A DNA stretch of 64,000 bases from Escherichia phage vB_EcoM_PhAPEC2. Below, one piece after another: positions 1 through 64,000 of this stretch (positions are counted from its first letter, which is position 1; every line of letters starts with the position of its first letter). The position numbers and the translations under genes are program-made. The stretch is from the sequence record NC_024794.1; one strand, 5' to 3'. Under the pieces are notes generated by a model, which saw only the letters and a list, made by a program, of their open reading frames with translations, did no database searches and was not told the origin of the DNA.

Positions 1-943
1 TTTCACGAAGTTTAGAAATAGGGCCGTCATATTTCAGTTTACCAACGTTCAATTCAAATTCTGAAATGTAATCCAGAGAATAGGACGGTTGATTGGTAAA
101 AGAGAATTTTTTGTAAAGGTCAATGTAATCAAGAACAGAGATACCGAACAATGTAATGATTTCACGAGAACCATACATGTTTTCGATAACTTTAACACGA
201 GTTTTACGATGAGGTGATAAACGTTTCGCAGTAGATTCGCCAAAAATATTCTTGATTCGGTTATACACATATGGAATATCAAATGACTCAACGTTCCATC
301 CAGTCAAAATGACAGGAGTTTTCTGTTGCCAGAAGTTGAGATATTCCATCAATAATTCTTTTTCATTATCAAACGGCATATAAACGATTTTGTCGATAAT
401 TTCGGATGGAACTTCATCACCACCTTGTTCTTGAAGCTTAGCCGCAATTTCGATAGACCATTCTTCTACATTACCATATGGAGAATTCAATAGATCAAAT
501 ACGTAGAACCTGTCGTCAATTGAGTCATAATGGGTGATAGCATCAATAGGATGTTTTGCTTGTGACGGCTCAGGGAACCCGTCCGGAGATGTTACTTCGA
601 TGTCGAAGTTAGCCACACGAATTTTTGTATGGTCGTATTTGATTTCATAGTTATAAGTGTCAGACAAATACGCCAATTTAAAATCGTCCATGCCAAGTGC
701 TTCAAGTCCGATATCTTCCATGCGTTTAATCCATTGGGAGGCATCACGCATATTAGCGAACAACTTACGAGCACACGGTTTACCGTAGATATCGAAATAT
801 TTCGTAGCCTGACTTTCTGGACAATGAGCAAACAGTGATGGTTTATATTCTACTTCACGAGTACGTTCACGGCCATTAGAATCGATGTAACGTTCAAAAA
901 TTGAATCACCAATCTGTTCAACCGTTAAGTAAAATTCTTTCAT
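1..943 (-). CDS. 43: DNA polymerase gp43, N-terminal part (exonuclease region); gene continues beyond window start
   Basis: Open minus-strand frame running off position 1; ATG at 943 with AGGAAA SD; translation MKEFYLTVEQIGDSIFERYIDSNG... with exo motif FDIEV, as in T4-family B polymerases (RB69-like by recollection). Confidence 0.93.
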   Translation of the reverse strand, partial: MKEFYLTVEQIGDSIFERYIDSNGRERTREVEYKPSLFAHCPESQATKYFDIYGKPCARKLFANMRDASQWIKRMEDIGLEALGMDDFKLAYLSDTYNYEIKYDHTKIRVANFDIEVTSPDGFPEPSQAKHPIDAITHYDSIDDRFYVFDLLNSPYGNVEEWSIEIAAKLQEQGGDEVPSEIIDKIVYMPFDNEKELLMEYLNFWQQKTPVILTGWNVESFDIPYVYNRIKNIFGESTAKRLSPHRKTRVKVIENMYGSREIITLFGISVLDYIDLYKKFSFTNQPSYSLDYISEFELNVGKLKYDGPISKLRE

Positions 944-955
944 TTAATTTCCTTT

Positions 956-971
956 AGACGAGTTATTGTCT
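956..971 (-). promoter_or_regulatory. 5'UTR hairpin upstream of gene 43 SD (4-bp stem, 8-nt loop AAUAACUC); candidate gp43 autogenous translational operator
   Basis: Minus-strand AGAC-AATAACTC-GTCT immediately 5' of SD/ATG; T4 gp43 is known to bind a hairpin operator in its own mRNA. Confidence 0.35.
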
Positions 972-1004
972 TTTGTTTGTTGATGAACTTATTATACTCC
1001 AAAT

Positions 1005-1018
1005 GGGACCGAAGTCCC
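1005..1018 (-). terminator. GGGAC-UUCG-GUCCC tetraloop stem-loop between regA and gene 43
   Basis: Perfect 5-bp stem with UUCG loop on the minus transcript just 3' of the regA stop; no U-run, so more likely an RNA stability/processing hairpin than a strong terminator. Confidence 0.4.
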
Positions 1019-1024
1019 ATTGCT

Positions 1025-1393
1025 TTAATTACCAATTGTATATTTTGCTTTCAAAGTCCAGTCATCTTTCTGTTTAAAAGAGATAACTCGGAAGTTATTA
1101 GTCAGGCTAAATAGATCTTCACGAGCAGAGTCTTCAATAACAATCAATCCCCAGTCTTCAAGCAACTGAGCAATCGAATCACGCCGCTGATAGTCTTCAC
1201 CATCAATATCAACTTGTCGTCCGTCCATACGCAGCATTTCTTTAAAGTGGACGATATAGTACTTACCTTGCTTTTGGAGGATATGACAAGACTGGTAAAG
1301 GACTTTATCCTTGTTATTAGCGATGCCCATACGGGTCAGAGTCTCTTTGACTTTCAGAAAATCTTCAGGGTTCTTCAATTTAATTTCAATCAT
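1025..1393 (-). CDS. regA: RegA translational repressor
   Basis: 122 aa, MIEIKLKNPEDFLKVKETLTRMGIANNKDKVLYQSCHILQKQGKYYIVHF...; synteny 43-regA-62-44-45; start ATG 1393 chosen over upstream ATG 1402. Confidence 0.9.
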   Translation of the reverse strand: MIEIKLKNPEDFLKVKETLTRMGIANNKDKVLYQSCHILQKQGKYYIVHFKEMLRMDGRQVDIDGEDYQRRDSIAQLLEDWGLIVIEDSAREDLFSLTNNFRVISFKQKDDWTLKAKYTIGN

Positions 1394-1395
1394 TT

Positions 1396-1959
1396 TTACC
1401 ATTCCAATGCTAATTTTTTAAATTGTTTTTGTTCTTTCACATTTTTTGTAACTTCTTTGAGAAATTCATCAGTGACCATGGCCTTCAGTTCTTTAAGGAC
1501 TATTGGCAACTTGTTATTTTTTTCAAGGAGCCGCTTATACTCGGTAGCATCATTCATGTTGATTGTGTAACGTTTCATCAACAGTTTGATAACTAGTAAC
1601 TCTGAAGTGTCTTCGACTAGTTTAGCCCATTTAGAGAATCGACGACCACGCGGAATTGCCGCCATCATGTAGTTGAAGTGCGCTTCATCACTTAATTCAG
1701 AACCGACTAAGTTCATCATGTAAACAGCTGGCATACATTCTGGGAACTGGGATAATGAGTTCTCAACCATAAATTTTGAGTAGTCGACCTGAGCAATTGA
1801 CATAGATTTCTTTTCATTAATAGCATTAATGATTTTAAAGAATTCATTCTCAGGTTTTTCTTTAAACATATCAGCACATTTTTGAATCGCATCAGCGTCA
1901 TTAGACTTCCATGCAATTTGGTGCTCGTTAAGTTGGGCGTCATCATCAAATAAGTTCAT
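1396..1959 (-). CDS. 62: Clamp loader small subunit gp62
   Basis: 187 aa; position between regA and 44; stop overlaps regA start region. Confidence 0.88.
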
Positions 1960-1960
1960 A

Positions 1961-2923
1961 TTATTTCCAAGTCAGTTCGCAGGTCAGTTGAAGAAGCATA
2001 TACATAACATGTAATTCAATATTACTAGCTAGTCCATGAAACTTATTATTTTCGCCTGCAATTTCGTAAAGCGAAATAATACTTTTACCAGGTGCAACTT
2101 GGTCATAACATTCTGAAACTAATTTATCGATGAACCATGAATAATCTGCAGCATATTTTGGAGCTAATGCACGAAGCTGTTTGATATCTTTGTTCTTCAT
2201 TGCTTCGATAACATCAGAGACTGTGCCACGGTCATTAGTTACGATAGACAGAATACCTGCATCAAGAACACCTTTAGACGAGTACTGGTCTAATTGTCCA
2301 ATTGTACGACGAAAGTCCGGGAAGTTCTTTTTAACCAGAGCTGCAACAACTTTCATATCAGCGATTTCGATATTTTCATTCTTACAGATTTCAACCATAC
2401 GATGAATCATTTTCTTCATCATCGAGATTTTATCTTCTTCGGTTGGACGTCCGAATTCGATAACTCGACAACGACTACGTAATGGTTCAATAATTCCATC
2501 GATGTTGTTGGCAGTAATAATAATAGAACAGTTACTAGAGAATTCTTCCATAAACGTACGAAGGTGACGTTGTGATTCGGCGAGGCCACTACGGTCAAAT
2601 TCATCAATAACAATAACTTTCGGCTTGCCTTCCATTGAGACTGAACGAGCGAATGCAGTTAACGGACCACGCACAAAATCAATCTTACAATCAGAACCGT
2701 TGACGAACATCATTTCGGCATTGATATCATTACATAATGCTTTTGCTACAGTTGTTTTACCTGTGCCGGGAGAAGGAGAGTGCAAAATAATATGAGGAAG
2801 TTTTCCTTTAGATACTAAAGACTTGAATGTTTCATGGTCATACGCAGGCAGAATACATTCGTCAATGGAAGAAGGACGATATTTCTGTTCTAGAATGTGC
2901 TCTTTGGAATTGATAGTAATCAT
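1961..2923 (-). CDS. 44: Clamp loader ATPase subunit gp44
   Basis: 320 aa; Walker [11 protein letters not shown], Walker [12 protein letters not shown] motif (LRSRCRV) typical of RFC-like clamp loaders. Confidence 0.93.
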
Positions 2924-2998
2924 GTAATTTTCCTCATTATCATTAAACTGGAGGATTTCTCCTCCATAATCGTACTACATTAAACGTAAAGCTTTGAC

Positions 2999-3685
2999 TT
3001 AGAAGTCGTGAGTAGAATCGGCTTCCATCGCAATAACATAACTCACTTGAGAGCTTTCAAACTTGGCTGCAACTTTATCACCAGCTCCCCACAACATTAC
3101 TTTATAGTTACCTGGCTGAATTTTCATATTAGCCATATTGATTACGAAGTTAAAGTTGTTAGAACCATCATAATCGGTAAGAGTCAAAGAATACTTAGGA
3201 CGAGTCAAGCCAGAATCTTCAACTTTATTGTAACCGTTGATAACAATTTTACCATCTTTATTTGTAATAGCAATTGTATCAATCTGAAGGCCACGTGAAA
3301 CTCGAAGCAATTGTTGAAGGTCTTCAGCTTTAATTTCAGTAATCACAGAAGCCACTGGGAATTGAATTGGCTTATTAGGAAAAACAATGGTGCTCTTGTC
3401 AGCGGCAGGCCAATAAACTGTGGAACGTGTATCTGCAATTTTAATATTGCCATCAGTGTGCATTGAAATTTCAGCATCATCAGACACTAGACTCAAAATG
3501 CTTAAGAAGCTATTCAAATCATAAAGTGCTACGTCAAAATCAATTTCATCAGAGATATTTGCTTCCGCATAAGTGGTGCCATTAACTGCACGAGTCATAA
3601 TAAATTTACCTTGACTCAGCAGAATGCCGGAGTTAATAGAGGCAAAGTTTTTCAGAATAGCGATAGTATCTTTAGACAGTTTCAT
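2999..3685 (-). CDS. 45: Sliding clamp gp45
   Basis: 228 aa from ATG 3685 (SD AAAGGAAAT); MKLSKDTIAILKNFASINSG... ends ...EADSTHDF as in T4 gp45. Confidence 0.93.
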   Translation of the reverse strand: MKLSKDTIAILKNFASINSGILLSQGKFIMTRAVNGTTYAEANISDEIDFDVALYDLNSFLSILSLVSDDAEISMHTDGNIKIADTRSTVYWPAADKSTIVFPNKPIQFPVASVITEIKAEDLQQLLRVSRGLQIDTIAITNKDGKIVINGYNKVEDSGLTRPKYSLTLTDYDGSNNFNFVINMANMKIQPGNYKVMLWGAGDKVAAKFESSQVSYVIAMEADSTHDF

Positions 3686-3727
3686 TTTATTTCCTTTCAA
3701 GACAATTCAAAGTTTATAACAAATTTA

Positions 3728-4144
3728 TTATGCAGCAACCATCTGCTTTTTAATAGCTTCAGGCAGTGATTCAATATATTCTGGAATTTTAGAAGCAACA
3801 ATTTCGCCAGCTGCAATTAGTTGTTCGTCGGCATCAACACAATAGAAATCTTCCAGACGCTCAGAACCGTCTTTATCAAGAACGATTTTAGCACCTGCTT
3901 CAATAGAATCTTTATAGTGCTTACGCATCAGATGAATCCACATATCAGATACATCATTATCAATAAAACCATAAATCATAAAACGAGTTTCTTGTGGCAA
4001 AGATTGGAGTTTTTTAGCACTTGCGTCATCACAATGCAGGACCCATGCTTTACGAACACGATTATGGTTATGTGGGTTAGCGTCAGTACGGATAGAAGTA
4101 ACTTTCAGATCAGCAGCAGTGAAACCTTTAGCAGTAGTAAACAT
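3728..4144 (-). CDS. rpbA: RNA polymerase-binding protein RpbA-like (by synteny)
   Basis: 138-aa ORF directly downstream of gene 45 in T4 order 45-rpbA-45.2-46. Confidence 0.55.
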   Translation of the reverse strand: MFTTAKGFTAADLKVTSIRTDANPHNHNRVRKAWVLHCDDASAKKLQSLPQETRFMIYGFIDNDVSDMWIHLMRKHYKDSIEAGAKIVLDKDGSERLEDFYCVDADEQLIAAGEIVASKIPEYIESLPEAIKKQMVAA

Positions 4145-4156
4145 ATTATTTCTCTC

Positions 4157-4357
4157 TTATTCGTAGAAGTCGGTAACTGTCCATGCGGAATTGCGATTAG
4201 ACATTATTTTATTATACTCATCTTTAAAAGCAGATTTGAGCATTTGTTCAGTAACAATATGTTCTTCACCTGAAAACGTATTGGTCAAAACATATTTTTT
4301 AATTTCAGGGACAACAAGAAGATGTTGGCCGGTTGAATACTCCATGTTGTTCTCCAT
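4157..4357 (-). CDS. Hypothetical small protein (T4 45.2 position)
   Basis: 66-aa ORF between rpbA and 46. Confidence 0.45.
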   Translation of the reverse strand: MENNMEYSTGQHLLVVPEIKKYVLTNTFSGEEHIVTEQMLKSAFKDEYNKIMSNRNSAWTVTDFYE

Positions 4358-4399
4358 TTAATTTGATGTGGTCATTATAACCACATCATGTTAAAGCGT

Positions 4400-6088
4400 T
4401 TATGAAACAGTCATTACCGTAAATCGTCCAACTTTGCTCATCTGAAGATGTTGTCCATAACGTTGAGGGTCATGGTCTCGATGAGAGATAATGAACACGT
4501 TAGTATTTTGTAAACTTCCAAGAATGGTATCTATAGCCTTAACAGCTTCAGAATCTACAGCGCCGTCAAAAACCTCATCAAGAATCAACGTGTTGATTTT
4601 AACACCGGAGACCTTTTCAGCAATATCTCGCCATGTAAACAACAATGCGATATCGATACGTGCCTTTTCACCTTGACTAAATGAAGCATAACTAAAATCT
4701 TCACGACCACGTGATTTTATAGATTCATTGAATTCTTCGTCAATAGAAAACACGTAATCAGCTTCCATGATTTTAAGATAATAGTTAATCTGCTTGTTGA
4801 ACAGAGGCACGTATTTTTTAATGATAGCACCTTTAATACCAGAATCTTTTAACATATCTGTGATAATACCACGATGGTATTTTTCAAGAACGATATCTGA
4901 TTTTGTTTTAATGATTTTATCAAGTTCTTTTTGAAGCAAAGCTATTTCATCGGCATGGTCGATAAATTCCGCCGAGGCTTGTTCTATTGCAGCTTTAACT
5001 TTCTTAGCTTTATCAATAGTGGCAATCATTGCTTGTTTCTTGGTACGAATATCAGATGCAAGGTCCTGTTTAGTCTTAACATTAGCTCTATATTCGTCCA
5101 CTAGGACACTCAGATTATCTCTGTGACAGGTAAGTTGCTCGAATGAGTGATTACATTCATGAAGCTTATCGGTAATCTTAGAGACAATAGGATCACCCTG
5201 GTGCAACTGTGATGCACAAGTAGGACATGTACCGCCATCATGATACATCTTAATAACTTTGTTATATGAGTCAATTTTAGATTTAATCAAGAATGCTTCT
5301 TGTCCTATCTTGTTGAATGCCTCGGTAGGGTCTTCATCAAGAACGATATTAAGTAGTCGCTCATTAGCTTCTTCGATTTCTGCTTTTAATGAACGAGCTT
5401 CTTTGGCTAGGTCGTCATACATATTCTGTAGACGAGCTACATTATCACCAGATAATTTCTTTTGACGTTCGATATTCTCGTTATAAATCTTAATTTGTTG
5501 GATAACACCATCTTTCTTAGCATCGAGAACTTGTCCCTGGGAATTAAGTTCTCGAACTTGAGACTTATTGATTTTATCCATTTCAGCGAGTGTGCCGACT
5601 TCTAAAAGGTCTTCGACAAGTTTTCTACGAGCAGGGGTGCTAAGAGCCATGAAAGGGGTATACCCTGCCGTCCCAAGCACAACGATTTGTTTAAAAGACG
5701 CATATGACATTCCGATGCTACGTTCAAATTCTTCTTGGAAGTCACGACTGCTGGCAGATTCATCGAGACGAACACCGTCAACGGAGATTTCGAAAATATT
5801 GGGCTTTTGTCCACGTCTAATGAAGTATTTTTTATCATCGAATTCCATCCAAAGCTCAACTAAGAGCTCTTTCTTGTTCGTGCTATTAATGATTTGTCCT
5901 TTCTTAACATCACGAAATGGTTTACCGAAAAGTCCGAAAGTAATGGCTTCTAACATCGTAGATTTACCACCGCCATTTTTACCAGTGATTAATGTCTTTT
6001 GGACTTTATCTAATTGGATATCAATAGGATTCCCACCTACCGACATGATGTTTTGATAACGAACACGATTTAATTTAAATGATTTCAT
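4400..6088 (-). CDS. 46: Recombination endonuclease subunit gp46 (Rad50/SbcC-like ATPase)
   Basis: 562 aa; N-terminal Walker A GKNGGGKST, long coiled-coil middle, C-terminal signature/Walker B (LILDEVFDG). Confidence 0.93.
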   Translation of the reverse strand: MKSFKLNRVRYQNIMSVGGNPIDIQLDKVQKTLITGKNGGGKSTMLEAITFGLFGKPFRDVKKGQIINSTNKKELLVELWMEFDDKKYFIRRGQKPNIFEISVDGVRLDESASSRDFQEEFERSIGMSYASFKQIVVLGTAGYTPFMALSTPARRKLVEDLLEVGTLAEMDKINKSQVRELNSQGQVLDAKKDGVIQQIKIYNENIERQKKLSGDNVARLQNMYDDLAKEARSLKAEIEEANERLLNIVLDEDPTEAFNKIGQEAFLIKSKIDSYNKVIKMYHDGGTCPTCASQLHQGDPIVSKITDKLHECNHSFEQLTCHRDNLSVLVDEYRANVKTKQDLASDIRTKKQAMIATIDKAKKVKAAIEQASAEFIDHADEIALLQKELDKIIKTKSDIVLEKYHRGIITDMLKDSGIKGAIIKKYVPLFNKQINYYLKIMEADYVFSIDEEFNESIKSRGREDFSYASFSQGEKARIDIALLFTWRDIAEKVSGVKINTLILDEVFDGAVDSEAVKAIDTILGSLQNTNVFIISHRDHDPQRYGQHLQMSKVGRFTVMTVS

Positions 6089-6324
6089 ATGTATTCTCTT
6101 CGAATGAAGTCCTCTACATATTTTAACATGTCATCTCTATCAGCAAAATATTCATCCAGTTCTGCATACATAACAACACCTGGCGCGTACTCACAGGTAA
6201 CATACATTGTTCCAAAGAAACGAGGAGTTGATTCCTCGTAATTCTCGGTCCATTCAACGATACCAATATAACCGTCACCAATACTAAATTCATGACGATG
6301 GATTTCATAATCAGTCTTCGTCAT
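6085..6324 (-). CDS. Hypothetical protein (T4 46.1 position)
   Basis: ORF coupled to gene 46; start ATG 6324 has GAGGA SD (track start 6339 overlaps it). Confidence 0.5.
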   Translation of the reverse strand: MTKTDYEIHRHEFSIGDGYIGIVEWTENYEESTPRFFGTMYVTCEYAPGVVMYAELDEYFADRDDMLKYVEDFIRREYI

Positions 6325-6568
6325 TATATGCATCCTCAATACACGCTTCAGCCATTTTAAGAATAGAGCCAGGAGTATCGTTGTCCATTATATTAAAGCT
6401 AAATTCAATAGCCCAGTCGGTGCAGACATGAACTGCTTTAACTTCATTGCCTTCAACGCGTAATGGCTCAATCCAATACTTGATAGTGTTCTCGAATCCA
6501 TCATCATCTTTAACGTCCATTTCAACTTCAAGCCTGAGTCCAGCATTGTTAAATTCATCTAAAGTCAT
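6311..6568 (-). CDS. Hypothetical acidic protein (T4 46.2 position)
   Basis: 85-aa ORF, stop/start coupled to gene 47. Confidence 0.5.
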   Translation of the reverse strand: MTLDEFNNAGLRLEVEMDVKDDDGFENTIKYWIEPLRVEGNEVKAVHVCTDWAIEFSFNIMDNDTPGSILKMAEACIEDAYNDED

Positions 6569-7584
6569 TGTGTTGCCTCAATATAAAGTTCGTTGGAATA
6601 TTTGACCAGCGCTTCTCTGTCTTCGTCTGAGATATCTGGAATCGCGTCAATATATTCTTTAATGATATCTTGAAGTGATTTAATCTCGATTTCCTGGTCA
6701 TCATCAGATTCAACACTGTTATCAACTTTAGAAACCATACGAAGAGAGTGAACTACTTTTTCAAGTTCAGATTCAAACTTAGTCAACTCTGAATCAATTT
6801 CTGATACTATAACACGTACGGCTAGATTAGTATAATCAGAATAATTGATTTTGCCTTTAAACGGATAAGTGATTCGTCGATGCCATGTTGTTTCATTAGG
6901 AATAAATTCCATACGTTCAACATCAGTGTCAAATACCCAGAATCCGCGCGGGTCGTTCTCATCACCTGCAGTAAGGGTCCATGGTGTCCCAATATATTTG
7001 ACGTTAGCAGCTTCAGAGATTGTGTGGAAGTGGCCGGACCAGACTTGTTTATAGGTCTTTAAGAAATCAGGTTCAAGCCCATGAGACTTCATTCCTTTAT
7101 AGAAATAAAAACCATTCAGTTCCCAGTGCCCAACACAATACGCGGCAGAAGAAGTCTTGATGTGCTCTAAGATTTCACCTGTATTTTCTTCACACATCCA
7201 TGGAACGATATCAATCAGACATCCGTCAAAATCTACAGTAGTTGGATGCTCGTAAATAGTAAAGTTTTCAAATTGAGTTAACAATTCAGAAACAGTGTTA
7301 GGTGTTATTGTATTCTTAAACGCCATGTCATGGTTTCCTATCGTGACATGAACGTGAATGCCTGCTTTAGAAATCATATCAACGATTTCACGATTGAATT
7401 CCATTGTACGATGTGTTATTGCTTTACGGACGTCAAACCAATCACCGTACTGAATCCAAGTTTTAATCCCGTGTTTCTTAGAGTATTCAATTGCTTGACG
7501 AATACCATCACGTTGAATATCTTGAACCCACGGGTCGTCTTGTTTGACTCCGATATGGAAGTCGCCTAAGTGCAAAATTTTCAT
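6565..7584 (-). CDS. 47: Recombination endonuclease subunit gp47 (Mre11/SbcD-like phosphoesterase)
   Basis: 339 aa; calcineurin-like phosphoesterase motifs (HLGDFH, GNHD, GHWH). Confidence 0.93.
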   Translation of the reverse strand: MKILHLGDFHIGVKQDDPWVQDIQRDGIRQAIEYSKKHGIKTWIQYGDWFDVRKAITHRTMEFNREIVDMISKAGIHVHVTIGNHDMAFKNTITPNTVSELLTQFENFTIYEHPTTVDFDGCLIDIVPWMCEENTGEILEHIKTSSAAYCVGHWELNGFYFYKGMKSHGLEPDFLKTYKQVWSGHFHTISEAANVKYIGTPWTLTAGDENDPRGFWVFDTDVERMEFIPNETTWHRRITYPFKGKINYSDYTNLAVRVIVSEIDSELTKFESELEKVVHSLRMVSKVDNSVESDDDQEIEIKSLQDIIKEYIDAIPDISDEDREALVKYSNELYIEATQ

Positions 7585-7628
7585 ATTATTTCCTCATTAG
7601 TTAATTCATTCTATCATCCGTTTATAAA

Positions 7629-7656
7629 GCAAAAAAGGAACTCCGAAGAGTTCCTA
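7629..7656 (-). terminator. Rho-independent terminator (UUCG-loop hairpin + U-run) upstream of gene 47
   Basis: Minus transcript GGAACUC-UUCG-GAGUUCC followed by UUUUUUG. Confidence 0.6.
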
Positions 7657-7827
7657 TCCACATAGTACACCGTACAGAGGCTCATTTGAACTTTTAAATC
7701 GAATGGGCTTGTATGTAATAGTTCCTTCGGCTTTAGCTTTATCATAAGACTCTTTAAAACGTCTCATTCTTTCTGCTTTGCCTTTACGGATTTTATCGAA
7801 ATTTTCAGAGGTCAGGTCATTCGTCAT
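7654..7827 (-). CDS. Hypothetical small protein (57 aa)
   Basis: Hand-translated MTNDLTSENFDKIRKGKAERMRRFKESYDKAKAEGTITYKPIRFKSSNEPLYGVLCG; below ORF-track cutoff; stop overlaps terminator hairpin. Confidence 0.3.
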   Translation of the reverse strand: MTNDLTSENFDKIRKGKAERMRRFKESYDKAKAEGTITYKPIRFKSSNEPLYGVLCG

Positions 7828-7866
7828 GCATAATCACCTCTCAGAAAATACCTAAATCGATTTCTC

Positions 7867-8073
7867 TCATCGTTTCCACCATTTCTTAACTTGAAATGAA
7901 TCGACCCACACGAGTTGTTTTGGGTCTGCCTTTACAATAGGCGGACAAATTTCTGTAATAGAACTGTCGTGATATTCCTTTTCAGAAATTTTAACACAAA
8001 GAGGACCTCCCAATTTAAGGGTGAACCCTGCGTTCAGCTTCAGACGTTTAAACTTTGTTTGAACTAGCGCCAT
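7867..8073 (-). CDS. Hypothetical protein
   Basis: ORF with ATG at 8073 (MALVQTKFKRL...); overlaps end of upstream ORF, start uncertain. Confidence 0.3.
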   Translation of the reverse strand: MALVQTKFKRLKLNAGFTLKLGGPLCVKISEKEYHDSSITEICPPIVKADPKQLVWVDSFQVKKWWKR

Positions 8074-8371
8074 TAATGATGTCCTCAATAGCCTGACGAG
8101 TAGTAACCCACTGGATTTTAATTAACTTGTCATTATATGGTTGTCGTAGAATATCCCGAGATTTCTTAATAGCATATTCGTAAGCTTCGAAGTTGTTTTG
8201 AATTGCTGCTTCTTGAGCATGAGCATAAAGACGGTTTAGTTCAAAACGATTCTTTTTAAGAATCTTTTCGGATTTTTTACGTGCTTCAGCTTCATTTTTC
8301 TTTTGGATTTCTTGTAGCATTTTAGCTACTGCATCTTCTGCTTCTTTATTTTCAATAATCTCGGTAGTCAT
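8048..8371 (-). CDS. Hypothetical protein (107 aa)
   Basis: ORF between 47 and 55, in the interval where T4 carries a-gt. Confidence 0.45.
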   Translation of the reverse strand: MTTEIIENKEAEDAVAKMLQEIQKKNEAEARKKSEKILKKNRFELNRLYAHAQEAAIQNNFEAYEYAIKKSRDILRQPYNDKLIKIQWVTTRQAIEDIINGASSNKV

Positions 8372-8372
8372 A

Positions 8373-8588
8373 TTATCTCATTAAATTAAAATAAAAACGT
8401 CCATCCTCTTCAATACAGAACTCATACTCAACCGGAGTCCCATTTATCGAAAATGACACGTCATGTGGGTTCAAAGGGTCGATGTCAAAATTAATTTTAA
8501 ATTCACGACCCAACAGTTTTACCAAATAAGGGATTGCTTCGTCAAAAGGTTCTTCTAAGTAGTTAGAGATGTCAATTGTCATCCTCAT
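8373..8588 (-). CDS. Hypothetical protein (start uncertain)
   Basis: ORF overlapping 3' end of gene 55; plausible ATGs at 8588/8582. Confidence 0.4.
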
Positions 8589-9129
8589 ATAAAAAATCCA
8601 AACTAGGCGAATCGCTAACAACTTCCTTCTTTTCAGCCCCAGGAGCTTTATAAGCGGATTCTTCATAATGCGTCATTTTATCGTAGATGTCTTGAATAAA
8701 CGTTTCATCTACCAACGCTACCATATCATCGTCATGACTGTCGTAGACATTATGAACGAAGTAACTATATTTCTTTGCAACTTCCTTACGTTCTTTTTTG
8801 ATACGTTGGACAAAAGCATTAAAACAAGCTCGAGTTATGTATGCATGTGGGTTATTGTACTTAGTTTCGTCGAAATTATGAAGTCCCTTAATAGAGGCTT
8901 CAATCCCATCTGCAATCATCTCCTGCTTCCAAGACTGGGTATATCCTGAAAAGTTGAAACGTTTGGACAGGCCTTCGGCGATAAGCATAATTGCTAAACC
9001 GATGGTATCATTCTGACGAATAATTTTGTTTGGGTCTTTATTATTTAAGAGCTCCTTTTTCCACTCGATTATAGCGGCGAGAAGCTCTTTATTATTCACA
9101 TAGTTATTTTTAGGTTTTTGTTCGGTCAT
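8572..9129 (-). CDS. 55: Late-transcription sigma factor gp55
   Basis: 185 aa from ATG 9129: [27 protein letters not shown]...[35 protein letters not shown]... near-identical to T4 gp55 as recalled; track start 9147 is a TTG extension. Confidence 0.93.
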
Positions 9130-9284
9130 AAGTATCTCTTGGCTCAATTCATAGGTCTATTATATCATAATATTTAGAGACCTATCTTAAAGCACGAGAT
9201 ACTATCAAAGATACGTAACTTTTATAAAGTTGTCGACTTAAAATTCACCAAACTTTTCTTCGGATATAGTGATTCGAGATAGTT

Positions 9285-9512
9285 TCATTTTAGTTCCTTT
9301 GCTGCTTCAAGAGCAGCATCCAGCGAATCAAATTGGTCAACGAAATCAATATTCAACGCATCGTCAACCGTAGCATATAACCACCATTGTTTGAATTCAT
9401 ATTCTAGGATAAATCCAGGCCCTTCAATCTGAGGAAGACCTAGGCTATTTGTACCAACTTCGTAACCAGCTAGACGCAAGTCATTAATCAAAGTTTCTGT
9501 TAATACGCTCAT
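9285..9512 (-). CDS. Hypothetical acidic protein (T4 55.x position)
   Basis: 75-aa ORF, ATG verified at 9512, coupled (ATGA) to upstream gene. Confidence 0.5.
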   Translation of the reverse strand: MSVLTETLINDLRLAGYEVGTNSLGLPQIEGPGFILEYEFKQWWLYATVDDALNIDFVDQFDSLDAALEAAKELK

Positions 9513-9841
9513 TTTACCGCCTTAACAATTTTCAGGTCAACGAATTTTTTCTTACGTTGATTTTTCATACGACGGATAGTCTTTTCAGAGATTTCATGTT
9601 TCTGATAAGCTTTAGATTCAACACCAAATGCAGCAACGTCAAATTCAGAAAGAATATATTGTACTAGAATTTCACGAATAGAATTACGTCCAATTTTCTG
9701 GTCGTGTTTTTGCATGATTTCATAAAGACGGAATTCCCACGCGTCAAGAACTTGAGGAGTAACAATATTGCCGGATTCCAGAAGAGCAACAACTTTATCG
9801 AAAGCGAAAGAATTAACTACGTTTTTGATTTTAGTAGACAT
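9509..9841 (-). CDS. Hypothetical protein (T4 55.x position)
   Basis: 110 aa from ATG 9841 (MSTKIKN..., SD GAGGAAAA); first gene after the early promoter at 9879-9907. Confidence 0.55.
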   Translation of the reverse strand: MSTKIKNVVNSFAFDKVVALLESGNIVTPQVLDAWEFRLYEIMQKHDQKIGRNSIREILVQYILSEFDVAAFGVESKAYQKHEISEKTIRRMKNQRKKKFVDLKIVKAVK

Positions 9842-9878
9842 ATTATTTTCCTCGGTTATTTTATTATCCAATGAGAGC

Positions 9879-9907
9879 ATTATACTCTGCTCTCAAGAGT
9901 TTGTAAA
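9879..9907 (-). promoter_or_regulatory. T4-type early (sigma70) promoter, TTTACA-N17-TATAAT
   Basis: Minus strand TTTACAAACTCTTGAGAGCAGAGTATAAT; the 48-bp block is duplicated exactly at 38995-39042. Confidence 0.6.
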
Positions 9908-9910
9908 TCG

Positions 9911-10111
9911 TTATCCGAACTTTTTAGCGCCTTTCCAGCCTTCGTACATAACTGCACAAGTCAGTAGTACAGCGTGCTGGCATTCTTTGTATTTGTAAAT
10001 CCAGAACCAGCGTAAGAAGTCTTCGTCCTCAACACCGTTGAGTTTCATGTTCGCGAAGAATTCAGCTCGTTCTTCGCGAAGTTTTTGAGATAACATAGAT
10101 TCAGGATTCAT
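9911..10111 (-). CDS. Hypothetical protein
   Basis: 66-aa ORF, ATG verified at 10111. Confidence 0.45.
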   Translation of the reverse strand: MNPESMLSQKLREERAEFFANMKLNGVEDEDFLRWFWIYKYKECQHAVLLTCAVMYEGWKGAKKFG

Positions 10112-10242
10112 TTTATATTCCAGACCCCATTTTCATCGATGAACTTAATCCAGTCATTTACAGACCATTTAGTTGTATCACCCTTTGGATTAACATTTAA
10201 AGTATATAATCCCTGCTTAAAAAGCATTCGTTTGATATTCAT
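10108..10242 (-). CDS. Hypothetical small protein (44 aa)
   Basis: ATG 10242 with SD GAGGAAATT; ATGA-coupled to downstream ORF. Confidence 0.35.
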   Translation of the reverse strand: MNIKRMLFKQGLYTLNVNPKGDTTKWSVNDWIKFIDENGVWNIK

Positions 10243-10249
10243 AATTTCC

Positions 10250-10543
10250 TCAACTGTAACGATAACATTCGTTAGCTTTACGTTTGGCTTCAGTATGAGA
10301 AGTATTATAATCATACTCTTCTTTACTGTAAACATCCTTTTTCAACTTACGAACTTCTTTGCGGAGTTGTCGATTCATTTCATTCTTGACTTCAGAATCA
10401 ACGCCTTTCGTACGTTTCCATTTATCTGAGCGGAAAATGTTTTCAACCATGTCTTTGTGGCTAACACCGTCAGGAGCTTTACGCTTACCAAAATAGTCGT
10501 AATCACGAACTTTCAAATCTTTACGACGATATGTTTTACCCAT
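10250..10543 (-). CDS. Hypothetical highly basic protein
   Basis: 97 aa from ATG 10543 (MGKTYRRKDLKVRDYDYFGKRK...), K/R-rich. Confidence 0.45.
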   Translation of the reverse strand: MGKTYRRKDLKVRDYDYFGKRKAPDGVSHKDMVENIFRSDKWKRTKGVDSEVKNEMNRQLRKEVRKLKKDVYSKEEYDYNTSHTEAKRKANECYRYS

Positions 10544-10550
10544 AAGTACC

Positions 10551-10799
10551 TCAGAGGTTGATTGATACAACACGTTTGATAAAATTCACTTCACTTACTG
10601 AAAGGTCTTTAAGACCGATTGATTCTAAACGCTGAGTAAGCGTCAACATCGGGATATAATCCCATTGGGTTTTATTTGCTTGATAAGTACGAACGCCATT
10701 AGCAATTTCAACATGCAAATCGGAAATGGTAACGAATACCGGTCGCTCGTCATTAACTTTAAGGGTTAGAACAACTTTCTTTGAATCTAAACTAATCAT
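10551..10799 (-). CDS. Hypothetical protein
   Basis: 82-aa ORF, ATG verified 10799, ATGA-coupled. Confidence 0.5.
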   Translation of the reverse strand: MISLDSKKVVLTLKVNDERPVFVTISDLHVEIANGVRTYQANKTQWDYIPMLTLTQRLESIGLKDLSVSEVNFIKRVVSINL

Positions 10800-10978
10800 G
10801 GCTTAATTTCCTTCGCAATTGAACAGAAGATACCACGGTCACAAAGCATTTCGCCAATTTCTGGATATTTGATTGAACGGTACCAAACATCCAGGCTTGA
10901 AACTCTGGTTATCTGTACTGCATTACCGTTGACAGAATAGTACTGGTCAACCTTAATTTCTTTATCTTCAATTGTCAT
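10796..10978 (-). CDS. Hypothetical protein
   Basis: 60 aa from ATG 10978 (MTIEDKEIKVDQYYSVNG..., SD GAGGAAAA). Confidence 0.45.
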   Translation of the reverse strand: MTIEDKEIKVDQYYSVNGNAVQITRVSSLDVWYRSIKYPEIGEMLCDRGIFCSIAKEIKP

Positions 10979-11143
10979 TTTATTTTCCTCTATAGTAGAT
11001 GGTTTAATCTTAACACATCTATTGAGGATGTAAACTGTTTTATGAAAATATTTTCGATTTGAGAGGGGCACAAGGAGATAGTGAAGTGAAGATTCCAATG
11101 GATTATATTAGAAATGAGATAAAGAAGACCAGGCGGCACCTGG

Positions 11144-11437
11144 TCAATCTTCTATGATATCAGAGTCATATCCTAATGAAATCAAGGACTTTTTAAACTC
11201 TGCAATATTCTTTTGTTTCTTATCATTTAAAAATATGACAGGATAACGAATATTAAGTGAAGTGAATCCTGCACGTTTAGCAAGAGATACGATTAAAGGA
11301 CGGTCATATTCAATCTTACCATTATTAGTGAGGACTTTATAAAATGTATAAGGAGCATTGAGCTCCTTTAAAAGTTTTGTAACAGTATAACATCCTGGAC
11401 AACGTCCAACTTCTTCAGGGATGCCATAGATTTCAAT
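11144..11437 (-). CDS. Glutaredoxin/thioredoxin-like protein (CPGC motif); start codon unresolved
   Basis: Frame encodes ...IEIYGIPEEVGRCPGCYTVTKLLKEL... but has no in-frame ATG after the stop of the upstream ORF; possible ATT start, coupling or frameshift. Confidence 0.45.
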   Translation of the reverse strand: MEIYGIPEEVGRCPGCYTVTKLLKELNAPYTFYKVLTNNGKIEYDRPLIVSLAKRAGFTSLNIRYPVIFLNDKKQKNIAEFKKSLISLGYDSDIIED

Positions 11438-11750
11438 CTTGTTCTTTAAGTTCGAGTTTTGTTCCACGAGAAATAATTCCTTGGTAAGCCCAATAAGGAG
11501 GATTAACAGAATCCTCACCAGAGTTTTCTTCAGGAAAATAAACCTGGATAACGAAGCCGGATTCATCAAAGGTAAAATAAACCGTAGGCAGTTCACCTAA
11601 CAAATCGGCACGAGCGTTGATTTCTTCGAGGTCTTGTTCACGTCCAGCCCAGAAGCTTGGGTTCAGACTACATTCATAGAAATAATAGTCATTACCGAAC
11701 ATATCAAAACCATTCCAACTCTCTACTACATACCGCTCAAAACTAATCAT
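11433..11750 (-). CDS. Hypothetical acidic protein
   Basis: 105-aa ORF, ATG verified at 11750. Confidence 0.5.
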   Translation of the reverse strand: MISFERYVVESWNGFDMFGNDYYFYECSLNPSFWAGREQDLEEINARADLLGELPTVYFTFDESGFVIQVYFPEENSGEDSVNPPYWAYQGIISRGTKLELKEQD

Positions 11751-11752
11751 AA

Positions 11753-11968
11753 TTAAGCCTTTTTATCAAGAACAGAATTCAGTTTATTAGTAATTTTGTC
11801 CAAACGTTCATTGAATTCGCTGGAGGATAAACCCTTTTCTGGAGAAATTAAACTAATCACGAAAAATACACCAGTAAAAGGAATAAGAAAAATAGCTCCA
11901 ACTGCCATAAACAAAAAGAACGTTACAGTTGTAAGAAAATCAGCTAAACCTTTACGAAATTTGTACAT
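11753..11968 (-). CDS. Hypothetical small membrane protein
   Basis: 71 aa with central hydrophobic segment (FFLFMAVGAIFLIPFTGVFFVISLI). Confidence 0.5.
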   Translation of the reverse strand: MYKFRKGLADFLTTVTFFLFMAVGAIFLIPFTGVFFVISLISPEKGLSSSEFNERLDKITNKLNSVLDKKA

Positions 11969-12078
11969 ATTTACCCTTAATTAACTAAGCATTGATAATC
12001 ATTAAACTATATTGCGAATAAAATTCTGGACCAAAACGAAAAATCATATCATTTATAGTATCCATAATGTAATTCAAT

Positions 12079-12549
12079 TTAATCATGTTTCCACACCCCA
12101 TCGGTATTTGACCAAAGTCGCTGATTATCTGATCCTCGCCACAGTTTTTTGGTCGGAAGATTTTTCTCATACTTCCCATCAATAATAACATCAACATATT
12201 TAAGCATTTCTAGTTGTTTAATATCTTCAAACTTATATCCTGTCCACAACCAAATGCTTTTATTGGGATAAAGATTTTTTACTGTTTGAGCAATGCAATG
12301 AATAACATCTCGGTTATCAGGATAGAGAGGGTCACCTCCGGTTATAGTTAATCCTTCTATATAATCATTATTCAAACATTCAATTAATTGTTCTAGTGTT
12401 TCACCAGTGAATGGAGCACCATTTCTAGCATTCCATGTTGATTTATTATAACACCCTTCGCATTTATGCAAACAACCTGTAACGAAAAGAACGACCCTGC
12501 AACCAGGGCCATTCACAAAATCGCAAGGGTAAAATCTATCATAATTCAT
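12079..12549 (-). CDS. nrdG: Anaerobic ribonucleotide reductase activating protein NrdG (radical SAM)
   Basis: 156 aa; CxxxCxxC cluster motif (CLHKCEGC); coupled to nrdD. Confidence 0.9.
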   Translation of the reverse strand: MNYDRFYPCDFVNGPGCRVVLFVTGCLHKCEGCYNKSTWNARNGAPFTGETLEQLIECLNNDYIEGLTITGGDPLYPDNRDVIHCIAQTVKNLYPNKSIWLWTGYKFEDIKQLEMLKYVDVIIDGKYEKNLPTKKLWRGSDNQRLWSNTDGVWKHD

Positions 12550-14363
12550 TGGTGTTTAACCCTATGCATGATTTCTTTATTTTTACCGAGATTAAATCCG
12601 CGTTCGTTCGGATTTCCAAGATAACCGCATGTTCTTCTTATGGTGTTCATCTTTTTAGGATCAGTTTCTCCACAAACTGAACAAACAAATCCGTTTTCAG
12701 TAGGAGTCATTTCATGGGTACTTCCACATGTAAAACATTTATCTACTGGCATATTAACACCAAAATAATCTAAATGTTGTGCAGCATAATCCCACACGGC
12801 CTCAAGACCTTTTAAATTGTTTTTCATGTCAGGTAATTCAACATAAGAAATGTGACCACCTGTCGCAATGAAATGATATGGCGCTTCACGAGAAATCTTT
12901 TCAAACGGAGTAATATTTTCTTCTACTGAAACATGGAAACTGTTAGTGTACCAGCCTTTATCGGTAACATCTTTTACGCTTCCATATTTTTCTGTGTCGA
13001 GTTTACAGAAACGATAACACAAGTTTTCAGCAGGAGTAGAATATAAACTAAAAGCAAATCCAGTTCTTTCGGTCCACTGTTTAAGATGAGCATTCATTTT
13101 AGTTAAAATTTCTTGTCCAATATCACGGCCAACAAGAATATTCAATTCGTGAATACCAATGTATCCTAGGGACACTGAACTTCTACCGTTTTTAAATAAC
13201 TCAATTATATCGTCATCAGGTTTAAGACGAACCCCGAATGCACCTTCTTGGTAAAGAATAGGAGCAACAGTAGCTTTAACACCCTTTAAAGAACTAATTC
13301 TACACATCAAGGCTTCAAAACACAGATCCATTCGTTCATTAAATAGCTCAACAAATTTCTGTTCATTGAACTGTGTTCCAATATAAGAATCTAATGCGAT
13401 ACGAGGAAGATTCAGTGTTACAACGCCAAGATTATTACGACCGTCAAGAATTTCATTTCCAGTTGAATCTTTCCATACGCTCAAGAAACTACGACAACCC
13501 ATTGGAGAAACAGGAACAGATGAACCAGTGATAGCTTTATTATTCTTAACCGAAATAATGTCAGGATACATTCTTTTGCTTGCACATTCTAATGCAAGTT
13601 GTTTAATATCATAGTTCGGATCATCTTTATAAAGATTAACACCTTCTTCAACAAACATAACAAGTTTAGGAAAAATAGGAGTTATTCCATCACGACCAAG
13701 ACCTTTAATGCGGTTTTTAAGAATTGCCTTCTGAATCATTCGTTCAGTCCAGTCAGTTCCTGTACCAAATGTAATTGTCACAAAAGGCGTTTGTCCGTTT
13801 GAACTAAAGAGAGTATTTACTTCATACTCATAAGCTTGAAATGCGTCATAGACATCTTTTTCTGTTTTGGATTGAGCATAATTCAACGCATCAGCGATTT
13901 GCCATTTTTCTGCATCCTCAATATGTTTTGCATAGGTGCGTTTAACATAAGGAGAAAGAACTTTATCGACATTCGCAAATGTAGTTCCGCCATACTGGTG
14001 AGAAGCAACTTGTGCAGTAATTTGTGCCATAATTGCAGTAGCAACACCAATCGATTTAGGCGTTTCAATTTGAGCATTGCCTAATTTAAATCCATTCTCA
14101 AGCATCCCCTTTAAATCGACTAAACAACAATTGGTAAACGGAAGAGCAGGAGAATAATCAATATCATGCATGTGAATGATTCCGCTTTCATGCGCATGCA
14201 TAATAAAAGACGGGACCATATTTTTGGCAATGTGCTTAGACACAATACCAGCCATAAGGTCCCGTTGAGTTGGAAAAACACGAGAATCTTTATTAGCATT
14301 CTCGTTCAAAAGATCTTTATTAGTTTTATAAATTAATCCTTCAATTTCTTTTTCAATTTTCAT
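12546..14363 (-). CDS. nrdD: Anaerobic ribonucleoside-triphosphate reductase NrdD, uninterrupted
   Basis: 605 aa; C-terminal glycyl-radical motif RRTCGYLG and Zn-ribbon CFTCG...CSVCG; contiguous ORF, no intron. Confidence 0.93.
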   Translation of the reverse strand: MKIEKEIEGLIYKTNKDLLNENANKDSRVFPTQRDLMAGIVSKHIAKNMVPSFIMHAHESGIIHMHDIDYSPALPFTNCCLVDLKGMLENGFKLGNAQIETPKSIGVATAIMAQITAQVASHQYGGTTFANVDKVLSPYVKRTYAKHIEDAEKWQIADALNYAQSKTEKDVYDAFQAYEYEVNTLFSSNGQTPFVTITFGTGTDWTERMIQKAILKNRIKGLGRDGITPIFPKLVMFVEEGVNLYKDDPNYDIKQLALECASKRMYPDIISVKNNKAITGSSVPVSPMGCRSFLSVWKDSTGNEILDGRNNLGVVTLNLPRIALDSYIGTQFNEQKFVELFNERMDLCFEALMCRISSLKGVKATVAPILYQEGAFGVRLKPDDDIIELFKNGRSSVSLGYIGIHELNILVGRDIGQEILTKMNAHLKQWTERTGFAFSLYSTPAENLCYRFCKLDTEKYGSVKDVTDKGWYTNSFHVSVEENITPFEKISREAPYHFIATGGHISYVELPDMKNNLKGLEAVWDYAAQHLDYFGVNMPVDKCFTCGSTHEMTPTENGFVCSVCGETDPKKMNTIRRTCGYLGNPNERGFNLGKNKEIMHRVKHQ

Positions 14364-14833
14364 TTTAAACTCTTTCTAAGCTGCTTTTTGAATGAAGCTA
14401 TTAATTGTGTTTTAGTGTCAGATTCATTATATTTAAATCCTCTTTGAAGCATCTCAGTCATCATTTCCTCTTTACCTAGTCTTGAGAACTCTTTAGTTTT
14501 GTCTGGAACAAAATTAGGATGGATATTATTATCAGAATAATCTTGTTTCAAATAAGCAAGAAGAGCTTCAAGCCATTCTAGGTAGTCGACATCACGGCCT
14601 TTAAGACCAGAACGGTTGAACTTATGCTTCATTTGGCCTTCTGCTGCGTTGCACAGATTACAGAGTAATCCACGAACTCTACCTGCTTTTGGCCCGTTTA
14701 ATTCGTGGTCGTGGTCAAGATGGTTACCTTGAACATCAGGGTCTAATTCACGGTGGCAAATAGGACACTTACCGTTCTGTGCATCATAAAATTTTTGTTT
14801 TTCTTCTTTATATTTTGAGCCTGATAATAACAT
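14360..14833 (-). CDS. 49: Endonuclease VII (Holliday junction resolvase) gp49
   Basis: 157 aa; ...GKCPICHRELDPDVQGNHLDHDHELNGPKAGRVRGLLCNLCNAAEG... as in T4 endo VII. Confidence 0.92.
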   Translation of the reverse strand: MLLSGSKYKEEKQKFYDAQNGKCPICHRELDPDVQGNHLDHDHELNGPKAGRVRGLLCNLCNAAEGQMKHKFNRSGLKGRDVDYLEWLEALLAYLKQDYSDNNIHPNFVPDKTKEFSRLGKEEMMTEMLQRGFKYNESDTKTQLIASFKKQLRKSLK

Positions 14834-14838
14834 GATAA

Positions 14839-14871
14839 ACCCTTACCTTAAATAGATAAGGGTATTTATTA
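14839..14871 (-). promoter_or_regulatory. Gene 49 regulatory hairpin sequestering the SD, with late-promoter-like AATAAATA just upstream
   Basis: Minus ACCCTTA-(11 nt)-TAAGGGT stem covering the AAGGG SD; AATAAATA (7/8 to TATAAATA) at 14864-14871; T4 gene 49 is known to use this early-hairpin/late-promoter arrangement. Confidence 0.4.
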
Positions 14872-15282
14872 ACTTAAACGTCTTTCTAAATATTCAATGT
14901 ATTCTGCGGCTGCTTGCATCAGGTTACCTTCATAGCCGTCGTTATTTTCTTGTCCGGCTAATTTAGCTAATGCATAAGAAATTCGTTCACCTTCGAATTC
15001 ACCAAGTCCACCATCACAAACTACTTGGTCAATTTCTTCGAGTTCATCTATTGAATGGGATTCCCAGAAGCACCAAAGAGAAGTATCACGGTCATAGATG
15101 CAAAGTTTCTCACCTGTGTTCAACATCACTTCGATAATGCCATGGCCGCCATAACCATCTTCAGTAGTAGTACCAATTACCTTGATGATCGTATCTTTCT
15201 TTAATTCAGGAAACTTGAATTGTAGTTCTTCATCTTCTTTAACAATCTTGAACCATTTACCGCGAGTTTCAGAAATATTCAT
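14869..15282 (-). CDS. Hypothetical protein (T4 pin/49.x position)
   Basis: 138 aa from ATG 15282 (MNISETRGKWFKIVKEDEELQ...). Confidence 0.45.
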   Translation of the reverse strand: MNISETRGKWFKIVKEDEELQFKFPELKKDTIIKVIGTTTEDGYGGHGIIEVMLNTGEKLCIYDRDTSLWCFWESHSIDELEEIDQVVCDGGLGEFEGERISYALAKLAGQENNDGYEGNLMQAAAEYIEYLERRLS

Positions 15283-15283
15283 A

Positions 15284-15454
15284 TCAATATTCTCTATAAA
15301 AGTTACGATGAGAACGTTTAGCTTTGCGAAGCTGTCGTTTAGTAGGACGAACTGTAAATGGTTGTCCGGAGAAAAAATTCGGATCGGTTTTAATAAGCAA
15401 ATACCAATCATGTTTGCCGTTTTTTAATAAACGGTACAATAATTTAACTTGCAT
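15284..15454 (-). CDS. Hypothetical small basic protein
   Basis: 56 aa from ATG 15454 (MQVKLLYRLLKNGKHDWYLL...). Confidence 0.35.
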   Translation of the reverse strand: MQVKLLYRLLKNGKHDWYLLIKTDPNFFSGQPFTVRPTKRQLRKAKRSHRNFYREY

Positions 15455-15503
15455 AATAATCTCTTCCCATTTCCATATCAATTAATTCATTTATTGAAGG
15501 TTC

Positions 15504-15533
15504 ATCATAACATGGTTCTTCGTCGTTGTAAAC
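15504..15533 (-). promoter_or_regulatory. Candidate early promoter TTTACA-N17-TATGAT
   Basis: Minus GTTTACAACGACGAAGAACCATGTTATGAT. Confidence 0.35.
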
Positions 15534-15582
15534 TGTTTCGACGTCTGGCTCGACAGTCTCCCATCGAGCAGAATACCACGGT

Positions 15583-15918
15583 TTAACCCCGGAGTTTATT
15601 GAGCTCTTCATAATCAATCCAGGATTCTAGCCCTGACGGCAGGTCACATTCAATGTTCCACAGAAGCTCTTCAATGGCTTGCAGGCGATTATATTCTTCA
15701 ACAGTAATAGTAACCATTGTTTCAGGCTTTTTAACCATCATGTCATTCATCAGAATGTACAGGTCTTCACAAACAGCCGGGTCGTCCCATGTCCATATTT
15801 CAGCATCTCGAACCAATGAAGTCGGAATCGAATTTAAAACTTCAAGCTTAGTAGGAGCGTCAGGACCGAGAAGAGTTGCTACAAATTTATATGCTTTGGT
15901 GAAATCAATATTGTTCAT
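15583..15918 (-). CDS. Hypothetical acidic protein
   Basis: 111-aa ORF, ATG verified at 15918. Confidence 0.5.
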   Translation of the reverse strand: MNNIDFTKAYKFVATLLGPDAPTKLEVLNSIPTSLVRDAEIWTWDDPAVCEDLYILMNDMMVKKPETMVTITVEEYNRLQAIEELLWNIECDLPSGLESWIDYEELNKLRG

Positions 15919-16178
15919 TTAAAATATTCTCGCAGTTGGTCAAATCCACCAATGTGACTTCCGTCAGGAGCAAACACTTGAGGCATAGTCAATCCGACTT
16001 GTGATTCACGTCCAAGCTTAACCAGAAGCTCAGCAATTTTCTCATCATCAAACACACCTTTTTCTGGCATAACATTAATGAATTCAAATGGCTGTTTCTT
16101 AACAGTCAGCAATCGTTTTGCATTATCACAATAAATGCATTTATGAATAGTAGAGTCATACCCGTACACTTTAAACAT
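15915..16178 (-). CDS. nrdC: Thioredoxin/glutaredoxin NrdC
   Basis: 87 aa; MFKVYGYDSTIHKCIYCDNAKRLL... with CxYC redox motif, near-identical to T4 NrdC as recalled. Confidence 0.9.
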   Translation of the reverse strand: MFKVYGYDSTIHKCIYCDNAKRLLTVKKQPFEFINVMPEKGVFDDEKIAELLVKLGRESQVGLTMPQVFAPDGSHIGGFDQLREYFK

Positions 16179-16585
16179 TATTTTTTCCTTTCATCGATTA
16201 AATACGCAACACCAAATACAATACATGTAATAAAACCTGTGATACCGATAGAGAACATCAACACTGTACCAAAGAACCAAATCAGATTATCTTTAGTAGT
16301 TTGTTTGATATCCATCTCACGAATTTCTATAGCTATCGTATCACCTTTATTCAGAAGCGTATAAAACGACGGTGATACATGCCTGTCAAAAACTCGACCT
16401 TGTTCATCTTTATAAACTGCAATAAATTCCAATTTAGAATATTTTCCTGTAGATTGGCCTGAGATTAATTCTACTACCTCCACAGGAATTACTTTAGTTT
16501 CCATGTAAGTATTCTGGCTGTTCCAAATGAATGGAATAATGGCAAAAACTAAAGCTGCGATAAAACAACGAAGGCTATATCTCAT
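16178..16585 (-). CDS. Hypothetical membrane protein
   Basis: 135 aa with N- and C-terminal hydrophobic segments. Confidence 0.5.
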   Translation of the reverse strand: MRYSLRCFIAALVFAIIPFIWNSQNTYMETKVIPVEVVELISGQSTGKYSKLEFIAVYKDEQGRVFDRHVSPSFYTLLNKGDTIAIEIREMDIKQTTKDNLIWFFGTVLMFSIGITGFITCIVFGVAYLIDERKK

Positions 16586-16890
16586 TATAATGTTCTCTCA
16601 AATTTGTGGAAGCATTTACGGCATTTCAATTTCAAGTTATCAGTGGTCCAGTTAACCAGTTGGACTTGGATAGTTCCACATTCCGGGCATGGATGTTTTG
16701 CTGCCGATTTGGCAGCATTTTCACGTCGTTCAACCATTTTCATTATTTCGTTCCATGCCGGAGGAACGAACTCTTCTTCACCGTGGATTTTATCTCGCTG
16801 AACAAATTCAATCTTTGAACTATCGTCAATAAACTTAACCAAGCCATGACTAGTGCTCATATCAATATCCTCTAAAAGACGTAGTTTCAT
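16585..16890 (-). CDS. Hypothetical zinc-ribbon protein
   Basis: 101 aa with CPEC...CRKC pair. Confidence 0.5.
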   Translation of the reverse strand: MKLRLLEDIDMSTSHGLVKFIDDSSKIEFVQRDKIHGEEEFVPPAWNEIMKMVERRENAAKSAAKHPCPECGTIQVQLVNWTTDNLKLKCRKCFHKFERTL

Positions 16891-17840
16891 TATAACACCT
16901 CAATGGCATTTCGTAAACCGTCCGCTTTCGCATTCAGAGCTTTTAACGATTTAGTTTGTTCTTTAATCTGGGCTTCGACTTCTTTCAGACGAGATTTGAG
17001 GTACTCACGTTCTTCGCTCAAGTTGTCAACTTTTTCTACTTTAGGTTCTTTAATAGTCTTAAGTTTATACTCGTTAGGGTTCTTCAGCTTAATTCGGGTA
17101 CGAGAACTGAATAACATTGAACCGTTATCTTCGGATTCGTCGAACGTTTCAACAACATCCATAGTCTCTAACAATGTAATAAGTTTATAAGACAACGAAC
17201 GAATAGTTTTGTTGTGCTTATTAATTTCTTCGGCTTTCATAGTACCGAGATTACGTGAGTAGTAATAAGGAACCTGGATATCAATTGACAATGATGCGTT
17301 ACCATTACCAGTTGGTTTGAATACTGCAGTAACCCAATCTTTAACATGAACTTTATTTGTACGGCCATCACCGCCAGTGAATAATTTACGAGAATGTTTA
17401 AAAAGCATATTCACTTGTTTATTGAATTCACAAGCAAATTTATCAGCAAATTTAGTTTCAGGAATGGTAGATAACCAATCAGCCAAATGAGTCTTTTTAA
17501 CATCATTAACAATAGTGAATTCAACCAAATCGGTTTTAGATGTCACAGATTTAATAAAGCTCGGTTTCATAAAGTTTTTAATGTTATCGCGAGCTACAGT
17601 AGAAGATAATAAACGAGAACGTTTGAACCATTGAAGCAGCGTCCCTAGTGAATGAGAATATGCATTTTGAGTATCTTTACAGATATGATTTTCTTGGCCT
17701 GTGTATGTACCAAAATCGCGAAGAATACCACTTACTACATCTCGGTGTGGAACATCAAATCCTAGTGCACCAACAGCGCGCTGGGCACGAACGTTAGCGA
17801 TAAGACCGGCAAAGTATTCAATGTAATGTGAACGTGTCAT
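16890..17840 (-). CDS. Hypothetical protein (316 aa) with C-terminal coiled-coil-like tail
   Basis: Long ORF, first gene after the early promoter at 17869-17897; SD AGAGGAAAA. Confidence 0.6.
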   Translation of the reverse strand: MTRSHYIEYFAGLIANVRAQRAVGALGFDVPHRDVVSGILRDFGTYTGQENHICKDTQNAYSHSLGTLLQWFKRSRLLSSTVARDNIKNFMKPSFIKSVTSKTDLVEFTIVNDVKKTHLADWLSTIPETKFADKFACEFNKQVNMLFKHSRKLFTGGDGRTNKVHVKDWVTAVFKPTGNGNASLSIDIQVPYYYSRNLGTMKAEEINKHNKTIRSLSYKLITLLETMDVVETFDESEDNGSMLFSSRTRIKLKNPNEYKLKTIKEPKVEKVDNLSEEREYLKSRLKEVEAQIKEQTKSLKALNAKADGLRNAIEVL

Positions 17841-17868
17841 AATATTTTCCTCTCGTTAAGATAGATTC

Positions 17869-17897
17869 ATTATACTCCAACCATCCTTGGTTGTAAA
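17869..17897 (-). promoter_or_regulatory. T4-type early promoter TTTACA-N17-TATAAT
   Basis: Minus GGTTTACAACCAAGGATGGTTGGAGTATAAT; 25-bp core identical to the promoter at 18889-18917. Confidence 0.6.
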
Positions 17898-17902
17898 CCG
17901 TT

Positions 17903-18862
17903 TTATGATTTTAATGCATTCATTGCGTTAAAAAGTTTAGAATACTGCAACTGGAGATTCGTTACAACACTTTGAGCATCACGAAGCTTAGCTTGTGCTT
18001 TGTCAAGTTCAACGGACAGTTGGTCTACAGTAGCCTTGATTTGGTTGTAATGATAATCTTCGGCCGGAAGAAGGTCATTAGAAACATTTAGTTTTACTGC
18101 CGACAGTTTGCACACATTTGGCAAACATTTAAACATATCGGGTTGTGCCGGAGAATATGCGCTTAGAACCTCTGCATTACCGACTGGTGTTGCTGTGATA
18201 TTGCCTTCGAACGTTGCATTTTCCTTTTTAAGATTTTGATAGTATTCAGAGTCTTTGTGCCACCATGGCGCAGGAACCTTTTTACCAATAGATACACGAG
18301 CCTGGATAGCGATATGGCCCTTATTCTTGATAATGTCGATAATATTAAGCTCACGAGAATAAATCGCTTTAATCTGGTGGATATTATCACCTAAAACTTC
18401 CAACGCTTGGTGGAATACACGAGCAACGTTATCATTCTTAGGTTTATACGTGAGAGTGAACTCGTTCTCACTGATAACCATGATTTCCAACTTATCGTAA
18501 GTATATTTCAAATGTTTCATGTTAATTGCTTGAGGACGAATACGAGAAGCAATGGCCATCAAATTGTTAAGGTTATTTCTGAACTGTTTAGCAAAATATT
18601 GTCCATAACCGCCAATACAAAAATTACGAAGTTTCTGTTTGGCTAATAAACGGCTGAACTCACCATTTTTAATGAACTCTTTAACGGGTGTGTTAGTAAC
18701 GCATTCAAATTGAGTAAACTTACGAGAAGTAATCCCGTAATATGAACAGATTTCCTCAATCTCTTCAGGAGTCTTTACAGGCATACGGATAGGATTAGGT
18801 CCTGTGGTATATGCGTTCGAGGTAAATTCTTTGATAAGTTCTCTACGTGTAATAGAAGCCAT
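17903..18862 (-). CDS. Hypothetical protein (319 aa) with C-terminal coiled-coil-like tail
   Basis: Long ORF, first gene after the early promoter at 18889-18917. Confidence 0.6.
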   Translation of the reverse strand: MASITRRELIKEFTSNAYTTGPNPIRMPVKTPEEIEEICSYYGITSRKFTQFECVTNTPVKEFIKNGEFSRLLAKQKLRNFCIGGYGQYFAKQFRNNLNNLMAIASRIRPQAINMKHLKYTYDKLEIMVISENEFTLTYKPKNDNVARVFHQALEVLGDNIHQIKAIYSRELNIIDIIKNKGHIAIQARVSIGKKVPAPWWHKDSEYYQNLKKENATFEGNITATPVGNAEVLSAYSPAQPDMFKCLPNVCKLSAVKLNVSNDLLPAEDYHYNQIKATVDQLSVELDKAQAKLRDAQSVVTNLQLQYSKLFNAMNALKS

Positions 18863-18888
18863 TTTATATTCCTCATGTTGAAAAATTT

Positions 18889-18917
18889 ATTATACTCCAA
18901 CCATCCTTGGTTGTACA
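18889..18917 (-). promoter_or_regulatory. T4-type early promoter TGTACA-N17-TATAAT
   Basis: Minus TGTACAACCAAGGATGGTTGGAGTATAAT. Confidence 0.55.
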
Positions 18918-19916
18918 TCATTCCTTAAGAAGTTTTACTACTTGAATAAGATTAGCTCGTTCTGTTTTATTTTTACCGTTTAAGCCTGCTAATCGTGAGA
19001 TCTCATCGTCAGTCTGTTGAATAGTTACATTAAGTTCGTTAATCAAAGCTTCAAAGTATTTGATTTGCTCAGCATGTTTTGATTCAAATTTCTGAACCGG
19101 AATAACGTCTTGGTTTAGTTCATCAATAAGGTCTTTAAGAGCATCTTCTTGGTTGATATCATATTCAACTTCTTTTATTTCTTCAACGAGCTCGTCTTTA
19201 TATCTAACGTCTTTTAGTCCTGGAGCTGGTCCTGAAATCTCTTCTTTAAGAGTACAAACATACCCAATACGGTATCCAATACCCAGGAACGGCTTGATAT
19301 CAACTTCGTCGATAAATCCACAATGTTTAAGACCAGAGCCGATTAGGTCAAAATATCCTTGACGTCGTCCTTCAAACGTTACACGAACTACTAAGACGGT
19401 TTTACCTGCAACCTTTTGAAGCTCACATTTATAAAAGTCAGTTGAACCTGAATAACGTGGATGAGTTTTAAAGTTCATCTGACGATCTAGGCCCATTTGT
19501 AAACGTGCTGTTACGGCCATAAAACGTGTTTGGTTCTCGTTAAGATGAGCAACAATCCATTTCAAAGGCATTTTACCCTGTTCACGTCCGAACAAATCAG
19601 TACGTCCTAGATTACGCAGGATGTTGTTAGAGTTAATCATCGACAGAACGTTAAGTTTATTCAGCGCGCTGAAGATTCCATCAGCCATTGATTTTCCATA
19701 ACCTTTACACGCTTTAATAAGTGCTCGCGGCAGATTAGTATAGATTTCAGACGGCATATGAAAATCAAATTTTCTAACCAATAATTGATGAACTTGGATA
19801 GCAATTTGCTCATAATTAAGTGCTCTGCGATCGTTATGGTCTTTAAACCACACTTTAATCTGTGAAGCACATAAACCGTTAATTTCATGTTTTATCGCAT
19901 CAGATGTAATGCTCAT
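18918..19916 (-). CDS. Hypothetical protein (332 aa) with C-terminal coiled-coil-like tail
   Basis: Long ORF, ATG verified at 19916. Confidence 0.6.
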   Translation of the reverse strand: MSITSDAIKHEINGLCASQIKVWFKDHNDRRALNYEQIAIQVHQLLVRKFDFHMPSEIYTNLPRALIKACKGYGKSMADGIFSALNKLNVLSMINSNNILRNLGRTDLFGREQGKMPLKWIVAHLNENQTRFMAVTARLQMGLDRQMNFKTHPRYSGSTDFYKCELQKVAGKTVLVVRVTFEGRRQGYFDLIGSGLKHCGFIDEVDIKPFLGIGYRIGYVCTLKEEISGPAPGLKDVRYKDELVEEIKEVEYDINQEDALKDLIDELNQDVIPVQKFESKHAEQIKYFEALINELNVTIQQTDDEISRLAGLNGKNKTERANLIQVVKLLKE

Positions 19917-19950
19917 AACTATTTCCTCAGATTGAATTGGAACTCAAAAC

Positions 19951-19976
19951 CATTATAACCCGTCCTTGGGTAAAGC
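19951..19976 (-). promoter_or_regulatory. Candidate MotA-type middle promoter (CGCTTTA box, 13-nt spacer, TATAAT)
   Basis: Minus ACGCTTTACCCAAGGACGGGTTATAAT upstream of 18918..19916. Confidence 0.3.
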
Positions 19977-19978
19977 GT

Positions 19979-20506
19979 TTATGCGTGAACCGTCTTTAAA
20001 CGTTCTTCAAATTTCCGAAGAGTACTAATACGTTCTGCTTTCTGTTTTGTATAGTTTGCAATACGTTCTGAAGTGAGAGCGTATCGTTCGTTTACTGTTT
20101 CTTTCATGAAGTCAGGGATTTCACGAGAAGCTTTAATTTCATCAAACTTATCGAGTACTGCCTGGTCTTCAGCGATTAAATTTTCGTACATCTCGATATC
20201 TTTCTTGATAAACTCGATATCTTCCTGGGTTACTTTGGATAAACGAGATGCTTTATCCTTTTTGTACTGCTCGTTAGTTTCACGAGACCAGAATAATGTA
20301 CGTTTTTTGTTGGTGTTTTTGTAGACTTCCACAATTCCAACTGAATCGATGATAACAATCCAATTCCAGCGAGATTTGAAAATCTGACCTCCGTCCACGG
20401 TAATCTCGTTACCATAAGCAACGTCATTAAAGAACTTGCTTTGTGCTTCAGATTTAAATTTACCGTCGTTATAATTTACCAGGTTGAAAATATCTTTAGC
20501 GTTCAT
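19979..20506 (-). CDS. Hypothetical protein (175 aa)
   Basis: ORF directly downstream of the promoter cassette at 20523-20562. Confidence 0.55.
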   Translation of the reverse strand: MNAKDIFNLVNYNDGKFKSEAQSKFFNDVAYGNEITVDGGQIFKSRWNWIVIIDSVGIVEVYKNTNKKRTLFWSRETNEQYKKDKASRLSKVTQEDIEFIKKDIEMYENLIAEDQAVLDKFDEIKASREIPDFMKETVNERYALTSERIANYTKQKAERISTLRKFEERLKTVHA

Positions 20507-20522
20507 GTTTTACCTCCAGTAG

Positions 20523-20562
20523 TTGATAGGTCTATAATAACATAACCATAGACCTTGTAAAC
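20523..20562 (-). promoter_or_regulatory. PeSL-like early promoter cassette (GTTTAC -35, TATTAT/ATTATA -10, conserved CCTATCAA tail)
   Basis: Minus GTTTACAAGGTCTATGGTTATGTTATTATAGACCTATCAAC; one of a repeated family. Confidence 0.4.
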
Positions 20563-20564
20563 AA

Positions 20565-20852
20565 CTAAAAGAAACTTTTTTCGGTATTTTTTCCACTGAA
20601 CCAAACAGACTTCGGGATTTTTTGTAATTTTTCAGATTTAAGTTTCTCTTCCCGTTCTTTCTTATATACACCCTTGTCGTACTGGAGCATCTCTATGGCA
20701 TTCTTTTGCAAACGATCTAAGGTAATTAAGGCTTTAGTTTTTCCTTTCAAGGAAGAGTCCTGGCGAACTTCCTCGCTATATTGCATCGTAGAACTAACCA
20801 TACGATGAGCATACAGTTCTACTGCGGCTTTAATTTTTTGCATAAAATCCAT
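20565..20852 (-). CDS. Hypothetical protein (95 aa)
   Basis: ORF; lysine-rich C-terminus. Confidence 0.45.
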   Translation of the reverse strand: MDFMQKIKAAVELYAHRMVSSTMQYSEEVRQDSSLKGKTKALITLDRLQKNAIEMLQYDKGVYKKEREEKLKSEKLQKIPKSVWFSGKNTEKSFF

Positions 20853-20990
20853 AACATATCCTCTTCGATTTGTACATCATTATTTTTAAATATTTCTATG
20901 CCCTCAGTAAGTTCCTGGTGTCCTTCTTTGAGGTAAGCCATATGATTATTCATCTTTATGGCTTTTGTTACCTCAGAACTTCCTGTAAGC

Positions 20991-21992
20991 TTATTTCAGT
21001 AAAGTTACTTCAGAGATTTCCTCCCAACCATCCTTATCAGTTGAAATAAAATCTGCTACATAAAGAGCCGTACGTAATGATACATTGCGAAGACGAGATA
21101 CGTTAGCCTTCATCCAGGACAATGCTTTGTACGTTTCAGCATCAGTCAAGCCACGTTTCTGCATCATGTCAGTAGATAATATTACATCTTCAACTCGAAC
21201 CATAATCTCTTCATTAGAGTGTACTCCAAGGTCGAGATACACTGAACGAGATACTAAAGCTTGAAGGTGTGGAGCAAGTTTCGAACCGCGTTCTAACTCT
21301 TTATCGATATCAACGTTTGTAATGAAAACGATAGTACCTTCAAACTCAAATTCTTTATCAATACCCTTATCATCGAGATAAGATGACGCAGTGCTCCAAC
21401 AAACTTTGCGTTTATCTCCGGTATCTAATGCTGCTTTAAGAAGGTTCAAGATGTCCATATCTGAGAATACGTCAACGTCGTCGATTAAGAGAACGCTGTC
21501 TGCATCACGGTTGAGCCAAAGTTGTTCGTAAAGGCCAATACCAGAGATTTTACCATTAATGCTTTTGTATTTGATGAAACCGTTATCATTAGCGTTATTA
21601 AGTGCTTTATCCAGAGAATACGTCTTACCAATACCAGCTGCACCTGAAATAATGAGTGAACGAATTTTGCCATCGATAATGCCATTCGTCATCATGTTCA
21701 TTACTTTAAAGCGTTTGTTGATACGAGTTTTCATATCTTCAGTGCTTTCAACAACTGCAACTGGTGACGTCTCAACTCCTTCCATTACGATGTCTGATTT
21801 GAAGACCCATACTCCACGTTCAGAACCATCGATCATAACGAAAATTTTACCATCACCTAAGTGGGAACATTCAGGATTAAGCTTTGCCGGGAACCATGTC
21901 TTTGTGGCAACATAAGAACCAGAGATTTCGTTATTACGATAGATACCTTTTTTGATTTGAACGTTGAACATTTTATTCTCCAATTTACTCAT
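20991..21992 (-). CDS. P-loop NTPase of unknown function
   Basis: 333 aa; Walker A GAAGIGKT and Walker B-like VLLIDDVD; own promoter cassette upstream. Confidence 0.6.
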   Translation of the reverse strand: MSKLENKMFNVQIKKGIYRNNEISGSYVATKTWFPAKLNPECSHLGDGKIFVMIDGSERGVWVFKSDIVMEGVETSPVAVVESTEDMKTRINKRFKVMNMMTNGIIDGKIRSLIISGAAGIGKTYSLDKALNNANDNGFIKYKSINGKISGIGLYEQLWLNRDADSVLLIDDVDVFSDMDILNLLKAALDTGDKRKVCWSTASSYLDDKGIDKEFEFEGTIVFITNVDIDKELERGSKLAPHLQALVSRSVYLDLGVHSNEEIMVRVEDVILSTDMMQKRGLTDAETYKALSWMKANVSRLRNVSLRTALYVADFISTDKDGWEEISEVTLLK

Positions 21993-22000
21993 TTTGTTTC

Positions 22001-22038
22001 GATAGGTCTATAATAACATGTTTAAAGCAAAAGTAAAC
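22001..22038 (-). promoter_or_regulatory. PeSL-like early promoter cassette (GTTTAC-N17-TATTAT; also contains TTTGCTTTA MotA-box-like motif)
   Basis: Minus GTTTACTTTTGCTTTAAACATGTTATTATAGACCTATC. Confidence 0.4.
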
Positions 22039-22040
22039 AA

Positions 22041-22259
22041 TTATTTGCGACGAGATTTTTTGGTAAGAGGTTTAAAGAACACTGCTTTACCGGCTGGGGT
22101 TAAGGTGACTCGTAATGCATTACCGATTCCTAAGGATGCTTTAACCAAACCTTTAGCTTTCAGTTCACCGAATGCTTGACGTTGGTCTGCATCACGAGTG
22201 TTAACCATAAGACCTTTATCACCTGCTTCACGAATCATTTCTAACATTTTGGTTTTCAT
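22041..22259 (-). CDS. Hypothetical small basic protein (72 aa)
   Basis: ATG 22259 with SD AGAGGAGAA (MKTKMLEMIREAGDKG...); track start 22316 is an upstream extension. Confidence 0.45.
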   Translation of the reverse strand: MKTKMLEMIREAGDKGLMVNTRDADQRQAFGELKAKGLVKASLGIGNALRVTLTPAGKAVFFKPLTKKSRRK

Positions 22260-22278
22260 TTTGTTCTCCTCTTGTTTT

Positions 22279-22316
22279 GATAGGTCTATAATAACATATC
22301 CTAAAAACATGTACAC
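22279..22316 (-). promoter_or_regulatory. PeSL-like early promoter cassette
   Basis: Minus GTGTACATGTTTTTAGGATATGTTATTATAGACCTATCAAAAC. Confidence 0.35.
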
Positions 22317-22344
22317 TACTTTTTAAAAATATTTTTACCCCCTA

Positions 22345-22362
22345 AAGGGCCCGAAGGCCCTT
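22345..22362 (-). terminator. UUCG-tetraloop stem-loop after the nucleotidyltransferase gene
   Basis: Minus AGGGCC-UUCG-GGCCCU immediately 3' of the 22364 stop; weak U-tract. Confidence 0.4.
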
Positions 22363-22363
22363 A

Positions 22364-23353
22364 TCATTTATAGTATGAATTGTGGTTTTCTAAATAGACT
22401 TGCTCAAGGAAATCATCCCAGAAACTCATATCTACTTTTTGTTGCATACCGTTCTTAGCGGCTTGTTCCGATGCTTGTTCAACTTGGCCAACGATATCTT
22501 CTAGGAATTCTTGTACAGTTTTAAACGTATGTTTACCAAGCTTAACATCGAGAATAAATGGAGCATCCTGAAGTGGGTAAACAAGGTCACCGGTTTTGTA
22601 AATTTCCAATAGTTGAAGTCCACCACGACATGCATGACTCAATGCTTTCCAGTCAATACCTTCGTTGGCTTCGGCCTTACGAGCACGTTCACCATAGTTC
22701 TCTTCCAGTTTAACCAGGATGGCATTGAACTCTTTATTGGTTAACGTGTCTTGGAATTTACGGTCCAACAGATTATAGAACGTTTGCTTACCCGTTTTCT
22801 CGTTTTCGGTTTCAACCCACGAAGCAAATTCACCTACAGGCAGAACATTCTTCATATGTGATAAACGAATTACTGCACCATTATCAAAGTATTGTCCCCA
22901 TTCATTAGAACGTTTAAGGGCTTGACGAAGAGCAGCCAGTCGAGAACCCTTGACGCCGTATTTAGAAGCTTGCTTACGGACATACCCTAAATAAGATTTC
23001 ATGTTAGTGGTATAGAAACGAGACCTGTTGTCTTGAATATACTTCCACACGTCAGGCAAATCAGATTTAATTACTAGACTTTGTGGAGTGTGAAGCATAT
23101 CTAATGCGACAGTTTCACCATCCGCAGCTAGTTTAAAGAAATATTTGAGACTATATAACTCATGGTCCACGTCGTCTTTTGTGTTCTTAGAAGATGTGTT
23201 ATTCGTGTTCTTGCTCATATGTTCTTTAACGTTACCGGTCAAGATATCACGAGCATGAGGGACATAAATTTCTTTAAAATCGACGTCAGATTCAGGAGTA
23301 GACGTTCCATAAAGGTGGCTACCAAAGTAGCCTTTCATAATTGTTTTCATCAT
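22364..23353 (-). CDS. Pol-beta-superfamily nucleotidyltransferase-like protein
   Basis: 329 aa; N-terminal GS-x10-DVD motif (YFGSHLYGTSTPESDVDF) with downstream hDh (VALDML); helical C-terminal half; SD AAGG. Confidence 0.6.
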   Translation of the reverse strand: MMKTIMKGYFGSHLYGTSTPESDVDFKEIYVPHARDILTGNVKEHMSKNTNNTSSKNTKDDVDHELYSLKYFFKLAADGETVALDMLHTPQSLVIKSDLPDVWKYIQDNRSRFYTTNMKSYLGYVRKQASKYGVKGSRLAALRQALKRSNEWGQYFDNGAVIRLSHMKNVLPVGEFASWVETENEKTGKQTFYNLLDRKFQDTLTNKEFNAILVKLEENYGERARKAEANEGIDWKALSHACRGGLQLLEIYKTGDLVYPLQDAPFILDVKLGKHTFKTVQEFLEDIVGQVEQASEQAAKNGMQQKVDMSFWDDFLEQVYLENHNSYYK

Positions 23354-23823
23354 TTAGCCTTATATTCAAGAGTAGGACAGACTTTTTCTTTACGAGCTTT
23401 AAGGTATTCACCTATTAATGATTTCTTACGTTCAATAGGCTCAAGTCCATTTTTAATTCGTTCTTGGTTTTGTGCAATGAGCTCAACTTCTTTATAATAC
23501 TTCCGCTCTCTGTATAAGTCGATTAGCCACGGTATGCCTAATACTAAAACTATAGAAATACCAACACATAATGCAATGAATAAAACACCTACACCAATTG
23601 AGGCCGGAACTAATGTCCATAAACTACTAAAGACAAAGAATTTAGTTAAAATTTCCTGGCCAACGATTGTGGCCGCTGCTAAAATCGCAAATCCAATAAT
23701 CGAAACAAACAATACCGGGAGAAACGTTTTCCAAAAATAAGCACACAACGTTTTCGGTCGATTCCATGTACTATTAAACGCGGCATAAATTTTAAAGTGC
23801 CAAGAGTTTTCATTGATAATCAT
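23350..23823 (-). CDS. Hypothetical multi-pass membrane protein
   Basis: 157 aa with about 3 hydrophobic segments; ATGA-coupled to the nucleotidyltransferase gene. Confidence 0.55.
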   Translation of the reverse strand: MIINENSWHFKIYAAFNSTWNRPKTLCAYFWKTFLPVLFVSIIGFAILAAATIVGQEILTKFFVFSSLWTLVPASIGVGVLFIALCVGISIVLVLGIPWLIDLYRERKYYKEVELIAQNQERIKNGLEPIERKKSLIGEYLKARKEKVCPTLEYKAK

Positions 23824-23832
23824 AATAATTCC

Positions 23833-24366
23833 TTATTTCAAAGTTGGTATAATAGAATCAAGATAAGCTTTAAGAGCAACTGCTTCATCTTTGTCTAATG
23901 TAATGATATGTTGACGAAGGTCATCAATTTGACGAATAACTACGACATCACCATCTTCATAAGAAGGATTAACTCCTAGGACTGTTGTATAGTCAGGGCG
24001 GTCCTGATTTGTAATAAAAGCATTACGGCATTTAGCCCATTGAAGTTTGGCCTTTTTGGCTGTTTCAGATTCCATTAATTCTTTCACCTTAGTGACGAAT
24101 GTTTTCCAATTATTAATAGAAAAACATTCATCTTCGGTTTCGATATTGGCCGCATTGTAAAGACCAGGATAAAAACGAACTTGGAGGTCTTCACCAATGT
24201 TAATTACCTCTCGACGACGTCCAGACTGATTGAGTTTCAAAATCTTGTCCAGTTCCATAGGAAGAATAGTAGCAGCATCATCTTCTTGTGTCAGAACGTA
24301 CACATAACCACGTTTTTCAATACATAAATCACCGAACAGCTCGGTTGTTTCAATTACGGTTTTCAT
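23833..24366 (-). CDS. Hypothetical protein (about 177 aa)
   Basis: ORF; likely start MKTVIETTEL... at 24366. Confidence 0.5.
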   Translation of the reverse strand: MKTVIETTELFGDLCIEKRGYVYVLTQEDDAATILPMELDKILKLNQSGRRREVINIGEDLQVRFYPGLYNAANIETEDECFSINNWKTFVTKVKELMESETAKKAKLQWAKCRNAFITNQDRPDYTTVLGVNPSYEDGDVVVIRQIDDLRQHIITLDKDEAVALKAYLDSIIPTLK

Positions 24367-24472
24367 ATTATTCACCAATTAAAGTTTCAACAAAATTCAC
24401 CAAAGCATTCTGGCAAGCGTCAACCTGATTTCTATAAAAATTAAATAATATCCATCAATTTATTAGCTTGTT

Positions 24473-24589
24473 CACGGGTCATTTTACCATACTCGTTTCA
24501 ATAAGATTCACTATGCCGTTTACCATGTTATAAGTAAACATCGGATAATTGTATTGTACTACAACATAAGCGATAAGCAAAAGTTTCAT
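24473..24589 (-). CDS. Hypothetical small hydrophobic protein (38 aa)
   Basis: Hand-found ORF MKLLLIAYVVVQYNYPMF... with SD GGAGAA, directly downstream of the promoter cassette at 24608-24646. Confidence 0.3.
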
Positions 24590-24607
24590 TTTGTTCTCCA
24601 TTTGTTT

Positions 24608-24646
24608 TGGTAGGATTACTATATCATAGTCCTACCAAGACGTAAA
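24608..24646 (-). promoter_or_regulatory. PeSL-like early promoter cassette (GTTTAC-N18-TATAGT with dyad GGTAGGACT/AGTCCTACC)
   Basis: Minus GTTTACGTCTTGGTAGGACTATGATATAGTAATCCTACCAAAAC. Confidence 0.4.
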
Positions 24647-24862
24647 CTACCGATTATGTTTTAAAATACTATAAAGAGCTTCTACTTGGCTTGCATCCAG
24701 GTAAATAACATCATCATCTTGCTCAATGGAAATTCCGCCAGTATTACCTTCAACGAAATTACATTCGCATACTTCAACAGTGCGATATACATCACCAACT
24801 GGATGCTCAGGCTCCAGAACAATCACACCATCTTCAGAACAACCGCTTGGGTCATATAACAT
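24647..24862 (-). CDS. Hypothetical small Cys-containing protein (paralog B of MLYD pair)
   Basis: 71 aa from ATG 24862 (MLYDPSGCSEDGVIVLEPE...CECNF...), SD GAGGAAA. Confidence 0.45.
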   Translation of the reverse strand: MLYDPSGCSEDGVIVLEPEHPVGDVYRTVEVCECNFVEGNTGGISIEQDDDVIYLDASQVEALYSILKHNR

Positions 24863-24974
24863 TACAGTTTCCTCGCTAACCATGAAAAGAATAAACCAAT
24901 TAAAACAGGTCCTACAGCCATTGTTAACCAAGCCCAAGGTTCAAGATAATAAATCATCTCATGCTCCTGTGCCA

Positions 24975-25118
24975 TCAGTTTCTTGGTTCACGTTTAAAAA
25001 TTTCATCATGCATTGATTGACAACCAACACAATATATCACCACCATATCATCTTCAGCGCTTTCAGGTAAAAGTTCAAGTACGCCGTCTTCAGATTTTCC
25101 AGTATAATCGTAAAGCAT
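24975..25118 (-). CDS. Hypothetical small Cys-containing protein (paralog A of MLYD pair)
   Basis: 47 aa hand-translated (MLYDYTGKSEDGVLELLPE...CVGCQ...), SD GAGGA; below ORF-track cutoff. Confidence 0.4.
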   Translation of the reverse strand: MLYDYTGKSEDGVLELLPESAEDDMVVIYCVGCQSMHDEIFKREPRN

Positions 25119-25125
25119 AATATCC

Positions 25126-25305
25126 TCACATAATCTCGTTAACATACATTTGCAATTCGGTGTGAGCTTCGGCCATCTTTTTCATAGCTCTGTTAATGTC
25201 GATGTCTCCATCTTCGCAACCATGAGCATTTTCCCAATCAGATACCGCATTAGCGTACTCTTCAATCAAAAACATTAACTTAGAAATTTTTTCTTTACGT
25301 GACAT
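25126..25305 (-). CDS. Hypothetical protein (59 aa)
   Basis: ATG 25305 with SD GAGGAG (MSRKEKISKLMFLIEEYANAVSD...). Confidence 0.45.
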   Translation of the reverse strand: MSRKEKISKLMFLIEEYANAVSDWENAHGCEDGDIDINRAMKKMAEAHTELQMYVNEIM

Positions 25306-25327
25306 AACGTTCTCCTCTAGTAAGTAA

Positions 25328-25361
25328 AGACTACTATAACACAACCTGTGGAGAAGTAAAC
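25328..25361 (-). promoter_or_regulatory. PeSL-like early promoter cassette (GTTTAC-N17-TATAGT)
   Basis: Minus GTTTACTTCTCCACAGGTTGTGTTATAGTAGTC. Confidence 0.45.
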
Positions 25362-25371
25362 TGCTAAATGC

Positions 25372-25399
25372 AAAAAAGCCCCAACCTTTCGGAAGGGGC
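25372..25399 (-). terminator. Rho-independent terminator after rI (GAAA-loop hairpin + U-run)
   Basis: Minus GCCCCUUCCGAAAGGUUGGGGC followed by UUUUUU; same hairpin recurs at 40795 and 41342. Confidence 0.6.
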
Positions 25400-25406
25400 T
25401 AGTAAA

Positions 25407-25709
25407 TTAGATAGATGTAGGCTCTAATTTTATTTTCATGAACTCGGCAAATTGTCTGGCAGTTTTTATGCCTTGTTCCTGGCATTCAAATGCATCATCA
25501 CAGGGGCTATTTTTGTAATGCTTTGCCATATAGTTATAAAATTTTTCAGAATTCTCAACATTTTGAATTTCGAACAAAGTATATACGTTTTTAATCCCTG
25601 ATTCCATAAAGTTATCAAAGTACGGGTCAACATATGCAGTGCCAACAATAGGAGTCGTTGCTGCAAAAAACCCCAGCATCGCCACAATGGCTATCGCTCT
25701 TAAGGCCAT
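25407..25709 (-). CDS. rI: Lysis inhibition regulator RI (antiholin)
   Basis: 100 aa; signal-anchor N-terminus and ...YVDPYFDNFMESGIKNVYTLFE...SPCDDAFECQEQG... resembling T4 RI. Confidence 0.85.
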   Translation of the reverse strand: MALRAIAIVAMLGFFAATTPIVGTAYVDPYFDNFMESGIKNVYTLFEIQNVENSEKFYNYMAKHYKNSPCDDAFECQEQGIKTARQFAEFMKIKLEPTSI

Positions 25710-25721
25710 ATAGGCCTCCTG

Positions 25722-25934
25722 TTAATTTTGGCCAGTATTTATTTTTCGCCTTTGGACGGCCTTAACATCTGCGAGGTATTTTTCCAGCTTGCGCTTGCGT
25801 GTATAATCAGCTTTAGAACCAGTTTGACGGATATCCTCGTTTAAATGAGAAATAGAATGTCCTAATTCTCTTCGGATTTCATCCAATTGGGTTACAGTAA
25901 GATTACGAAGTTGTCTTTCGTTTAATTGCTGCAT
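25722..25934 (-). CDS. Hypothetical protein between tk and rI
   Basis: 70-aa ORF. Confidence 0.5.
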
Positions 25935-25961
25935 ATATACCTCTTGGTTAGATATTAGTAT

Positions 25962-26543
25962 TTATAACAACCCTGTCAAATCATTCCAATGCTTCCGGCA
26001 TAATGACACATATCTATCGGTATCACCAATTTCAATTTGACTGCCATCTGTAATTGGAAGTCCGTCTTCCGTGACTCTAGCTACCATTGTGGCCTTTTTA
26101 CCACAATGACAGACACCTTTAAGTTCAACAAGCTTATCGGCAATAGCCATTAATGCTTGAGAACCTTCAAATAGATTACCTTTAAAATCTGTTCGTAGAC
26201 CATATGCCATTACCGGCACATTGTATACGTCAACAATACGACTAAGTTGATACACCTTTTCAGTAGTTAAGAACTGAGCTTCGTCAACAAATACACAGTG
26301 AATATCCTTTTGCGCTGCAGCCCATTTATAGAATTCAAAGATATCCATGTCTTTTGTAATTATATTGGCATCCTGACGAATACCAATACGAGAGACTATT
26401 TCACCTTTTGAATCACGAGTATCAATAGCCGGTTTAAGAACTAATACACCCATGCCACGTTCTTTATAGTTGTGTGCGGCAGTAAGTAATGAAGCAGACT
26501 TACCAGCGTTCATAGCGGCATATGTAAAAATTAAACTAGCCAT
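25962..26543 (-). CDS. tk: Thymidine kinase
   Basis: 193 aa; P-loop MNAGKS, VFVDEAQF, C-terminal Zn motif CHCG...CRKH. Confidence 0.92.
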   Translation of the reverse strand: MASLIFTYAAMNAGKSASLLTAAHNYKERGMGVLVLKPAIDTRDSKGEIVSRIGIRQDANIITKDMDIFEFYKWAAAQKDIHCVFVDEAQFLTTEKVYQLSRIVDVYNVPVMAYGLRTDFKGNLFEGSQALMAIADKLVELKGVCHCGKKATMVARVTEDGLPITDGSQIEIGDTDRYVSLCRKHWNDLTGLL

Positions 26544-26552
26544 AAGAGTCCC

Positions 26553-26735
26553 TTATAGTGAATTCACGTAGTCAATGAGTTCTTGTTCTTTCCTGTCAAA
26601 TGATTCCATCAATGCTTGATATTCTTCATCTGTTAAAGGAGCATATTCATCGTACGCATTGGTGGCTGCTTGCTCATCCAATAGGTCATGGATAAGTTCG
26701 AACAGTTTAGTTTTCTCTTCTTTAGTCAATTTCAT
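26553..26735 (-). CDS. Hypothetical acidic protein
   Basis: 60-aa ORF coupled to downstream gene. Confidence 0.45.
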   Translation of the reverse strand: MKLTKEEKTKLFELIHDLLDEQAATNAYDEYAPLTDEEYQALMESFDRKEQELIDYVNSL

Positions 26736-27226
26736 TTAGGTTCCCAATCGACAATCACAATTTCTAGTTTAGTGGAATACGTATCTAAAATCTCTTCAAT
26801 GACATCCCAGTTTCCACCACCAATACCTGCACCAATTCTTGGCATATAAATTACAGGCTTTGTTATCTTATTCTTTCCGAATTCATTTAATTCTATTATA
26901 CAATTCATTAAAGCAGAGTACTCAAAATTAGGTCCAGGCTCAAACTGTGTATAAAGATTAAAGCAATAAGCTTTATGGGTCTTAAAATATTTTTCATAAA
27001 CCGAATAAGTCCCGAGTTTAGACTCGTCTCCGAATTCGGTTTGAAGTTTATCGGCTTCTAAAATTTTTGGATAAGCCTTTGCTAATTGTCCTGCCACACC
27101 AGCGCCCATTGTATGAAAACAATTACACCCATGAGCAATATTATTACCTTTAGAAAACAGGGCGACAATATCGCCCTTGATATAGTTTTTAATCACTTGC
27201 TGCAAGTCCTCTAGTATAAGAGTCAA
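26732..27226 (-). CDS. Macro-domain-like protein (putative ADP-ribose binding/processing)
   Basis: 164 aa; glycine-rich motifs HGCNCFHTMGAGVAGQL and RIGAGIGGG resembling macro-domain phosphate-binding loops. Confidence 0.5.
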   Translation of the reverse strand: MTLILEDLQQVIKNYIKGDIVALFSKGNNIAHGCNCFHTMGAGVAGQLAKAYPKILEADKLQTEFGDESKLGTYSVYEKYFKTHKAYCFNLYTQFEPGPNFEYSALMNCIIELNEFGKNKITKPVIYMPRIGAGIGGGNWDVIEEILDTYSTKLEIVIVDWEPK

Positions 27227-27536
27227 CTAGGCGGTCTACCATAGAATTGCATGCTGCCTTATCTTTAGGTTCCGCCACCGAGCATTCTAATATTTGCCAT
27301 TTTTTATGATATCGTTTAATTAAGGTAGACGCCTTGAACCTACTAGACGCCCCATCTTTTTCTCCGTCTTTATACGCATATAATAATTTTTGTGAAAAAT
27401 CTACTTTACACTCTTGACTTTTACCACAATAATCAGACGCCGTTCTGTTTGTATACTCCGTTACATCAGTATATGTAGTATTAGCAAAAGCGTTAAATGA
27501 AACCAAGCCAACTATTAAAGCCAACATTTTGGTCAT
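27189..27536 (-). CDS. Secreted Cys-rich protein (signal peptide)
   Basis: 115 aa; N-terminal MTKMLALIVGLVSFNAFA signal-peptide-like segment, 4 Cys. Confidence 0.5.
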   Translation of the reverse strand: MTKMLALIVGLVSFNAFANTTYTDVTEYTNRTASDYCGKSQECKVDFSQKLLYAYKDGEKDGASSRFKASTLIKRYHKKWQILECSVAEPKDKAACNSMVDRLVDSYTRGLAASD

Positions 27537-28075
27537 TCTTTTATTTCCAGTAGTTTATTTGATTTAAGGTAATTAGCCTTTTCTAGGACTTCAGAAGCAT
27601 ATTTACTTCCAGCACTTGTCTTCCATCCTGCATTATATGAGGATATAGCTTTTCTTATATCCCCATTATGTATATTTAACCAATAAGAAAATTCGATATA
27701 AGCCCATCTGGCTGAATTAGACCGCTTAGATAGCATTTTCTTAATTTGGGCATCAGTCATATTATAACCAAGCTGGTTAATTCTTGCCCTCATTGTTGGT
27801 AGATAATTTTGGAACATTCCATACGCATGGTGACCTTTCTTATCTTTAAGATTAATACCGGCAGATGATTCCTGCCATAGTATTGCGGCCATTATGTATC
27901 CAAGTCCTTTCTTATGCATATTTTCATGCGTTTTAAATTTTCCGTCCTTAGAAAACTGTTCCCCAAACTGATAAGCATAATTCAAGTTATCGAGTTGGAC
28001 ATTACTAAAAGTATGCTCGGAGCTATGTGCTGATAATGAAAGAGCAAATAGACCAGCGAGTAGTGCTTTTCTCAT
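27533..28075 (-). CDS. Secreted lytic transglycosylase (SLT)-like protein
   Basis: 180 aa; signal peptide MRKALLAGLFALSLSAHS; SLT-like motifs WQESS, GMFQ, YNAG. Confidence 0.5.
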   Translation of the reverse strand: MRKALLAGLFALSLSAHSSEHTFSNVQLDNLNYAYQFGEQFSKDGKFKTHENMHKKGLGYIMAAILWQESSAGINLKDKKGHHAYGMFQNYLPTMRARINQLGYNMTDAQIKKMLSKRSNSARWAYIEFSYWLNIHNGDIRKAISSYNAGWKTSAGSKYASEVLEKANYLKSNKLLEIKE

Positions 28076-28083
28076 GTTTACCT

Positions 28084-28542
28084 CTAGATTTTAATCACTG
28101 CTTTAGAAGCTTTTCCTGGTAGTCGTTTATTGTTAATAATAGCCATTCTGCATTGAAGAGTCTTCATTTTGAATGCTGGATTTTCGCGACAAACTGTAAG
28201 TCCTAACCAAAGATTTCCATCAGTTATTTCTAAACGGCCTGGGCGATATTCGACACCTTCGACAAAATCTTCATCAACATCTGGACGTGCCGGCATTGAT
28301 AAAAATTCTGTAACTTCTTTAACATGATTTTTTACTTTACGAAATAATTCAAAAACGTAATTCTCATCTATTTCTCTTTGGATGGCACGATCTAAGAGAT
28401 GTTGAGAATACTTGATATGAAAGCCTGGTAGTCCAAGAGACTTTGCAGCATCTTTTATACCGGCATTGATTTGACGAAACTCCGTTTCAAAGATTCGACG
28501 GAGTTTATTGCGGCGGATAAAAACGTCTGAATTGATAGTCAT
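28084..28542 (-). CDS. regB: RegB site-specific endoribonuclease
   Basis: 152 aa; MTINSDVFIRRNKLRR...YSQHLLDRAIQREIDE...CRMAIINNKRLPGKASKAVIK matches T4 RegB as recalled. Confidence 0.9.
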   Translation of the reverse strand: MTINSDVFIRRNKLRRIFETEFRQINAGIKDAAKSLGLPGFHIKYSQHLLDRAIQREIDENYVFELFRKVKNHVKEVTEFLSMPARPDVDEDFVEGVEYRPGRLEITDGNLWLGLTVCRENPAFKMKTLQCRMAIINNKRLPGKASKAVIKI

Positions 28543-28561
28543 TTTGATTTCTCCTCTAGTT

Positions 28562-28599
28562 GACAGGTCTATAGTAACACAACTAGAGGAGAAGTAAAC
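28562..28599 (-). promoter_or_regulatory. PeSL-like early promoter cassette with 12-bp dyad (CTCCTCTAGTTG/CAACTAGAGGAG) covering the regB SD
   Basis: Minus GTTTACTTCTCCTCTAGTTGTGTTACTATAGACCTGTCAACTAGAGGAG. Confidence 0.45.
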
Positions 28600-28603
28600 T
28601 ACT

Positions 28604-28819
28604 TTATTGATAAAATGGAGTTAAAGCCCAAGATTCTTTAGATACCATATTGGCGAAATGCCTCATCTCTTCGATTTGGCGACGACGCTGGTCAGCATAG
28701 TCTTCTTCGCCTTCTTCCTTACAATCTTCAAGGTCTTCTTCAAGATACTTTAAGTATTCACTACAAATTTTGTTGACCTTTTCTTGAAAGTCCAATAACC
28801 CAGTAATACTAGAAGCCAT
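28604..28819 (-). CDS. Hypothetical acidic protein
   Basis: 71-aa ORF (T4 vs.x interval). Confidence 0.5.
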   Translation of the reverse strand: MASSITGLLDFQEKVNKICSEYLKYLEEDLEDCKEEGEEDYADQRRRQIEEMRHFANMVSKESWALTPFYQ

Positions 28820-29064
28820 TAGTATTTTTCCTCAGGTCGAAATACCGCGCGACAAGCCCACATACTAGCTTCCTTTAGACGCTCTTTAGCGCAGTTAAGT
28901 TGGGACAAAGCCGTCAGAGCTTCAGGAGTATTTGCTGATAATGCTTCTTCTGCCAGGGCGTCCAGAATAAGTCCTAAACGAACTTCGGCATCTTTAATAG
29001 CGTTCACTTTACCGATTTTATCATCGGTATGTGGCTTGTAGCCTTTGATGTCTTCAATCGACAT
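28819..29064 (-). CDS. Hypothetical small all-helical protein
   Basis: 81 aa from ATG 29064 (MSIEDIKGYKPHTDDKIGKVNAIKDAEVRLGLILDALAEEAL...), SD GAGGAAA. Confidence 0.45.
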   Translation of the reverse strand: MSIEDIKGYKPHTDDKIGKVNAIKDAEVRLGLILDALAEEALSANTPEALTALSQLNCAKERLKEASMWACRAVFRPEEKY

Positions 29065-29278
29065 AAGGAATTTCCTCATCGGTGGCAAGGTCATATTCGA
29101 CCAATTGGATAGGCTCATTAATACCATATCCACGTACAGTGATATCGGTTGTCGGATATTTTCCAGTAATATCACCCGTTCTAAATGCTTCAATGAATGA
29201 TTGCTCGCCTGAGCAACTAAACCAGGCGGCAAAACATTTTAAAACATCTTCAGACCCTTCTATAACCAATTTAGCCAT
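29054..29278 (-). CDS. Hypothetical protein
   Basis: 74-aa ORF, ATG verified at 29278. Confidence 0.45.
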   Translation of the reverse strand: MAKLVIEGSEDVLKCFAAWFSCSGEQSFIEAFRTGDITGKYPTTDITVRGYGINEPIQLVEYDLATDEEIPYVD

Positions 29279-29640
29279 TATAGACTCTCAGTAAAGGTAC
29301 GAGCGATAACGTCGCGCTGTTGTTCCGGAGTCAGAGAGTTAAAGCGAACTGCATATCCGGATACACGGATGGTCAGCTGCGGATATTTTTCCGGATGCTT
29401 AACTGCATCTTCCAGAGTTTCACGACGCAGAACGTTAACGTTCAGGTGTTGACCACCTTCAATTTTAACTTTAGGTTGATGTTCAATTTCAATTTCACGA
29501 GCATGCAAACCGTAGAAAATTTCTGGGTCTACAATAGCGTCTTCTTTAAAAGTCTTAGAGACAATAATCCGGGCTTGAGTACCGTCTTCAAAATAAATAG
29601 TGCCTTTATGTGCACCTTCAAGAATTTGATATGCTTTCAT
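29278..29640 (-). CDS. Hypothetical protein (120 aa)
   Basis: ORF in tk-regB-denV interval. Confidence 0.5.
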
Positions 29641-29646
29641 ATAACC

Positions 29647-29955
29647 TCAATTAGAAAATAAATTTATCCAAGATTTTTCTTTAATCAAAAATGGGTCGGA
29701 ATTAAACGCCATTAAACTTTGAGTGATTAATCCCTTAAATGGCCCATCAATAAATTCCATTTTGAAATGCGGAATACTAGTCATCATCCGTGCATTAGGA
29801 GCAGTACAAAGAACCTGCTGCCCGGCGAACGGACCTTTAGTCAAACGATATCGTTTAGGTTTAAAATGGTAAATCTCGTAATTTTCTACAAGAGCCCTTT
29901 TATTGCATACTGGGCTGTTATAACAATACTCAAAAACTTCAATAGTGGTCATCAT
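29647..29955 (-). CDS. Hypothetical protein (102 aa)
   Basis: ORF. Confidence 0.5.
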   Translation of the reverse strand: MMTTIEVFEYCYNSPVCNKRALVENYEIYHFKPKRYRLTKGPFAGQQVLCTAPNARMMTSIPHFKMEFIDGPFKGLITQSLMAFNSDPFLIKEKSWINLFSN

Positions 29956-30491
29956 TGCATTCCAATCACAAAAAATTGAGGACGAGCATTACCGCCGATG
30001 CAATATTTGCTTTTGCAGCAGTGCTGTACTGTTTTAATGTGGACATTGTAAATCTTATCCATATCGGGAGCTTTAATAGGCTCGTCAATTATATACAGAA
30101 TACGAGAAAGCGTTAATCCACGGAATTTAGAACCTTCATTGCCAATAAAACTACGAACAGAATCAGTAAATAAACGGAATCGAATATCATCGCTAGAATA
30201 ACGAGAAAATTCTTTTTCAATGTTGCCAGCAGAAATTTTAGCATAAGCTGAAGTATTAGAAAGAACAATAACTGTTCCACCGTCGTGCAGCCAATTAACA
30301 GCAAAATTAGTTACTGCGGTCGATTTACCTGATTGTCTGCCGCCGTCTAAACGAAGTGTACAGTACTGCTTGAGTACGTCTTCAAATGGTGGGACATAAC
30401 CATTCTTACAAATTTCTTCTACTCTAGCATCAGAATGGTGTGTAAAAGCATTCATCAGGGATAGATAAGGTCCGGTTAAAAATGTTCTCAT
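29952..30491 (-). CDS. P-loop NTPase-like protein
   Basis: 179 aa; Walker A GGRQSGKST. Confidence 0.5.
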   Translation of the reverse strand: MRTFLTGPYLSLMNAFTHHSDARVEEICKNGYVPPFEDVLKQYCTLRLDGGRQSGKSTAVTNFAVNWLHDGGTVIVLSNTSAYAKISAGNIEKEFSRYSSDDIRFRLFTDSVRSFIGNEGSKFRGLTLSRILYIIDEPIKAPDMDKIYNVHIKTVQHCCKSKYCIGGNARPQFFVIGMQ

Positions 30492-30670
30492 TTAGTTTCT
30501 CTTTTAGATTGGGGCCATTCCGTGGCGCATGAATTGTCCATTTCTGTATTTACCCATTACCGCACTTGGGCTCGACCTTATTACAGGTTGGCGGGAATCC
30601 CTCATAGAATCATGAGGTCCAGGTTGTTCCCATATTATTTAAATGTAAATAGGTCTAAGTATTAGCTTTA

Positions 30671-31249
30671 TTAATTACCACGGGCCGCATTAGCAACGGC
30701 GTAAGCATACTGAACATTAGCGTCCTTAAACGTACCTTTAGAGGTATCTATTTCTGCCTTAAAGCCGCCTTTAGCCATAACATCGGCAAATTCTTTACGG
30801 AAAGCCATTGCATCAAGACCTTTCCATGATGATTTATGCTTGGCAAATTCAAGACCGGCGTAGTTGACAGCTTTAGCCAATTTATTATCAATGACCCATT
30901 TACCGGCTTTAGGCACAAACTTCGGGCCTTTTTGTTTAGAGAACAGTTTTAAATTCCAGCGACGAAGATCACTATCGGCTTTAACAAAAGCTGCGTCTAA
31001 GTTACTAGCAACAACATCTTCAATATGAGCAAATTTAAGTCCGTCAACTTCAATATTTAGATCGTTACGCCAACGTAGTCCTTCCCAAGCGAAGGCTTTA
31101 AAATCAGAAGCTTTTGTGGCTAGATATCGTTCAAGTGGAGCAGTTTTAGGGTCAAAGCCGTTTCCGCCACGATAATTCCACTCGTCCTTATTAATGCCTT
31201 GAGCTTTTCCTGCAAAGGCCTCGGCGATAAATTCTTTATACGTTTTCAT
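30671..31249 (-). CDS. ipIII: Internal head protein, IPIII-like
   Basis: 192 aa; N-terminal capsid-targeting sequence MKTYKEFIAE; basic, Ala/Lys-rich. Confidence 0.7.
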   Translation of the reverse strand: MKTYKEFIAEAFAGKAQGINKDEWNYRGGNGFDPKTAPLERYLATKASDFKAFAWEGLRWRNDLNIEVDGLKFAHIEDVVASNLDAAFVKADSDLRRWNLKLFSKQKGPKFVPKAGKWVIDNKLAKAVNYAGLEFAKHKSSWKGLDAMAFRKEFADVMAKGGFKAEIDTSKGTFKDANVQYAYAVANAARGN

Positions 31250-31279
31250 TTTTGTTTCCTTGTTTGTTTTGATAGAGTA

Positions 31280-31309
31280 ATTATACCATATTAATACTTA
31301 AGCGTAAAC
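31280..31309 (-). promoter_or_regulatory. Early promoter TTTACG-N17-TATAAT upstream of ipIII
   Basis: Minus GTTTACGCTTAAGTATTAATATGGTATAAT. Confidence 0.45.
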
Positions 31310-31312
31310 AAT

Positions 31313-31429
31313 TTAAGCTTTATCGCCAGAAATAATTCCGAAGTTGTTAAAATCGTATCCAATATCGTCAACATCTACTTTAGGACCTTTGGCATCTGCT
31401 TCAATGATAAATTCTTGATACATTTTCAT
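31313..31429 (-). CDS. Candidate mini internal peptide (38 aa) with capsid-targeting-like N-terminus
   Basis: Hand-translated MKMYQEFIIEADAKGPKVDVDDIGYDFNNFGIISGDKA; strong SD AAGGAAAAA; below ORF-track cutoff. Confidence 0.4.
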   Translation of the reverse strand: MKMYQEFIIEADAKGPKVDVDDIGYDFNNFGIISGDKA

Positions 31430-31435
31430 TTTTCC

Positions 31436-31849
31436 TTAGTAAATTGATTTACCATAGTATTTGTACCAAGTCGGACGTTGAGCAATTTTTTCATCTAAGC
31501 GTGCTTGACTTATCGCAATGGACGCTTCGGACGGGACATAATTATTACGAAATTCGGCAGGGATGTCGGAAATATCCTGGACTGTCGTGTCCTTGATTTT
31601 GAAACCACGTTTCAAACATTCAGCGATTAGCTCGATTTGTCGTAAACGTAAAAATTCGAGTTTGTCGTAAAAGAATGTTACGTGACCTGTGCCTAAGATA
31701 AATGTTGGAGAGATTTTAAAATCCTTTACACGTTTACCATTTTGAACATGTTTACGGACTGCACCGAATACACGAGGTAATTCGCGATACTCAGCCATAA
31801 GATGTTGGTCGGCCAGTTCAGAAACAAGTGTTAAATTGATACGAGTCAT
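31436..31849 (-). CDS. denV: Endonuclease V (pyrimidine-dimer DNA glycosylase)
   Basis: 137 aa from ATG 31849; [35 protein letters not shown]... matches T4 DenV as recalled. Confidence 0.92.
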
Positions 31850-31864
31850 AATTTCCTCCAAGTA

Positions 31865-31906
31865 GTTGATGAATGTATAGTATCAAAACTCTTGGAGGAA
31901 GTAAAC
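31865..31906 (-). promoter_or_regulatory. PeSL-like early promoter cassette upstream of denV
   Basis: Minus GTTTACTTCCTCCAAGAGTTTTGATACTATACATTCATCAACTACTTGGAGGA; dyad CTCCAAG/CTTGGAG covers the SD. Confidence 0.45.
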
Positions 31907-31907
31907 A

Positions 31908-32189
31908 CTATTTTTCTGAAGCGCCTGAAATATATTTTTCAAGACGTTGTTTCATTAGCGAGCCGTTCTTAGCGATTTCTTCTGGCTTATCGCACATACG
32001 CAACAAGGCTTCAAGCTTAACGATATCGCTGGTACGTTCAAATTTGCGAGTATCTATCTTACTAGCAAGTTCAGAAATACGTGCTAATAGACTTTCAGCT
32101 TCAACCAAAGCTGCACCTAGCTTAGTCGCAAATGTGTCAGTAGCTTCGCTAAGAATAGATTCTGATAAAAATTCACTATATGTTTTCAT
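31908..32189 (-). CDS. ipII: Internal head protein, IPII-like
   Basis: 93 aa from ATG 32189; capsid-targeting-like N-terminus [10 protein letters not shown]; ATGA-coupled to e. Confidence 0.7.
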
Positions 32190-32674
32190 ATATACGCTTT
32201 CCAAGTTCCTGTTTTAAATGTTGAGATTACGCGTTTCGCGCGATTAGGTGTCTGACGATACCATTTAGATTTGGCTAGATTTACTGCCGCTTCGTCCCAA
32301 CGTTTCTGTTGAAGCATACGAAGAGAATTAGTAAAACCAGCGACGCCTGCTACACCCATTTGGAAGACCATATTGATCAATGCACATCGACGAACCGCAT
32401 CTAAAGAATCATATACCGGTTTAAGTTTAGCATTACCTAAGATTCCGCGAACGGCTTTATCAACGTCTTCATTAAATAGCTTTTCAGCCTCATCAAGGGT
32501 AATTGTACCGTTGCATTTACGACCGATCATTCTGTCAAGTTCAGCTTTAGCTACGGCTAAAGACGGGTTCTTTGTTACTAAATGGCCTATGCCAATCGTC
32601 CAAAAGCCTTCAGTGTCTTTGTATAAAGTCAGTCTAAGACCTTCGTCGTTACGAAGCATTTCAAATATATTCAT
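32186..32674 (-). CDS. e: Lysozyme (endolysin) e
   Basis: 162 aa from ATG 32674; [32 protein letters not shown]... with catalytic E11/D20/T26 context. Confidence 0.93.
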
Positions 32675-32678
32675 AATA

Positions 32679-32707
32679 CCTCCCACGTTTATAGGAGGTA
32701 TTTATTA
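32679..32707 (-). promoter_or_regulatory. Gene e SD-sequestering hairpin (CCUCC/GGAGG) with late-promoter-like AATAAATA upstream
   Basis: Minus TAATAAATACCTCCTATAAACGTGGGAGGTATTATG; matches the known T4 gene e early-hairpin/late-promoter arrangement. Confidence 0.45.
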
Positions 32708-32708
32708 C

Positions 32709-33167
32709 TTATAGGAGGGTAGTGAGCACCTTATATAATGATTTGCCCATTACATATTCCCATTGAGAAGGTTTAATTAAAGCGAATGCATCAAATTCAG
32801 GAATCTGACGTCCATCTGGGAATGTATGATAGGAATTACAAATACTGTTTCTGAATTGCTCGTGCTCTACAGGGATGGTATATAGGAACAGATGAATATT
32901 CTTATTGTCTGAGTAATGATGTTCGCCTAGGTCTTTCAGGAAGGCAGGGTCATATTGTGTAAACCCAGTTTCTTCTTCGCATTCACGAATAGCGGCTTCG
33001 ATAGGAGATTCGCCAGGTTCGACACGGCCTTTAGGAATATCCCACCGATGAGCTAATGCACCTTTAGGACGAGAACCAGTTACACGGCCCATGAATAACT
33101 CTTTATCTTTTGTCATGAAGATAATACCGGCTGATAGTTCTTTCACTTTATTTTTCTTACTCATCAT
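32709..33167 (-). CDS. nudE: Nudix hydrolase NudE
   Basis: 152 aa; Nudix box GRVEPGESPIEAAIRECEEETG. Confidence 0.85.
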   Translation of the reverse strand: MMSKKNKVKELSAGIIFMTKDKELFMGRVTGSRPKGALAHRWDIPKGRVEPGESPIEAAIRECEEETGFTQYDPAFLKDLGEHHYSDNKNIHLFLYTIPVEHEQFRNSICNSYHTFPDGRQIPEFDAFALIKPSQWEYVMGKSLYKVLTTLL

Positions 33168-33393
33168 CTCGGTCCCATGATTTGGCCATTAATTCGGACA
33201 TAAATTCTTCAATGCGCGTTTCTTTAGACGGACTTTCACTATTAGAGACCGCAAGTTTGTAATCTGCAATAGGACGGAACAAATCAAGGTCCATATTAAG
33301 ATCGTCTTTGATTTTTTCTTCTGACACATCTTTATCGTATGTGTACAGATAACTATCACATGATTCTGATTTAATGTAAATTGCTATACTCAT
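33157..33393 (-). CDS. Hypothetical acidic protein
   Basis: 78 aa from ATG 33393 (MSIAIYIKS...), ATGA-coupled. Confidence 0.4.
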   Translation of the reverse strand: MSIAIYIKSESCDSYLYTYDKDVSEEKIKDDLNMDLDLFRPIADYKLAVSNSESPSKETRIEEFMSELMAKSWDRDDE

Positions 33394-33881
33394 CTCAAAT
33401 TCCTGCATTCGGTAATAAAACGTTCAACTTCATTATTCTTGGCTTTTATCTTGTCTTTATGTTCTTGTAAACTACTTTTAATAAGATTAATAATGATGGC
33501 AGCGGTACCACCGCCAATGATGCCACCAACAACACTTATGATACTAGATGCTAATAAGATAGCAATAATATCAACAAAACCGAAAGAACTCACCTTAGTA
33601 CTAAAAAACCACACTGACGGTACAAATATAATCCATCCTGTTATCCATTGGCACTTATTGAAAAACTTTTCAAGCTCAGCTTGAGTTGTTCGTATTACTT
33701 CATCGATAGGTTGATATCCGTTAATGTATCTGTTCACAATAATACCTGCTGGCTGGTCGATTTTAAATTCTTGGCAAATATGTTTCACTAAGTAGGATGG
33801 ACATCCTGTCCAATCTACTGAATAGTATGAAATACCTTCATTGCCATCGTCTATATTAGACCAATATGTTTTGTTAATCAT
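33390..33881 (-). CDS. Membrane protein, FIKECR-tail family member
   Basis: 163 aa; hydrophobic core, Gly-rich segment, C-terminal ...ERFITECRNLR. Confidence 0.5.
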   Translation of the reverse strand: MINKTYWSNIDDGNEGISYYSVDWTGCPSYLVKHICQEFKIDQPAGIIVNRYINGYQPIDEVIRTTQAELEKFFNKCQWITGWIIFVPSVWFFSTKVSSFGFVDIIAILLASSIISVVGGIIGGGTAAIIINLIKSSLQEHKDKIKAKNNEVERFITECRNLR

Positions 33882-34567
33882 TACCAGCCTTCCATAGGGA
33901 ATTCCAGATAAACTTGAGCATTGACACGAATTTCATTGGTAATCTTTTTAACTCGATCTGTATTACGAGATACACGTCCGAACCAACGCCATCCGTTACT
34001 AATTGCACGAGAACCAGTGTGCCATGTTTGCCAATCAAACTGAAGAAGAGTACGGTCTGGAGCTTCCCATTTCTCTAGTTCGCCTTTTTCGATTTTTTCG
34101 AGGACTTCTTTGTGCCACTGACGATAGATAAGTTCGCCATCAGGAATCTGACTGAACTCTGCAGTTCCTGTTGCAAAATGAGTAGGACACACACCAGCGT
34201 TAACAAGACCAAGAATATGTTCAGAATGGTAACGAGGGTTGTCATAGTCAGGTTGTCCTGCAGTAATAAAGTGTTGACCAACTGGAATATCAGGGCGTGG
34301 TACGTCATCATGGTGATAGCCTGGGATTGCAGGATACCAACCAGGCATCAGCATGTGGACTCGTGAATCAAATACAACCTGGTCGGTGTTCCAATCATCA
34401 GGCAAGTTCATAATGAAAGAGCGAGTAATAGGACCGCCGTTATTATAAGCAAATTCTAAACTACAGTTGAAGAACATAGGCTCGTTCTTGATTTTATCAT
34501 TAGAAATGCTACCGGCAAAACCACCTACTGCACGAGCTTGACTATTAAACACTTTAGAACTATTCAT
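33881..34567 (-). CDS. Hypothetical protein (228 aa), His/Asp-rich putative enzyme
   Basis: ORF with SD GAGGAAA; segments YHHDDVP and HSEH. Confidence 0.55.
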   Translation of the reverse strand: MNSSKVFNSQARAVGGFAGSISNDKIKNEPMFFNCSLEFAYNNGGPITRSFIMNLPDDWNTDQVVFDSRVHMLMPGWYPAIPGYHHDDVPRPDIPVGQHFITAGQPDYDNPRYHSEHILGLVNAGVCPTHFATGTAEFSQIPDGELIYRQWHKEVLEKIEKGELEKWEAPDRTLLQFDWQTWHTGSRAISNGWRWFGRVSRNTDRVKKITNEIRVNAQVYLEFPMEGW

Positions 34568-34568
34568 A

Positions 34569-34874
34569 TTATTTTCCTCGACATTCTTTAATGAAATTTT
34601 CTAGATTGGTAGATTCAATAGCTTTTTTACGAGCTTCTGCGTGTTCTTCTTCAGACAATTTACGTTTATAATTGACCCAGACATTATGGTCTAAACCAGT
34701 TGTGGCATATAATATCAAAGCTCCGACGAATAATAAAAACGGTGATAAAAATATACAACCAGGAACACCATCCATACTGTAAGCCTTTTGTAATACGGCA
34801 ACAGAAAGAGCTGCGTAAAAAAGCGATGCAAATATTGTAAAAAGACCGATTCGGTTGGTTTCGCCTAATTTCAT
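34569..34874 (-). CDS. Membrane protein, FIKECR-tail family member
   Basis: 101 aa; two hydrophobic segments; C-terminal ...LENFIKECRGK. Confidence 0.55.
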   Translation of the reverse strand: MKLGETNRIGLFTIFASLFYAALSVAVLQKAYSMDGVPGCIFLSPFLLFVGALILYATTGLDHNVWVNYKRKLSEEEHAEARKKAIESTNLENFIKECRGK

Positions 34875-34893
34875 AATATTCTCCTCATGTTTT

Positions 34894-34932
34894 AATAGGA
34901 CTACTATAACATAGTCCTATAATTGTGTAAAC
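34894..34932 (-). promoter_or_regulatory. PeSL-like early promoter cassette (TTTACA-N17-TATAGT with 8-bp dyad ATAGGACT/AGTCCTAT)
   Basis: Minus GTTTACACAATTATAGGACTATGTTATAGTAGTCCTATTAAAAC. Confidence 0.5.
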
Positions 34933-34944
34933 AGTTTTGTGAAG

Positions 34945-35901
34945 TTATTTGAAAGGTTTTACCATATGGAAATTTTGTTTGAAACGTTTTACGTAATCGT
35001 CGTGTCCTAAGCTTTGGTACATACTTACAACTTTGCTGTAGTTTTCCCAGGCGTATTCACGGAACCAACCGGAGGTGATGCTTGTGCAGACTTTTTCTAA
35101 TGCCATCATGAAACTGGCTTCAGGGTTAATTTTAAAGTCATTAGGAATCTGAGAACGTTCTAACGCTAGTACACATGATTCTTCGTATACACCGGCCAAT
35201 TTGACCATTTCTGGTAACGATTCGAACTTCTCGCGTGAGGTCATGACTTCAGAACCGTCTTTCATGTAAAACGTATAAGCCGGACGGTCTGTTAGTGCAA
35301 TGGCTTCATGAATAGTATCATGGTCATATGTATAGATGTCATCTTTAAAGAACGCACTTTTAGAAGTGTCAAGAACTGGGTGAGCATAGTTCAAAGTTTC
35401 TTTCTGGCGTTTCAGCATAATTTCAGTAAGTTCATCGTTCAGTGTAACACCTTTACCACGAAGATACTGGATATGGTTCATAGTCTTTAAAAAGAATGGA
35501 TTATTTTTCTTGAAACGATGAGACATTTTAATTGCAAGACATATCTCAGGAGTTGCCCAGTAAAACCCGGTCAAACGATCTTTAGTCAAATTTTTCTTGG
35601 CGTATTTTAAAAGGTCATAAGAAGACGTGAAATCTTCAGGAGTGAGTTCGCCGATTAATTCACGGACATTAGTGATTGCCGGAACAATATACGCTTCAAA
35701 ATGAGTTTCGCGTCCGTTATGGAAGCATTTGAAAACTTGGACATCAGGGTTATCTTGGTGAACATATACACCCATCATTTGATTTTTGAATGCATTCCAA
35801 GAACATTGGTCTGCAATAAAGTCCCAGTCACTATTTTTGATAGCGTTAGAATCAATAAGACCATGATAGTGAAGTGCACGAGAACCAATAACTAACATCA
35901 T
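34945..35901 (-). CDS. Hypothetical protein (318 aa)
   Basis: Long ORF; no motif recognised by eye. Confidence 0.55.
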   Translation of the reverse strand: MMLVIGSRALHYHGLIDSNAIKNSDWDFIADQCSWNAFKNQMMGVYVHQDNPDVQVFKCFHNGRETHFEAYIVPAITNVRELIGELTPEDFTSSYDLLKYAKKNLTKDRLTGFYWATPEICLAIKMSHRFKKNNPFFLKTMNHIQYLRGKGVTLNDELTEIMLKRQKETLNYAHPVLDTSKSAFFKDDIYTYDHDTIHEAIALTDRPAYTFYMKDGSEVMTSREKFESLPEMVKLAGVYEESCVLALERSQIPNDFKINPEASFMMALEKVCTSITSGWFREYAWENYSKVVSMYQSLGHDDYVKRFKQNFHMVKPFK

Positions 35902-35929
35902 AATATTTTCCTCGGATTAATTCATTAAC

Positions 35930-36169
35930 TTAAATTTCACGACATGCGATATTATATTCATCCCAGAGGTCATCATGTGAAGCCTCTACCAATGGAACGA
36001 TTGTACCGTTTATGTCTTCATTATAAGGGCAAATTGTACAGTGCGCGTCTTCGAATCGGATGCCTTTGTGTTCAGATTTTTTATAACGCATATCGAATAT
36101 CTTTGCAAACTTTTCACGAGTAATGGTTTTAGCAACCACTTTGGTTCCAATACTTTCGTAATAAATCAT
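35930..36169 (-). CDS. Hypothetical small Cys-containing protein
   Basis: 79-aa ORF, ATG verified at 36169. Confidence 0.5.
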   Translation of the reverse strand: MIYYESIGTKVVAKTITREKFAKIFDMRYKKSEHKGIRFEDAHCTICPYNEDINGTIVPLVEASHDDLWDEYNIACREI

Positions 36170-36188
36170 TGTGGACTCCGTTTAATTT

Positions 36189-36227
36189 GATAGGACTACT
36201 ATAACATAGCCCTATCTTGTTGTAAAC
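36189..36227 (-). promoter_or_regulatory. PeSL-like early promoter cassette (TTTACA-N17-TATAGT)
   Basis: Minus GTTTACAACAAGATAGGGCTATGTTATAGTAGTCCTATCAAATTAAAC. Confidence 0.5.
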
Positions 36228-36231
36228 TGTT

Positions 36232-36429
36232 TTAGCAAGAATAACTAGATGATACCCAGCCTTGAACAGTGATACTATTGTGGGATAATGAGATCGCGTC
36301 CTGGAGATTCAGACCTGCGTTATCTTCAATCCATAATGTAACTTCTTCGCGTTCTTCTGTTGCAATTTGGAACAGGTTTTCCAGGGCAGCTACTGCCGTA
36401 CGTACAGCACAATCTAATTCACGAGACAT
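36232..36429 (-). CDS. Small protein, WVSSSxxC-tail family member
   Basis: 65 aa ending ...QGWVSSSYSC. Confidence 0.5.
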   Translation of the reverse strand: MSRELDCAVRTAVAALENLFQIATEEREEVTLWIEDNAGLNLQDAISLSHNSITVQGWVSSSYSC

Positions 36430-36438
36430 ATGATTTCC

Positions 36439-36711
36439 TTAACAAGTGTGAGAAGATGCAACCCAACCACCAGTTTCGAGGCTCAGGTTGTAGTCGTATT
36501 GGTAAACGTCGGCCCATTCAGCATAGCCGTTTTTTGTACAACGTTCAAGATCGGCTTTAAGATGTCCTGGTGAATGATAGGTTCCACCCATACCATAAGC
36601 TGGGTACAAGTCGAATGTTGTGTTTTGTTTATCAGCAATTTCTTTGGCAGCCTCAATAGCTGCATAGATTTTTGCTACGGCTTCAGCCAGTTCGGTTTGT
36701 TCTTTAGACAT
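36439..36711 (-). CDS. Small protein, WVSSSxxC-tail family member
   Basis: 90 aa ending ...GGWVASSHTC; shares GGTYHSPG-like motif with next paralog. Confidence 0.5.
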   Translation of the reverse strand: MSKEQTELAEAVAKIYAAIEAAKEIADKQNTTFDLYPAYGMGGTYHSPGHLKADLERCTKNGYAEWADVYQYDYNLSLETGGWVASSHTC

Positions 36712-36720
36712 AATGATTCC

Positions 36721-37026
36721 TTAGCACAACGCAGAAGACGAAACCCAAGCACCTTCAGTAATAACGTAACCATTACCTTCACGCTTAACATCGCCACCAT
36801 TATTTTCAATTTCATCTTTCATCCACTGGGATACGATTTCACCCTTAGGATAATAAGTACGACCGCTACCATAATCACCTACAGAAAATGATACGGCATA
36901 TTGGTCTGCGATCTTTGTTGCTTCTTCTTCGATACGTTCAGCTTGATTCAGAAGTTTATAAATTGCATCTGAAGCGGATTTGGCATCATTAAACTCTGGT
37001 ACTTTAATTTCAATAATCTTACTCAT
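36721..37026 (-). CDS. Small protein, WVSSSxxC-tail family member
   Basis: 101 aa ending ...GAWVSSSALC. Confidence 0.5.
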   Translation of the reverse strand: MSKIIEIKVPEFNDAKSASDAIYKLLNQAERIEEEATKIADQYAVSFSVGDYGSGRTYYPKGEIVSQWMKDEIENNGGDVKREGNGYVITEGAWVSSSALC

Positions 37027-37382
37027 TTTCTACATTCCTTAATAAAGTTTTCAATTGTTTCATTTTCACGTCTAGCTAGGAGTTCATTATAACTAATCAT
37101 TTGAGAAGCGTAAACCTTTTTATTTTTCTTGTTATGGTTTATAAAATCGTAGTAAAAATAGACTACAGTACAAAATGATGCGATGGATGCAAAGGCTTGG
37201 GTGTATCTTAGGTCCTGCCATTGGTCTGTGAATCCACCGGTATTCCCTATAAATCCTAACACAACTCCGTCAATAAGAAATCCAACTAATCCAAAGGCAA
37301 ATCCCATGCCAATACTCATAATAAAAATTAGAATGTTCTCACCAAGAGACGGCCATACGGTTAAGAGTTGAGGCTTTTGCAT
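37023..37382 (-). CDS. Membrane protein, FIKECR-tail family member
   Basis: 119 aa; two TM-like segments; C-terminal ...ENFIKECRK. Confidence 0.5.
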   Translation of the reverse strand: MQKPQLLTVWPSLGENILIFIMSIGMGFAFGLVGFLIDGVVLGFIGNTGGFTDQWQDLRYTQAFASIASFCTVVYFYYDFINHNKKNKKVYASQMISYNELLARRENETIENFIKECRK

Positions 37383-37756
37383 CTTATTTCCTTAACGAAT
37401 TCCATAGCTTCTTCATATTCATATTTTTTAACAGCTTCATCATACTGAGCTTGGGCTTTTGCGCACTGAACTTTCCACTCGCGAACTCGAGCTCTGTGAT
37501 GACGGCCTTGGTGCCAATATCCTGCCCAATTAATAGGCATTAATAAAAACGGTACAATAAGTGGTGCGACGAACATTAATGAAAACGCTGCATCAGACGA
37601 TATAACTTTATTGGAATCTAAAATAGCTCCTATAATCATAAAGATTAAAAATGCTAAAGCTAAAATAGGGCCAAATAGTACTTCGTTTGGGATTAATTTA
37701 CGTTTGTATTCGTATGCCCATGGCTTAATTGGCATGTACAGGGTTGGCTTTGACAT
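37361..37756 (-). CDS. Membrane protein, FIKECR-tail family (divergent; start uncertain)
   Basis: ORF with hydrophobic segments; C-terminal ...EFVKEIRCKSLNS; alternative ATGs at 37786/37756/37735. Confidence 0.45.
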   Translation of the reverse strand: MSKPTLYMPIKPWAYEYKRKLIPNEVLFGPILALAFLIFMIIGAILDSNKVISSDAAFSLMFVAPLIVPFLLMPINWAGYWHQGRHHRARVREWKVQCAKAQAQYDEAVKKYEYEEAMEFVKEIRCKSLNS

Positions 37757-38327
37757 ATTCTCTACATTCCATAATAAATTGCTCAAGGATTAAATTGTTA
37801 GTGAAATTAGGACTAACAACCATAGTTTCATAAAGCGCATCAATAGCACTTAAAGCATCAACTCTTTTAAGCAAAGGCTTGCCTTCATACATAGTTTCAG
37901 AATCGACGATTAACGTAAAGTAATATTTTTTATTATCGACTAGAACTTCTGTGTCGATATAAAACATATTAGACCTCAGAAGCTTATCTCTAAAACCATA
38001 ATAATCTTCTGAACGTTCGCTGATATATTCCAATTCAGTGTTTAAACAACAAACAGACCACGTAGGAGCAACGAAATCAGTGAATCTAATATCATGGTCT
38101 GCAACTAGTTTAGCAATAGCTCCGATATCATGAATCATAATACCTGGGGCTAATAAAGATTTTCTGCTATGGCTAGCAGTTTTCTCAGTGGTCTCATAAG
38201 AAGCTGACCAGTACCATTTACGTCCGGTTGCAACATATCGTAATGAATCAACTAAAGACGTAGGTGGATTTACCTTATCTCGGAACTCTTCGAACATTGA
38301 GTCAATATCATTATTTTGGTTTCGCAT
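37725..38327 (-). CDS. Hypothetical protein (200 aa) with FIMECR-containing C-terminus
   Basis: ATG 38327 with SD AAAGGAG directly after the terminator at 38346-38368. Confidence 0.5.
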   Translation of the reverse strand: MRNQNNDIDSMFEEFRDKVNPPTSLVDSLRYVATGRKWYWSASYETTEKTASHSRKSLLAPGIMIHDIGAIAKLVADHDIRFTDFVAPTWSVCCLNTELEYISERSEDYYGFRDKLLRSNMFYIDTEVLVDNKKYYFTLIVDSETMYEGKPLLKRVDALSAIDALYETMVVSPNFTNNLILEQFIMECREYVKANPVHAN

Positions 38328-38345
38328 GTTAACTCCTTTATTATC

Positions 38346-38368
38346 CAAAAGGAGGACCGGAGTCCTCC
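38346..38368 (-). terminator. Rho-independent terminator (GGAGGAC-N4-GTCCTCC + U-run)
   Basis: Minus GGAGGACUCCGGUCCUCC followed by UUUUGG. Confidence 0.55.
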
Positions 38369-38376
38369 GCATTATT

Positions 38377-38970
38377 TTATTTCAAAGAGTTAATATATTC
38401 TTGTACATCAGCAGAAGTGGTTTCGACACCGGCTGGAGTGCCATTGAACGTTTCAACACGAGTCAGAGTGTCTTCGATATCAACCTTAGTCAGTGCAGCG
38501 ATTTCAATTACATCATCGGCTGTAGAGATACCAAGGGCATTGGCTGCTCGAGTTTCACGAATGTATTCGAGTTTAATTGCCAGGTTCTGACGAGCATCGT
38601 CAAGTTCAACCACCTTACGAGCAATTTCAATTCGCATAGCGGCATACCCGTCGGCTTTTGTATTAAGTTGTTCGGCAGTTCGACGATACAGAAGACCAAG
38701 TTTAGCATGCATAGTAACATCTTGTCCTTCAGCCAGGAGCTTGCGAATTTCACGTTCCTTAGAAGCGGCTTGCTTGTTCTTTTCATTAACAAGTTCGCGA
38801 ATACGTTTTTCTTCATTAATAGATTTAACAGAAGCCGTTTTTAGTTCTTTGATTTGGGTAATCAACTTATCTGCAGCTGCGTTATACTGTTCTTCGACAG
38901 TCAGATTTTTAGCCATAGCAGTACCCAGTTTAGTGCGGATGAATTCAACAAGTTTCTTCAGTGTGTTCAT
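38377..38970 (-). CDS. Hypothetical coiled-coil protein (197 aa)
   Basis: ATG 38970 ([10 protein letters not shown]...); heptad-like charged helical sequence; flanked by strong early promoter and terminator. Confidence 0.55.
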
Positions 38971-39011
38971 ATTATTACCTTTCAATTGGTGGTTTATTAT
39001 CCAATGAGAGC

Positions 39012-39040
39012 ATTATACTCTGCTCTCAAGAGTTTGTAAA
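39012..39040 (-). promoter_or_regulatory. T4-type early promoter TTTACA-N17-TATAAT (exact duplicate of the one at 9879-9907)
   Basis: Minus TTTACAAACTCTTGAGAGCAGAGTATAAT within a 48-bp block identical to 9863-9910. Confidence 0.6.
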
Positions 39041-39268
39041 TTATTTTTTAATCAAATTGACATAAAACTTGGCGTCTTCCGGGTGCATGCCTTCACAGTA
39101 TTCTTCAACCATGAACTTCTTAACAGCTTCATAAGGACCACTCAGATTAAGCTCAGTTGTCCAGAACTTGGAATCTTGGGCTGAATCGATACGAACTTCA
39201 GGGTGACGGTTGCGAATAACTTCTTCGGTATATTCATAATCAACGACATCAATACTAACTTTAGCCAT
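39041..39268 (-). CDS. Hypothetical protein (75 aa)
   Basis: ORF, start MAKVSID at 39268. Confidence 0.5.
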   Translation of the reverse strand: MAKVSIDVVDYEYTEEVIRNRHPEVRIDSAQDSKFWTTELNLSGPYEAVKKFMVEEYCEGMHPEDAKFYVNLIKK

Positions 39269-39283
39269 TTTGTTTCTCCTCTG

Positions 39284-39326
39284 TAGTTGATAAGTCTATA
39301 GTATCACCATCCTTGGTGCTTGTACA
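39284..39326 (-). promoter_or_regulatory. PeSL-like early promoter cassette (TGTACA-N17-TACTAT)
   Basis: Minus TGTACAAGCACCAAGGATGGTGATACTATAGACTTATCAACTAC. Confidence 0.4.
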
Positions 39327-39334
39327 TCATTATT

Positions 39335-39667
39335 TTATTTTTTCCAACTTAACAACTTGTAGTGTCCTTCATTCGTACGAGGTTTATCCCAAGAAACACT
39401 AATATATGATTCGCTGTCAATAGAAGTCGCCGGGTTTTTCTCTACCGTAAGACCTTCACTTTCCAACCATTCAATAGTATTTGCACATAAATCAGAAGAA
39501 CACCTAATCGGGAACCGGCAAGATTTTTCACCTTTAGCTGCAGTGTTATACATCTTTTCTAAAATACGCTTTTGCACGTTTTTAAAAATAGTTTCAGCAG
39601 ATTCTTCAGATTTTTTATTCAGTTCAGTATAAAGACTCATAACATTCTTCTCATTAATAGGGCTCAT
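39335..39667 (-). CDS. Hypothetical protein (110 aa)
   Basis: ORF; start may be internal (MSLYTELNKK...). Confidence 0.5.
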   Translation of the reverse strand: MSPINEKNVMSLYTELNKKSEESAETIFKNVQKRILEKMYNTAAKGEKSCRFPIRCSSDLCANTIEWLESEGLTVEKNPATSIDSESYISVSWDKPRTNEGHYKLLSWKK

Positions 39668-39697
39668 AATATCTTAATCATGAGCCCATGTACACAT

Positions 39698-39961
39698 TTA
39701 TTTCATATTATTGAAATAATCTTCCGCATCAAAATCGTTATCATGGTAAACTTTGGTAGACGATTTGGCGTAGCCTTCGGCCGAGAACATATTAATCACA
39801 ACTTTAATTGTATACCACTGTCCGTCTTCATTACCCATTACTGCGTAAGTTTCAAACATCGGATGGTCAGGTCCAATAACTTTAATATCATTCACCGTAC
39901 GTCCGAAATCTTCTGGAACACATTTCATAAAGAAGTTGAACAGTTCACCGTAATTATCCAT
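39698..39961 (-). CDS. Hypothetical acidic protein (87 aa)
   Basis: ATG 39961 with SD GGAG (MDNYGELFNFF...). Confidence 0.5.
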   Translation of the reverse strand: MDNYGELFNFFMKCVPEDFGRTVNDIKVIGPDHPMFETYAVMGNEDGQWYTIKVVINMFSAEGYAKSSTKVYHDNDFDAEDYFNNMK

Positions 39962-39989
39962 TTCATTCTCCAAGTTTTTTCTGTATCGG

Positions 39990-40033
39990 TAGTTGATAGT
40001 TGTATAGTACCACGGAAGAACAGGGATGTAAAC
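39990..40033 (-). promoter_or_regulatory. PeSL-like early promoter cassette (TTTACA-N17-TACTAT)
   Basis: Minus GTTTACATCCCTGTTCTTCCGTGGTACTATACAACTATCAACTAC. Confidence 0.45.
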
Positions 40034-40101
40034 AGTTTTGTGAAAAAATTTTTAAAAAGTTCTGGGGAATTCTAGGGCAGGGAGAGGAAAGGCCTAGATA
40101 C

Positions 40102-40130
40102 CAAAAAGCCCTATCATTTAGATAGGGCTT
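40102..40130 (-). terminator. Rho-independent terminator (9-bp stem AGCCCUAUC + U-run) after IP-like gene
   Basis: Minus AGCCCUAUC-UAAAU-GAUAGGGCU followed by UUUUUGG. Confidence 0.55.
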
Positions 40131-40135
40131 TAAAA

Positions 40136-40699
40136 TTATTTACCTAGTTTAGTTATTATAGCTTCGGCAGCAGCTTTTAGCTTAGATGCAGTGTTAATAC
40201 GATTTTTAATTTCAGTATACGCATCGCCAAGAACATCAAGGCTATCAGAATAAACACTTACACTATTGCGTTCGCTATTTGAAATAGAACCTTTAGTTTT
40301 ACGATCAAAATCAGTGTACACGTCTTGAAGATCACGGGCTGCCTTCTTTGCATCATCCAATGCGTCAAGAGCTTTATTCAAAGCATTGACATATTTTTTA
40401 GTGTCAAACATATTCTTAGAAATTTTAACAGGTGCACGTTCAGGAGTAGCTAAGGCGGATTTAGGAACCTGCGTGCCAGATGCCAGTTTCTTAGAAATTT
40501 TGAAAAACGCTTTATTGAAACTATTTTCTTGACTCATCGTAAAAGAACTAGTATCGATGTTATACATTTCAATAGCTTTAGCTTTCCACTTAAGAAAATC
40601 GCCACGGTCTTTTGGATCCAAGTGGAAGAATACTTTAGTAAGATCTGCTTCAGATGGTAATTTTGCTGCTTCGGTTAAAAATTCGGCATAGGTTTTCAT
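40136..40699 (-). CDS. Internal-protein-like head protein (additional IP family member)
   Basis: 187 aa; capsid-targeting-like N-terminus MKTYAEFLTE; own late-promoter-like TAATAAATA about 40 nt upstream and own terminator. Confidence 0.6.
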   Translation of the reverse strand: MKTYAEFLTEAAKLPSEADLTKVFFHLDPKDRGDFLKWKAKAIEMYNIDTSSFTMSQENSFNKAFFKISKKLASGTQVPKSALATPERAPVKISKNMFDTKKYVNALNKALDALDDAKKAARDLQDVYTDFDRKTKGSISNSERNSVSVYSDSLDVLGDAYTEIKNRINTASKLKAAAEAIITKLGK

Positions 40700-40788
40700 T
40701 TAAAATCCTTGAAATAATTTATCGGTTTGTTATTAATTATTTATTACTTTGGTATTATCAGTAACAGCATTCTCCGAGTGAGTCAAAC

Positions 40789-40816
40789 TAAAAAGCCCCA
40801 ACCTTTCGGAAGGGGC
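40789..40816 (-). terminator. Rho-independent terminator (GAAA-loop hairpin + U-run)
   Basis: Minus GCCCCUUCCGAAAGGUUGGGGC + UUUUU; repeat of the 25378 and 41342 hairpin. Confidence 0.6.
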
Positions 40817-40822
40817 ATTCTA

Positions 40823-41287
40823 TTATTTAATTTGTTTAGCAGACCAGATACGGTCTTTAATAAGTTTTTGGATATCTTCAACATACTCAAGGCTATGAGC
40901 GTGAGGATTATCTTTGAAGCTATGTGCTCGTGCCAGTTTCTGGCCTTCTGTTTTGATTACTAAAAGCTCTTTAAGAATTGCTTCATACTTAGAAATAATT
41001 CCTTTGGCGATATTTTTTTCTTGAGCGGCTTTAGGGTCCGCTTTTGGCACAGGTGCTTTACCTGTAGCTTTCTGGAACAATTCACCTGATGCAGCTAGGC
41101 TTTTAAAAACTCGGCTAACAGTATTAGCATTAGTAAAACCTTCGGCTTTAAAATCTCTAATAAAACGGAAACGTTCTTCATCAGAGGCGTCTTTGTAAGA
41201 ATATTTACCTGCTTGAATTGCTGCAATCGCAGCGGCTTTTACATCTGAACTAGATTGTTCAGTCAAAAATTCAGCGTATGATTTCAT
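40823..41287 (-). CDS. Internal-protein-like head protein (additional IP family member)
   Basis: 154 aa; capsid-targeting-like N-terminus MKSYAEFLTE; late-promoter-like TAATAAATA at 41307-41315. Confidence 0.6.
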   Translation of the reverse strand: MKSYAEFLTEQSSSDVKAAAIAAIQAGKYSYKDASDEERFRFIRDFKAEGFTNANTVSRVFKSLAASGELFQKATGKAPVPKADPKAAQEKNIAKGIISKYEAILKELLVIKTEGQKLARAHSFKDNPHAHSLEYVEDIQKLIKDRIWSAKQIK

Positions 41288-41332
41288 GTTGCTTTTCCTA
41301 AGTTAATTAACTTATCTATTTATTATTATGCC

Positions 41333-41363
41333 AAAAAAAAAGCCCCAACCTTTCGGAAGGGGC
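41333..41363 (-). terminator. Rho-independent terminator (GAAA-loop hairpin + 9-U run) ending the tRNA/stable-RNA transcription unit
   Basis: Minus GCCCCUUCCGAAAGGUUGGGGC + UUUUUUUUU. Confidence 0.65.
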
Positions 41364-41365
41364 TA

Positions 41366-41660
41366 TGCCTTGCGGCAACCTTGTCGGGGTTCCACCTGCT
41401 AAGGCAAGTGTTTGTACGAAACGCCGGGATTCGAACCCGGTTATTAAGTAGTTGACGCTACTCAATATTTTTAAAAGGCCATATCTCGACCATATCCGAA
41501 CGTTCCGTCAAAAACGCTACTCGGCTTACGGCAAAGATATTTCCTCGAATCGATAATTCGGTGCGCCGTTTCTGCTGTGATGTAAGGGGATATTAACAAA
41601 TCGTAAAGATTTATTAAGACCAGTCCTTACTCAGGGAACATCAGTCCGACGACTTACCGG
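41366..41660 (-). ncRNA. Candidate small stable RNA(s) (position of T4 rnaC/rnaD species 1/2 RNAs)
   Basis: About 300 nt with no credible ORF, between an ORF and a strong terminator at the 3' end of the tRNA operon; contains tRNA T-arm-like CCGGGTTCGAATCCCGG. Confidence 0.3.
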
Positions 41661-41675
41661 TAGCGACCCGGCTTC

Positions 41676-42020
41676 TTATTTTGACATATCATCAATTTGC
41701 TCTCGACGCCGACGCCATAGATTAATCACTTCATTACCACATTCGGCGTTTGGTATATGACGGCAATAATATAATGATTCGCGTTTCTGGAACCGATGTT
41801 GCAATGGGATTTCGTTTAAAAGGTCTTTACGGTCAAAGTATTCAAAACTAGTTAACCCAGAACGATTTTTAATGAACTTCCAATGTCCAAATTCATTTTG
41901 AACATAGATGTAATCGGCATGCTGATACAACGAATTAATCAATCGGTCTGAAATAACTGTATCATGTTCGTTAAAATAAAACGTTAAATCATGAACTACT
42001 AAGTAAACATTACCTTTCAT
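41676..42020 (-). CDS. Hypothetical protein (114 aa) embedded in tRNA operon
   Basis: ORF between tRNA-Arg and the stable-RNA region; basic C-terminus (WRRRREQ). Confidence 0.45.
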   Translation of the reverse strand: MKGNVYLVVHDLTFYFNEHDTVISDRLINSLYQHADYIYVQNEFGHWKFIKNRSGLTSFEYFDRKDLLNEIPLQHRFQKRESLYYCRHIPNAECGNEVINLWRRRREQIDDMSK

Positions 42021-42039
42021 ATTTTCCTCACTTATTAAA

Positions 42040-42115
42040 TGGTCGAGACAGTAGGGATCGAACCTACGACCTAGGACTTAGAAGGTCCTTGCTCTTCCTT
42101 CTGAGCTATGCCTCG
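42040..42115 (-). tRNA. tRNA-Arg (anticodon UCU)
   Basis: Hand-folded 76-nt cloverleaf incl. encoded CCA: acceptor CGAGGCA/TGTCTCG, D-arm GCTC/GAGC, anticodon loop CTTCTAA, T-arm GTAGG-TTCGATC-CCTAC. Confidence 0.85.
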
Positions 42116-42119
42116 TATT

Positions 42120-42194
42120 TGGCGGACGTGCATGGATTCGAACCATGGGCCAATTGATTAACAGTCAACTGCTCTACCACTGAGCTACACATCC
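42120..42194 (-). tRNA. tRNA-Asn (anticodon GUU)
   Basis: 75-nt cloverleaf GGATGTGTAGCTCAGTGGTAGAGC...CTGTTAA...GGTTCGAATCC...CCA; 4-nt spacer to neighbours. Confidence 0.85.
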
Positions 42195-42198
42195 AAAT

Positions 42199-42273
42199 TG
42201 GTGGCCCTGGCTGGTTTCGATCCAGCTACCTATCAGTTATGAGCTGACAGCTCTCCCATTGAGCTACAGGGCC
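42199..42273 (-). tRNA. tRNA with CAU anticodon (elongator Met or lysidine-type Ile2)
   Basis: 75-nt cloverleaf GGCCCTGTAGCTCAATGGGAGAGC...CTCATAA...GCTGG-ATCGAAA-CCAGC...CCA; G1-C72 pair argues against initiator. Confidence 0.8.
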
Positions 42274-42352
42274 TAAATAACTTTCTATTATGAAAGGCAC
42301 TTTAGAGCACCTTTGGTAATAGAGGGTATGAATTAATAATAACACATAATTC

Positions 42353-42868
42353 TTAAAGCAAATCAATCATTTTAACAGTCGGCAAAACGATTTCTTCTTC
42401 AATATAAGCAAATTCGACACGTTCAACTACACGCAAGAAATCATAATCATAATATTCAGAAGCATGGCCAAGAATATCAGTGAGACCTTCTGATACCAAA
42501 TATCCGTTCTCACGGAACAGGTCAAATACACGTGATTCGTCTTCTTCAGATTTATTGCCGAGGTCGACTTCAATATCAAAGACCTTTTTAATGAATTCTG
42601 GATAAAGCTGGTCTGAGAACAGTCCTTCAACCAAGTATTCATAGATTAAAAGCGAGCAATCACTGAATAGTGTATTACCACAGTAACGTTCAGCTTTAGT
42701 GCTGGAATGACGACTCTTAAATTTCTTCAAGAGATATTTAAACTGCTGGAGCTCATGCTCTTCCACACCAAATAATGTTTTGGTTTTATAGTTGTCACCA
42801 TCATTTTCGTAGGTAGTGACATCAATTACGTAGCCCTTAGGAATTGTACTGCCTAAACAAATATTCAT
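42353..42868 (-). CDS. Hypothetical acidic protein (171 aa)
   Basis: ORF, ATG verified at 42868, SD GGTGAG. Confidence 0.5.
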   Translation of the reverse strand: MNICLGSTIPKGYVIDVTTYENDGDNYKTKTLFGVEEHELQQFKYLLKKFKSRHSSTKAERYCGNTLFSDCSLLIYEYLVEGLFSDQLYPEFIKKVFDIEVDLGNKSEEDESRVFDLFRENGYLVSEGLTDILGHASEYYDYDFLRVVERVEFAYIEEEIVLPTVKMIDLL

Positions 42869-42872
42869 TTAC

Positions 42873-43163
42873 TCACCGTACCATATTAATGTAATTATAT
42901 TCAATGCAACGTAATTTCAAAGGATTCTTGAAAATATCATATTCAAGAGGGCCTTTTTCTGTTTCAATAAAGAAATCAAAGTTAACTGTGTTAAATTTAT
43001 CATCTTCACAGAGTAATTTAACTTGCGAAGATGAACGGTCGATATAAACCTTTTCAACCTCAAAGTTAGTCAGAATACCATAGTCATTAACTAGTGCTTT
43101 AGCTGCACGTTGATCGCTTTCATATCCATTCTCGACAGATTTTACTTTAGCATAAAGAATCAT
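42873..43163 (-). CDS. Hypothetical protein (96 aa)
   Basis: ORF, ATGA-coupled. Confidence 0.5.
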   Translation of the reverse strand: MILYAKVKSVENGYESDQRAAKALVNDYGILTNFEVEKVYIDRSSSQVKLLCEDDKFNTVNFDFFIETEKGPLEYDIFKNPLKLRCIEYNYINMVR

Positions 43164-43522
43164 GAGTGTTCCACCACTTCAAAGGTATGAGCATCAACAA
43201 TATGATACCAGTCAAAATTTTCTTCTGCGTTTTTATAAATTTCGCGAAGAGCCTCAACAGTTTTTCCTGTAGCAACAAGGTCGTCAATACCACCAAGAGG
43301 ATAACAGTCATAACCAGCAAACAGAAGGAAATTAATAGTTTCTGTAGGTTCTGGATGCAGAACTCCGTTATCGTCTACCACTTCAAAGAAAGTGTAAGAA
43401 GGAGTACAAGTTTTAATCCAGGCCCATGCTTGAGCCGCTGAATCAAATGGTCTGCGTATCAAACGACAATCAGGGTCTTTAGAAGGATTTGCTTCAAAAT
43501 CCGCATATACATGATATTTCAT
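43160..43522 (-). CDS. Hypothetical protein (120 aa)
   Basis: ATG 43522 with SD AAAGGTGAG (MKYHVYADFEANPSKDP...). Confidence 0.5.
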   Translation of the reverse strand: MKYHVYADFEANPSKDPDCRLIRRPFDSAAQAWAWIKTCTPSYTFFEVVDDNGVLHPEPTETINFLLFAGYDCYPLGGIDDLVATGKTVEALREIYKNAEENFDWYHIVDAHTFEVVEHS

Positions 43523-43523
43523 T

Positions 43524-43709
43524 TTACTCACCTTTTGCAATTTTATCCATAACGATAGCGATTAAGCCGATTAGAAATGCTACTACCAATGAGATAGAGT
43601 TTTCAGTTGTTGTCAGTAGTCCACAAATGAATCCTACAAACATCGAAAAACTAAAAGCCATTGAAGCAATTACTACAGCAACATTACGAATCAGTTCAGC
43701 GCGTTTCAT
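43524..43709 (-). CDS. Hypothetical small membrane protein
   Basis: 61 aa from ATG 43709 (SD TGGAGAAA); two hydrophobic segments. Confidence 0.45.
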   Translation of the reverse strand: MKRAELIRNVAVVIASMAFSFSMFVGFICGLLTTTENSISLVVAFLIGLIAIVMDKIAKGE

Positions 43710-43737
43710 TTTATTTCTCCATTTACTCATTTGTTTT

Positions 43738-43776
43738 GATAGGACTACTATAACATAGTCCTATCGTGTTGTAAAC
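43738..43776 (-). promoter_or_regulatory. PeSL-like early promoter cassette (TTTACA-N17-TATAGT)
   Basis: Minus GTTTACAACACGATAGGACTATGTTATAGTAGTCCTATCAAAAC. Confidence 0.5.
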
Positions 43777-43779
43777 TAC

Positions 43780-44067
43780 TTACAGAAGAGTTTTTGCAAT
43801 AATTTTAAGCTGAGCTACAGAAATATGCTTAGCTTTAAACAGTGCGGTCTCTTCAGCCGGAGAGATAACAATAGTAGCGCCGTCTTTCTTAGCAGACCAT
43901 CCGTCCCCTAAGTAAACAGTACCTTTTACTTCTTCACCGTCAACCAGACTAATCATTGGTTTACCCTCACGTCCTTTATTTGTTTTAATAACTTCAGAAG
44001 TAAGGGATGCTTCGGTCAGAGTAGAAACGTTAGCAACAGGTGATATAAATTCTTTATAGGTTTTCAT
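43780..44067 (-). CDS. ipI: Internal head protein IPI-like
   Basis: 95 aa (same length as T4 IPI); capsid-targeting-like N-terminus MKTYKEFIS...TLTE; SD AAGGAAAT. Confidence 0.7.
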   Translation of the reverse strand: MKTYKEFISPVANVSTLTEASLTSEVIKTNKGREGKPMISLVDGEEVKGTVYLGDGWSAKKDGATIVISPAEETALFKAKHISVAQLKIIAKTLL

Positions 44068-44092
44068 TTTATTTCCTTGAGGCTGTTTATTT

Positions 44093-44133
44093 GATAGGAT
44101 GATAGTATCACACCATCATCCTTATGTAAACTG
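44093..44133 (-). promoter_or_regulatory. PeSL-like early promoter cassette (TTTACA-N17-TACTAT)
   Basis: Minus GTTTACATAAGGATGATGGTGTGATACTATCATCCTATCAAATAAAC. Confidence 0.45.
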
Positions 44134-44144
44134 TTTTGTGAAAA

Positions 44145-44830
<686 letters not shown>

Positions 44831-44834
44831 TTTA

Positions 44835-45569
44835 TTACCTTAAGATTTTTTCAATTTTAGAATAAAGCTCTTCTAAAGAGCCGTCGTTTGTAATAACTAA
44901 ATCGCCTTCTTCAATAGGCAACCCAGCTTCTGTAATATGTTTATCAGTGGATTCCGTACCAGAGCGAACCACATGAATAACTGTAGCACCCATCGCTCTA
45001 GCGGTTTCCATTTCATGGACTTGGCGTGTATCGGTCACAACGTAGTAATCGAAATCACTTCCAATATAATCCATATAGTTTAATGCAAAAAGCTTAACCC
45101 AATACATACGGTCAAATAAATTAACGACAACATCCGTACCGAGGGCTTGCATAAGACGGCGGATTGACCATGTGTCGTTGATATTATTTATAGCTTCACG
45201 CAGGGCTTCGTACGGTTTAATATCTAGATATGAATATCCACCTTCTAGTGATGATAATACGTTAACACCGTTAATTGGCAGGTATTGTCGTTGTAAATAA
45301 ATTAGCGTTTCTTCCATTAATTCAATAACATCCAATTTATTGAGATTTAATGGTGTTTCACGGTCGTATCCAATGCCTTCAAAGTATTCATATTTCAACT
45401 CGGTGAATACATCCGGGTTTTCGGCATGTTTACGCTCCCAAGCTATTGCTAGAGCGTCTTTAATTGGATATGCTAATTGATATTTTATGGATTTAAAGTT
45501 TGAATTGATGTAATCAGCAGTAGTGTCTTTACCACTACGTTTGATGCCGCTTAAAAAGATTAGCTCCAT
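44835..45569 (-). CDS. 1: Deoxynucleoside monophosphate kinase gp1
   Basis: 244 aa; P-loop FLSGIKRSGKDT; ...FDRMYWVKLFALNY...VTDTRQVHEMETARAMGATVIHVVR... as in T4 gp1. Confidence 0.9.
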   Translation of the reverse strand: MELIFLSGIKRSGKDTTADYINSNFKSIKYQLAYPIKDALAIAWERKHAENPDVFTELKYEYFEGIGYDRETPLNLNKLDVIELMEETLIYLQRQYLPINGVNVLSSLEGGYSYLDIKPYEALREAINNINDTWSIRRLMQALGTDVVVNLFDRMYWVKLFALNYMDYIGSDFDYYVVTDTRQVHEMETARAMGATVIHVVRSGTESTDKHITEAGLPIEEGDLVITNDGSLEELYSKIEKILR

Positions 45570-45623
45570 AGGTTTTTCCTCATATAATTTATGAACGATT
45601 ATAACATATGGAGCTAGAAGCGA

Positions 45624-46208
45624 TTAGCGCAAGGAAGGGTGTCTAGAAATGGATTTAGATTCGACTGCTTGACGTGGTTGTTGAGATACAATGACTTCGC
45701 CATCTTTTTCTATCGTCATATACGCGTAGTGAATAGTTGCTACGCACGTAACGGCAGGGTCAGAGTCTTCAGTGTAACTAAATTCAATTTCACTCAAATC
45801 AGAAATCCATGGTTTATAGAAATTTGCCGTCAAAACTACTTCTGTCTTATTGTTGTTTAAAATGTGCAAAGTAACAAACTCAGGACCATCGGAGTGGGCC
45901 GTATTATGTCCGGTTATATAGTTATTAGTGCTGAGCATCCATTTATACATGTTCATCCAGGACGTCATGTCTTCATCAACTATAAATCGTACAACAAAAG
46001 GGTCATATTCAAATGTGGTGCCTGCACGCATTGCACGTCCTAACCCCATTGTGCCTGTCACAGTTTCAACAACAGGAATTCTCACACCTGGCAATGGTGC
46101 CGTTTGGGCATTGAGCACAAAACCTGAAGTTCGTGTACTATCCGGGATATCCACAACAAAGTTTGTTATATTTGTTTGGTTAAAAATCTGTCTCGTTGGA
46201 CGAGTCAT
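45624..46208 (-). CDS. 3: Tail completion / sheath stabiliser gp3 (by synteny)
   Basis: 194 aa from ATG 46208; order 1-3-2-4 as in T4. Confidence 0.7.
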   Translation of the reverse strand: MTRPTRQIFNQTNITNFVVDIPDSTRTSGFVLNAQTAPLPGVRIPVVETVTGTMGLGRAMRAGTTFEYDPFVVRFIVDEDMTSWMNMYKWMLSTNNYITGHNTAHSDGPEFVTLHILNNNKTEVVLTANFYKPWISDLSEIEFSYTEDSDPAVTCVATIHYAYMTIEKDGEVIVSQQPRQAVESKSISRHPSLR

Positions 46209-46318
46209 AAGCACCTCAAAAACGCTTTAATAAAAATGCAGTATAATGGTTTTAGGTCTCTTCCATTAATCCGGTTCAACAGAATATCAGAATATCAGAC
46301 GAACGGAAGAGAATAGAA

Positions 46319-47140
46319 TTAAGATTTCCAAACAGTATTCGCAGAGAAACGTTTTCCTTTTGACATAAATTGCTGAGTAGGTAACATGATTATGTTAGCC
46401 CAGTCTTTAGGAGCTATTTCTGTTATTGTTCCTCTAATGTGGCCTGGCAGGTATGCTTTAATCATTTTGTCAGCACCTTGAAATCCTTTCACCTTGCTCC
46501 AGTCTATCTTCAACTTTGTGTTATTAGTAATAGTAGTTGTGCTAGCATATTGCTTCAGCAATTCTTCAAGAAACTGTTGACGTGCTTTAGGTGGGATATA
46601 GTGCAAGTTTAGCCCATACATCAAATTATGTTTACCTAATCCTAAATAAATAATCAAAGGATATCGGTCCCAATATGGCAGAGTATCTTTATGTTTAGCA
46701 TCATACACGTAAGTATAAATTTTGCCTGGCGTAGGCTTAACTACTTTATGACCTTTTACACTTTTCTTAATTGTTTCAACAAACCACTTAGATGATTTGT
46801 TGTTTACTGCTGCGCCTTCATTTCTAATCTTTTCTCGTATTGAACTGCGAAACGAGTTTATCATCAGAAGTTGACGTTCTTGCTTATTGAGTTTATTTTT
46901 AGGTTTAGATTCAAGCGTTTCAATTTTCTGTGCAGTCTTAATAGATGATGCATATCTAGACATTGCAGATGTAAACGATGAGTATTTTATTCCTTTTGAT
47001 TCTGCAAATGCTTTTGCAGTGATTCCTTTCTCTTTAGCTTTCTTGTATTCTAATCCTATCTCAATCCATTTTCTTTCATTTATAGACTGAGCAATCTTAG
47101 GGGCTTGTACGCCTTCAGATATAATTTGGAATATGCTCAT
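46319..47140 (-). CDS. 2: DNA end-protector protein gp2
   Basis: 273 aa, basic; position between 4 and 3. Confidence 0.85.
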
Positions 47141-47142
47141 AA

Positions 47143-47592
47143 TTACCCCTTGTATCCGAGTTTCCTAAGTCCGTCTTCGGTTAGAACTCGAAATTTTATA
47201 TTTCTCTTTTCAGCAACAGCTGAGGCAGCTTTCCATTTGTCACAGTTCACAGACCAGGTATATATTTCATTCATATAACGTTTCTTTGCTGCAGTCGTAA
47301 GATTTGCAGGCTTAATAGGCGGCTGAGTTTCTTTCTTTGGTTTTATTTCTACAAAGAACTCTTGACCTGATGCATCTTTCATCCATATATCCATAAAGTA
47401 TCTACGTTTTTTACCTTCTGCGTTACAGAAATATGGAATTACTGCTGTTTCGCTGCCCCATGCAATAATTTCTGGATTTTTATCTAACCATTCGAAAAAG
47501 AATTTTTCCCAGTTTGAACGATACGTTATTTTGGTATGGTCTCCACGGTATTTTTTTAAATTTTTTGGGACCCATTTACCAGAGTAGGCCAT
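47143..47592 (-). CDS. 4: Head completion protein gp4
   Basis: 149 aa from ATG 47592 (SD AAGGAGG); [54 protein letters not shown]... as in T4 gp4; track start 47736 is an upstream extension. Confidence 0.88.
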
Positions 47593-47603
47593 GTTGTCCT
47601 CCT

Positions 47604-47611
47604 TATAAATA
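47604..47611 (+). promoter_or_regulatory. Late promoter TATAAATA for gene 53 and downstream baseplate genes
   Basis: Exact T4 late consensus TATAAATA on plus strand about 43 nt upstream of the gene 53 ATG. Confidence 0.6.
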
Positions 47612-47618
47612 GTATTAT

Positions 47619-47626
47619 TATTTATA
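47619..47626 (-). promoter_or_regulatory. Divergent late promoter TATAAATA for genes 4-2-3
   Basis: Exact TATAAATA on minus strand 27 nt upstream of the gene 4 ATG. Confidence 0.55.
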
Positions 47627-47653
47627 CCAATTTCATATTGGAAGGAGACTATC

Positions 47654-48229
47654 TTGTTATTTACATTCTTCGACCCAATAGGATATAGTGCTAAAACCAT
47701 TAATAAGAATGCACCTACTATTCCTATGACAGACATATTTCGTAACTATAAAGAGTACTTTAAGCGTGTTGCTGCCAATTATAGATTACGTTCTTATTAT
47801 ATTAAAGGCTCTCCGCGTCCTGAAGAACTAGCAAACATAATTTATGGAAACCCTCAATTATACTGGGTCCTTTTGATGTGTAATGATAACTATGATCCGT
47901 ATTATGGTTGGATTACATCTCAGGAAGCAGCATATCAAGCTTCTATTCAGAAATATGCAAATGCCGGCGGAGACCAAATTCTTTATCATATTAACGAAAA
48001 ACGCGAGAAATTTTATAACTTAGTTTCATATCCAGATGAGCCATTAGTATGGTATGATAAAGGCGATAAAGCTCGTAAGTATCCACAATATAAAGGACCT
48101 TTAGCTGCAGTAGATACTTATGAAGCGGCAGTATTAGATAATGAAAAACTTCGTAAAATAAAAATTGTTGCAAAAGAAGATATAAACTCGTTTATCACAG
48201 ATTTGATTCGTGAGATGGAGATTGCATAA
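47654..48229 (+). CDS. 53: Baseplate protein gp53
   Basis: 191 aa; MLFTFFDPIGYSAKTINKNAPTIPMTDIFRNYKEYFKR... closely matches T4 gp53 as recalled. Confidence 0.9.
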   Translation: MLFTFFDPIGYSAKTINKNAPTIPMTDIFRNYKEYFKRVAANYRLRSYYIKGSPRPEELANIIYGNPQLYWVLLMCNDNYDPYYGWITSQEAAYQASIQKYANAGGDQILYHINEKREKFYNLVSYPDEPLVWYDKGDKARKYPQYKGPLAAVDTYEAAVLDNEKLRKIKIVAKEDINSFITDLIREMEIA

Positions 48230-49962
48230 TGGAAATGATTAGCAGTAGCCTTAATTGGTTCGTGGGTGTTGTCGAGGACAGAATGGACCCATTAAAACAA
48301 GGGCGAGTTCGAGTGCGAGTAGTTGGTCTTCATCCGGCACAGAGAGCACAAGGTGATGTACAAGGTATTCCTACAGAAAAACTTCCATGGATGACTGTTA
48401 TTCAACCTATTACGTCTGCATCAATGTCTGGTATTGGCGGATCTGTTACAGGCCCTGTCGAAGGAACTCGAGTATATGGTCATTTCTTAGACAAATGGAA
48501 AACAAACGGTATTGTACTTGGTACATATGGTGGAATTGTACGTGAAAAGCCTAATAGACTCGAAGGTTTTTCCGACCCTACAGGTCAATATCCGCGACGT
48601 TTAGGTAATGATACGAACGTATTAAACCAAGGTGGTGAAGCTGGTTATTATTCGAACTCTAACGTAATTCAAGATAACAACTTAGATTATGGTATAAACC
48701 CGGACGATACAGATTTAGCAAATATTCCAGAAGATGATGACCCTAATTTTACAATAACAGAAATGTTACGTCGTGACGAAGGTCTTCGTGATAAAGTGTA
48801 TTGGGACCATCTCGGATATCCTACCGTAGGTATTGGACACCTTATCGTAATGGAAAAGACCCGAGATATGTCTCGAATTAATAAATTGCTATCCGATCAA
48901 GTAGGGCGTGAAGTAACAGGAAATCCCGGGACTATTACATTAGAAGAAGCAACAGCTCTATTTGAGAAGGACCTTGCTAAGATGCAGAAAGACATTCGTT
49001 CTAATTCTAAAGTAGGTCCTGTTTATGCTAAAATGAACAGATCTCGCCAAATGGCATTAGAAAACATGTGCTTCCAAATGGGCGTTGGTGGTGTAGCAAA
49101 ATTCAATACTATGCTTAAAGCAATGGCCTCAGGCGATTGGAAAACTGCATACAAATCTGGACGCGATTCGTTATGGTTCCAACAGACTAAAGGACGCGCT
49201 TCACGTGTAACAACAATTATTTTAACCGGTAACATGGAATCATACGGTGTTCCTGTTAAAACACCACCTTCACCAGGAGTTGGTGCCGATTTAGTTACTA
49301 GAAATACCGATTCAGAAGACCCGGCTGGTCCTCCTGTTCCATTAGATTCACGCATCCTTTTTAAAGAACCGGAATCAAGTTATCGTGGTGAATACCCGTA
49401 TGTTCATGCTATGGAAACAGAAAGTGGTCATATCCAAGAATTTGACGATACTCCAGGTAATGAACGTTATCGCTTAGTTCATCCAACAGGGTCATATGAG
49501 GAAGTTTCTCCGTCAGGGCGTCGTACTCGTAAAACTGTAGAAGACCTTTTTGACATCACTAATGGTGATGGGAACTTCTTGATTTCTGGCGATAAGCTTG
49601 TTAACGTTGGTGCTAATGAAATATATTATAACATGGCAGACCGCCTCCATCAAATAGACGGCAATGACACAATCTTTATTCGCGGTAACCAATCTAAAAC
49701 TGTTGAAGGCGATGGAACTCTTTACGTTAAGGGTAATATCAAAATAGTTGTTGACGGAAATGCAGATATTCTTGTTAAAGGTGATGCCAAAACTCAGGTC
49801 GAAGGGAATCATGATTACACCGTCAACGGAAACGTTAAATGGACTGTTAATGGTAATGTTGATATGACTGTTGCTGGCAATTGGTCGGAGTCAATGTCTA
49901 CAATGAGCTCAATAGCTTCAGGACAATATACTGTTGACGGATCTCGTATTGATATTGGGTAA
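48229..49962 (+). CDS. 5: Baseplate central spike / tail lysozyme gp5
   Basis: 577 aa; N-terminal OB domain, central lysozyme domain (RRDEGLRDKVYWDHLGYPTVGIGHL), C-terminal VxGxxxxx beta-helix repeats. Confidence 0.93.
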   Translation: MEMISSSLNWFVGVVEDRMDPLKQGRVRVRVVGLHPAQRAQGDVQGIPTEKLPWMTVIQPITSASMSGIGGSVTGPVEGTRVYGHFLDKWKTNGIVLGTYGGIVREKPNRLEGFSDPTGQYPRRLGNDTNVLNQGGEAGYYSNSNVIQDNNLDYGINPDDTDLANIPEDDDPNFTITEMLRRDEGLRDKVYWDHLGYPTVGIGHLIVMEKTRDMSRINKLLSDQVGREVTGNPGTITLEEATALFEKDLAKMQKDIRSNSKVGPVYAKMNRSRQMALENMCFQMGVGGVAKFNTMLKAMASGDWKTAYKSGRDSLWFQQTKGRASRVTTIILTGNMESYGVPVKTPPSPGVGADLVTRNTDSEDPAGPPVPLDSRILFKEPESSYRGEYPYVHAMETESGHIQEFDDTPGNERYRLVHPTGSYEEVSPSGRRTRKTVEDLFDITNGDGNFLISGDKLVNVGANEIYYNMADRLHQIDGNDTIFIRGNQSKTVEGDGTLYVKGNIKIVVDGNADILVKGDAKTQVEGNHDYTVNGNVKWTVNGNVDMTVAGNWSESMSTMSSIASGQYTVDGSRIDIG

Positions 49963-49965
49963 TAT

Positions 49966-50481
49966 ATGGCACAAATACTTCCTTTAAACACCGACTTAGG
50001 AGAAGACATGGAAGGGGCGTCTATTGACGTCCTTTTTACTCCACAGTTAGAAACAACCGAAACTTTAGTGTCAATAAATATAACAGATTATGAACCAACA
50101 CAAGGCATTACGGTAGATGGTAATCGTTTATATGGAACATATGAAAGTGTGTTTAGCTTTTCTTCGGATGCATTGAAATACCGATTAAATGATGATTTTG
50201 AAACCGCATCTTCATGGGACGATTTACCAAAAGATGAATCCACACAGTTATATTTGTGGAGAGCTCCTCAGAATCTTCGTAAAGTGTTTAGTTATACGGT
50301 TGAAATGATTTATAACTACCAAGAAGAAAGTTCATCAGGCGGTTCTAGAAGTGACTCTGGTACAGAACCTCCACCGGCTCCAGTACAAAAAACTCTTACT
50401 AAGGTTTATACAAAAACTATAGTAGGAAATTGGAGCAAATGGGCTCAACAATTACGAAACTATGTTTATGTGAGGCCGTGA
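49966..50481 (+). CDS. Hypothetical protein (T4 5.1 position)
   Basis: 171-aa ORF between 5 and 5.4. Confidence 0.6.
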
Positions 50482-50483
50482 AA

Positions 50484-50777
50484 ATGTCTGGCTTAAGTTA
50501 CGACAAGTGCATTACAACAGGCCATGAAGCATGGCCTCCTACTGTAATAAATGCTTCCCAATCTAAAGTATTCACCGGCGGTATTCCTGTTCTTGTGGCA
50601 GGAGACCAAATAACACCTCATACAGAAATTAAAAAACCATACGAGACTCATGGAGGTGTTACTGAACCTCGTACATCTAAAGTATATGTCACCGGTAAAA
50701 AGGCCGTTCAAATGGCTGACCCAATTTCATGCGGGGATACTGTTTCTCAGGCCTCGTCAAAAGTCTTTATAAAATAG
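50484..50777 (+). CDS. 5.4: PAAR-repeat spike tip protein gp5.4
   Basis: 97 aa from ATG 50484; [41 protein letters not shown]... as in T4 gp5.4. Confidence 0.8.
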
Positions 50778-50785
50778 GAATTAAA

Positions 50786-52756
50786 ATGGCAAACACTCCT
50801 GTAAATTATCAATTAACCCGAACAGCGAATGCTATTCCCGAGATTTTTATCGGGGGCACATTTGCCGAAATCAAACAGAACATTATTGAATGGCTCAATG
50901 GACAGAATGAATTTCTTGATTATGATTTTGAAGGTTCACGCTTAAACGTATTGTGCGACCTTTTAGCATATAACACTCTTTACATCCAACAGTTCAGTAA
51001 TAGTGCAGTGTATGAAAGTTTTATGCGTACTGCAAACTTGCGTAGTTCTGTTGTACAAGCGGCTCAAGATAACGGATATCTGCCTTCATCTAAATCAGCA
51101 GCACAAACAGAAATTATGCTCACGTGTACGGATGCATTAAATAGAAACTATATCACCATTCCACGCGGCACTCGTTTCTTAGCATACGCTAAAGATACTT
51201 CTGTTAACCCGTATAACTTTGTTTCTACTGAAGATGACATTGTAGTTAAAGACAAAAATAACCAATATTTTCCACGTCTTCGATTAGCTCAAGGACGCAT
51301 TGTTCGCACTGAATTAACATTTGATAGATTAAAACCTATCATTATTCGTGATAAGAATATTGACCGTAATTTGGTTAAGTTGTATGTTGACGGAGCAGAA
51401 TGGATTAATTGGACTCGCAAATCAATGGTTCATGCTGGTTCTACTTCAACCATTTATTATATGCGAGAAACTGTTGACGGGAACACTGAATTTTATTTTG
51501 GTGAAGGTGAAATCTCTATTAGCACATCAGAAGGTGCTTTAACATCCAACTACATTGGTGGCCTTAAACCTGTCCAGGGTTCTAAAATCGTAATTGAATA
51601 TATTTCTACTAATGGTGCTGAAGCAAACGGTGCAGTAGGATTCTCTTATGCTGATACATTAGCTAATATCACAGTTATTGGAATTAATGAAAACCCAAGT
51701 AATAACCCTGACTTCGTTGGTGCGGATGGCGGCGGCGACCCTGAAGATATTGAACGTATCCGTGAATTAGGTACAATTAAACGCGAAACTCAACAACGAT
51801 GTGTGACTGCGACTGATTACGACACATTCGTCTCTGAACGATTTGGTTCTATTATTCAAGCGGTTCAGACATTTACGGATTCATCTAAGCCTGGGTACGC
51901 ATTTATTGCTGCTAAACCTAAGTCCGGGTTATATTTGACTTCAGTCCAACGAGATGATATTAAAAATTATCTTAATGAGTATAACTTAGGGACGATAACT
52001 CCTGTTGTTATTTCTCCTGATTATTTGTTTATTAAAATGAATATTCGCGTTACGTACGCATTGAACAAATTACAAGAATCTGAACAATGGTTAGAAGGCC
52101 AAATTATTAATAAAATCGACCGTTATTATATTGAAGACGTGGAAATTTTTAACTCGTCATTCGCAAAATCTAAAATGTTAACGTATGTCGATGACGCAGA
52201 TATTTCTATCATTGGTTCGTCTGCGACTATTCAAATGGTTCGCGAGGTACAGAACTTCTACAAAACACCTGAAACAGGTATTAAATACAATAACCAGATT
52301 AAAGATAGAACATTAGAATCTAACGTGTTTTCATTTGATAGTTTACGCGTTGACCCTGAAACGGAAGCTACTATTAAATACGACGTTCGCATTGTAGGTT
52401 CAGATAGAAATGACCGCGGCATTGGACAAGTTATTATTGGCCCGTTTGCAGATGGCGACGTTATAGAAAACGCTTATATTCAACCATATACTGGTGACGA
52501 TTTTAATAAACTTCATGTTACGGACGGAAGAAACAAATATTACTCTATAGGTGAAGTAAATTATCCGGCTGATTCAATTTATTGGAATATAGCTAAAATT
52601 GATTTAACTTCTGATAGGTTTGAAGTTCAAACTATTGAACTCTATTCAGACCCAGCTGATGATGTTATCTTTACTAAAGACGGGTCGTTAATTGTATTTG
52701 AAAATGACTTACGTCCGCAATATTTAACCATAGATTTGGAGCCTATTTCACAATGA
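50786..52756 (+). CDS. 6: Baseplate wedge protein gp6
   Basis: 656 aa from ATG 50786 (SD AGGAA); MANTPVNYQLTRTANAIPEIF... as in T4 gp6; track start 50729 is an upstream extension. Confidence 0.92.
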   Translation: MANTPVNYQLTRTANAIPEIFIGGTFAEIKQNIIEWLNGQNEFLDYDFEGSRLNVLCDLLAYNTLYIQQFSNSAVYESFMRTANLRSSVVQAAQDNGYLPSSKSAAQTEIMLTCTDALNRNYITIPRGTRFLAYAKDTSVNPYNFVSTEDDIVVKDKNNQYFPRLRLAQGRIVRTELTFDRLKPIIIRDKNIDRNLVKLYVDGAEWINWTRKSMVHAGSTSTIYYMRETVDGNTEFYFGEGEISISTSEGALTSNYIGGLKPVQGSKIVIEYISTNGAEANGAVGFSYADTLANITVIGINENPSNNPDFVGADGGGDPEDIERIRELGTIKRETQQRCVTATDYDTFVSERFGSIIQAVQTFTDSSKPGYAFIAAKPKSGLYLTSVQRDDIKNYLNEYNLGTITPVVISPDYLFIKMNIRVTYALNKLQESEQWLEGQIINKIDRYYIEDVEIFNSSFAKSKMLTYVDDADISIIGSSATIQMVREVQNFYKTPETGIKYNNQIKDRTLESNVFSFDSLRVDPETEATIKYDVRIVGSDRNDRGIGQVIIGPFADGDVIENAYIQPYTGDDFNKLHVTDGRNKYYSIGEVNYPADSIYWNIAKIDLTSDRFEVQTIELYSDPADDVIFTKDGSLIVFENDLRPQYLTIDLEPISQ

Positions 52757-55700
52757 CAGTAAAAGCGCCAGCAGTCACGAGTCTCAGATTATCTAAATTG
52801 TCCGCAAACCAAGTTCAAATTCGCTGGGATGAGGTTGGCGCTAATTTCTACTATTTTGTGGAAATAGCTGAGACCAAAACAGCTAATGGGGAAGAAATTC
52901 CCCGTAATAGTTATAGATGGACTAATTTAGGATATACCGCTGATAACAATTTCTTTGAGTCTGGTTTAAATTCATTAACAACATATATGATGCGTGTGGC
53001 TACAGCAGCGGAGGGATTTGAGCAGTCTGATTGGAGATACACCGAAGAGTTTGAAACATTTGAAATAAACGCTTATACATTCCAACATATGATTGAAATG
53101 CAATTAGCTAACGAGTTTATTTCTGAAAAATTTACAAAAAATAATACAAACTACGTCGATTTTAATAATGACACGATCATGGCAGCACTGATGAGCGAGT
53201 CGTTCCAATTTAGTCCTGCGTACACCGATGTGTCATCGATTAGAAATTTTATAATTGGTGAAAATCAGTATCATGAAATCCAGGGGCATATCCAGGACGT
53301 ATGTAAAGATATAAATCGAGTATATCTAATGGAATCTGAAGGAATTCTTTACCTTTTTGAAAGATTCCAACCTATTGTAAAAGTGTCTAATGATAAAGGC
53401 CAAACATGGAAAGCGGTTAAATTGCTTAATGACCGTGTAGGATATCCACTTTCACGAACTGTATATTACCAATCAGAATATACGACGTATTTGCTCGGCT
53501 ATGATAAGATTTTTTACGGGCGTAAATCATCCGATATTCGTTGGTCTGCTGATGATGTTCGTTTCAGTTCACAAGATGTAACATTTGCTAAAATCGGGGA
53601 CCGATTAAATTTAGGTTTTGATGTAGAGATTTTCGGTACATACGCGTCATTACCAGGAAACGTATCACGTATTGCAGAAGCTATTACTTGTAATGACGAC
53701 TATGTTTATATTGCGGCCAGAGATAAAGTTCGCTTCGTTAAAACCAGTAACGCTCCTATTGATTCAGATCCATTATCTCCGACCTATTCCGAACGGTTGT
53801 TTGAACCTGAGACGTTTACAATAACAGGCAACCCTAAAGCAGTTTGTTATAAAATGGATTCTGTTGGTGGAAGAATATTCGCTCTTATTATTGGTGAAGT
53901 CGAAAATGTTAATGACGACCCAAGAACAAAGCCTATTTTGGATTCCGTTGATAAAGGTGTATACGTTTTAGACCATGACGCTGGAACATTTAAAAGGATA
54001 TTTGGTAATACCGAAGAAGAACGCCGTCGTATAGAACCGGCTTTCACTAATATGTCTACTGATGGTGTTGAGCTTTATATCTCTTCTAGTAATTTTAAAT
54101 TTTTAGAATCTGATATTGTTGACGACCCAGAAACGCAATCTAAGTATGGACTTTTAAGAGCAGTTAAGTATGAATATCCTAGAGAATGGCTCGCAGATAA
54201 ACATTACCATATGATGATTTTCGCATCAAACGAAGAAAGTAATTGGGAAACTTTTTCACCAACTCCTATGCAGTATTATGCAGAACCTTTCTTTAGTTAT
54301 TCTAGAAAATCAGGCACACGTTCTTGGATTAATAACTCTGATAGAGCGGTAGTGATTTATTCTGATTTGCTTTACACAAAGGTAGTGGAAAGCCACCCTA
54401 GCACTTCACCTGATCGTAAAGTTCATGAATACTGGAATGATGGCGATTGTAAGATTGTTATGCCGAATATAGAATTCACTGGATTTAAAAAATACGCATC
54501 TGGTATGTTGTTTTATAAATCATCAGGTGAAATAATTTCATATTACGATTTTAGTTATCGTGTTAGAGATAACGTTTCTATAATTTGGAAGCCCACTAAC
54601 GTATTCTTGACCGCCTCATTACAAAACCAAGAAAAAGAAACTTCTTGGGTTCCTGTTGAAGAGACAGGTCTAGCTGACCCGGATTTACGCCCATTACTCA
54701 CTACAATGATGCCAGAGTCTTATCTGTTGGATAATACAAACTTTGAAGCATTTTGTGAAGCGTATATTCAATATCTTTCTGATGGATACGGGACTCATTA
54801 TAATAACTTATTGAATTTGATTAAAAATAAATACCCACGAGAAGAACACGCATGGGAATATCTTTGGTCCGAAATTTATAAACGGAACATTTATTTGAAT
54901 GCTGAGAAACGTGATTTAGTTTCTAGGTTCTTTGAGTCCAGAAGTTATGATTTTTATTCTACTAAAGGAACTGAAGCGTCGTATAAGTTTTTGTTTAAAG
55001 TTCTTTATAACGAAGACGTTGAAGTGGAAATTGAGTCATCTGCTGGAACAGAGTACGATATCATAATTCAATCTGATTCTATAAGTGAAGATTTGGTTGG
55101 ACAAACTATATATACCGCTACAGGTAGATGTAATGTTACATATTTAGAAAGAAGCTATTCTAAAGGTAGATTACAATGGACTGTGACTATTCATAACCTT
55201 TTAGGTAGGCTTTTAGTCGGTCAAGAAGTAAAAGCCGAAAGACTAGCAGATTTTGAAGGTGAAATAGTTCGCGGTATTAAAGGTAAAGAACTTGCCCAAA
55301 ACACTATTGATTATTTTAATCGTGGTAGAGCTTATTACGTCATGAAAATAAAGTCAAATCTTCCGTCCTCTCGTTGGAAATCTGACGTACTACGTTTTGT
55401 ACATCCGGTAGGATTTGGATTTATTGCAATAACCTTATTAACAATGTTTATTAATACAGGATTAACGCTTAAACATGTTGAAACTATTATTAATAAATAT
55501 AAAAATTATAAATGGGATTCCGGACTGCCTACGGAATATGCAGACCGCGTCGCTCGTTTAGACCCTCAAGGTAATGTAGAATTCAATCCTGTTACAGGTG
55601 AAGTAATTTATGATGCTGGACCTTATGCCGGTATCGAATACCCTTTACCTGCAAATTATAACGAAGAAAATGATAACTCTATTTTCCAAGGACAATTACC

Positions 55701-55851
55701 GTCTGAACGACGCAAGCCAATGAGCCCATTATTTGATGCATCAGGTACAACGTTCTCTAGATTTAGAGAGCTTGTTAATGAAAGATTGTTAGATAACGTG
55801 GGAAATCCTAGAGACCCGATTAATCCACCACAGGTTAAATTAGATGAATGA
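52753..55851 (+). CDS. 7: Baseplate wedge protein gp7
   Basis: 1032 aa; MTVKAPAVTSLRLSKLSANQVQIRWDEVGANFYYFVEIAE... as in T4 gp7. Confidence 0.93.
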   Translation: MTVKAPAVTSLRLSKLSANQVQIRWDEVGANFYYFVEIAETKTANGEEIPRNSYRWTNLGYTADNNFFESGLNSLTTYMMRVATAAEGFEQSDWRYTEEFETFEINAYTFQHMIEMQLANEFISEKFTKNNTNYVDFNNDTIMAALMSESFQFSPAYTDVSSIRNFIIGENQYHEIQGHIQDVCKDINRVYLMESEGILYLFERFQPIVKVSNDKGQTWKAVKLLNDRVGYPLSRTVYYQSEYTTYLLGYDKIFYGRKSSDIRWSADDVRFSSQDVTFAKIGDRLNLGFDVEIFGTYASLPGNVSRIAEAITCNDDYVYIAARDKVRFVKTSNAPIDSDPLSPTYSERLFEPETFTITGNPKAVCYKMDSVGGRIFALIIGEVENVNDDPRTKPILDSVDKGVYVLDHDAGTFKRIFGNTEEERRRIEPAFTNMSTDGVELYISSSNFKFLESDIVDDPETQSKYGLLRAVKYEYPREWLADKHYHMMIFASNEESNWETFSPTPMQYYAEPFFSYSRKSGTRSWINNSDRAVVIYSDLLYTKVVESHPSTSPDRKVHEYWNDGDCKIVMPNIEFTGFKKYASGMLFYKSSGEIISYYDFSYRVRDNVSIIWKPTNVFLTASLQNQEKETSWVPVEETGLADPDLRPLLTTMMPESYLLDNTNFEAFCEAYIQYLSDGYGTHYNNLLNLIKNKYPREEHAWEYLWSEIYKRNIYLNAEKRDLVSRFFESRSYDFYSTKGTEASYKFLFKVLYNEDVEVEIESSAGTEYDIIIQSDSISEDLVGQTIYTATGRCNVTYLERSYSKGRLQWTVTIHNLLGRLLVGQEVKAERLADFEGEIVRGIKGKELAQNTIDYFNRGRAYYVMKIKSNLPSSRWKSDVLRFVHPVGFGFIAITLLTMFINTGLTLKHVETIINKYKNYKWDSGLPTEYADRVARLDPQGNVEFNPVTGEVIYDAGPYAGIEYPLPANYNEENDNSIFQGQLPSERRKPMSPLFDASGTTFSRFRELVNERLLDNVGNPRDPINPPQVKLDE

Positions 55852-56848
55852 TTCAAGTGTTGTCTATCGTGCGATAGTTACTTCAAAATTTAGAACTGAA
55901 AAAATGTTGAATTTCTACAATTCAATAGGTGATGGTGATAATAAAAACACCATCTTTATAACGTTTGGTCGGTCTGAACCATGGGCTGCTAATGAAAATG
56001 AGGTGGGCTTCGCCCCACCGTATCCAACAGACTCGGTTTTAGGTGTAACAGATATGTGGACTAACATGATGGGTTTAGTTAAAGTTATCCCATCTATGTT
56101 AGACTCGGTTATTCCTAGACGTGACTGGGGAGATATTCGTTATCCAGACCCTTATACATTCAAAATAAATGATATAGTCGTATGTAATACAGCCCCTTAT
56201 AATGCTACTGAAGTCGGGGCCGGATGGTTAGTATATCGTTGCGTAGATGTTCCTGATGTTGGGATGTGTTCTATTGAGTCTCTCGACAACAAAGAAGAAT
56301 GTCTTAAATTAGGTGGTAAATGGACTCCATCTGTTAGGTCTTTAACCCCTCCTGAAGGCCGTGGAGATGCTGAAGGGATTATCGAAGTTGGTGATGGATA
56401 TATATGGGAGTATCTTTATGAGATTCCACCTGATGTGTCTATAAACCGATGTACTAATGAATATATAGTCGTTCCATGGCCTGAAGAAGTTAAAGAAGAC
56501 CCTGCTCGTTGGGGATATGAAAACAATCTAACCTGGCAACAAGATGATTTTGGCCTTGTGTATAGAGTTAAAGCAAACATAATTCGTTTTAAAGCCTATT
56601 TAGACTCAGTTTATTTCCCTAATGCAGCACTGCCTGGTAATAAAGGATTTAGACAAATTTCTATTATCACAAACCCCTTGGAAGCTAAACTCCGTCCTAA
56701 TGACCCTAATATAAAGGCTGAAAAGGATTATTATGACCCTAGAGATTTACAGCGTCATTCTGGTGAAATGATTTATATGGAAAACCGTCCACCTATTATT
56801 ATGGCAATGGACCAAACCGAAGAGATCAATATTTTGTTTATGTTCTAA
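55844..56848 (+). CDS. 8: Baseplate wedge protein gp8
   Basis: 334 aa; MNDSSVVYRAIVTSKFRTEKMLNFYNSIG... as in T4 gp8. Confidence 0.93.
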   Translation: MNDSSVVYRAIVTSKFRTEKMLNFYNSIGDGDNKNTIFITFGRSEPWAANENEVGFAPPYPTDSVLGVTDMWTNMMGLVKVIPSMLDSVIPRRDWGDIRYPDPYTFKINDIVVCNTAPYNATEVGAGWLVYRCVDVPDVGMCSIESLDNKEECLKLGGKWTPSVRSLTPPEGRGDAEGIIEVGDGYIWEYLYEIPPDVSINRCTNEYIVVPWPEEVKEDPARWGYENNLTWQQDDFGLVYRVKANIIRFKAYLDSVYFPNAALPGNKGFRQISIITNPLEAKLRPNDPNIKAEKDYYDPRDLQRHSGEMIYMENRPPIIMAMDQTEEINILFMF

Positions 56849-56852
56849 TTTA

Positions 56853-56870
56853 GGGAGACTTCGGTCTCCC
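56853..56870 (+). terminator. UUCG-tetraloop stem-loop after gene 8
   Basis: GGGAGAC-UUCG-GUCUCCC followed by UUUCG; precedes the gene 9 late promoter. Confidence 0.5.
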
Positions 56871-56877
56871 TTTCGTG

Positions 56878-56885
56878 TATAAATA
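56878..56885 (+). promoter_or_regulatory. Late promoter TATAAATA for gene 9
   Basis: Exact TATAAATA 26 nt upstream of the gene 9 ATG. Confidence 0.6.
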
Positions 56886-56910
56886 GTATAAACTATTAAG
56901 GATTAGCCAC

Positions 56911-57774
56911 ATGTATATTCAAACTCCAAAACAATTGATTGACGTTGGCGAAATTGGTAACGCTTCTACAGGCGATATCCTTTTTGACGGCGGTGTTAAA
57001 ATAAACAATGATATAAATGCTATTTACAATGCGTTTGGTGACCAACGAAAAATGGCAACTGCTAATGGGACAGGACCAAATGGACAAATAATCCATGCCA
57101 CTGGATACTACCAAAAAGGAGGCCCTACTGATTATTTCACCCCTGTTCCAGTAGGAAGTAGACACGACATAGATGCTTCTACCGGTGGTGTTATTGTTAC
57201 TGTTGCTAGAGGTGAACTCGGCGATTCCGTGGAATTTATAAATTCAAACGGATCAATTTCGGTAAACAACCCATTAAGTATCCAAGCATTAGATTCTATT
57301 AAAGGTGTTGCAGGTAATTTAGTTATAACCACACCTTATACTAAAGTTACTCTTCGTTGTATTTCTTCTGGTGCAGGCGGTTCAATATGGGATTATTCTA
57401 CAGAAAGTATGTTTAGTCATACCGAAATTCCTGTAGACGGGACATGGAATATTATTTCAGACTATGTCAATATTCCTCTATTTTATAAAACTGAATATAA
57501 CGCTGCTAAACTTTTGGTTACATGCCAATCTGCCAACGGTAGAAAAATTAAATCATGTGAAATAAATATTCTAATAGATACAATTAATTCAAGAGTTATT
57601 TCAACCGAATACGCAGTGATGCGCGTTGGTAATGATAACGAAGAAGATGAAATTGCGAATATTAGTTTTTCAATAATTAACAATTTTGCCACTATGACAG
57701 TTTCTTCACATATAAATGGTCTTCGAGTGGCAGCTAAAGTTATTTCAACTCAGAAAATTAGGGTCGCTCAATAA
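56911..57774 (+). CDS. 9: Baseplate wedge / long-tail-fibre socket protein gp9
   Basis: 287 aa; MYIQTPKQLIDVGEIGNASTGDILFDGGVKINNDINAIYNAFGDQRKMA... as in T4 gp9. Confidence 0.92.
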   Translation: MYIQTPKQLIDVGEIGNASTGDILFDGGVKINNDINAIYNAFGDQRKMATANGTGPNGQIIHATGYYQKGGPTDYFTPVPVGSRHDIDASTGGVIVTVARGELGDSVEFINSNGSISVNNPLSIQALDSIKGVAGNLVITTPYTKVTLRCISSGAGGSIWDYSTESMFSHTEIPVDGTWNIISDYVNIPLFYKTEYNAAKLLVTCQSANGRKIKSCEINILIDTINSRVISTEYAVMRVGNDNEEDEIANISFSIINNFATMTVSSHINGLRVAAKVISTQKIRVAQ

Positions 57775-59588
57775 TGAAACAAAATATTAAAATTGGGAAC
57801 GTCGTTGATGACGGACAAGGCGATTACCTTCGTCGTGGTGGTGCAAAAATTAATGAAAACTTTGATGAGTTGTATTATGAATTAGGCGATGGCGAAGTTC
57901 CGTATTCCGCTGGTGCCTGGAAAACATACCATTCTTCAGATGGACTTAATTTAGCTGCTGAATGGGGTAAATCATACGCAATTGATACTTCAACAGGGCG
58001 TGTTTCTATAAATTTACCTAAAGGAACAGTGGAAGATTATAATAAAGTAATTAGAGCCCGTGATGTATTCGCCACATGGAATATTAACCCTGTAACATTA
58101 ATTGCTGCCAGCGGTGATACTATTAAAGGTTCTTCTAACCCAGTAGAAATCAATGTGCAGTTTTCAGACTTAGAATTAGTTTACTGTTCTCCTGGGCGCT
58201 GGGAATACGTTAAAAATAAACAAATAGACAAAATTACTAGTTCTGATATTAGTAGTGTAGCTCGTAAAGAATTTTTAGTCGAAGTTCAAGGTCAAACTGA
58301 TTTTCTTGATGTATTTGGGCCTGTTTCTTATAATGTGAATAATATCCGTGTAAAACATCGTGGTAACGAATTATACTACGGTGACGTGTTCAGTGACAAT
58401 AGTGACTTTGGTTCTCCAGGAGCTAATCCTGGTGAAATCGTTGCATTAGATGGTAAAAACATCCGTTTAAGACAACCATGTAATATCGGCGACACCGTAC
58501 AAATTGAAACCTTTTTAGATGGGATTACACAATTACGTAGTTCTTATTCTCGCCGCCAAATACGTATTTTAGATTCGAAATTAACAACCCGTCCTTCCTT
58601 AGAAGGAAGTGTATATGTCGCGGATTTGTCAACTTTGAAATCTATTCCTTTTTCGGCATTTGGAGTTAATCCTTCAGAACCGGTCAATACCAATTCTTTA
58701 GAAGTTCGTTTTAACGGTATTCTTCAAGAATTAGCTGGTACTGTTGGTTTACCTATGTTCAGATGTGAAGGTGCTGATGCAGAAACTTCTACCGAGTGTT
58801 CAGCTTTAGGTGGGACTTGGGTTACATCTAACACCGATTATTCTATTGAATATGATGATAACGATGCAACTATTGCACGTGCTTTAGTCTTTGACCGTAA
58901 GTTTGAAGACCAAGACATTATTGATATTACATGGTTTAATAACGATTTAGGCACTTTATTAAGTATCGATGACATTTTAGATACAACTGATGAAAGGTAT
59001 GTCGCACAAGGTGCAACCGTAAATGTGACCGGCGATGTGGCTTTGACAGATTTCAATAATATCGGATGGCCTAATGTAGAATCTGTTCCTGCATATAGCA
59101 GGGAATTCTCGTCTATTGCAAATATTTTTAACACCATTTACCCTGTCGGTACTATTTACGAAAATGCAGTGAACCCTAATAACCCAGCCACGTATTTAGG
59201 ATTTGGCTCTTGGAAATTATGGGGACAAGGAAAAGTATTAGTTGGATGGAACGACGATATTAGCGATCCTAATTTTGCATTAAATAATAACGACCTTGAT
59301 TCTAGCGGGAATCCTACACATACCGCTGGTGGAACAGTCGGAACAACGTCTAACACACTAACTAATTCTGATTTACCTCCTACTCAAACTGACGAGAAAG
59401 TTCTTATTTCCGATGAGAACGGTACAATTATTATTGGTGGTTGTCAATACGACCCTGATGCAGAAGGTCCTATATACACCAAATACCGTGAAGGCCACGC
59501 CACAACGAATAGTACACACATACCGCCTCAAGCCGTAAATAATATTCAACCGTCAATTACCGTATATCGTTGGGTAAGGATTGCATAA
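57774..59588 (+). CDS. 10: Baseplate wedge protein gp10
   Basis: 604 aa; synteny 9-10-11-12. Confidence 0.92.
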
Positions 59589-60247
59589 TGACCATACTTA
59601 ATACTAAAGCGGGAGTAATATCCCGCGAAGCAGATTTTTTAGGATTTAGAAAAAATCCTACTCAAATTGATATTTTAAACAACCAAGGCGTAGGTTCTGT
59701 AACCATTTCTCAATTGGCAAAAGGATTCTATGATGATAACGTAGAATCTGCAATAAACGATGTTCATAATATTGCTAGAGCAGATGTAGGAACAGTTACA
59801 ATTAACACCTCAGGTGTATCTCCTGAAGGAACTTCACAGGTAGATTATTGGTCCTTTAGTGGAAGTGTAACTGACCCTAGTTTGCCCGATGGAAGCCCTG
59901 TTATTGTAAAAGTTTACGGGCTTCCTGTTAATGCTACTGTAGGTATGACAGCCGACGAATTTGTTGTACAATTACGTACTACTCTCCGGAATGCGATTTC
60001 CGACCAATTGGCTATTGCAGAGTATAAAGATGACCCTAATGTTGGGACTAGATTACAAATAACATATTTAGATAACCAAAGACACGTACTCCCAACGTAT
60101 TCCTCTTATGGTATCACGGTTTCTCAAGAAATAGTGTCTCAGGCTAAGTCCGGGTACGGCACTTGGAATTTACTAGGTGCGCAAACCATTACTCTTGACA
60201 ACCATACTTCACCTACAACCTTTTATTATTTTGTGAGAACCGCATGA
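59588..60247 (+). CDS. 11: Baseplate wedge / short-tail-fibre connector gp11
   Basis: 219 aa from ATG 59588 (ATGA-coupled to gene 10); [22 protein letters not shown]... as in T4 gp11. Confidence 0.9.
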
Positions 60248-61794
60248 GTAACAATACATATCAACACGTTTCGAACGAATCGGTATATGTTGAATTTGAC
60301 CCGGTAGGGTCAAATTTTGATAGTTCAATAACCAATGTCCAGGCAGCCTTAGCCTCAATTAGCGCATATGGTGTTAAAGGTGTTCCAGACGCAAGCGAAG
60401 CAGAAAAAGGTGTAATTCAATTAGCGACAGAACAAGAAGTTCTTGATGGATTTAATAGTACTAAAGCCGTTACTCCCGCCACATTAAATGCAAGACTTCA
60501 GTATCCTAACGCGTCAGAAACACAGTACGGCGTAACTAAATATGCAACACAAGAGGAGGCCATTGCTGGCACTTTAGACACTGTTTCTATTACTCCGCTT
60601 AAATTAAACCAAACTATTGATAACACGTTCTCTACTCGTTATTCAACAGAAACAACTAACGGTGTTATTAAAATTGCAACTCAAACCGCTGCACTTGCCG
60701 GGTCTGATGACACCACAGCAATGACTCCGCTTAAAACGCAGCAATTAGCAATAAAATTAATTTCTCAAATAGCTCCTAATAACGACCCGGCTTCAGAATC
60801 TATTACCGGTGTTGTGCGTTTAGCTACAGTGGCTCAAACACGTCAAGGAACTCTTCGCGAAGGATATGCAATTTCCCCATATACCTTTATGAATTCTGTT
60901 GCAACACAAGAATATAAAGGTGTTATACGTCTAGGAACACAAACGGAAATTAATAGTAATTTGGGAGATGTTGCTGTAACAGGTGAAACGCTAAATGGTA
61001 GAGGAGCTACCGGTTCTATGCGTGGAGTCGTAAAATTAACGACGCAGGCCGGTGTTGCACCCGAAGGCGATAGCTCTGGAGCATTAGCATGGAACGCAGA
61101 TGTAATTAATACACGCGGTGGGCAAACTATTAATGGTTCTTTAAATTTAGATCACCTCACAGCAAATGGAATTTGGTCGCGTGGCGGAATGTGGAAAAAC
61201 GGTGACCAGCCAGTTGCAACAGAGAGATATGCATCTGAACGTGTTCCTGTTGGAACAATTCAAATGTTCGCAGGTGATAGTGCTCCTCCAGGTTGGGTTT
61301 TATGTCATGGTGGGACCATTTCTGGAGACCAATTTCCGGACTATCGAAATGTGGTTGGAACGAGATTTGGCGGTGATTGGAATAATCCTGGAATTCCAGA
61401 CATGCGAGGTCTTTTTGTTAGAGGAGCTGGCACAGGCAGCCATATTTTAAATAATCGCGGTCAAGACGGCTATGGAAAGGATAGATTAGGCGTAGGATGT
61501 GACGGCATGCATGTTGGCGGTGTCCAAGCACAGCAAATGTCATATCATAAACACGCTGGTGGATGGGGCGAATATCAACGTCATGAGGCACCATTCGGAG
61601 CATCCGTATATCAAGGTTATTTGGGTACTAGAAAATACTCTGATTGGGATAATGCGTCATATTTCACAAATGACGGCTTCGAATTAGGTGGTCACCGTGA
61701 CGCAACAGGCACTCTTAACCGTGAAGGACTTATCGGATATGAGACTCGTCCATGGAATATATCTTTAAATTATATTATTAAAGTCCATTACTAA
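60244..61794 (+). CDS. 12: Short tail fibre protein gp12
   Basis: 516 aa; repeated GVxxLATxxE motifs and C-terminal receptor-binding region with HxH Zn site ([15 protein letters not shown]). Confidence 0.92.
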
Positions 61795-61803
61795 GGGTAA
61801 AAA

Positions 61804-63246
61804 ATGATCGAATTAAAAAGTCTACCATACGTTGATGGCCCTCCTGATGAGGGTCAAAAACGTTTAAACTGGATTAAAAATTCAGAAGAAATAACTGGCG
61901 CTGATACGTTATACGGTTCTGAAGGAGTAATGAACCGTCCAATAACAGAAGTTCAACGAAATGTAGAAACAATTAACGATAACGTTAAGACTATCGCAGA
62001 ATCTTTAGATACCGCTAATGCTGATATTGTCACAATTAAAAGTATCTTGGATGTTTCTGGTGACGTAGATGCTTTAGCACAAATTGGACATAACACTGAT
62101 GATATTGAAGTATTAAAACACACTGTAAATTCACACGGTGTTGATATTTTAAACACTGAAGAAAAACTAGATGATACTATTGCTAATATCGGAGTAGTTA
62201 ATCCAGAAACAGATTCGGTGTATCGTACGGTGCGTAACGACCTTCTTTGGATTAAAACCGAATTAGGGCAATATACTGGACAAGATATTAATGGTGTCCC
62301 AACCGAAGGTAATGAAAGCACCGGGATGAAACGACGTATTATTACTAACAGTTCAGTGTTGGTCGACCAAGGCGTTCGTTTAACCGAGTTAGAAAATAAA
62401 TTTGCCGATTCTGACGTTGGGGCTCTGACAACCGAAGTTGAAAACCTCCGTCAAGAAATAGGTCCTAGACCATCGTTAACAGTACCGATTTACACTCGTT
62501 TATCCGGTATTGATTCATCCATTTCTATCCAAACTAGAGATATTGCGGCATTAAAAGATTTTGTTGGATATCCTAATTCAACCGCTAGTAAAACTCAAGT
62601 CGAGGCCAATCGTCTTTCTATATCAACAATAAATTCAGACATTAACTCGCCTGGCGGTATTAAACCACGTTTGACAACGTTAGAAACTACTATAGGCTCT
62701 CCAGATTTACCAACTACTCTTCAGGGTAAGATCAAATTAAATACTGATTCTATTTCAGGTATTAACACAGTTTTAGGTGTTGATTCTTCTAGTGGTTTAC
62801 GTTTTAACGTAGCATGGCTCAATCAGGTGGTTGGCGTTGATTCAAATGGTGGACAACCTGAACCGGCTGGTTCACTTTTATATAGGACTCGTATTCTTGA
62901 AACTGGTGTTACTGACCTAGGCAATAACATTCAAAACGTTCAAACCGAATTGGGAACTAATTCGTCCGGTATTAAAGGACAAGTGACTAGTTTAAATAAA
63001 CTTATAAGCGGCACTAACCCAAACGGTCAAACCATAGAAGAACGTGGTATATTGCCAACAGTTAAAAACCATGACACAACAATTATGGCTTTAACTACGC
63101 GTGTTACCACTTTAGAAACAGACCTTGCTGCAGCAGAAGCAGAAATTCAGGCCCTTAAAGAGGCTGGATATATCGAAGATGCTCCTTCAGACGGTAAATT
63201 CTATGTTCGCAAAGATGGTGCATGGGTTGAACTTCCTACAGCTTAA
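61804..63246 (+). CDS. wac: Fibritin (whisker antigen control) Wac
   Basis: 480 aa coiled-coil with C-terminal foldon-like GYIEDAPSDGKFYVRKDGAWVELPTA. Confidence 0.9.
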   Translation: MIELKSLPYVDGPPDEGQKRLNWIKNSEEITGADTLYGSEGVMNRPITEVQRNVETINDNVKTIAESLDTANADIVTIKSILDVSGDVDALAQIGHNTDDIEVLKHTVNSHGVDILNTEEKLDDTIANIGVVNPETDSVYRTVRNDLLWIKTELGQYTGQDINGVPTEGNESTGMKRRIITNSSVLVDQGVRLTELENKFADSDVGALTTEVENLRQEIGPRPSLTVPIYTRLSGIDSSISIQTRDIAALKDFVGYPNSTASKTQVEANRLSISTINSDINSPGGIKPRLTTLETTIGSPDLPTTLQGKIKLNTDSISGINTVLGVDSSSGLRFNVAWLNQVVGVDSNGGQPEPAGSLLYRTRILETGVTDLGNNIQNVQTELGTNSSGIKGQVTSLNKLISGTNPNGQTIEERGILPTVKNHDTTIMALTTRVTTLETDLAAAEAEIQALKEAGYIEDAPSDGKFYVRKDGAWVELPTA

Positions 63247-63251
63247 TGAAA

Positions 63252-63267
63252 AGGGCCTTCGGGCCCT
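63252..63267 (+). terminator. UUCG-tetraloop stem-loop after wac
   Basis: AGGGCC-UUCG-GGCCCU 6 nt after the wac stop; no U-run. Confidence 0.45.
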
Positions 63268-63278
63268 AAAGGATTTAT

Positions 63279-64000
63279 ATGTCAGGTTATAATGCACAAA
63301 ACCCTAAAGAATTAAAGGATGTAATATTACGTCGTTTAGGCGCTCCTATTGTAAATGTTGAATTAACTACAGACCAAATTTATGATTGTATTTCACGAGC
63401 GTTAGAACTTTATGGTGAATACCATTTTGACGGGTTGAATAAAGGTTTCCATGTATTTTTTGTTGATGACGAAGAAAAATACCGTCACGGCGTATTTGAT
63501 ATGCGTGGTTCTAACGTATTTGCTGTAACAAGAATTATAAGAACAAATGTTGGCTCTATTACTTCAATGGATGGTAATGCAACTTATCCGTGGTTCACTG
63601 ATTTCCTTTTAGGAATGGCTGGTGTTTCAGGTGGTATGGGTAGTAATTGTGGTAAATTCTACGGTCCGAACGCTTTTGGCGCTGATCTAGGGTATTATTC
63701 TCAATTAGTATCTTATATGGGTATGCTTCAAGATATGATTGCTCCTCTTCCAGATTTTTGGTTTAACTCTGCAAACGAGCAATTAAAAGTAATGGGTAAC
63801 TTTAGACAGAAAGATGTCATTATCGTTGAATCATATGTTCGCTCTTATATCGAGACCCATAAGATGGTAGGAAATACAGTAGGTTATGGGCAGGTCGGTC
63901 CTCGTGATTCATGGTCTATTTCTGAGCGGTATGACAACCCGGACCATAATTTGGTCGGACGACGAGTTGGTGAAGATCCTGCAACCAAACAAGGCGCATA
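63279..64000 (+). CDS. 13: Neck protein gp13, N-terminal part (continues beyond window end)
   Basis: Open frame to window end; [60 protein letters not shown]... as in T4 gp13; SD AAAGGA. Confidence 0.9.

Follow-up and report, generated by a model that had tools for sequence, protein, structure and literature searches.

We analysed a stretch of 64,000 nucleotides (hereafter the window) from the Escherichia phage vB_EcoM_PhAPEC2 (sequence record NC_024794.1). In this phage, the interval between genes 47 and 55 measures 987 bp (7585..8571) and contains four small minus-strand open reading frames (ORFs), which are homologs of a-gt.2, a-gt.3, a-gt.4 and a-gt.5 of phage T4 (Table 1). An earlier description of the interval from the sequence alone (the sequence-only reading), according to which it was shorter than 1 kb, held only ORFs of 57 to 107 aa and lacked the alpha-glucosyltransferase gene a-gt, was confirmed. 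The four products were 75%, 72%, 58% and 47% identical to T4 a-gt.2, a-gt.3, a-gt.4 and a-gt.5, respectively, and the flanking gp47 and gp55 were 76% and 89% identical to their T4 counterparts. The matches to DUF5486, DUF2654 and DUF5491 reached bit scores of 97.3, 96.6 and 49.4, compared with curated cut-offs of 27, 25 and 27, and a-gt.2 gave tblastn matches in 775 phage records. The genes are closely packed: a-gt.3 and the end of a-gt.4 have 26 nt in common, and 17 nt at the start of a-gt.5 lie within the end of gene 55. The order of a-gt.2 to a-gt.5 between genes 47 and 55 was identical in the window, T4, RB69, RB27 and Mineola, and the annotations of RB69 and mar005P1 assign the four genes in the same way. 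A literature search for their functions returned only a mention in a gene list. No RNA family was detected by an Rfam scan of positions 7000..9500. It should be noted that a terminator-like hairpin on the plus strand (7924..7946), that is, the non-coding strand of a-gt.3, was considered a chance occurrence (two such sites versus 1.4 expected).

Table 1. Position of the gene 47-55 region and of other features of the window considered in this study
Feature	Position	Strand	Basis or remark
DNA polymerase gene 43, N-terminal 314 codons, cut by the window edge	2..943	-	tblastn with RB69 gp43
Gene 47, SbcD-like recombination nuclease subunit, 339 aa	6565..7584	-	Pfam Metallophos; position of RB69p066
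Junction in place of T4 47.1, a-gt and mobB, 69 bp	7585..7653	-	blastn breakpoints versus T4
MotA-box-type middle-promoter match, TGCTTTA-N11-TAGAAT	7608..7631	-	24 nt upstream of the gene 47 ATG
Hairpin AGGAACUC-UUCG-GAGUUCCU followed by six U, intrinsic-terminator-like	7636..7655	-	terminator scan
a-gt.2 homolog, 57 aa	7654..7827	-	Pfam DUF5486, E about 5e-28
a-gt.3 homolog, 68 aa	7867..8073	-	phrog_1648, E 7e-35
a-gt.4 homolog, 107 aa	8048..8371	-	Pfam DUF2654, E 1e-27
a-gt.5 homolog, 71 aa from ATG	8373..8588	-	Pfam DUF5491, E about 6e-13
Gene 55, late sigma factor, 185 aa	8572..9129	-	position of RB69p071
RB69ORF132c homolog, 228 aa, predicted 2OG/Fe(II)-dependent dioxygenase	33881..34567	-	predicted fold
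RB69ORF134c homolog, 318 aa, predicted Pol-beta-fold nucleotidyltransferase	34945..35901	-	predicted fold

The difference from T4 is concentrated between a-gt.2 and gene 47. Homology to T4 detected by blastn covered window positions 6327..7586 and 7621..9194, and a T4 segment of 2252 bp (4451..6702 of the T4 piece compared) was replaced by 34 bp (7587..7620). The 2.25-kb segment is missing with clean borders, which lie at a module composed of a hairpin and a MotA box. Downstream of the a-gt.2 stop codon, the junction presents the hairpin, a run of six U, the Mot box, a GAGG ribosome-binding site and the ATG of gene 47, in this order. The hairpin, with eight pairs, a UUCG loop and a T-run, was present in both the minimum-free-energy and the centroid folds; folding of the 86-nt junction as a whole was no better than that of shuffled sequence (z = -0.97), the 8-bp UUCG hairpin itself being clear. 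The Mot box is one of 12 matches in the window to the pattern TGCTTNA-N11-13-TANNNT, compared with 3.6 expected, and it could also be identified in the junctions of T4, RB27 and IME281. The entire junction could be aligned with the corresponding modules of IME281, T4, RB27 and Merlin. Its architecture, a G+C-rich stem-loop followed by a TGCTT Mot box and a -10 box at a distance of 11-13 nt, is that of a PmSL-type sequence. Judging from their agreement with the respective consensus, the hairpin probably acts as a terminator closing the unit that extends from gene 55 to a-gt.2, and the Mot box is probably active as a middle promoter.

Comparison with RB69 (NC_004928) revealed that the window was colinear with this phage over positions 1..48966 at 94-98% nucleotide identity, the upper end of this range being set by the portion of RB69 used (1..82000); RB69 position 32408 corresponded to window position 1, and within 1..9206 the identity was 97.8%. 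The phage is therefore RB69-like and belongs to the genus Mosigvirus. The expectation that its DNA polymerase is RB69-like was likewise borne out, as residues 1-314 of gp43, the part encoded in the window, shared 99.4% amino acid identity with RB69 gp43 (tblastn). Only four stretches of the window, of 170, 355, 629 and 520 bp, had no colinear match in RB69, and the largest of them codes for an internal virion protein. When positions 6000..10000 were used as a megablast query against the phage collection, 754 phage records were matched, 159 of them at 90% identity or more, and in 150 records a single region spanned 80% or more of the query. The top matches were all Mosigvirus isolates (98.1-98.6% identity), and the 47-55 interval of the window was common to about 150 Mosigvirus genomes.

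We searched for glucosyltransferase genes at the locus and elsewhere. Where T4 carries an ORF of about 400 aa for the alpha-glucosyltransferase (PF11440, GT-B fold), between a-gt.2 and gene 47, only 69 bp were present. When T4 a-gt, b-gt, 47.1 and mobB were used as tblastn queries against the 64-kb window, no significant match was obtained (best E = 0.029), and for b-gt (PF09198) nothing was found below E = 2. The best of these matches, with a-gt, was rejected as a chance similarity, because it lies inside e.5, a conserved gene that is also present in T4. The same four genes could not be detected by tblastn in the complete RB69 genome (167,560 bp), with no b-gt match at E <= 1. Searches of the window with T4 gp42, RB69p003 and RB69p045-p055 found nothing either; the RB69 counterpart of gene 42 was only 25% identical to T4 gp42.

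It had also been stated that no gene of glycosyltransferase size occurs elsewhere in the window. Taken literally, this was wrong: six ORFs have 316-333 aa, namely nrdC.3, nrdC.5, nrdC.6, nrdC.10, nrdC.11 and the ORF134c-like gene. However, none of them is a detectable glycosyltransferase, and the five nrdC genes are also present in T4. Pfam searches with the window ORFs of this size that had no assignment yielded no transferase family. In control searches, the Pfam AGT family recognized T4 a-gt at E 3e-260, and T4 b-gt was recognized as well, whereas RB69p003 and the 299-aa mogra homolog of RB69p046:47 were missed even at E <= 1. Because Pfam misses these real RB69 arabinosyltransferases, a negative Pfam result is weak evidence. 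Therefore, predicted folds were used to rule out transferases for the two ORFs that are specific to Mosigvirus, and homology to T4 was used for the remaining ORFs. The segments of the window that do not match RB69, with a maximum of 629 bp, are too short to hide a transferase.

The two Mosigvirus-specific ORFs had been nominated in the sequence-only reading as possible genes for sugar activation or transfer. The ORF132c homolog was predicted to adopt a double-stranded beta-helix fold with the HxD...H iron triad of 2OG/Fe(II) dioxygenases. The ORF134c homolog was predicted to have a nucleotidyltransferase fold with the G-S...DxD motif of the Pol-beta superfamily, and consists of a nucleotidyltransferase part (DUF7277) and a helical C-terminal domain (DUF7275) with conserved His and Asp residues. 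Searches of PDB sequences with the two proteins returned nothing significant. Members of the ORF134c family were identified in 732 phage records, including phages of Aeromonas (59), Pseudomonas (51), Vibrio (38), Gordonia (25) and Streptomyces (21), and also in the glucosylating Moonvirus Merlin. The ORF132c family was found in 471 phage records, including phages of Aeromonas (63), Mycobacterium (33) and Gordonia (22). In contrast, arabinose-5-phosphate isomerase was found in only 274 records, from phages of Escherichia, Acinetobacter, Shigella, Serratia and similar hosts. The distributions of the two families do not track the arabinose pathway, and hundreds of phages possess them without it. 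With regard to gene context, the two families are not adjacent in Gordonia phage Toniann, in which the ORF134c family is represented only by its C-terminal domain, beside a tRNA cluster.

The modification of DNA in RB69 and its relatives has been described in the literature. RB69 DNA was reported to contain arabinose, homologs of a-gt, b-gt and ba-gt were absent, and ORF003c and ORF052-055 were put forward as candidate genes (Thomas et al., 2018; PMC6024577); the absence of a-gt and b-gt from RB69 was first reported in that paper. Mono- and di-arabinosylated 5-hydroxycytosine (5hoC) was demonstrated in RB69 DNA by MS/MS and NMR (Lee et al., 2026; PMC13326640). In the same study, RB69 gp48 was identified as a ThyA-like 5hodCMP synthase, gp46:47 and gp3 were proposed as arabinosyltransferases, gp51, gp52:53 and gp55 of RB69 were proposed as the UDP-Araf enzymes, and the lack of a-gt and b-gt homologs was stated explicitly. 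For the Mosigvirus phage NP of the Durham Collection, the same modification was reported, with two transferases in the same two locations, and the earlier hydroxymethyl assignment was called erroneous (PMC13390438). In RB69 and other Mosigvirus phages, the arabinose is ether-linked to 5-hydroxycytosine (PMC13326640, PMC13390438). Hence the suggestion that the phage carries a differently modified hydroxymethylcytosine (hmC) was correct as to a different sugar, whereas the base is 5-hydroxycytosine, and neither hmC nor arabinosyl-hmC is consistent with these two studies.

In RB69, genes p045-p055 are located at 24047..30598, between uvsX and gene 43, and p003 at 2520..3620, between rIIA.1 and gene 39. 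Projection from RB69 would place the beginning of the main cluster about 1.8 kb outside the left edge of the window (position 1), and the second location, beside rIIA, about 29 kb further on. In phage mogra, which was 98.5% identical to the window across the 47-55 region, the arabinose cluster adjoins the polymerase gene 43 and comprises arabinose-5-phosphate isomerase, a 561-aa bifunctional kinase/uridylyltransferase, a 128-aa HAD-type phosphatase, a peptidase-like protein, a ThyA-like enzyme, a 299-aa protein (the transferase) and a 182-aa kinase-like protein. At 95% identity or more, RB69p003 was found in 154 records and the isomerase in 150, which agrees with the roughly 150-159 Mosigvirus records that have the window-type 47-55 region. 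Because the arabinose genes are not visible in the window, the case for the pathway in vB_EcoM_PhAPEC2 rests on its relatives, and by this comparison the phage probably carries it. Thus, of the proposal that sugar genes might be found among unassigned ORFs here or elsewhere, the second part stood, with RB69p045-p055 and p003 as the genes in question, and the choice of the two ORFs of the window did not.

We next consider how the empty slot may have arisen, for which the same position in other genera is informative. The 47-55 interval of T4 (NC_000866, 36448..39599) is 3152 bp long and additionally contains 47.1, a-gt (400 aa) and mobB, which encodes a homing endonuclease. Both T4 and RB27 have two copies of the hairpin and Mot box module, one after a-gt.2 and one after a-gt, which bracket this cassette. 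No a-gt is present in the slot of Dhakavirus IME281, where a single module nearly identical to that of the window is followed by 47.1 and 47, or in that of Moonvirus Merlin, where similar modules surround an unrelated extra ORF. On the other hand, the slot is occupied by a-gt in Jiaodavirus Mineola, whose a-gt shares 67% amino acid identity with that of T4, compared with 71% for gp47. Since two copies of the module flank the T4 cassette, a-gt can be regarded as an optional cassette at a regulatory module prone to recombination. T4 and RB27 were 100% identical in gp47, gp55 and a-gt.4 and only 91% identical in a-gt, which fits an exchange of the cassette independently of its flanks. Modular shuffling in T4-like genomes has been reported at composite stem-loop and promoter motifs, including those with a Mot box (PmSL) (PMC4122927).

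Several explanations of the missing a-gt can be weighed against these data. We consider it highly likely that the window comes from a Mosigvirus phage with the standard 47-55 layout of its genus, and that its arabinose genes are located outside the window. A substitution of a-gt by sugar-activation or sugar-transfer enzymes among the window ORFs, notably the ORF132c and ORF134c homologs, appeared attractive, as RB69 has both ORFs and T4 has neither, and as both are enzyme-like, with invariant catalytic-type residues; moreover, the blindness of Pfam to the true RB69 arabinosyltransferases means that a Pfam negative alone would not exclude sugar enzymes in the window. However, neither predicted fold is a GT-A, GT-B or sugar-1-phosphate nucleotidyltransferase fold, the occurrence of both families (including that in Merlin) departs from that of the isomerase in number and host spectrum, the published arabinose pathway is accounted for by other genes, and no further segment differing from RB69 exceeds 629 bp, so that such a substitution seems very improbable. 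Independently of the a-gt gap, there is a minor chance that the two neighboring ORFs, whose families are spread over several hundred unrelated phages, encode uncharacterized enzymes acting on the ends of RNA or tRNA, on nucleotides or on host proteins. A role in repair or counter-defence may be one possibility, and, as a remote variant, one of the two may add an undetected minor modification to Mosigvirus nucleic acid. We regard as hardly credible, and as the least probable of all, a recent strain-specific deletion of a-gt in a T4-type phage, whose hmC would then be unglucosylated or only beta-glucosylated. The clean borders relative to T4, and the resemblance of the single junction module to a fusion of the two modules flanking the T4 cassette, would be expected from such an event, but about 150 independent isolates have the same interval, the RB69 junction differs in a single base, the IME281 module is nearly the same, b-gt was detected neither in RB69 nor in the window, and the RB69 counterpart of gene 42 has diverged strongly from T4 gp42.

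Within the preferred explanation, a standard Mosigvirus layout, the direction of change could be either gain or loss of the cassette. The empty slot may be the original state of the T-even group, in which case the a-gt cassette would have entered Tequatrovirus together with its own downstream module and been transferred separately to Jiaodavirus; to this order of events we would assign a chance a little short of even. It would agree with the lack of a-gt from the slot in three genera (Mosigvirus, Dhakavirus and Moonvirus), with the duplicated modules around the cassette in T4 and RB27, and with the lower identity of a-gt than of its neighbors between these two phages, which indicates independent exchange. 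However, Jiaodavirus carries a-gt in the same slot, and the similar values for its a-gt and gp47 are as vertical descent gives, and, judged by the identities of gp47 and gp55, the window is closer to T4 than to Mineola. Alternatively, a-gt may have been present in the ancestor and have disappeared from lineages in which a different modification pathway took its place.

With the anatomy of the locus, its homologies and breakpoints and the lack of a-gt and b-gt observed directly, and the chemistry and the pathway of cytosine modification taken from the literature, the following model is suggested for the Mosigvirus layout. Gene 55, a-gt.5, a-gt.4, a-gt.3 and a-gt.2 lie close together or overlap on the minus strand and are most likely transcribed as a single unit, which would end at the UUCG-loop hairpin with its U-run. 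Fused to this hairpin, the MotA-box middle promoter would restart transcription into 47, 46.2, 46.1 and 46. The alpha-glucosyltransferase gene would be a cassette that is either present or absent at this recombination-prone module. Mosigvirus phages would not need it, since their dC would be replaced by 5-hydroxy-dC through the ThyA-like 5hodCMP synthase, and one or two arabinofuranosyl groups would then be added from UDP-Araf by two GT-B arabinosyltransferases, with the pathway genes located partly in the interval from gene 43 to uvsX and partly beside rIIA.

The a-gt-less 47-55 layout is real, ordinary and already known; as it has been published, no new biology is added by its description here. 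The value of the present analysis lies in the correct classification of the sequence and in two corrections, namely that the base is 5hoC rather than hmC and that neither nominated ORF is a sugar gene. When an RB69-type polymerase and an empty a-gt slot occur together, they reliably mark, at the sequence level, a phage with arabinosylated 5-hydroxycytosine, as opposed to glucosyl-hmC. This is of practical importance, because arabinosyl-5hoC alters the susceptibility of the phage to individual restriction enzymes, type IV systems (GmrSD/BrxU), DNA glycosylases and CRISPR nucleases, and also the ease with which its DNA can be cut, cloned or sequenced.

Finally, the locus can be compared with known systems. 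Like RB69 (RB69p066-p071), the window has the order 47, a-gt.2, a-gt.3, a-gt.4, a-gt.5 and 55, with equal ORF lengths, and the 69-bp junction is identical except for one base of the -10 box (TAGAAT in the window and TAAAAT in RB69). The differences from RB69 are an internal-protein gene at 30671..31249 of the window, which is absent from RB69, and small indels upstream of gene 55. The phage belongs to the same genus as the Mosigvirus phages with the arabinose pathway (RB69, HY126 with its Afh genes, NP, Bas46 and Bas47); in contrast to the records of RB69 and mogra, no gene of the pathway lies within the window, its presence in the phage being indicated by these relatives. T4 shares with the window the flanking genes, the a-gt.2 to a-gt.5 quartet (47-75% amino acid identity) and the hairpin plus MotA box after a-gt.2, and differs in having 2252 bp more (47.1, a-gt and mobB) and a second copy of the module after a-gt. 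Composite terminator-promoter motifs of the PeSL/PmSL type have been described for RB49/phi1, PST/T4 and nt-1/KVP40 (Arbiol, 2010, PMC2839356; PMC4122927). The junction between 47 and a-gt.2 is not among the cases described in the parts of these reports considered here, and its module is known from sequence comparison. As in those motifs, however, a stem-loop stands directly before a promoter, here of the Mot-box type, and borders a cassette that varies between related phages.

The position taken by the alpha-glucosyltransferase gene a-gt in T4, between genes 47 and 55, was compared with the same region of related phages. In the Jiaodavirus Mineola (Klebsiella phage), we found an a-gt homologue (2447..3697 of L010) that is 67% identical to that of T4 and lies between a-gt.2 and 47, that is, in the same slot; therefore, at least two genera have this slot occupied. 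When the 47-55 regions of T4 and RB27 were compared, gp47, gp55 and a-gt.4 were 100% identical, whereas a-gt was only 91% identical and mobB was present in T4 only. Judged from these sequences, the flanks and the a-gt cassette have separate histories.

The 46-aa predicted membrane protein encoded by 47.1 in T4 is also present in IME281 and RB27, and probably in Merlin. It is missing from the window (7585..7620) and likewise from RB69; in the window, the ribosome-binding site of the putative terminator/middle-promoter module (a hairpin with a MotA box) directly serves gene 47, without 47.1 between them. In the Dhakavirus IME281, nothing is annotated between a-gt.4 and the a-gt.2-like gene; this stretch (2729..3000 of L007) codes for an a-gt.3 homologue ending ...KVWVDSHQLKKWWQR, a gene that the annotation of that record appears to have overlooked. 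Upstream of gene 55 (9206..9905 of the window), the offset to RB69 changes by 183 and then by 304 bp, and thus the window phage lacks part of the small-ORF content around RB69 ORF072c and ORF075c.

A search of Pfam-A at E <= 1 gave no match for either of the Mosigvirus arabinosyltransferases, RB69p003 (2520..3620 of L003) and the 299-aa mogra homologue of RB69p046:47 (8165..9064 of L006). Thus, scans with profile libraries would overlook DNA glycosyltransferases of this kind.

The other features of the window considered here are listed in the table. The predicted Pol-beta nucleotidyltransferase bears a His/Asp-rich helical domain, and the nrdC.11 homologue is a second nucleotidyltransferase-type gene in the window. 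The dioxygenase-fold family was found in 471 phage records and the Pol-beta family in 732, from widely differing phage groups. Gordonia phage Toniann (3827..4618 of L013) carries a homologue of the ORF134c family (window ORF 34945..35901 and its relatives) consisting of the C-terminal domain only, with a tRNA gene cluster ~1.2 kb downstream, and no homologue of ORF132c (window ORF 33881..34567) was found within the 12 kb of Toniann that hold it. This gene neighbourhood weakly hints at a tRNA-related role.

Features of the window outside the 47-55 interval
Feature	Position	Strand	Profile match
Three adjacent ORFs: 2OG/Fe(II) dioxygenase-fold protein, 101-aa ORF, Pol-beta nucleotidyltransferase	33881..35901	-	
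nrdC.11 homologue	22364..23353	-	Pfam RlaP (RNA repair pathway Pol-beta family), E 1e-12
Internal virion protein, 192 aa	30671..31249	-	phrog_5341, E 4e-117
Three predicted tRNA genes: Arg-TCT, Asn-GTT, Met-CAT	42040..42273	-	

The internal virion protein has an N-terminus of the MKTYKEFIAEA type, and the 629-bp window segment at the site of its ORF (30592..31220) had no colinear match in RB69; the internal-protein locus is therefore unlike that of RB69. As for the tRNA genes, three were predicted in the window, whereas only those for Arg and Met are annotated at the corresponding place in the RB69 record.

Follow-up and report, generated by a model that had tools for sequence, protein, structure and literature searches.

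A predicted early promoter cassette with a covarying hairpin, repeated exactly over 49 bp at two distant loci of a Mosigvirus genome

Two promoters in a phage genome may share their hexamers, but what keeps two copies about 29 kb apart identical far beyond them? This question was raised by a first-pass annotation of the 64,000-nt stretch analyzed here (the window), which comes from a Mosigvirus, a T4-like coliphage, with 96-98% identity to mogra, JS09, and others. The annotation had reported a 48-bp block carrying a strong early promoter at two distant loci, and it had read the block as the product of recent duplication or recombination and as a substrate for deletion or inversion of the interval.

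A recount of the window bore out the identity. The 48-mer occurred exactly twice with no mismatches, at 9861-9908 and 38994-39041, and the identity ran one base further, giving an exact repeat of 49 bp (9860-9908 and 38993-39041) with both copies in the same, direct orientation in the plus-strand listing. The positions first assigned, 9863-9910 and 38995-39042, were off by 2 and 1 nt, respectively, and the length was short by one. No third match with up to three mismatches was found in the window, and none of 100 dinucleotide shuffles yielded any match to the 48-mer. Since the flanks of the two copies are unrelated on both sides, the identity stops abruptly at both ends. The repeat is the longest exact one in the window, followed by a 30-bp terminator, and in both the window and mogra every one of the longest repeats is a promoter or terminator cassette.

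The minus-strand reading TTTACA-N17-TATAAT was correct at both copies, with 11 of 12 consensus matches. The features of the two loci are the following.

9860..9908, minus strand: copy 1 of the promoter cassette, P55.x (exact repeat, promoter scan 11/12, RNA fold)
9907-9902, minus strand: copy 1 -35, TTTACA (promoter scan)
9884-9879, minus strand: copy 1 -10, TATAAT (promoter scan)
9895-9888 and 9879-9872, minus strand: copy 1 stem arms (RNA fold)
near 9872, minus strand: copy 1 predicted transcription start
9509..9841, minus strand: 110-aa 55.x-region ORF, the gene that copy 1 would serve (ORF list)
9841-9839 and 9853-9850, minus strand: ATG and SD (GAGG) of the 55.x-region ORF (ORF list)
9911..10111, minus strand: gene upstream of copy 1, 66 aa, ending ...YEGWKGAKKFG (ORF list)
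38993..39041, minus strand: copy 2 of the promoter cassette, Pe.6 (exact repeat, promoter scan, RNA fold)
39040-39035, minus strand: copy 2 -35 (promoter scan 11/12)
39017-39012, minus strand: copy 2 -10 (promoter scan)
39028-39021 and 39012-39005, minus strand: copy 2 stem arms (RNA fold)
near 39005, minus strand: copy 2 predicted transcription start
38377..38970, minus strand: 197-aa e.6-like ORF, the gene that copy 2 would serve, ATG at 38970-38968 (ORF list)
39041..39268, minus strand: gene upstream of copy 2, 75 aa, frd.3-like (ORF list, ATK47)

Each copy occupies an intergenic slot between an upstream stop codon and the SD and ATG of the 55.x-like or e.6-like gene. The repeat begins 0-2 nt past the upstream stop, the stop of the 66-aa gene lying 2 nt before copy 1 and copy 2 sharing its first base with the end of the TAA that closes the upstream gene, and at both loci the SD and ATG follow within the next 18-25 nt. 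Orthologues of the 55.x-region ORF are present in Mosigvirus, Dhakavirus, and other T4-like contigs. Orthologues were also found for the e.6-like ORF, which is annotated in phage ATK47 as "similar to T4 AAD42574" and adjoins e.5/e.4/e.3; the same phage annotates the copy-2 site as "similar to consensus host promoter."

T4 early promoters have GTTTAC at -36 to -31, TGn, a TATAAT-like -10, and an A-rich UP region (Hinton, 2010, PMC2988021), and 57 early promoters have been predicted in RB69 (Nolan et al., 2006, PMC1524935). The cassette resembles them in its TTTACA -35, 17-bp spacer, and perfect TATAAT, in an orientation and position suited to early-region genes, and, at copy 2, in an A-tract just upstream (TTGATTAAAAAATA). 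It differs in having A instead of G at -36 (ATTTACA-N17-TATAAT in both copies), in the lack of a TGn extended -10, the promoter scan giving GAG before TATAAT at both copies, and in the poor UP region of copy 1 (AAAAAGTTCGGATAACG), where the A-tract is weak and displaced. TGT precedes the -10 in many other promoters of the window. The hexamers, spacing, and gene positions thus upheld the view of a promoter-like cassette of T4 early type directly upstream of two genes, whereas the adjective "strong" is only a presumption for a promoter in which the TGn extended -10 is absent. Judged by sequence, P55.x and Pe.6 are predicted early promoters, with a presumed activity and strength.

In both copies, an 8-bp inverted repeat (TGAGAGCA/TGCTCTCA) gives a hairpin whose loop contains the -10 hexamer. 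The fold energy was -13.8 kcal/mol (z -3.6), and 0 of 200 shuffles folded as well, a control that is not a probability. In the family alignment of 17 distinct members, 96.3% of the stem cells were paired, compared with only 32-57% in slid controls, and compensatory double changes were present in four of the eight stem pairs, the sample being one of related sequences with few independent events. The one-sided stem changes were 11 wobble pairs (six U.G and five G.U), whose pairing is confined to the promoter-sense strand. Pairing was kept in the arm variants GAGAGC/GCTCTC, GGGAGC/GCTCCC, GGGACC/GGTCCT, and GAGAGA/TCTCTC, and other early promoters carry unrelated arm sequences at the same position. 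Among 44 predicted early promoters of mogra, the complementarity between the spacer and the segment after the -10 beat all 500 permutations. Because the arms vary with pairing kept, the wobbles pair on the sense strand only, and the arms of other promoters are unrelated, the hairpin pattern points to a structure rather than a recognition sequence.

The window contains around 20 hairpin promoters in its 9-45 kb portion. At two other early promoters, near 28.6 and 31.9 kb, the spacer pairs with the downstream SD. No U-tract follows the hairpin of the cassette, UUGGAUAAUAAA coming next in both copies, and the terminator scan gave no minus-strand intrinsic terminator at either copy, so the reading as a Rho-independent terminator was rejected. 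At the gathering threshold, Rfam returned no family at either locus and only three tRNAs (42043-42273) in the whole window.

The two copies belong to a wider family. Mogra has four members, two at 100% identity, one at 93% upstream of ndd, and one at 89% in the pseT region, and by sequence similarity the paralogous promoter family comprises four copies per Mosigvirus genome, with relatives at different loci in further genera of the Tevenvirinae. Dhakavirus has members at the 55.x and pseT-region loci, with three different genes downstream of the same promoter. T6 and fPS-90 carry a member upstream of motB (PmotB) that matches at 40 of 49 positions and is annotated in fPS-90 as "predicted early promoter," a further likeness to T4-type early promoters. 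The core CTCTTG.GA.CAGAGTATAATG.TC is conserved in three genera, and the GGGACC/GGTCCT variant occurs upstream of motB in T6 and of 55.x in Dhakavirus. Some other T4-like contigs hold a degraded remnant, AGAGTATTATACTCCTACGGATTTTAAA, at the e.6 locus, and some hold a GGATAATAAAAT tail at the 55.x locus. A scan of IMG/VR with an 18-nt core returned 25 stretches, mostly one copy per genome and with no within-genome pairing, which inform on allele diversity; eight scan matches were chance occurrences inside unrelated coding sequence. The 3' tail motif TGGATAATAAA had 3 exact and 11 one-mismatch matches where 4.3 ± 2.4 were expected; 1 of 100 shuffles reached this level, and the sequence was rejected as a motif for its weak enrichment. 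It is seen again behind a terminator at 38337-38347, and other T4-like contigs have it in their 55.x 5' region.

Comparison with related phages recovered the pair in mogra and AV116, in which copy 1 equals copy 2 at 49 of 49 positions as in the window, and revealed a diverged 55.x copy in others: the two copies agree at 44/49 in a20 and at 47/49 in F27, and tp13 and L032 have other copy-1 alleles. By this comparison of sequences, the 49/49 state is common to a subset of Mosigviruses and not private to this genome. Among close Mosigviruses, the orthologous 55.x copies differ from the window allele at 2-6 of 49 positions, including the -35, loop, and stem, despite flanks that are 95-99% identical, and the earlier claim that the identity exceeds what a promoter needs was therefore well founded. 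Of 160 Mosigvirus records, 103 have the copy-2 context at 99% identity or more, and copy 2 recurs with its flanks in 133 records. The copy-1 context of the window is complete in only 15 of the 160 (14 of them at 100%), and many further records match copy 1 exactly up to the -35 and diverge beyond. Across the Mosigvirus records, the aligned sequences present the e.6 copy as stable and the 55.x copy as allelically variable. Paralogues within Dhakavirus agree at 45/49 positions, versus 39/49 between 55.x orthologues of different genera, and paralogues share lineage-specific states, namely, in Mosigvirus, A as opposed to G following the 3' arm and, in Dhakavirus, GGGA.C / ACGGATTATAA.

Promoters are frequent indel junctions in these genomes, but not the only ones. 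Most Mosigviruses carry a 295-bp promoter and ORF cassette inserted between the 66-aa gene and copy 1, with the insertion junction at the -35 of copy 1, and three different upstream contexts are joined at this -35; at copy 2, L024 and L059 have an alternative upstream gene. The idea that copy 1 of the window arose by simple deletion between the promoters flanking the 295-bp cassette was rejected, since the -35 side of this copy does not come from the upstream promoter of that cassette. Of 26 junctions listed between the window and a20/tp13, about 5 had a breakpoint within approximately 15 nt of a promoter on a strict list of predicted ones. E. coli O157 typing phage 13 has a natural deletion of 8.8 kb, which also takes out copy 2 and whose crossover lies inside two homologous TAGGACT promoters, both located by the repeat search.

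34886..34933, minus strand: early promoter of the TAGGACT hairpin family, downstream partner of the natural deletion
43730..43777, minus strand: early promoter of the TAGGACT family, upstream partner of the same deletion

The general idea of repeated promoters as deletion substrates was right, and it was demonstrated by the TAGGACT pair, not by the 49-bp pair. Direct repeats such as these two copies cannot invert the interval of about 29 kb, and its deletion is not viable because essential genes would be removed, the losses comprising endonuclease VII (gp49), lysozyme e, and around 70 other genes. Headful packaging limits viable size changes in T4 (PMC9391042), and the reciprocal event, a duplication of 29 kb, overruns the headful margin, which is about 3.3 kb. 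The recombination machinery of T4 can produce deletions and duplications from under about 50 bp of homology, and microhomologies of 6-10 bp are already enough (Srikant et al., 2022, PMC9391042; Singer et al., 1982, as cited in PMC2839356). The promoter-to-promoter deletion of typing phage 13 is of the same kind, although the T4 cases were lab-selected and used arbitrary microhomologies, while the Mosigvirus substrates are predicted promoter cassettes of a functional type.

A class of similar elements, the promoter-early stem-loops (PeSLs), has been reported in RB49/phi1 (Arbiol et al., 2010, PMC2839356) and in T4/PST and KVP40/nt-1 (Comeau et al., 2014, PMC4122927). According to both papers, a PeSL consists of an early promoter and a stem-loop, mostly between the -35 and -10 or over the -10, with G-T pairs; PeSLs are repeated through hyperplastic regions, at insertion, deletion, or replacement junctions of close relatives, and mutual recombination of the copies has been proposed and partly shown. 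The 49-bp cassette fits the T4/PST consensus TTTACW-N17-TAYWAT (PMC4122927), has sigma70-type hexamers at the correct spacing with a stem enclosing the -10, sits tightly between genes from stop to SD/ATG, recurs as conserved copies in variable early regions (the four in mogra and the 20 or so hairpin promoters at 9-45 kb), and lies at indel or replacement junctions between close relatives. It differs in that published neighbors are 0.4-4 kb apart and form mini-circles, whereas the identical Mosigvirus pair is 29 kb apart, a distance at which only non-crossover exchange would be viable because essential genes lie between the copies. Its stem, which lacks a U-tract, also contains more A/T than the G4...C4 stems of RB49, and the "terminator" half of the PeSL definition is absent in canonical form. 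A literature search turned up no earlier account of PeSLs in Mosigvirus.

What was directly observed comprises the repeat, the layout of the promoter, the covariation in the hairpin, the distribution of alleles, and indel junctions falling at the promoter. In our judgment, these observations are probably explained by a PeSL-type T4 early promoter cassette whose copies owe their identity to ectopic recombination or gene conversion between pre-existing paralogues. The host sigma70 RNA polymerase would start about 7 nt past TATAAT and serve the 55.x-like gene from copy 1 and the e.6-like gene from copy 2. Because the 5' arm precedes the predicted start, the hairpin would form only in read-through RNA from upstream promoters, where it would most likely insulate neighboring transcription units as an attenuator, a processing site, or a stability element. 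The ribosome-binding sites of the T4 genes e, soc, 49, and I-TevI are sequestered in hairpins, and the internal promoter in these classical cases is late or middle. The cassette is alike in that a promoter inside the hairpin would let its own transcript escape the structure formed in read-through RNA, and different in that its 3' arm lies over the region of the start site rather than over the SD. The perfect identity would then have arisen when paralogous promoters that already existed underwent ectopic homologous recombination or gene conversion. Argued only from allele stability, the donor was most likely the stable e.6 copy and the recipient the variable 55.x copy; the timing of the conversion, like its direction, we infer. 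The same pattern could also arise with no conversion inside one genome, through exchange between co-infecting phages that differ in their 55.x alleles.

Several other explanations were weighed. Purifying selection alone might hold two ancient copies identical, with all positions constrained and no exchange needed, as the core conserved across three genera and the nearly invariant e.6 copy (103/160 records) would suggest. We regard this as rather unlikely, since the 55.x copy tolerates its 2-6 differences in the -35, loop, and stem between flanks 95-99% identical, the identity is cut off sharply at both ends, and paralogues share the lineage-specific states of Mosigvirus and Dhakavirus. A distinctly improbable reading would make the cassette an actively self-homogenizing ("selfish") regulatory module, in which the -10 hairpin is extruded or cleaved by a structure-specific nuclease of the phage, for example endonuclease VII or gp46/47, starting gene conversion. 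If this were true, one promoter allele would have spread among distant loci, even across genera, as the GGGACC/GGTCCT variant at T6 motB and Dhakavirus 55.x would then be explained, and promoter identity would be driven by a dedicated conversion mechanism, not by passive homologous recombination.

Identical copies with sharp ends and unrelated flanks would also be left by a recent duplicative transposition that put the promoter de novo at an empty site. That event is very improbable: other lineages have family members or remnants at both loci (Dhakavirus at 55.x, T4-like contigs), and no target-site duplication, transposase, or homing-endonuclease gene adjoins either copy. From the first-pass reading of "recent duplication or recombination," recombination stands as the best explanation, and a new duplication falls away because Dhakavirus has a family member at 55.x and T4-like contigs keep a remnant at e.6, so that both loci had family members long ago. 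Less probable again is that the palindrome, which over a -10 has the classic repressor-operator geometry, is the operator of a dimeric DNA-binding regulator that shuts the promoters off, the repeat reflecting a joint regulation of both genes; against this, pairing stays although the arms vary in sequence, the 11 wobble pairs are A.C mismatches on the other strand, and other early promoters have unrelated arms at the same position. That a repeat was collapsed or copied through an error of assembly or sequencing can practically be dismissed. Short repeats can mislead assemblers, but nothing specific speaks for it here: 49 bp is far below read length, the flanks of each copy are unique and syntenic, the independently sequenced mogra and AV116 have the same pair at the same loci, and the contexts recur widely (copy 1 in 14 records, copy 2 in 133).

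Repeated promoter/stem-loop cassettes have already been described as a class, and the 49-bp pair, for which recombination between paralogues is our preferred reading, is a real but ordinary member of it. For the PeSL view of plasticity in T4-type genomes, in which promoter cassettes with a covarying hairpin are portable junctions for gene shuffling, the pair is a clear additional case from Mosigvirus, and homogenization of paralogous copies would be possible over 29 kb. The role of the hairpin around the -10 in read-through RNA is a question already raised by the PeSL papers and is not new here. Exact promoter repeats are normal in Mosigvirus genomes and are no sign of misassembly, and with the 55.x-region promoter as a recombination junction, indels are to be expected there when Mosigvirus therapeutic phages are compared or engineered.

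The 48-mer described in the first-pass annotation as an exact duplication was recovered twice in the window, at 9861–9908 and 38994–39041, both on the + strand and with 0 mismatches. The two loci had been identified correctly, with positions shifted by 2 nt at the first and 1 nt at the second; one more base matches, so that the true length is 49 bp. No third match with up to 3 mismatches was present in the window, and none was obtained in 100 dinucleotide shuffles. Since the flanks of the two copies are unrelated on either side, the 49-bp block has sharp ends. No other exact repeat in the window is as long, the runner-up being a 30-bp terminator, and the two copies are direct repeats. The window shares 96–98% identity with phages of the genus Mosigvirus (Tevenvirinae), including mogra, F27, AV116, and JS09, and its early-region genes, from ~1 to 45 kb, all lie on the minus strand, as do the following features:

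Repeat copies and neighboring features in the window
9841 (−): ATG of the 110-aa 55.x-region ORF, preceded by GAGG, after copy 1
9860–9908 (−): copy 1, promoter cassette of the 55.x-region ORF
9911–10111 (−): 66-aa ORF, stop codon 2 nt before copy 1
10304–10332 (−): perfect TTTACA-17-TATAAT within the coding sequence of ORF 10250–10573
38970 (−): ATG of the 197-aa e.6-like ORF, after copy 2
38993–39041 (−): copy 2, promoter cassette of the e.6-like ORF
39041–39268 (−): 75-aa frd.3-like ORF, last base of its stop codon being the first base of copy 2
42043–42273 (−): three adjacent tRNA genes

The perfect site at 10304–10332 is also kept in relative L033; it could function as an internal promoter or have arisen by chance. 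The tRNA region of relatives contains two tRNA genes (Arg, Met), with a homing endonuclease gene between them in AV116.

The cassette is a predicted promoter, as had been claimed. On the minus strand it reads ATTTACA AACTCTTGAGAGCAGAG TATAAT GCTCTCATTGGATAATAAA, and a promoter scan scored TTTACA-17-TATAAT at 11/12 at each copy, with no TGn extended −10 at either. In the predicted fold of the 49-mer, an 8-bp stem (UGAGAGCA/UGCUCUCA) closes an 8-nt loop containing most of the −10 element, at an energy of −13.8 kcal/mol that was equalled by 0 of 200 shuffles. Transcription is predicted to start near 9872 in copy 1 and 39005 in copy 2, ~7 nt past the −10 and within the 3′ arm of the stem, so that transcripts reaching the cassette from upstream promoters would be the only RNAs able to form the full hairpin. 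The stem lacks a following U-tract, the scan detected no terminator-like site at either copy, and no Rfam family matched the cassettes. In read-through RNA, the conserved hairpin around the −10 may serve as an attenuator or processing site.

This architecture is that of the published promoter-early stem-loops (PeSLs). Intergenic cassettes of RB49 and phi1 combine an early promoter with a stem-loop, located mostly between the −35 and −10 or over the −10 and containing G-T pairs; they are repeated in hyperplastic regions and are situated at indel and replacement junctions, and their mutual recombination yields mini-circles (Arbiol et al., 2010, PMC2839356). PeSLs also occur in T4/PST, with the consensus TTTACW-N17-TAYWAT, and in KVP40/nt-1 (Comeau et al., 2014, PMC4122927), and 57 early promoters were predicted in RB69 (Nolan et al., 2006, PMC1524935). 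The literature search found no published PeSL description for Mosigvirus. Judged by its sequence, the 49-bp repeat is a PeSL-type early promoter cassette, of a kind already known.

Comparison of 17 distinct family sequences suggests that the hairpin is under selection. In these mutually related sequences, for which the counts are suggestive and carry no formal probability, standard pairs occupied 96.3% of stem cells, compared with 32–57% in a control with the partner slid by 1–3 columns; both sides had changed in 4 of the 8 stem pairs (A-U/G-C, G-C/C-G, C-G/A-U, and G-C/A-U), and the one-sided changes were 11 wobble pairs (6 U·G and 5 G·U). The wobbles pair on the promoter-sense strand only, which makes a structure at the RNA level or on the sense strand more likely than a protein operator. 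Pairing between the spacer and the bases after the −10 is general among predicted early promoters: for the 44 predicted in mogra, this complementarity was above that in all 500 permutations, with a mean longest stem of 6.45 versus 5.25 ± 0.20, and several window promoters form stems of 11–14 bp whose loops contain the −10. At two early promoters, 28535–28600 (−) and 31845–31907 (−), the −35/−10 spacer pairs with the Shine–Dalgarno sequence of the downstream gene in 14-bp stems (−21.6 and −20.0 kcal/mol; z −3.9 and −4.9). The Shine–Dalgarno sequence would be hidden in read-through RNA and exposed in transcripts from the internal promoter, resembling the arrangement of T4 gene e and soc, except that the promoter is early.

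The 49-bp cassette is a member of a promoter family, not an isolated pair. The complete mogra genome carries four members, two at 100% at the same two loci as the window, one at 93% upstream of ndd, and one at 89% in the pseT region. In Dhakavirus, one family site is the 55.x locus and another follows the spanin genes. T6 and Yersinia phage fPS-90 (Tequatrovirus) have a 40/49 homologue upstream of motB, annotated in fPS-90 as a “predicted early promoter.” One promoter allele, TTTACAAACTCTTGGGACCAGAGTATAATGGTCCT, occupies non-orthologous loci in different genera, preceding motB in Tequatrovirus (T6, L066, and fPS-90, L067, ~501–547) and the 55.x gene in Dhakavirus (L041–L043). In Dhakavirus contigs L008–L026, one upstream gene and one family promoter are combined with three alternative first genes, beginning MSLRDNSF..., MKILWYVENANNI..., and MKELLENYIK.... 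Their divergence starts at the start codon or just before it, indicating that genes were replaced or deleted at the promoter.

Shorter elements recur as well. TGGATAATAAA occurs exactly three times in the window, as the repeat tail at 9860–9870 and 38993–39003 and, at 38337–38347, after the e.6 terminator and ahead of the next Shine–Dalgarno sequence; its enrichment is marginal. GGATAATAAAAT also follows a terminator at the 55.x locus of other T4-like contigs. Terminator cassettes are repeated like promoter cassettes: a hairpin reading GCCCCTTCCGAAAGGTTGGGGC and then a T-run on the minus strand forms an exact 30-bp repeat at 25372–25401 and 41336–41365, with which a third copy at 40790–40816 has an exact 27-bp core in common. 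The second-longest exact repeat of mogra (L004/L005), 47 bp at 65613 and 102452, is another promoter cassette, which spans the Shine–Dalgarno sequence and first codons (…GAGGAGTAAACAAAATGACTA) so that each copy covers the beginning of a different gene.

The two loci contrast in their conservation among Mosigvirus records. The copy-2 context (111 bp) was at least 80% covered in 133 of 160 Mosigvirus records and at least 99% identical in 103, whereas the copy-1 context of the window was complete in just 15 of the 160, 14 of them at 100%. Many further Mosigvirus records match perfectly from the gene to the −35 of copy 1 and diverge beyond it. In most Mosigviruses, a 295-bp cassette separates the upstream gene from copy 1 and consists of a hairpin promoter of its own (GATAGGAAG/CTTCCTATC) and an ~80-aa ORF. 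It is present in a20, AlbertHofmann, E. coli O157 typing phage 13 (tp13, KP869111), and IMG/VR contigs, inserting at window ~9905 (L033 1129–1436; L060, L061, L062) with its junction exactly at the copy-1 −35. Phage phi25-307 has a different upstream ORF (240 nt) at this junction. The promoter body of copy 1 also varies among alleles: a20 and AlbertHofmann have GAGAGA...TCTCTC, which is a compensatory stem change, L032 has GGGAGC...GCTCTC, and tp13 has GAGAGC...GCCCTC. Within single genomes, copies 1 and 2 agree at 49/49 positions in the window, mogra, and AV116, 47/49 in F27, and 44/49 in a20.

The first-pass annotation had attributed the identity to recent duplication or recombination, of which only recombination stands. 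At the e.6 locus, some other T4-like contigs retain a degraded family remnant, and at the 55.x locus they keep the GGATAATAAAAT tail; together with the Dhakavirus 55.x copy, these traces mark both loci as old family homes. This and the allele distribution counter a new duplication. Selection alone could be held to keep the copies alike, but the copy-1 alleles are variable and paralogues are closer than between-genus orthologues, the Dhakavirus 55.x and pseT promoters agreeing at 45/49 positions compared with 39/49 for 55.x orthologues. From the locus contrast, the alleles, the likeness of paralogues, and the old homes, we favor an origin of the identity by repeated ectopic recombination, or gene conversion, between promoter paralogues that already existed, with the stable e.6 copy as the likely donor for the 55.x copy of the window.

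Inversion of the ~29-kb interval, for which the repeat had been proposed as a substrate, is impossible between direct repeats. Deletion, proposed alongside it, would be inviable for this pair, because the ~70 ORFs of the interval include endonuclease VII (gp49) and lysozyme e, with nrdD/G, tk, regB, denV, and internal proteins, and genes 49 and e are essential in T4. The reciprocal 29-kb duplication would not fit within the headful margin, which is ~3.3 kb (PMC9391042). Viable exchange between copies 1 and 2 is of the non-crossover type only.

A different promoter pair has recombined in tp13, which is without window 34.9–43.7 kb (8.8 kb), copy 2 and the tRNA genes included. The deletion partners are homologous TAGGACT-type early promoters:

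34886–34933: downstream flank retained in tp13
43730–43777: upstream flank retained in tp13

These flanks meet at the tp13 junction (L061 26969–27001), and the crossover lies inside the promoter common to both partners, TAGGACT...AGTCCTAT. Homology of less than ~50 bp, even 6–10 bp, is enough for T4 recombination (PMC2839356, PMC9391042). As read from the junction, the tp13 event is either a natural deletion from one promoter to the other or an insertion in the reciprocal direction, and by this example promoter-pair recombination is real as a general mechanism.

Follow-up and report, generated by a model that had tools for sequence, protein, structure and literature searches.

The three adjacent minus-strand genes at 16890-17840, 17903-18862 and 18918-19916 of the window (the whole 64,000-nucleotide stretch analysed, from Escherichia phage vB_EcoM_PhAPEC2) encode real, conserved accessory proteins: NrdC.3, NrdC.5 (DUF7235) and NrdC.6, of 316, 319 and 332 aa. 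The window belongs to a Mosigvirus, an RB69-like T-even phage, and the locus is the RB69-type form of the T-even nrdC hyperplastic region; the same genes are annotated nrdC.3, nrdC.5 and nrdC.6 in RB69. The best overall explanation, with a probability of about 55%, is that these are RB69-type NrdC accessory proteins, with nrdC.5 carried in a cassette, that act as anti-defence inhibitors. The putative anti-defence role of nrdC.5 is well supported by homology; for nrdC.3 and nrdC.6 we only infer it.

All three ORFs carry a GAGG Shine-Dalgarno sequence 8-10 nt 5' of the ATG. The encoded proteins are predicted to be soluble and basic (pI 8.1-9.5), and no transmembrane segment was found in any of them. 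The neighbours include the nucleotide-metabolism genes nrdD and nrdC, and the true thioredoxin/glutaredoxin NrdC is an 87-aa ORF at 15915-16178. The initial annotation had described the three genes as ORFans encoding non-conserved proteins. This is contradicted by the hundreds of T-even homologues found for each protein, by a PHROG family and a Pfam accession for each (on the protein itself or on close relatives), and by the existing T4/RB69 gene names. Orthology to T4 nrdC.x genes had also been considered there, coupled with known housekeeping roles; the orthology is clear, but a housekeeping role was found for none of the three.

The first ORF (16890-17840, minus strand; 36.1 kDa, pI 9.4) matches T4 NrdC.3 with 56% identity over its full length of 316 aa (E = 9e-119) and RB69 nrdC.3 with ~95% DNA identity. 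It also matches phrog_1435 (E = 1.6e-101), and its close relatives carry PF26897. Sequence comparison thus identifies it as the NrdC.3 orthologue. In the sequence TAATG its stop codon shares bases with the ATG of an nrdC.2-like gene. The third ORF (18918-19916, minus strand; 38.0 kDa, pI 8.1) is a homologue of nrdC.6, with 32-34% identity to Tequatrovirus NrdC.6 over 92% of the protein in tblastn (E about 1e-26). It matches phrog_2257 (E = 4.1e-125), and its relatives carry PF26899.

The middle ORF (17903-18862, minus strand; 36.4 kDa, pI 9.3) is an nrdC.5-family gene. The Pfam DUF7235 (PF23882) HMM matches it with 398 bits (gathering cut-off 30 bits; E = 3.9e-119) across profile positions 1-307 of 307, and matches T4 NrdC.5 along its full length with 420.6 bits (E = 5.3e-126). 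The gene is syntenic: in the nrdC-mobD region it has nrdC.6 on one side and nrdC.3/nrdC.4 on the other. BLASTP against T4 NrdC.5 gives 25% identity over 313 aa (E = 4e-11). An RB69-type NrdC.5 profile searched against 1.84 billion protein representatives at E <= 0.001 retrieved its own cluster only, and not the T4 type.

The three genes are far more diverged from T4 than their neighbours. Identity to T4 is 56% for NrdC.3, 25% for NrdC.5 and about 33-37% for NrdC.6, whereas gp49, NrdC, NrdC.8, NrdC.10 and NrdC.11 have 78-92%. Gene complement also varies: T4 has nrdC.3,.4,.5 and.6, the window has.3,.5 and.6, and VR20 and E33 have.4,.5 and.6. Divergence and varying complement together would fit an arms-race-like pattern. 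Within Mosigvirus, dN/dS is 0.11-0.20 for nrdC.3 and 0.14-0.20 for both nrdC.5 and nrdC.6. As these values (0.11-0.20 overall) indicate purifying selection, all three genes are functional; gene-wide positive selection gave no signal by dN/dS.

Each gene has its own promoter, as had been proposed. The early-type sigma-70 promoter of nrdC.3 (17869-17897, minus strand) consists of a -35 TTTACA at 17897-17892 and a -10 TATAAT at 17874-17869, with a predicted transcription start near 17862. That of nrdC.5 (18889-18917, minus strand) has a -35 TGTACA at 18917-18912, adjoining the nrdC.6 stop codon, and a -10 TATAAT at 18894-18889, with a start predicted near 18882. Both lie in intergenic gaps. TTTACA-N17-TATAAT has 11/12 consensus matches and is the best of the 28 promoter-like sites in 14-24 kb; TGTACA-N17-TATAAT has 10/12 and shares second place. 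The total for that interval is not above shuffles (32 expected). The near-identity reported for these two promoters holds and is in fact exact over a common core of 26 bp, ACAACCAAGGATGGTTGGAGTATAAT, at 17869-17894 and 18889-18914. With up to 3 mismatches allowed (<=3), this core occurs exactly twice in the 64 kb, and no copies are expected by chance.

The promoter spacer contains a hairpin, CAACCA-AGGA-TGGTTG, with a 6-bp stem and an AGGA loop (17878-17893 for nrdC.3, 18898-18913 for nrdC.5). Among nine promoter variants, 90.7% of cells are paired and 4/6 pairs are changed on both sides, a covariation score reached by 0/500 shuffles. The evidence for the hairpin is this covariation, since the intergenic regions, folded as RNA, do not exceed shuffled sequences in stability (z = -0.6). 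Terminator activity is doubtful because there is no U-tract, and a terminator scan found no terminator-like site in the promoter gaps. An Rfam search of 14-24 kb gave no match.

The third gene has a middle-type promoter (19952-19980, minus strand), aaaCGCTTTA-N13-TATAAT, with a MotA-box-like aaaCGCTTTA at 19980-19971 that overlaps the nrdC.8 stop codon, a -10 TATAAT at 19957-19952 and a predicted transcription start near 19945. Its 13-nt spacer contains ACCC-AAGGAC-GGGT. The MotA box consensus is (a/t)(a/t)(a/t)TGCTTtA, with a good -10 element 12 +/- 1 bp downstream of it (PMC2988021). The box has one mismatch to this consensus (T to C), and the 13-nt spacing is allowed. The promoter is homologous to T4 CGCTTTATACCAAGGATGGTATAAT, in which the -10 sits 7 nt upstream of 53325, the start site of PnrdC.7, a T4 middle promoter mapped by experiment (PMC2988021, Table 1). 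The MotA-type assignment made from the window alone is therefore upheld by a mapped homologue. From these elements, nrdC.3 and nrdC.5 are predicted to be transcribed from sigma-70 early-type promoters and nrdC.6 from a MotA-type middle promoter.

On either side of nrdC.5 lie the two 26-bp direct repeats, which delimit a cassette (17869-18914, minus strand; repeat-to-repeat distance 1020 bp). The cassette is absent from 21 of 152 related phage records, in which the junction is contiguous, and the other 131 are split at the core. At the p000v junction a single core joins the flank on the nrdC.6 side to the one on the nrdC.3 side; the F2 junction likewise shows the cassette indel, with the crossover inside the promoter cassette. 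nrdC.5 is thus gained or lost among Mosigvirus by recombination inside the 26-bp promoter cores, as in the model of promoter-early stem-loop (PeSL) cassettes of T4-type phages (Arbiol et al. 2010; Comeau et al. 2014). As 21/152 records do not have nrdC.5, the gene is dispensable on the isolation hosts of the cassette-less phages.

The three proteins had been suggested to be distant paralogues, and this is retained for the first two. HHalign of NrdC.3 against NrdC.4 profiles gives 97.5% (E = 8e-12), and of NrdC.3+NrdC.4 against NrdC.5, with the coiled coil removed, 93% (E = 2.7e-7); reversed-template controls give P = 0.17-0.78. Consistently, phrog_1435 contains both NrdC.3 and NrdC.4. NrdC.3, NrdC.4 and NrdC.5 are thus grouped by profile similarity as one divergent paralogous family, with a predicted layout of helical N-terminal domain, alpha/beta core and C-terminal heptad helix. 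NrdC.6 has no significant similarity to the other family profiles outside the coiled coil (P = 0.03-0.19), and a C-terminal tail profile did not link it to the other proteins. An NrdC.3+NrdC.4 HMM searched against 181 ORFs has NrdC.5 or NrdC.6 as its top three non-family matches (E = 0.04-0.07). The evidence linking NrdC.6 to the family is only suggestive on these profile comparisons.

The heptad-like charged tails described for all three proteins were only partly recovered. Hydrophobic a/d periodicity in the last 42 residues exceeds shuffles in NrdC.3 (p about 0.004) and NrdC.5 (p about 0.0005), but not in NrdC.6 (p = 0.17), and "charged" applies to the first protein only (40% charged residues in the tail vs 28% in the whole protein). 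A best-window heptad test across the whole protein was not significant for any of the three. The predicted order in NrdC.3 is a helical domain at the N-terminus, an alpha/beta middle region and a heptad helix at the C-terminus (~275-315), and NrdC.5 has a variable linker (~216-262) followed by a predicted C-terminal heptad helix (~266-318); in each of the two proteins AlphaFold2 places a long C-terminal helix there (275-315 and 266-318, moderate confidence). The NrdC.6 C-terminal region is helical or coiled-coil-like and interrupted by a Gly/Asn-rich turn. The AlphaFold2 model of NrdC.3 with 24 homologues has a pLDDT of 55 and is confident only for residues 1-85 and the C-terminal helix, and that of the NrdC.5-type protein with 19 near-identical homologues has a pLDDT of 39; both predicted models are too poor for fold assignment. 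When NrdC.5 and NrdC.3 sequences were aligned jointly in MAFFT, the register disagreed with that of HHalign, and this alignment was excluded from folding. Foldseek found no match in PDB at E <= 0.001. In BFVD it found the family itself plus weak low-TM matches, which are not trusted, to proteins of 300-370 aa from T4-like phages of Serratia and Acinetobacter. Profile searches of PDB sequences and PADLOC returned coiled-coil noise only.

Within the family, only T4 NrdC.5 has had its function tested experimentally: it acts against the SIR2 defence protein Dsr1 (Srikant, Guegler and Laub, eLife 2022; PMC9391042), and nrdC.5 in trans restores plaquing of a T4 deletion clone on dsr1 cells (PMC9391042). 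The initial guess of anti-defence candidates therefore gains support from the DUF7235 domain shared by the middle protein and the experimentally anti-Dsr1 T4 NrdC.5. As T4 NrdC.5 neutralises the SIR2-NADase Dsr1, the window's NrdC.5 most likely acts likewise. It would be produced ahead of replication and, by analogy with DSAD1 and DSR2, would bind a host immune sensor, either of Dsr1 type or of different specificity, and hold it inactive, so that late phage proteins would find the sensor already blocked. In a 2026 preprint, major capsid proteins, which are late, are reported to be recognised by the Dsr1 sensor domain; an inhibitor made earlier in infection fits such a late trigger. Its putative C-terminal coiled coil could provide oligomerisation and avidity, and NrdC.3 and, more tentatively, NrdC.6 may be sister inhibitors with other host targets. 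At 25% identity to T4 NrdC.5, the specificity of the window's protein, even its anti-Dsr1 activity, may differ. A bolder extension, which we consider doubtful, is that NrdC.3/4/5 and possibly NrdC.6 form one fast-diversifying coiled-coil inhibitor family, each paralogue having its own target among the pattern-recognition defence proteins of the host, whether Dsr1-like or not, in an exchangeable, promoter-delimited "anti-defence cassette array" whose hairpin-bearing cores double as expression signals and sites of recombination.

It is possible, although on balance improbable, that the proteins are instead accessory host-takeover or phage-competition factors without inhibitory action on immune proteins, for instance factors that modulate host metabolism, the nucleoid or transcription or that serve in superinfection exclusion, and that the Dsr1 rescue is indirect, for example through NAD metabolism or trigger timing. 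The T4 evidence is a rescue and not a mechanism (PMC9391042), which leaves room for such a role. The basic pI of 8.1-9.5 is compatible with nucleic-acid binding, unlike the acidic DNA-mimic inhibitors, and nucleotide-metabolism genes (nrdD, nrdC) are close by. However, the sole experimental datum for the family is defence-specific (PMC9391042), and no enzyme or DNA-binding family was matched in Pfam, PDB sequences or PADLOC. Strong divergence, paralogue turnover and presence/absence among close relatives are moreover typical of counter-defence accessory genes.

Many phage records label all nrdC.x genes "thioredoxin", which would place these three in ribonucleotide-reductase or redox metabolism. 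This is very unlikely, as Pfam gives no thioredoxin or glutaredoxin match for them and the true NrdC is a separate ORF; the label derives from the "nrdC." name prefix and was spread by automatic annotation. The GenBank "thioredoxin" annotation of nrdC.x is rejected as being without domain support. Least probable of all, to the point of being negligible, is that these are chance or decaying reading frames and that the promoter similarity is a trivial, functionless duplication. The unremarkable total of promoter-like sites would agree with this, but the two promoters are first and joint second among these sites and lie exactly in intergenic gaps, the 26-bp repeat is unexpected by chance, and the T4 homologue of the third promoter is experimentally mapped. 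With full-length ORFs kept in hundreds of phages at dN/dS of 0.11-0.20, this reading is refuted by conservation and purifying selection.

The T-evens have been studied more than any other lytic phages, and about half of their genes are without known function. Grouping NrdC.3 and NrdC.4 with NrdC.5 suggests a testable role for several T4/RB69 genes that have long lacked an explanation. The presence or absence of the nrdC.5 cassette also provides natural near-isogenic phage pairs for host-range comparison (AV111 vs AV109 or p000v), and the cassette is a clean example, from a group of phages with therapeutic use, of PeSL-type promoter-mediated gene shuffling.

Compared with the T4 nrdC region, nrdC.4 is absent from the window, and an nrdC.7 homologue sits at the position of T4 nrdC.1. 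T4 NrdC.5 (UniProt Y05A, 39.7 kDa) is of the same size class as the window's NrdC.5, and its gene has the equivalent place in the nrdC array. Each protein carries a predicted heptad helix at its C-terminus, ending in a similar motif, ...KLxxAxNAL(K). T4 nrdC.5 is described as an early gene (PMC9391042), and the window's nrdC.5 has an early-type promoter. However, pairwise identity is only 25%, and the RB69 and T4 types fall in separate clusters. DSAD1 is described as a phage protein that blocks the SIR2-NADase sensor DSR2 by direct binding. It is from another phage group and its target is DSR2, not Dsr1; it is likened to NrdC.5 as a functional analogue only, and homology is not claimed. In the window, as in PeSLs, repeated strong early promoters flank accessory ORFs in a hyperplastic region, and a stem-loop belongs to the element, although the window's stem-loop lies in the -35/-10 spacer and that of published PeSLs upstream of the promoter. 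The window's promoters fit the T4/PST PeSL consensus TTTACW-N17-TAYWAT, and the gene between two cassettes is inserted or deleted with the crossover within the cassette.

Many Mosigvirus (RB69-like T-even) coliphages, AV111 the nearest among them, share 97-98.5% identity with the 4.1 kb around the three genes. All genes of the nrdC stretch of the window lie on the minus strand, and their order (nrdD, gene 49, pin, nrdC, several nrdC.x genes, nrdC.11) is that of T4. ORF 1 (16890-17840, 316 aa), ORF 2 (17903-18862, 319 aa) and ORF 3 (18918-19916, 332 aa), each with a GAGG ribosome-binding site, match the initial annotation exactly in coordinates and length. The "ORFan" label given to them there does not hold: the genes are known, belong to the T-even nrdC accessory region and already bear names, being annotated nrdC.3, nrdC.5 and nrdC.6 in RB69 (95% DNA identity). 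With tblastn, the first protein (NrdC.3) is found in 652 phage records, at 55-57% identity in T4-, T2- and T6-type phages and 74-77% in another Tequatrovirus group. The second (NrdC.5) is found in 171 records, ~130 of them close and the remainder T4-type NrdC.5 at 23-25% identity, and the third (NrdC.6) in 740, 92% of it aligning with Tequatrovirus NrdC.6 at 32-34% identity.

The three proteins belong to PHROG families 1435, 2351 and 2257, respectively, and their close relatives in a large protein collection carry PF26897, PF23882 and PF26899. The whole DUF7235 model (PF23882) is matched by the second protein (E = 3.9e-119) and likewise by T4 NrdC.5 (E = 5.3e-126). When 1.84 billion representative proteins were searched exhaustively with an HMM of RB69-type NrdC.5, its own cluster alone was returned, and tblastn with the intermediate member from VR20 (Gaprivervirus) recovered almost exclusively T-even-type phages of enterobacteria. 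The three families are taxonomically narrow despite their many homologues. In many GenBank entries all nrdC.x genes go under "thioredoxin", a name that appears to have spread from the gene-name prefix; a thioredoxin domain is absent from all three proteins. The reference T4 nrdC.6 (275 aa; NC_000866, positions 8067-8894 of our T4 stretch L002) has a C-terminal end unlike all its homologues, the conserved tail ...SEREKLIKIVDLLKS being encoded in another frame just downstream (70 bp). NrdC.6 matches the T4 record AF158101 in two pieces and another T4 record in one, so the reference end is likely a frameshift or sequencing difference.

Gene complement varies among relatives: T4 has nrdC.3, nrdC.4, nrdC.5 and nrdC.6, whereas the window and RB69 lack nrdC.4, and VR20 and E33 (Dhakavirus) have nrdC.4, nrdC.5 and nrdC.6. 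The T4 nrdC.1 position is occupied in the window (16178-16585, minus strand) by a 135-aa predicted membrane protein homologous to T4 NrdC.7 (40% identity, E = 3e-24), whose gene lies between nrdC.8 and nrdC.6 in T4; thus, a gene has been relocated within the array. The adjacent nrdC.2-like gene (16585-16890, minus strand) is translationally coupled to nrdC.3 via a TAATG overlap and encodes a 101-aa protein with 50% identity to T4 NrdC.2, two CxxC pairs (CPECG...CRKC), weak zinc-ribbon Pfam matches and a match to phrog_1474. The nrdC.10 orthologue (20991-21992, minus strand; 78% identity to T4) has weak P-loop/AAA and STAND-NTPase Pfam matches (AAA_22, AAA_16, nSTAND3), weak clamp-loader matches in PHROG, and the strongest constraint in the region.

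Identity to T4 is 56% for NrdC.3, 25% for NrdC.5 and about 33-37% for NrdC.6, against 78-92% for the flanking gp49, NrdC, NrdC.8, NrdC.10 and NrdC.11. Within Mosigvirus, nrdC.3, nrdC.5 and nrdC.6 have dN/dS ratios of 0.11-0.20, compared with 0-0.02 for nrdC.10 and 0.05-0.08 for nrdC.11; the three genes are under clear purifying selection, looser than that on nrdC.10 or nrdC.11. Their sequences mark them as real, functional, fast-diverging genes.

Distant paralogy of all three proteins had been suggested. Pairwise BLAST among them detects no similarity. Alignments of each family (T4, Mosigvirus, VR20 and E33 members) were therefore compared with HHalign, with the last 55 residues trimmed to keep the coiled coil from driving the score. 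NrdC.3 and NrdC.4, which are both members of phrog_1435, match at 97.5% (E = 8e-12), NrdC.4 and NrdC.5 at 86% (E = 5e-6), and NrdC.3+NrdC.4 and NrdC.5 at 93% (E = 2.7e-7), collinearly over ~220 columns from the N-terminus; reversed-template controls give P = 0.17-0.78. The first two window proteins are thus distant paralogues. NrdC.6 has no significant HHalign similarity to the other families (P = 0.03-0.19). In HMM searches of 181 ORFs, the best three non-family matches of NrdC.3+NrdC.4 are one NrdC.5 and two NrdC.6, and the best non-family match of NrdC.6 is an NrdC.4 (all E = 0.04-0.3). By this rank order, the third protein may also be a paralogue.

The C-termini had been described as charged and coiled-coil-like. 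In the last 42 residues, a heptad a/d pattern is seen in the first (p about 0.004) and second (p about 0.0005) proteins but not in the third (p about 0.17), and charged residues are enriched in the first tail only; when the best window of the whole protein is tested instead, none of the three reaches significance. AlphaFold2 predicts a single long C-terminal helix in each of the two proteins modelled, and "coiled-coil-like" is a reasonable description of the first two. Confidence in these models is low (pLDDT 55 and 39) due to shallow alignments, and fold searches with them were uninformative. In the NrdC.5-type protein, the linker that joins the C-terminal helix to the globular part (residues about 216-262) is the sole hypervariable stretch among Mosigvirus alleles, with substitutions and indels; these alleles are otherwise 88-95% identical.

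A promoter consensus scan of 14-24 kb of the window returned 28 sites, a total with no excess over shuffled expectation, so the case for promoters depends on position and quality and not on count. The top sites are TTTACA-N17-TATAAT (17897-17869, minus strand; 11/12 matches, rank 1) and TGTACA-N17-TATAAT (18917-18889, minus strand; 10/12 matches, joint rank 2), located in the intergenic gaps upstream of ORFs 1 and 2. They have in common an exact 26-bp core, ACAACCAAGGATGGTTGGAGTATAAT, present exactly twice in the 64 kb with up to 3 mismatches allowed, where none is expected by chance. Upstream of ORF 3, aaaCGCTTTA-N13-TATAAT has one mismatch to the MotA-box rule, (a/t)3TGCTTtA at 12 +/- 1 bp from the -10 (PMC2988021). 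This promoter is homologous to T4 CGCTTTATACCAAGGATGGTATAAT, the -10 of which lies 7 nt upstream of 53325, the mapped start of the T4 middle promoter PnrdC.7 (PMC2988021, Table 1). The scan, the core repeat and the MotA-box fit thus confirm the two near-identical early-type promoters and the MotA-like third promoter proposed initially, the last through an experimentally mapped homologue. Transcription from the three is predicted to begin near 17862, 18882 and 19945, with MotA/AsiA dependence predicted for the last. A further promoter-like site, TTTACG-N17-TATAAT with TG ahead of the -10 (16889-16917, minus strand; 10/12 matches), falls within the final codons of nrdC.3 and overlaps the nrdC.2-like ATG with its -10, so that a leader has no room; it may be a chance match or an internal promoter.

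The space between the -35 and -10 of the early-type promoters is occupied by an inverted repeat, CAACCA-AGGA-TGGTTG (core CCAAGGATGG; 17878-17893 and 18898-18913, minus strand). The same stem-AGGA-stem design is found in the promoter spacers at 39305-39318, within a further promoter elsewhere in the window, and 19958-19971 (both minus strand). In T4 it lies in the promoters that precede nrdC.3, nrdC.4 and nrdC.7, and VR20 and E33 have it in the promoter that precedes nrdC.4. It characterises a subclass of early and middle T-even promoters, where it lies between the -10 and the -35 or MotA box. Among the nine variants compared, paired cells make up 90.7% and both partners change in 4/6 pairs; the covariation score, 0.63, exceeds that of shuffles (0.145; 0/500 reach 0.63) and of slid partners (<=0.16), the covarying positions being those of the outer stem. 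No U-tract was found at the hairpin, and its RNA stability is not unusual; by its sequence it does not qualify as a classical terminator. It may affect how read-through transcripts are processed or how stable they are, form a DNA structure, or serve as a recombination site.

The nrdC.5 gene is enclosed by the two cores, which lie 1020 bp apart from repeat to repeat (17869-18914 including both repeats). In phages p000v and F2 the region aligns as two segments, which cover a span of 2066 bp rather than 3089 bp. The p000v junction consists of the nrdC.6-side flank, a single core and the nrdC.3-side flank, which places the crossover within the core. When 301 bp across this junction were used to query 152 related records, the match was contiguous in 21 and split exactly at the core in the other 131. 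The identical promoters are therefore the limits of a naturally polymorphic nrdC.5 cassette, which AV111 carries and AV109, AV110 and p000v lack. This is the indel pattern described for promoter-early stem-loop (PeSL) cassettes in RB49/phi1 and T4/PST, where recombination between adjacent promoter cassettes is proposed to delete, insert or circularise the intervening ORF (PMC2839356, PMC4122927), and the early-type promoters fit the PST/T4 PeSL consensus TTTACW-N17-TAYWAT.

The sole experimental result found for these families is that of Srikant, Guegler and Laub (eLife 2022, PMC9391042), in which a T4 clone missing a block of non-essential genes no longer infects ECOR17 or MG1655 carrying ECOR17 dsr1, and supplying nrdC.5 in trans restores its plaquing on dsr1-bearing cells; the literature search returned no reported function for nrdC.3, nrdC.4 or nrdC.6. 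Dsr1 contains a SIR2 domain and is believed to deplete NAD+, and according to a 2026 preprint its TPR sensor domain, common to Avs7, recognises phage major capsid proteins. The initial annotation was largely correct in its observations, orphan status apart, and its anti-defence suggestion is reasonable. To it are added the polymorphic, promoter-delimited nrdC.5 cassette, the covarying spacer hairpin and the link of NrdC.3 and NrdC.4 to the NrdC.5 anti-Dsr1 family. The combined reading, in which the NrdC.5-, NrdC.3- and NrdC.6-type proteins all act as defence inhibitors, has a probability of roughly 0.55; our confidence is higher for nrdC.5 alone, and lower for nrdC.3 and nrdC.6. NrdC.3, as a paralogue of NrdC.5, would plausibly be a sister inhibitor with the same action on a different target, and NrdC.6, going by its context and architecture, may have the same role. 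The second protein is soluble and basic (pI 9.3), with no transmembrane segment; at 25% identity, it may well differ in specificity from its T4 counterpart. On the simplest reading, the window's NrdC.5-family protein would be produced from the early-type promoter, oligomerise through its C-terminal helix and, as a stoichiometric inhibitor, occupy a Dsr1-type sensor ahead of the late trigger, by analogy with DSAD1 on DSR2.
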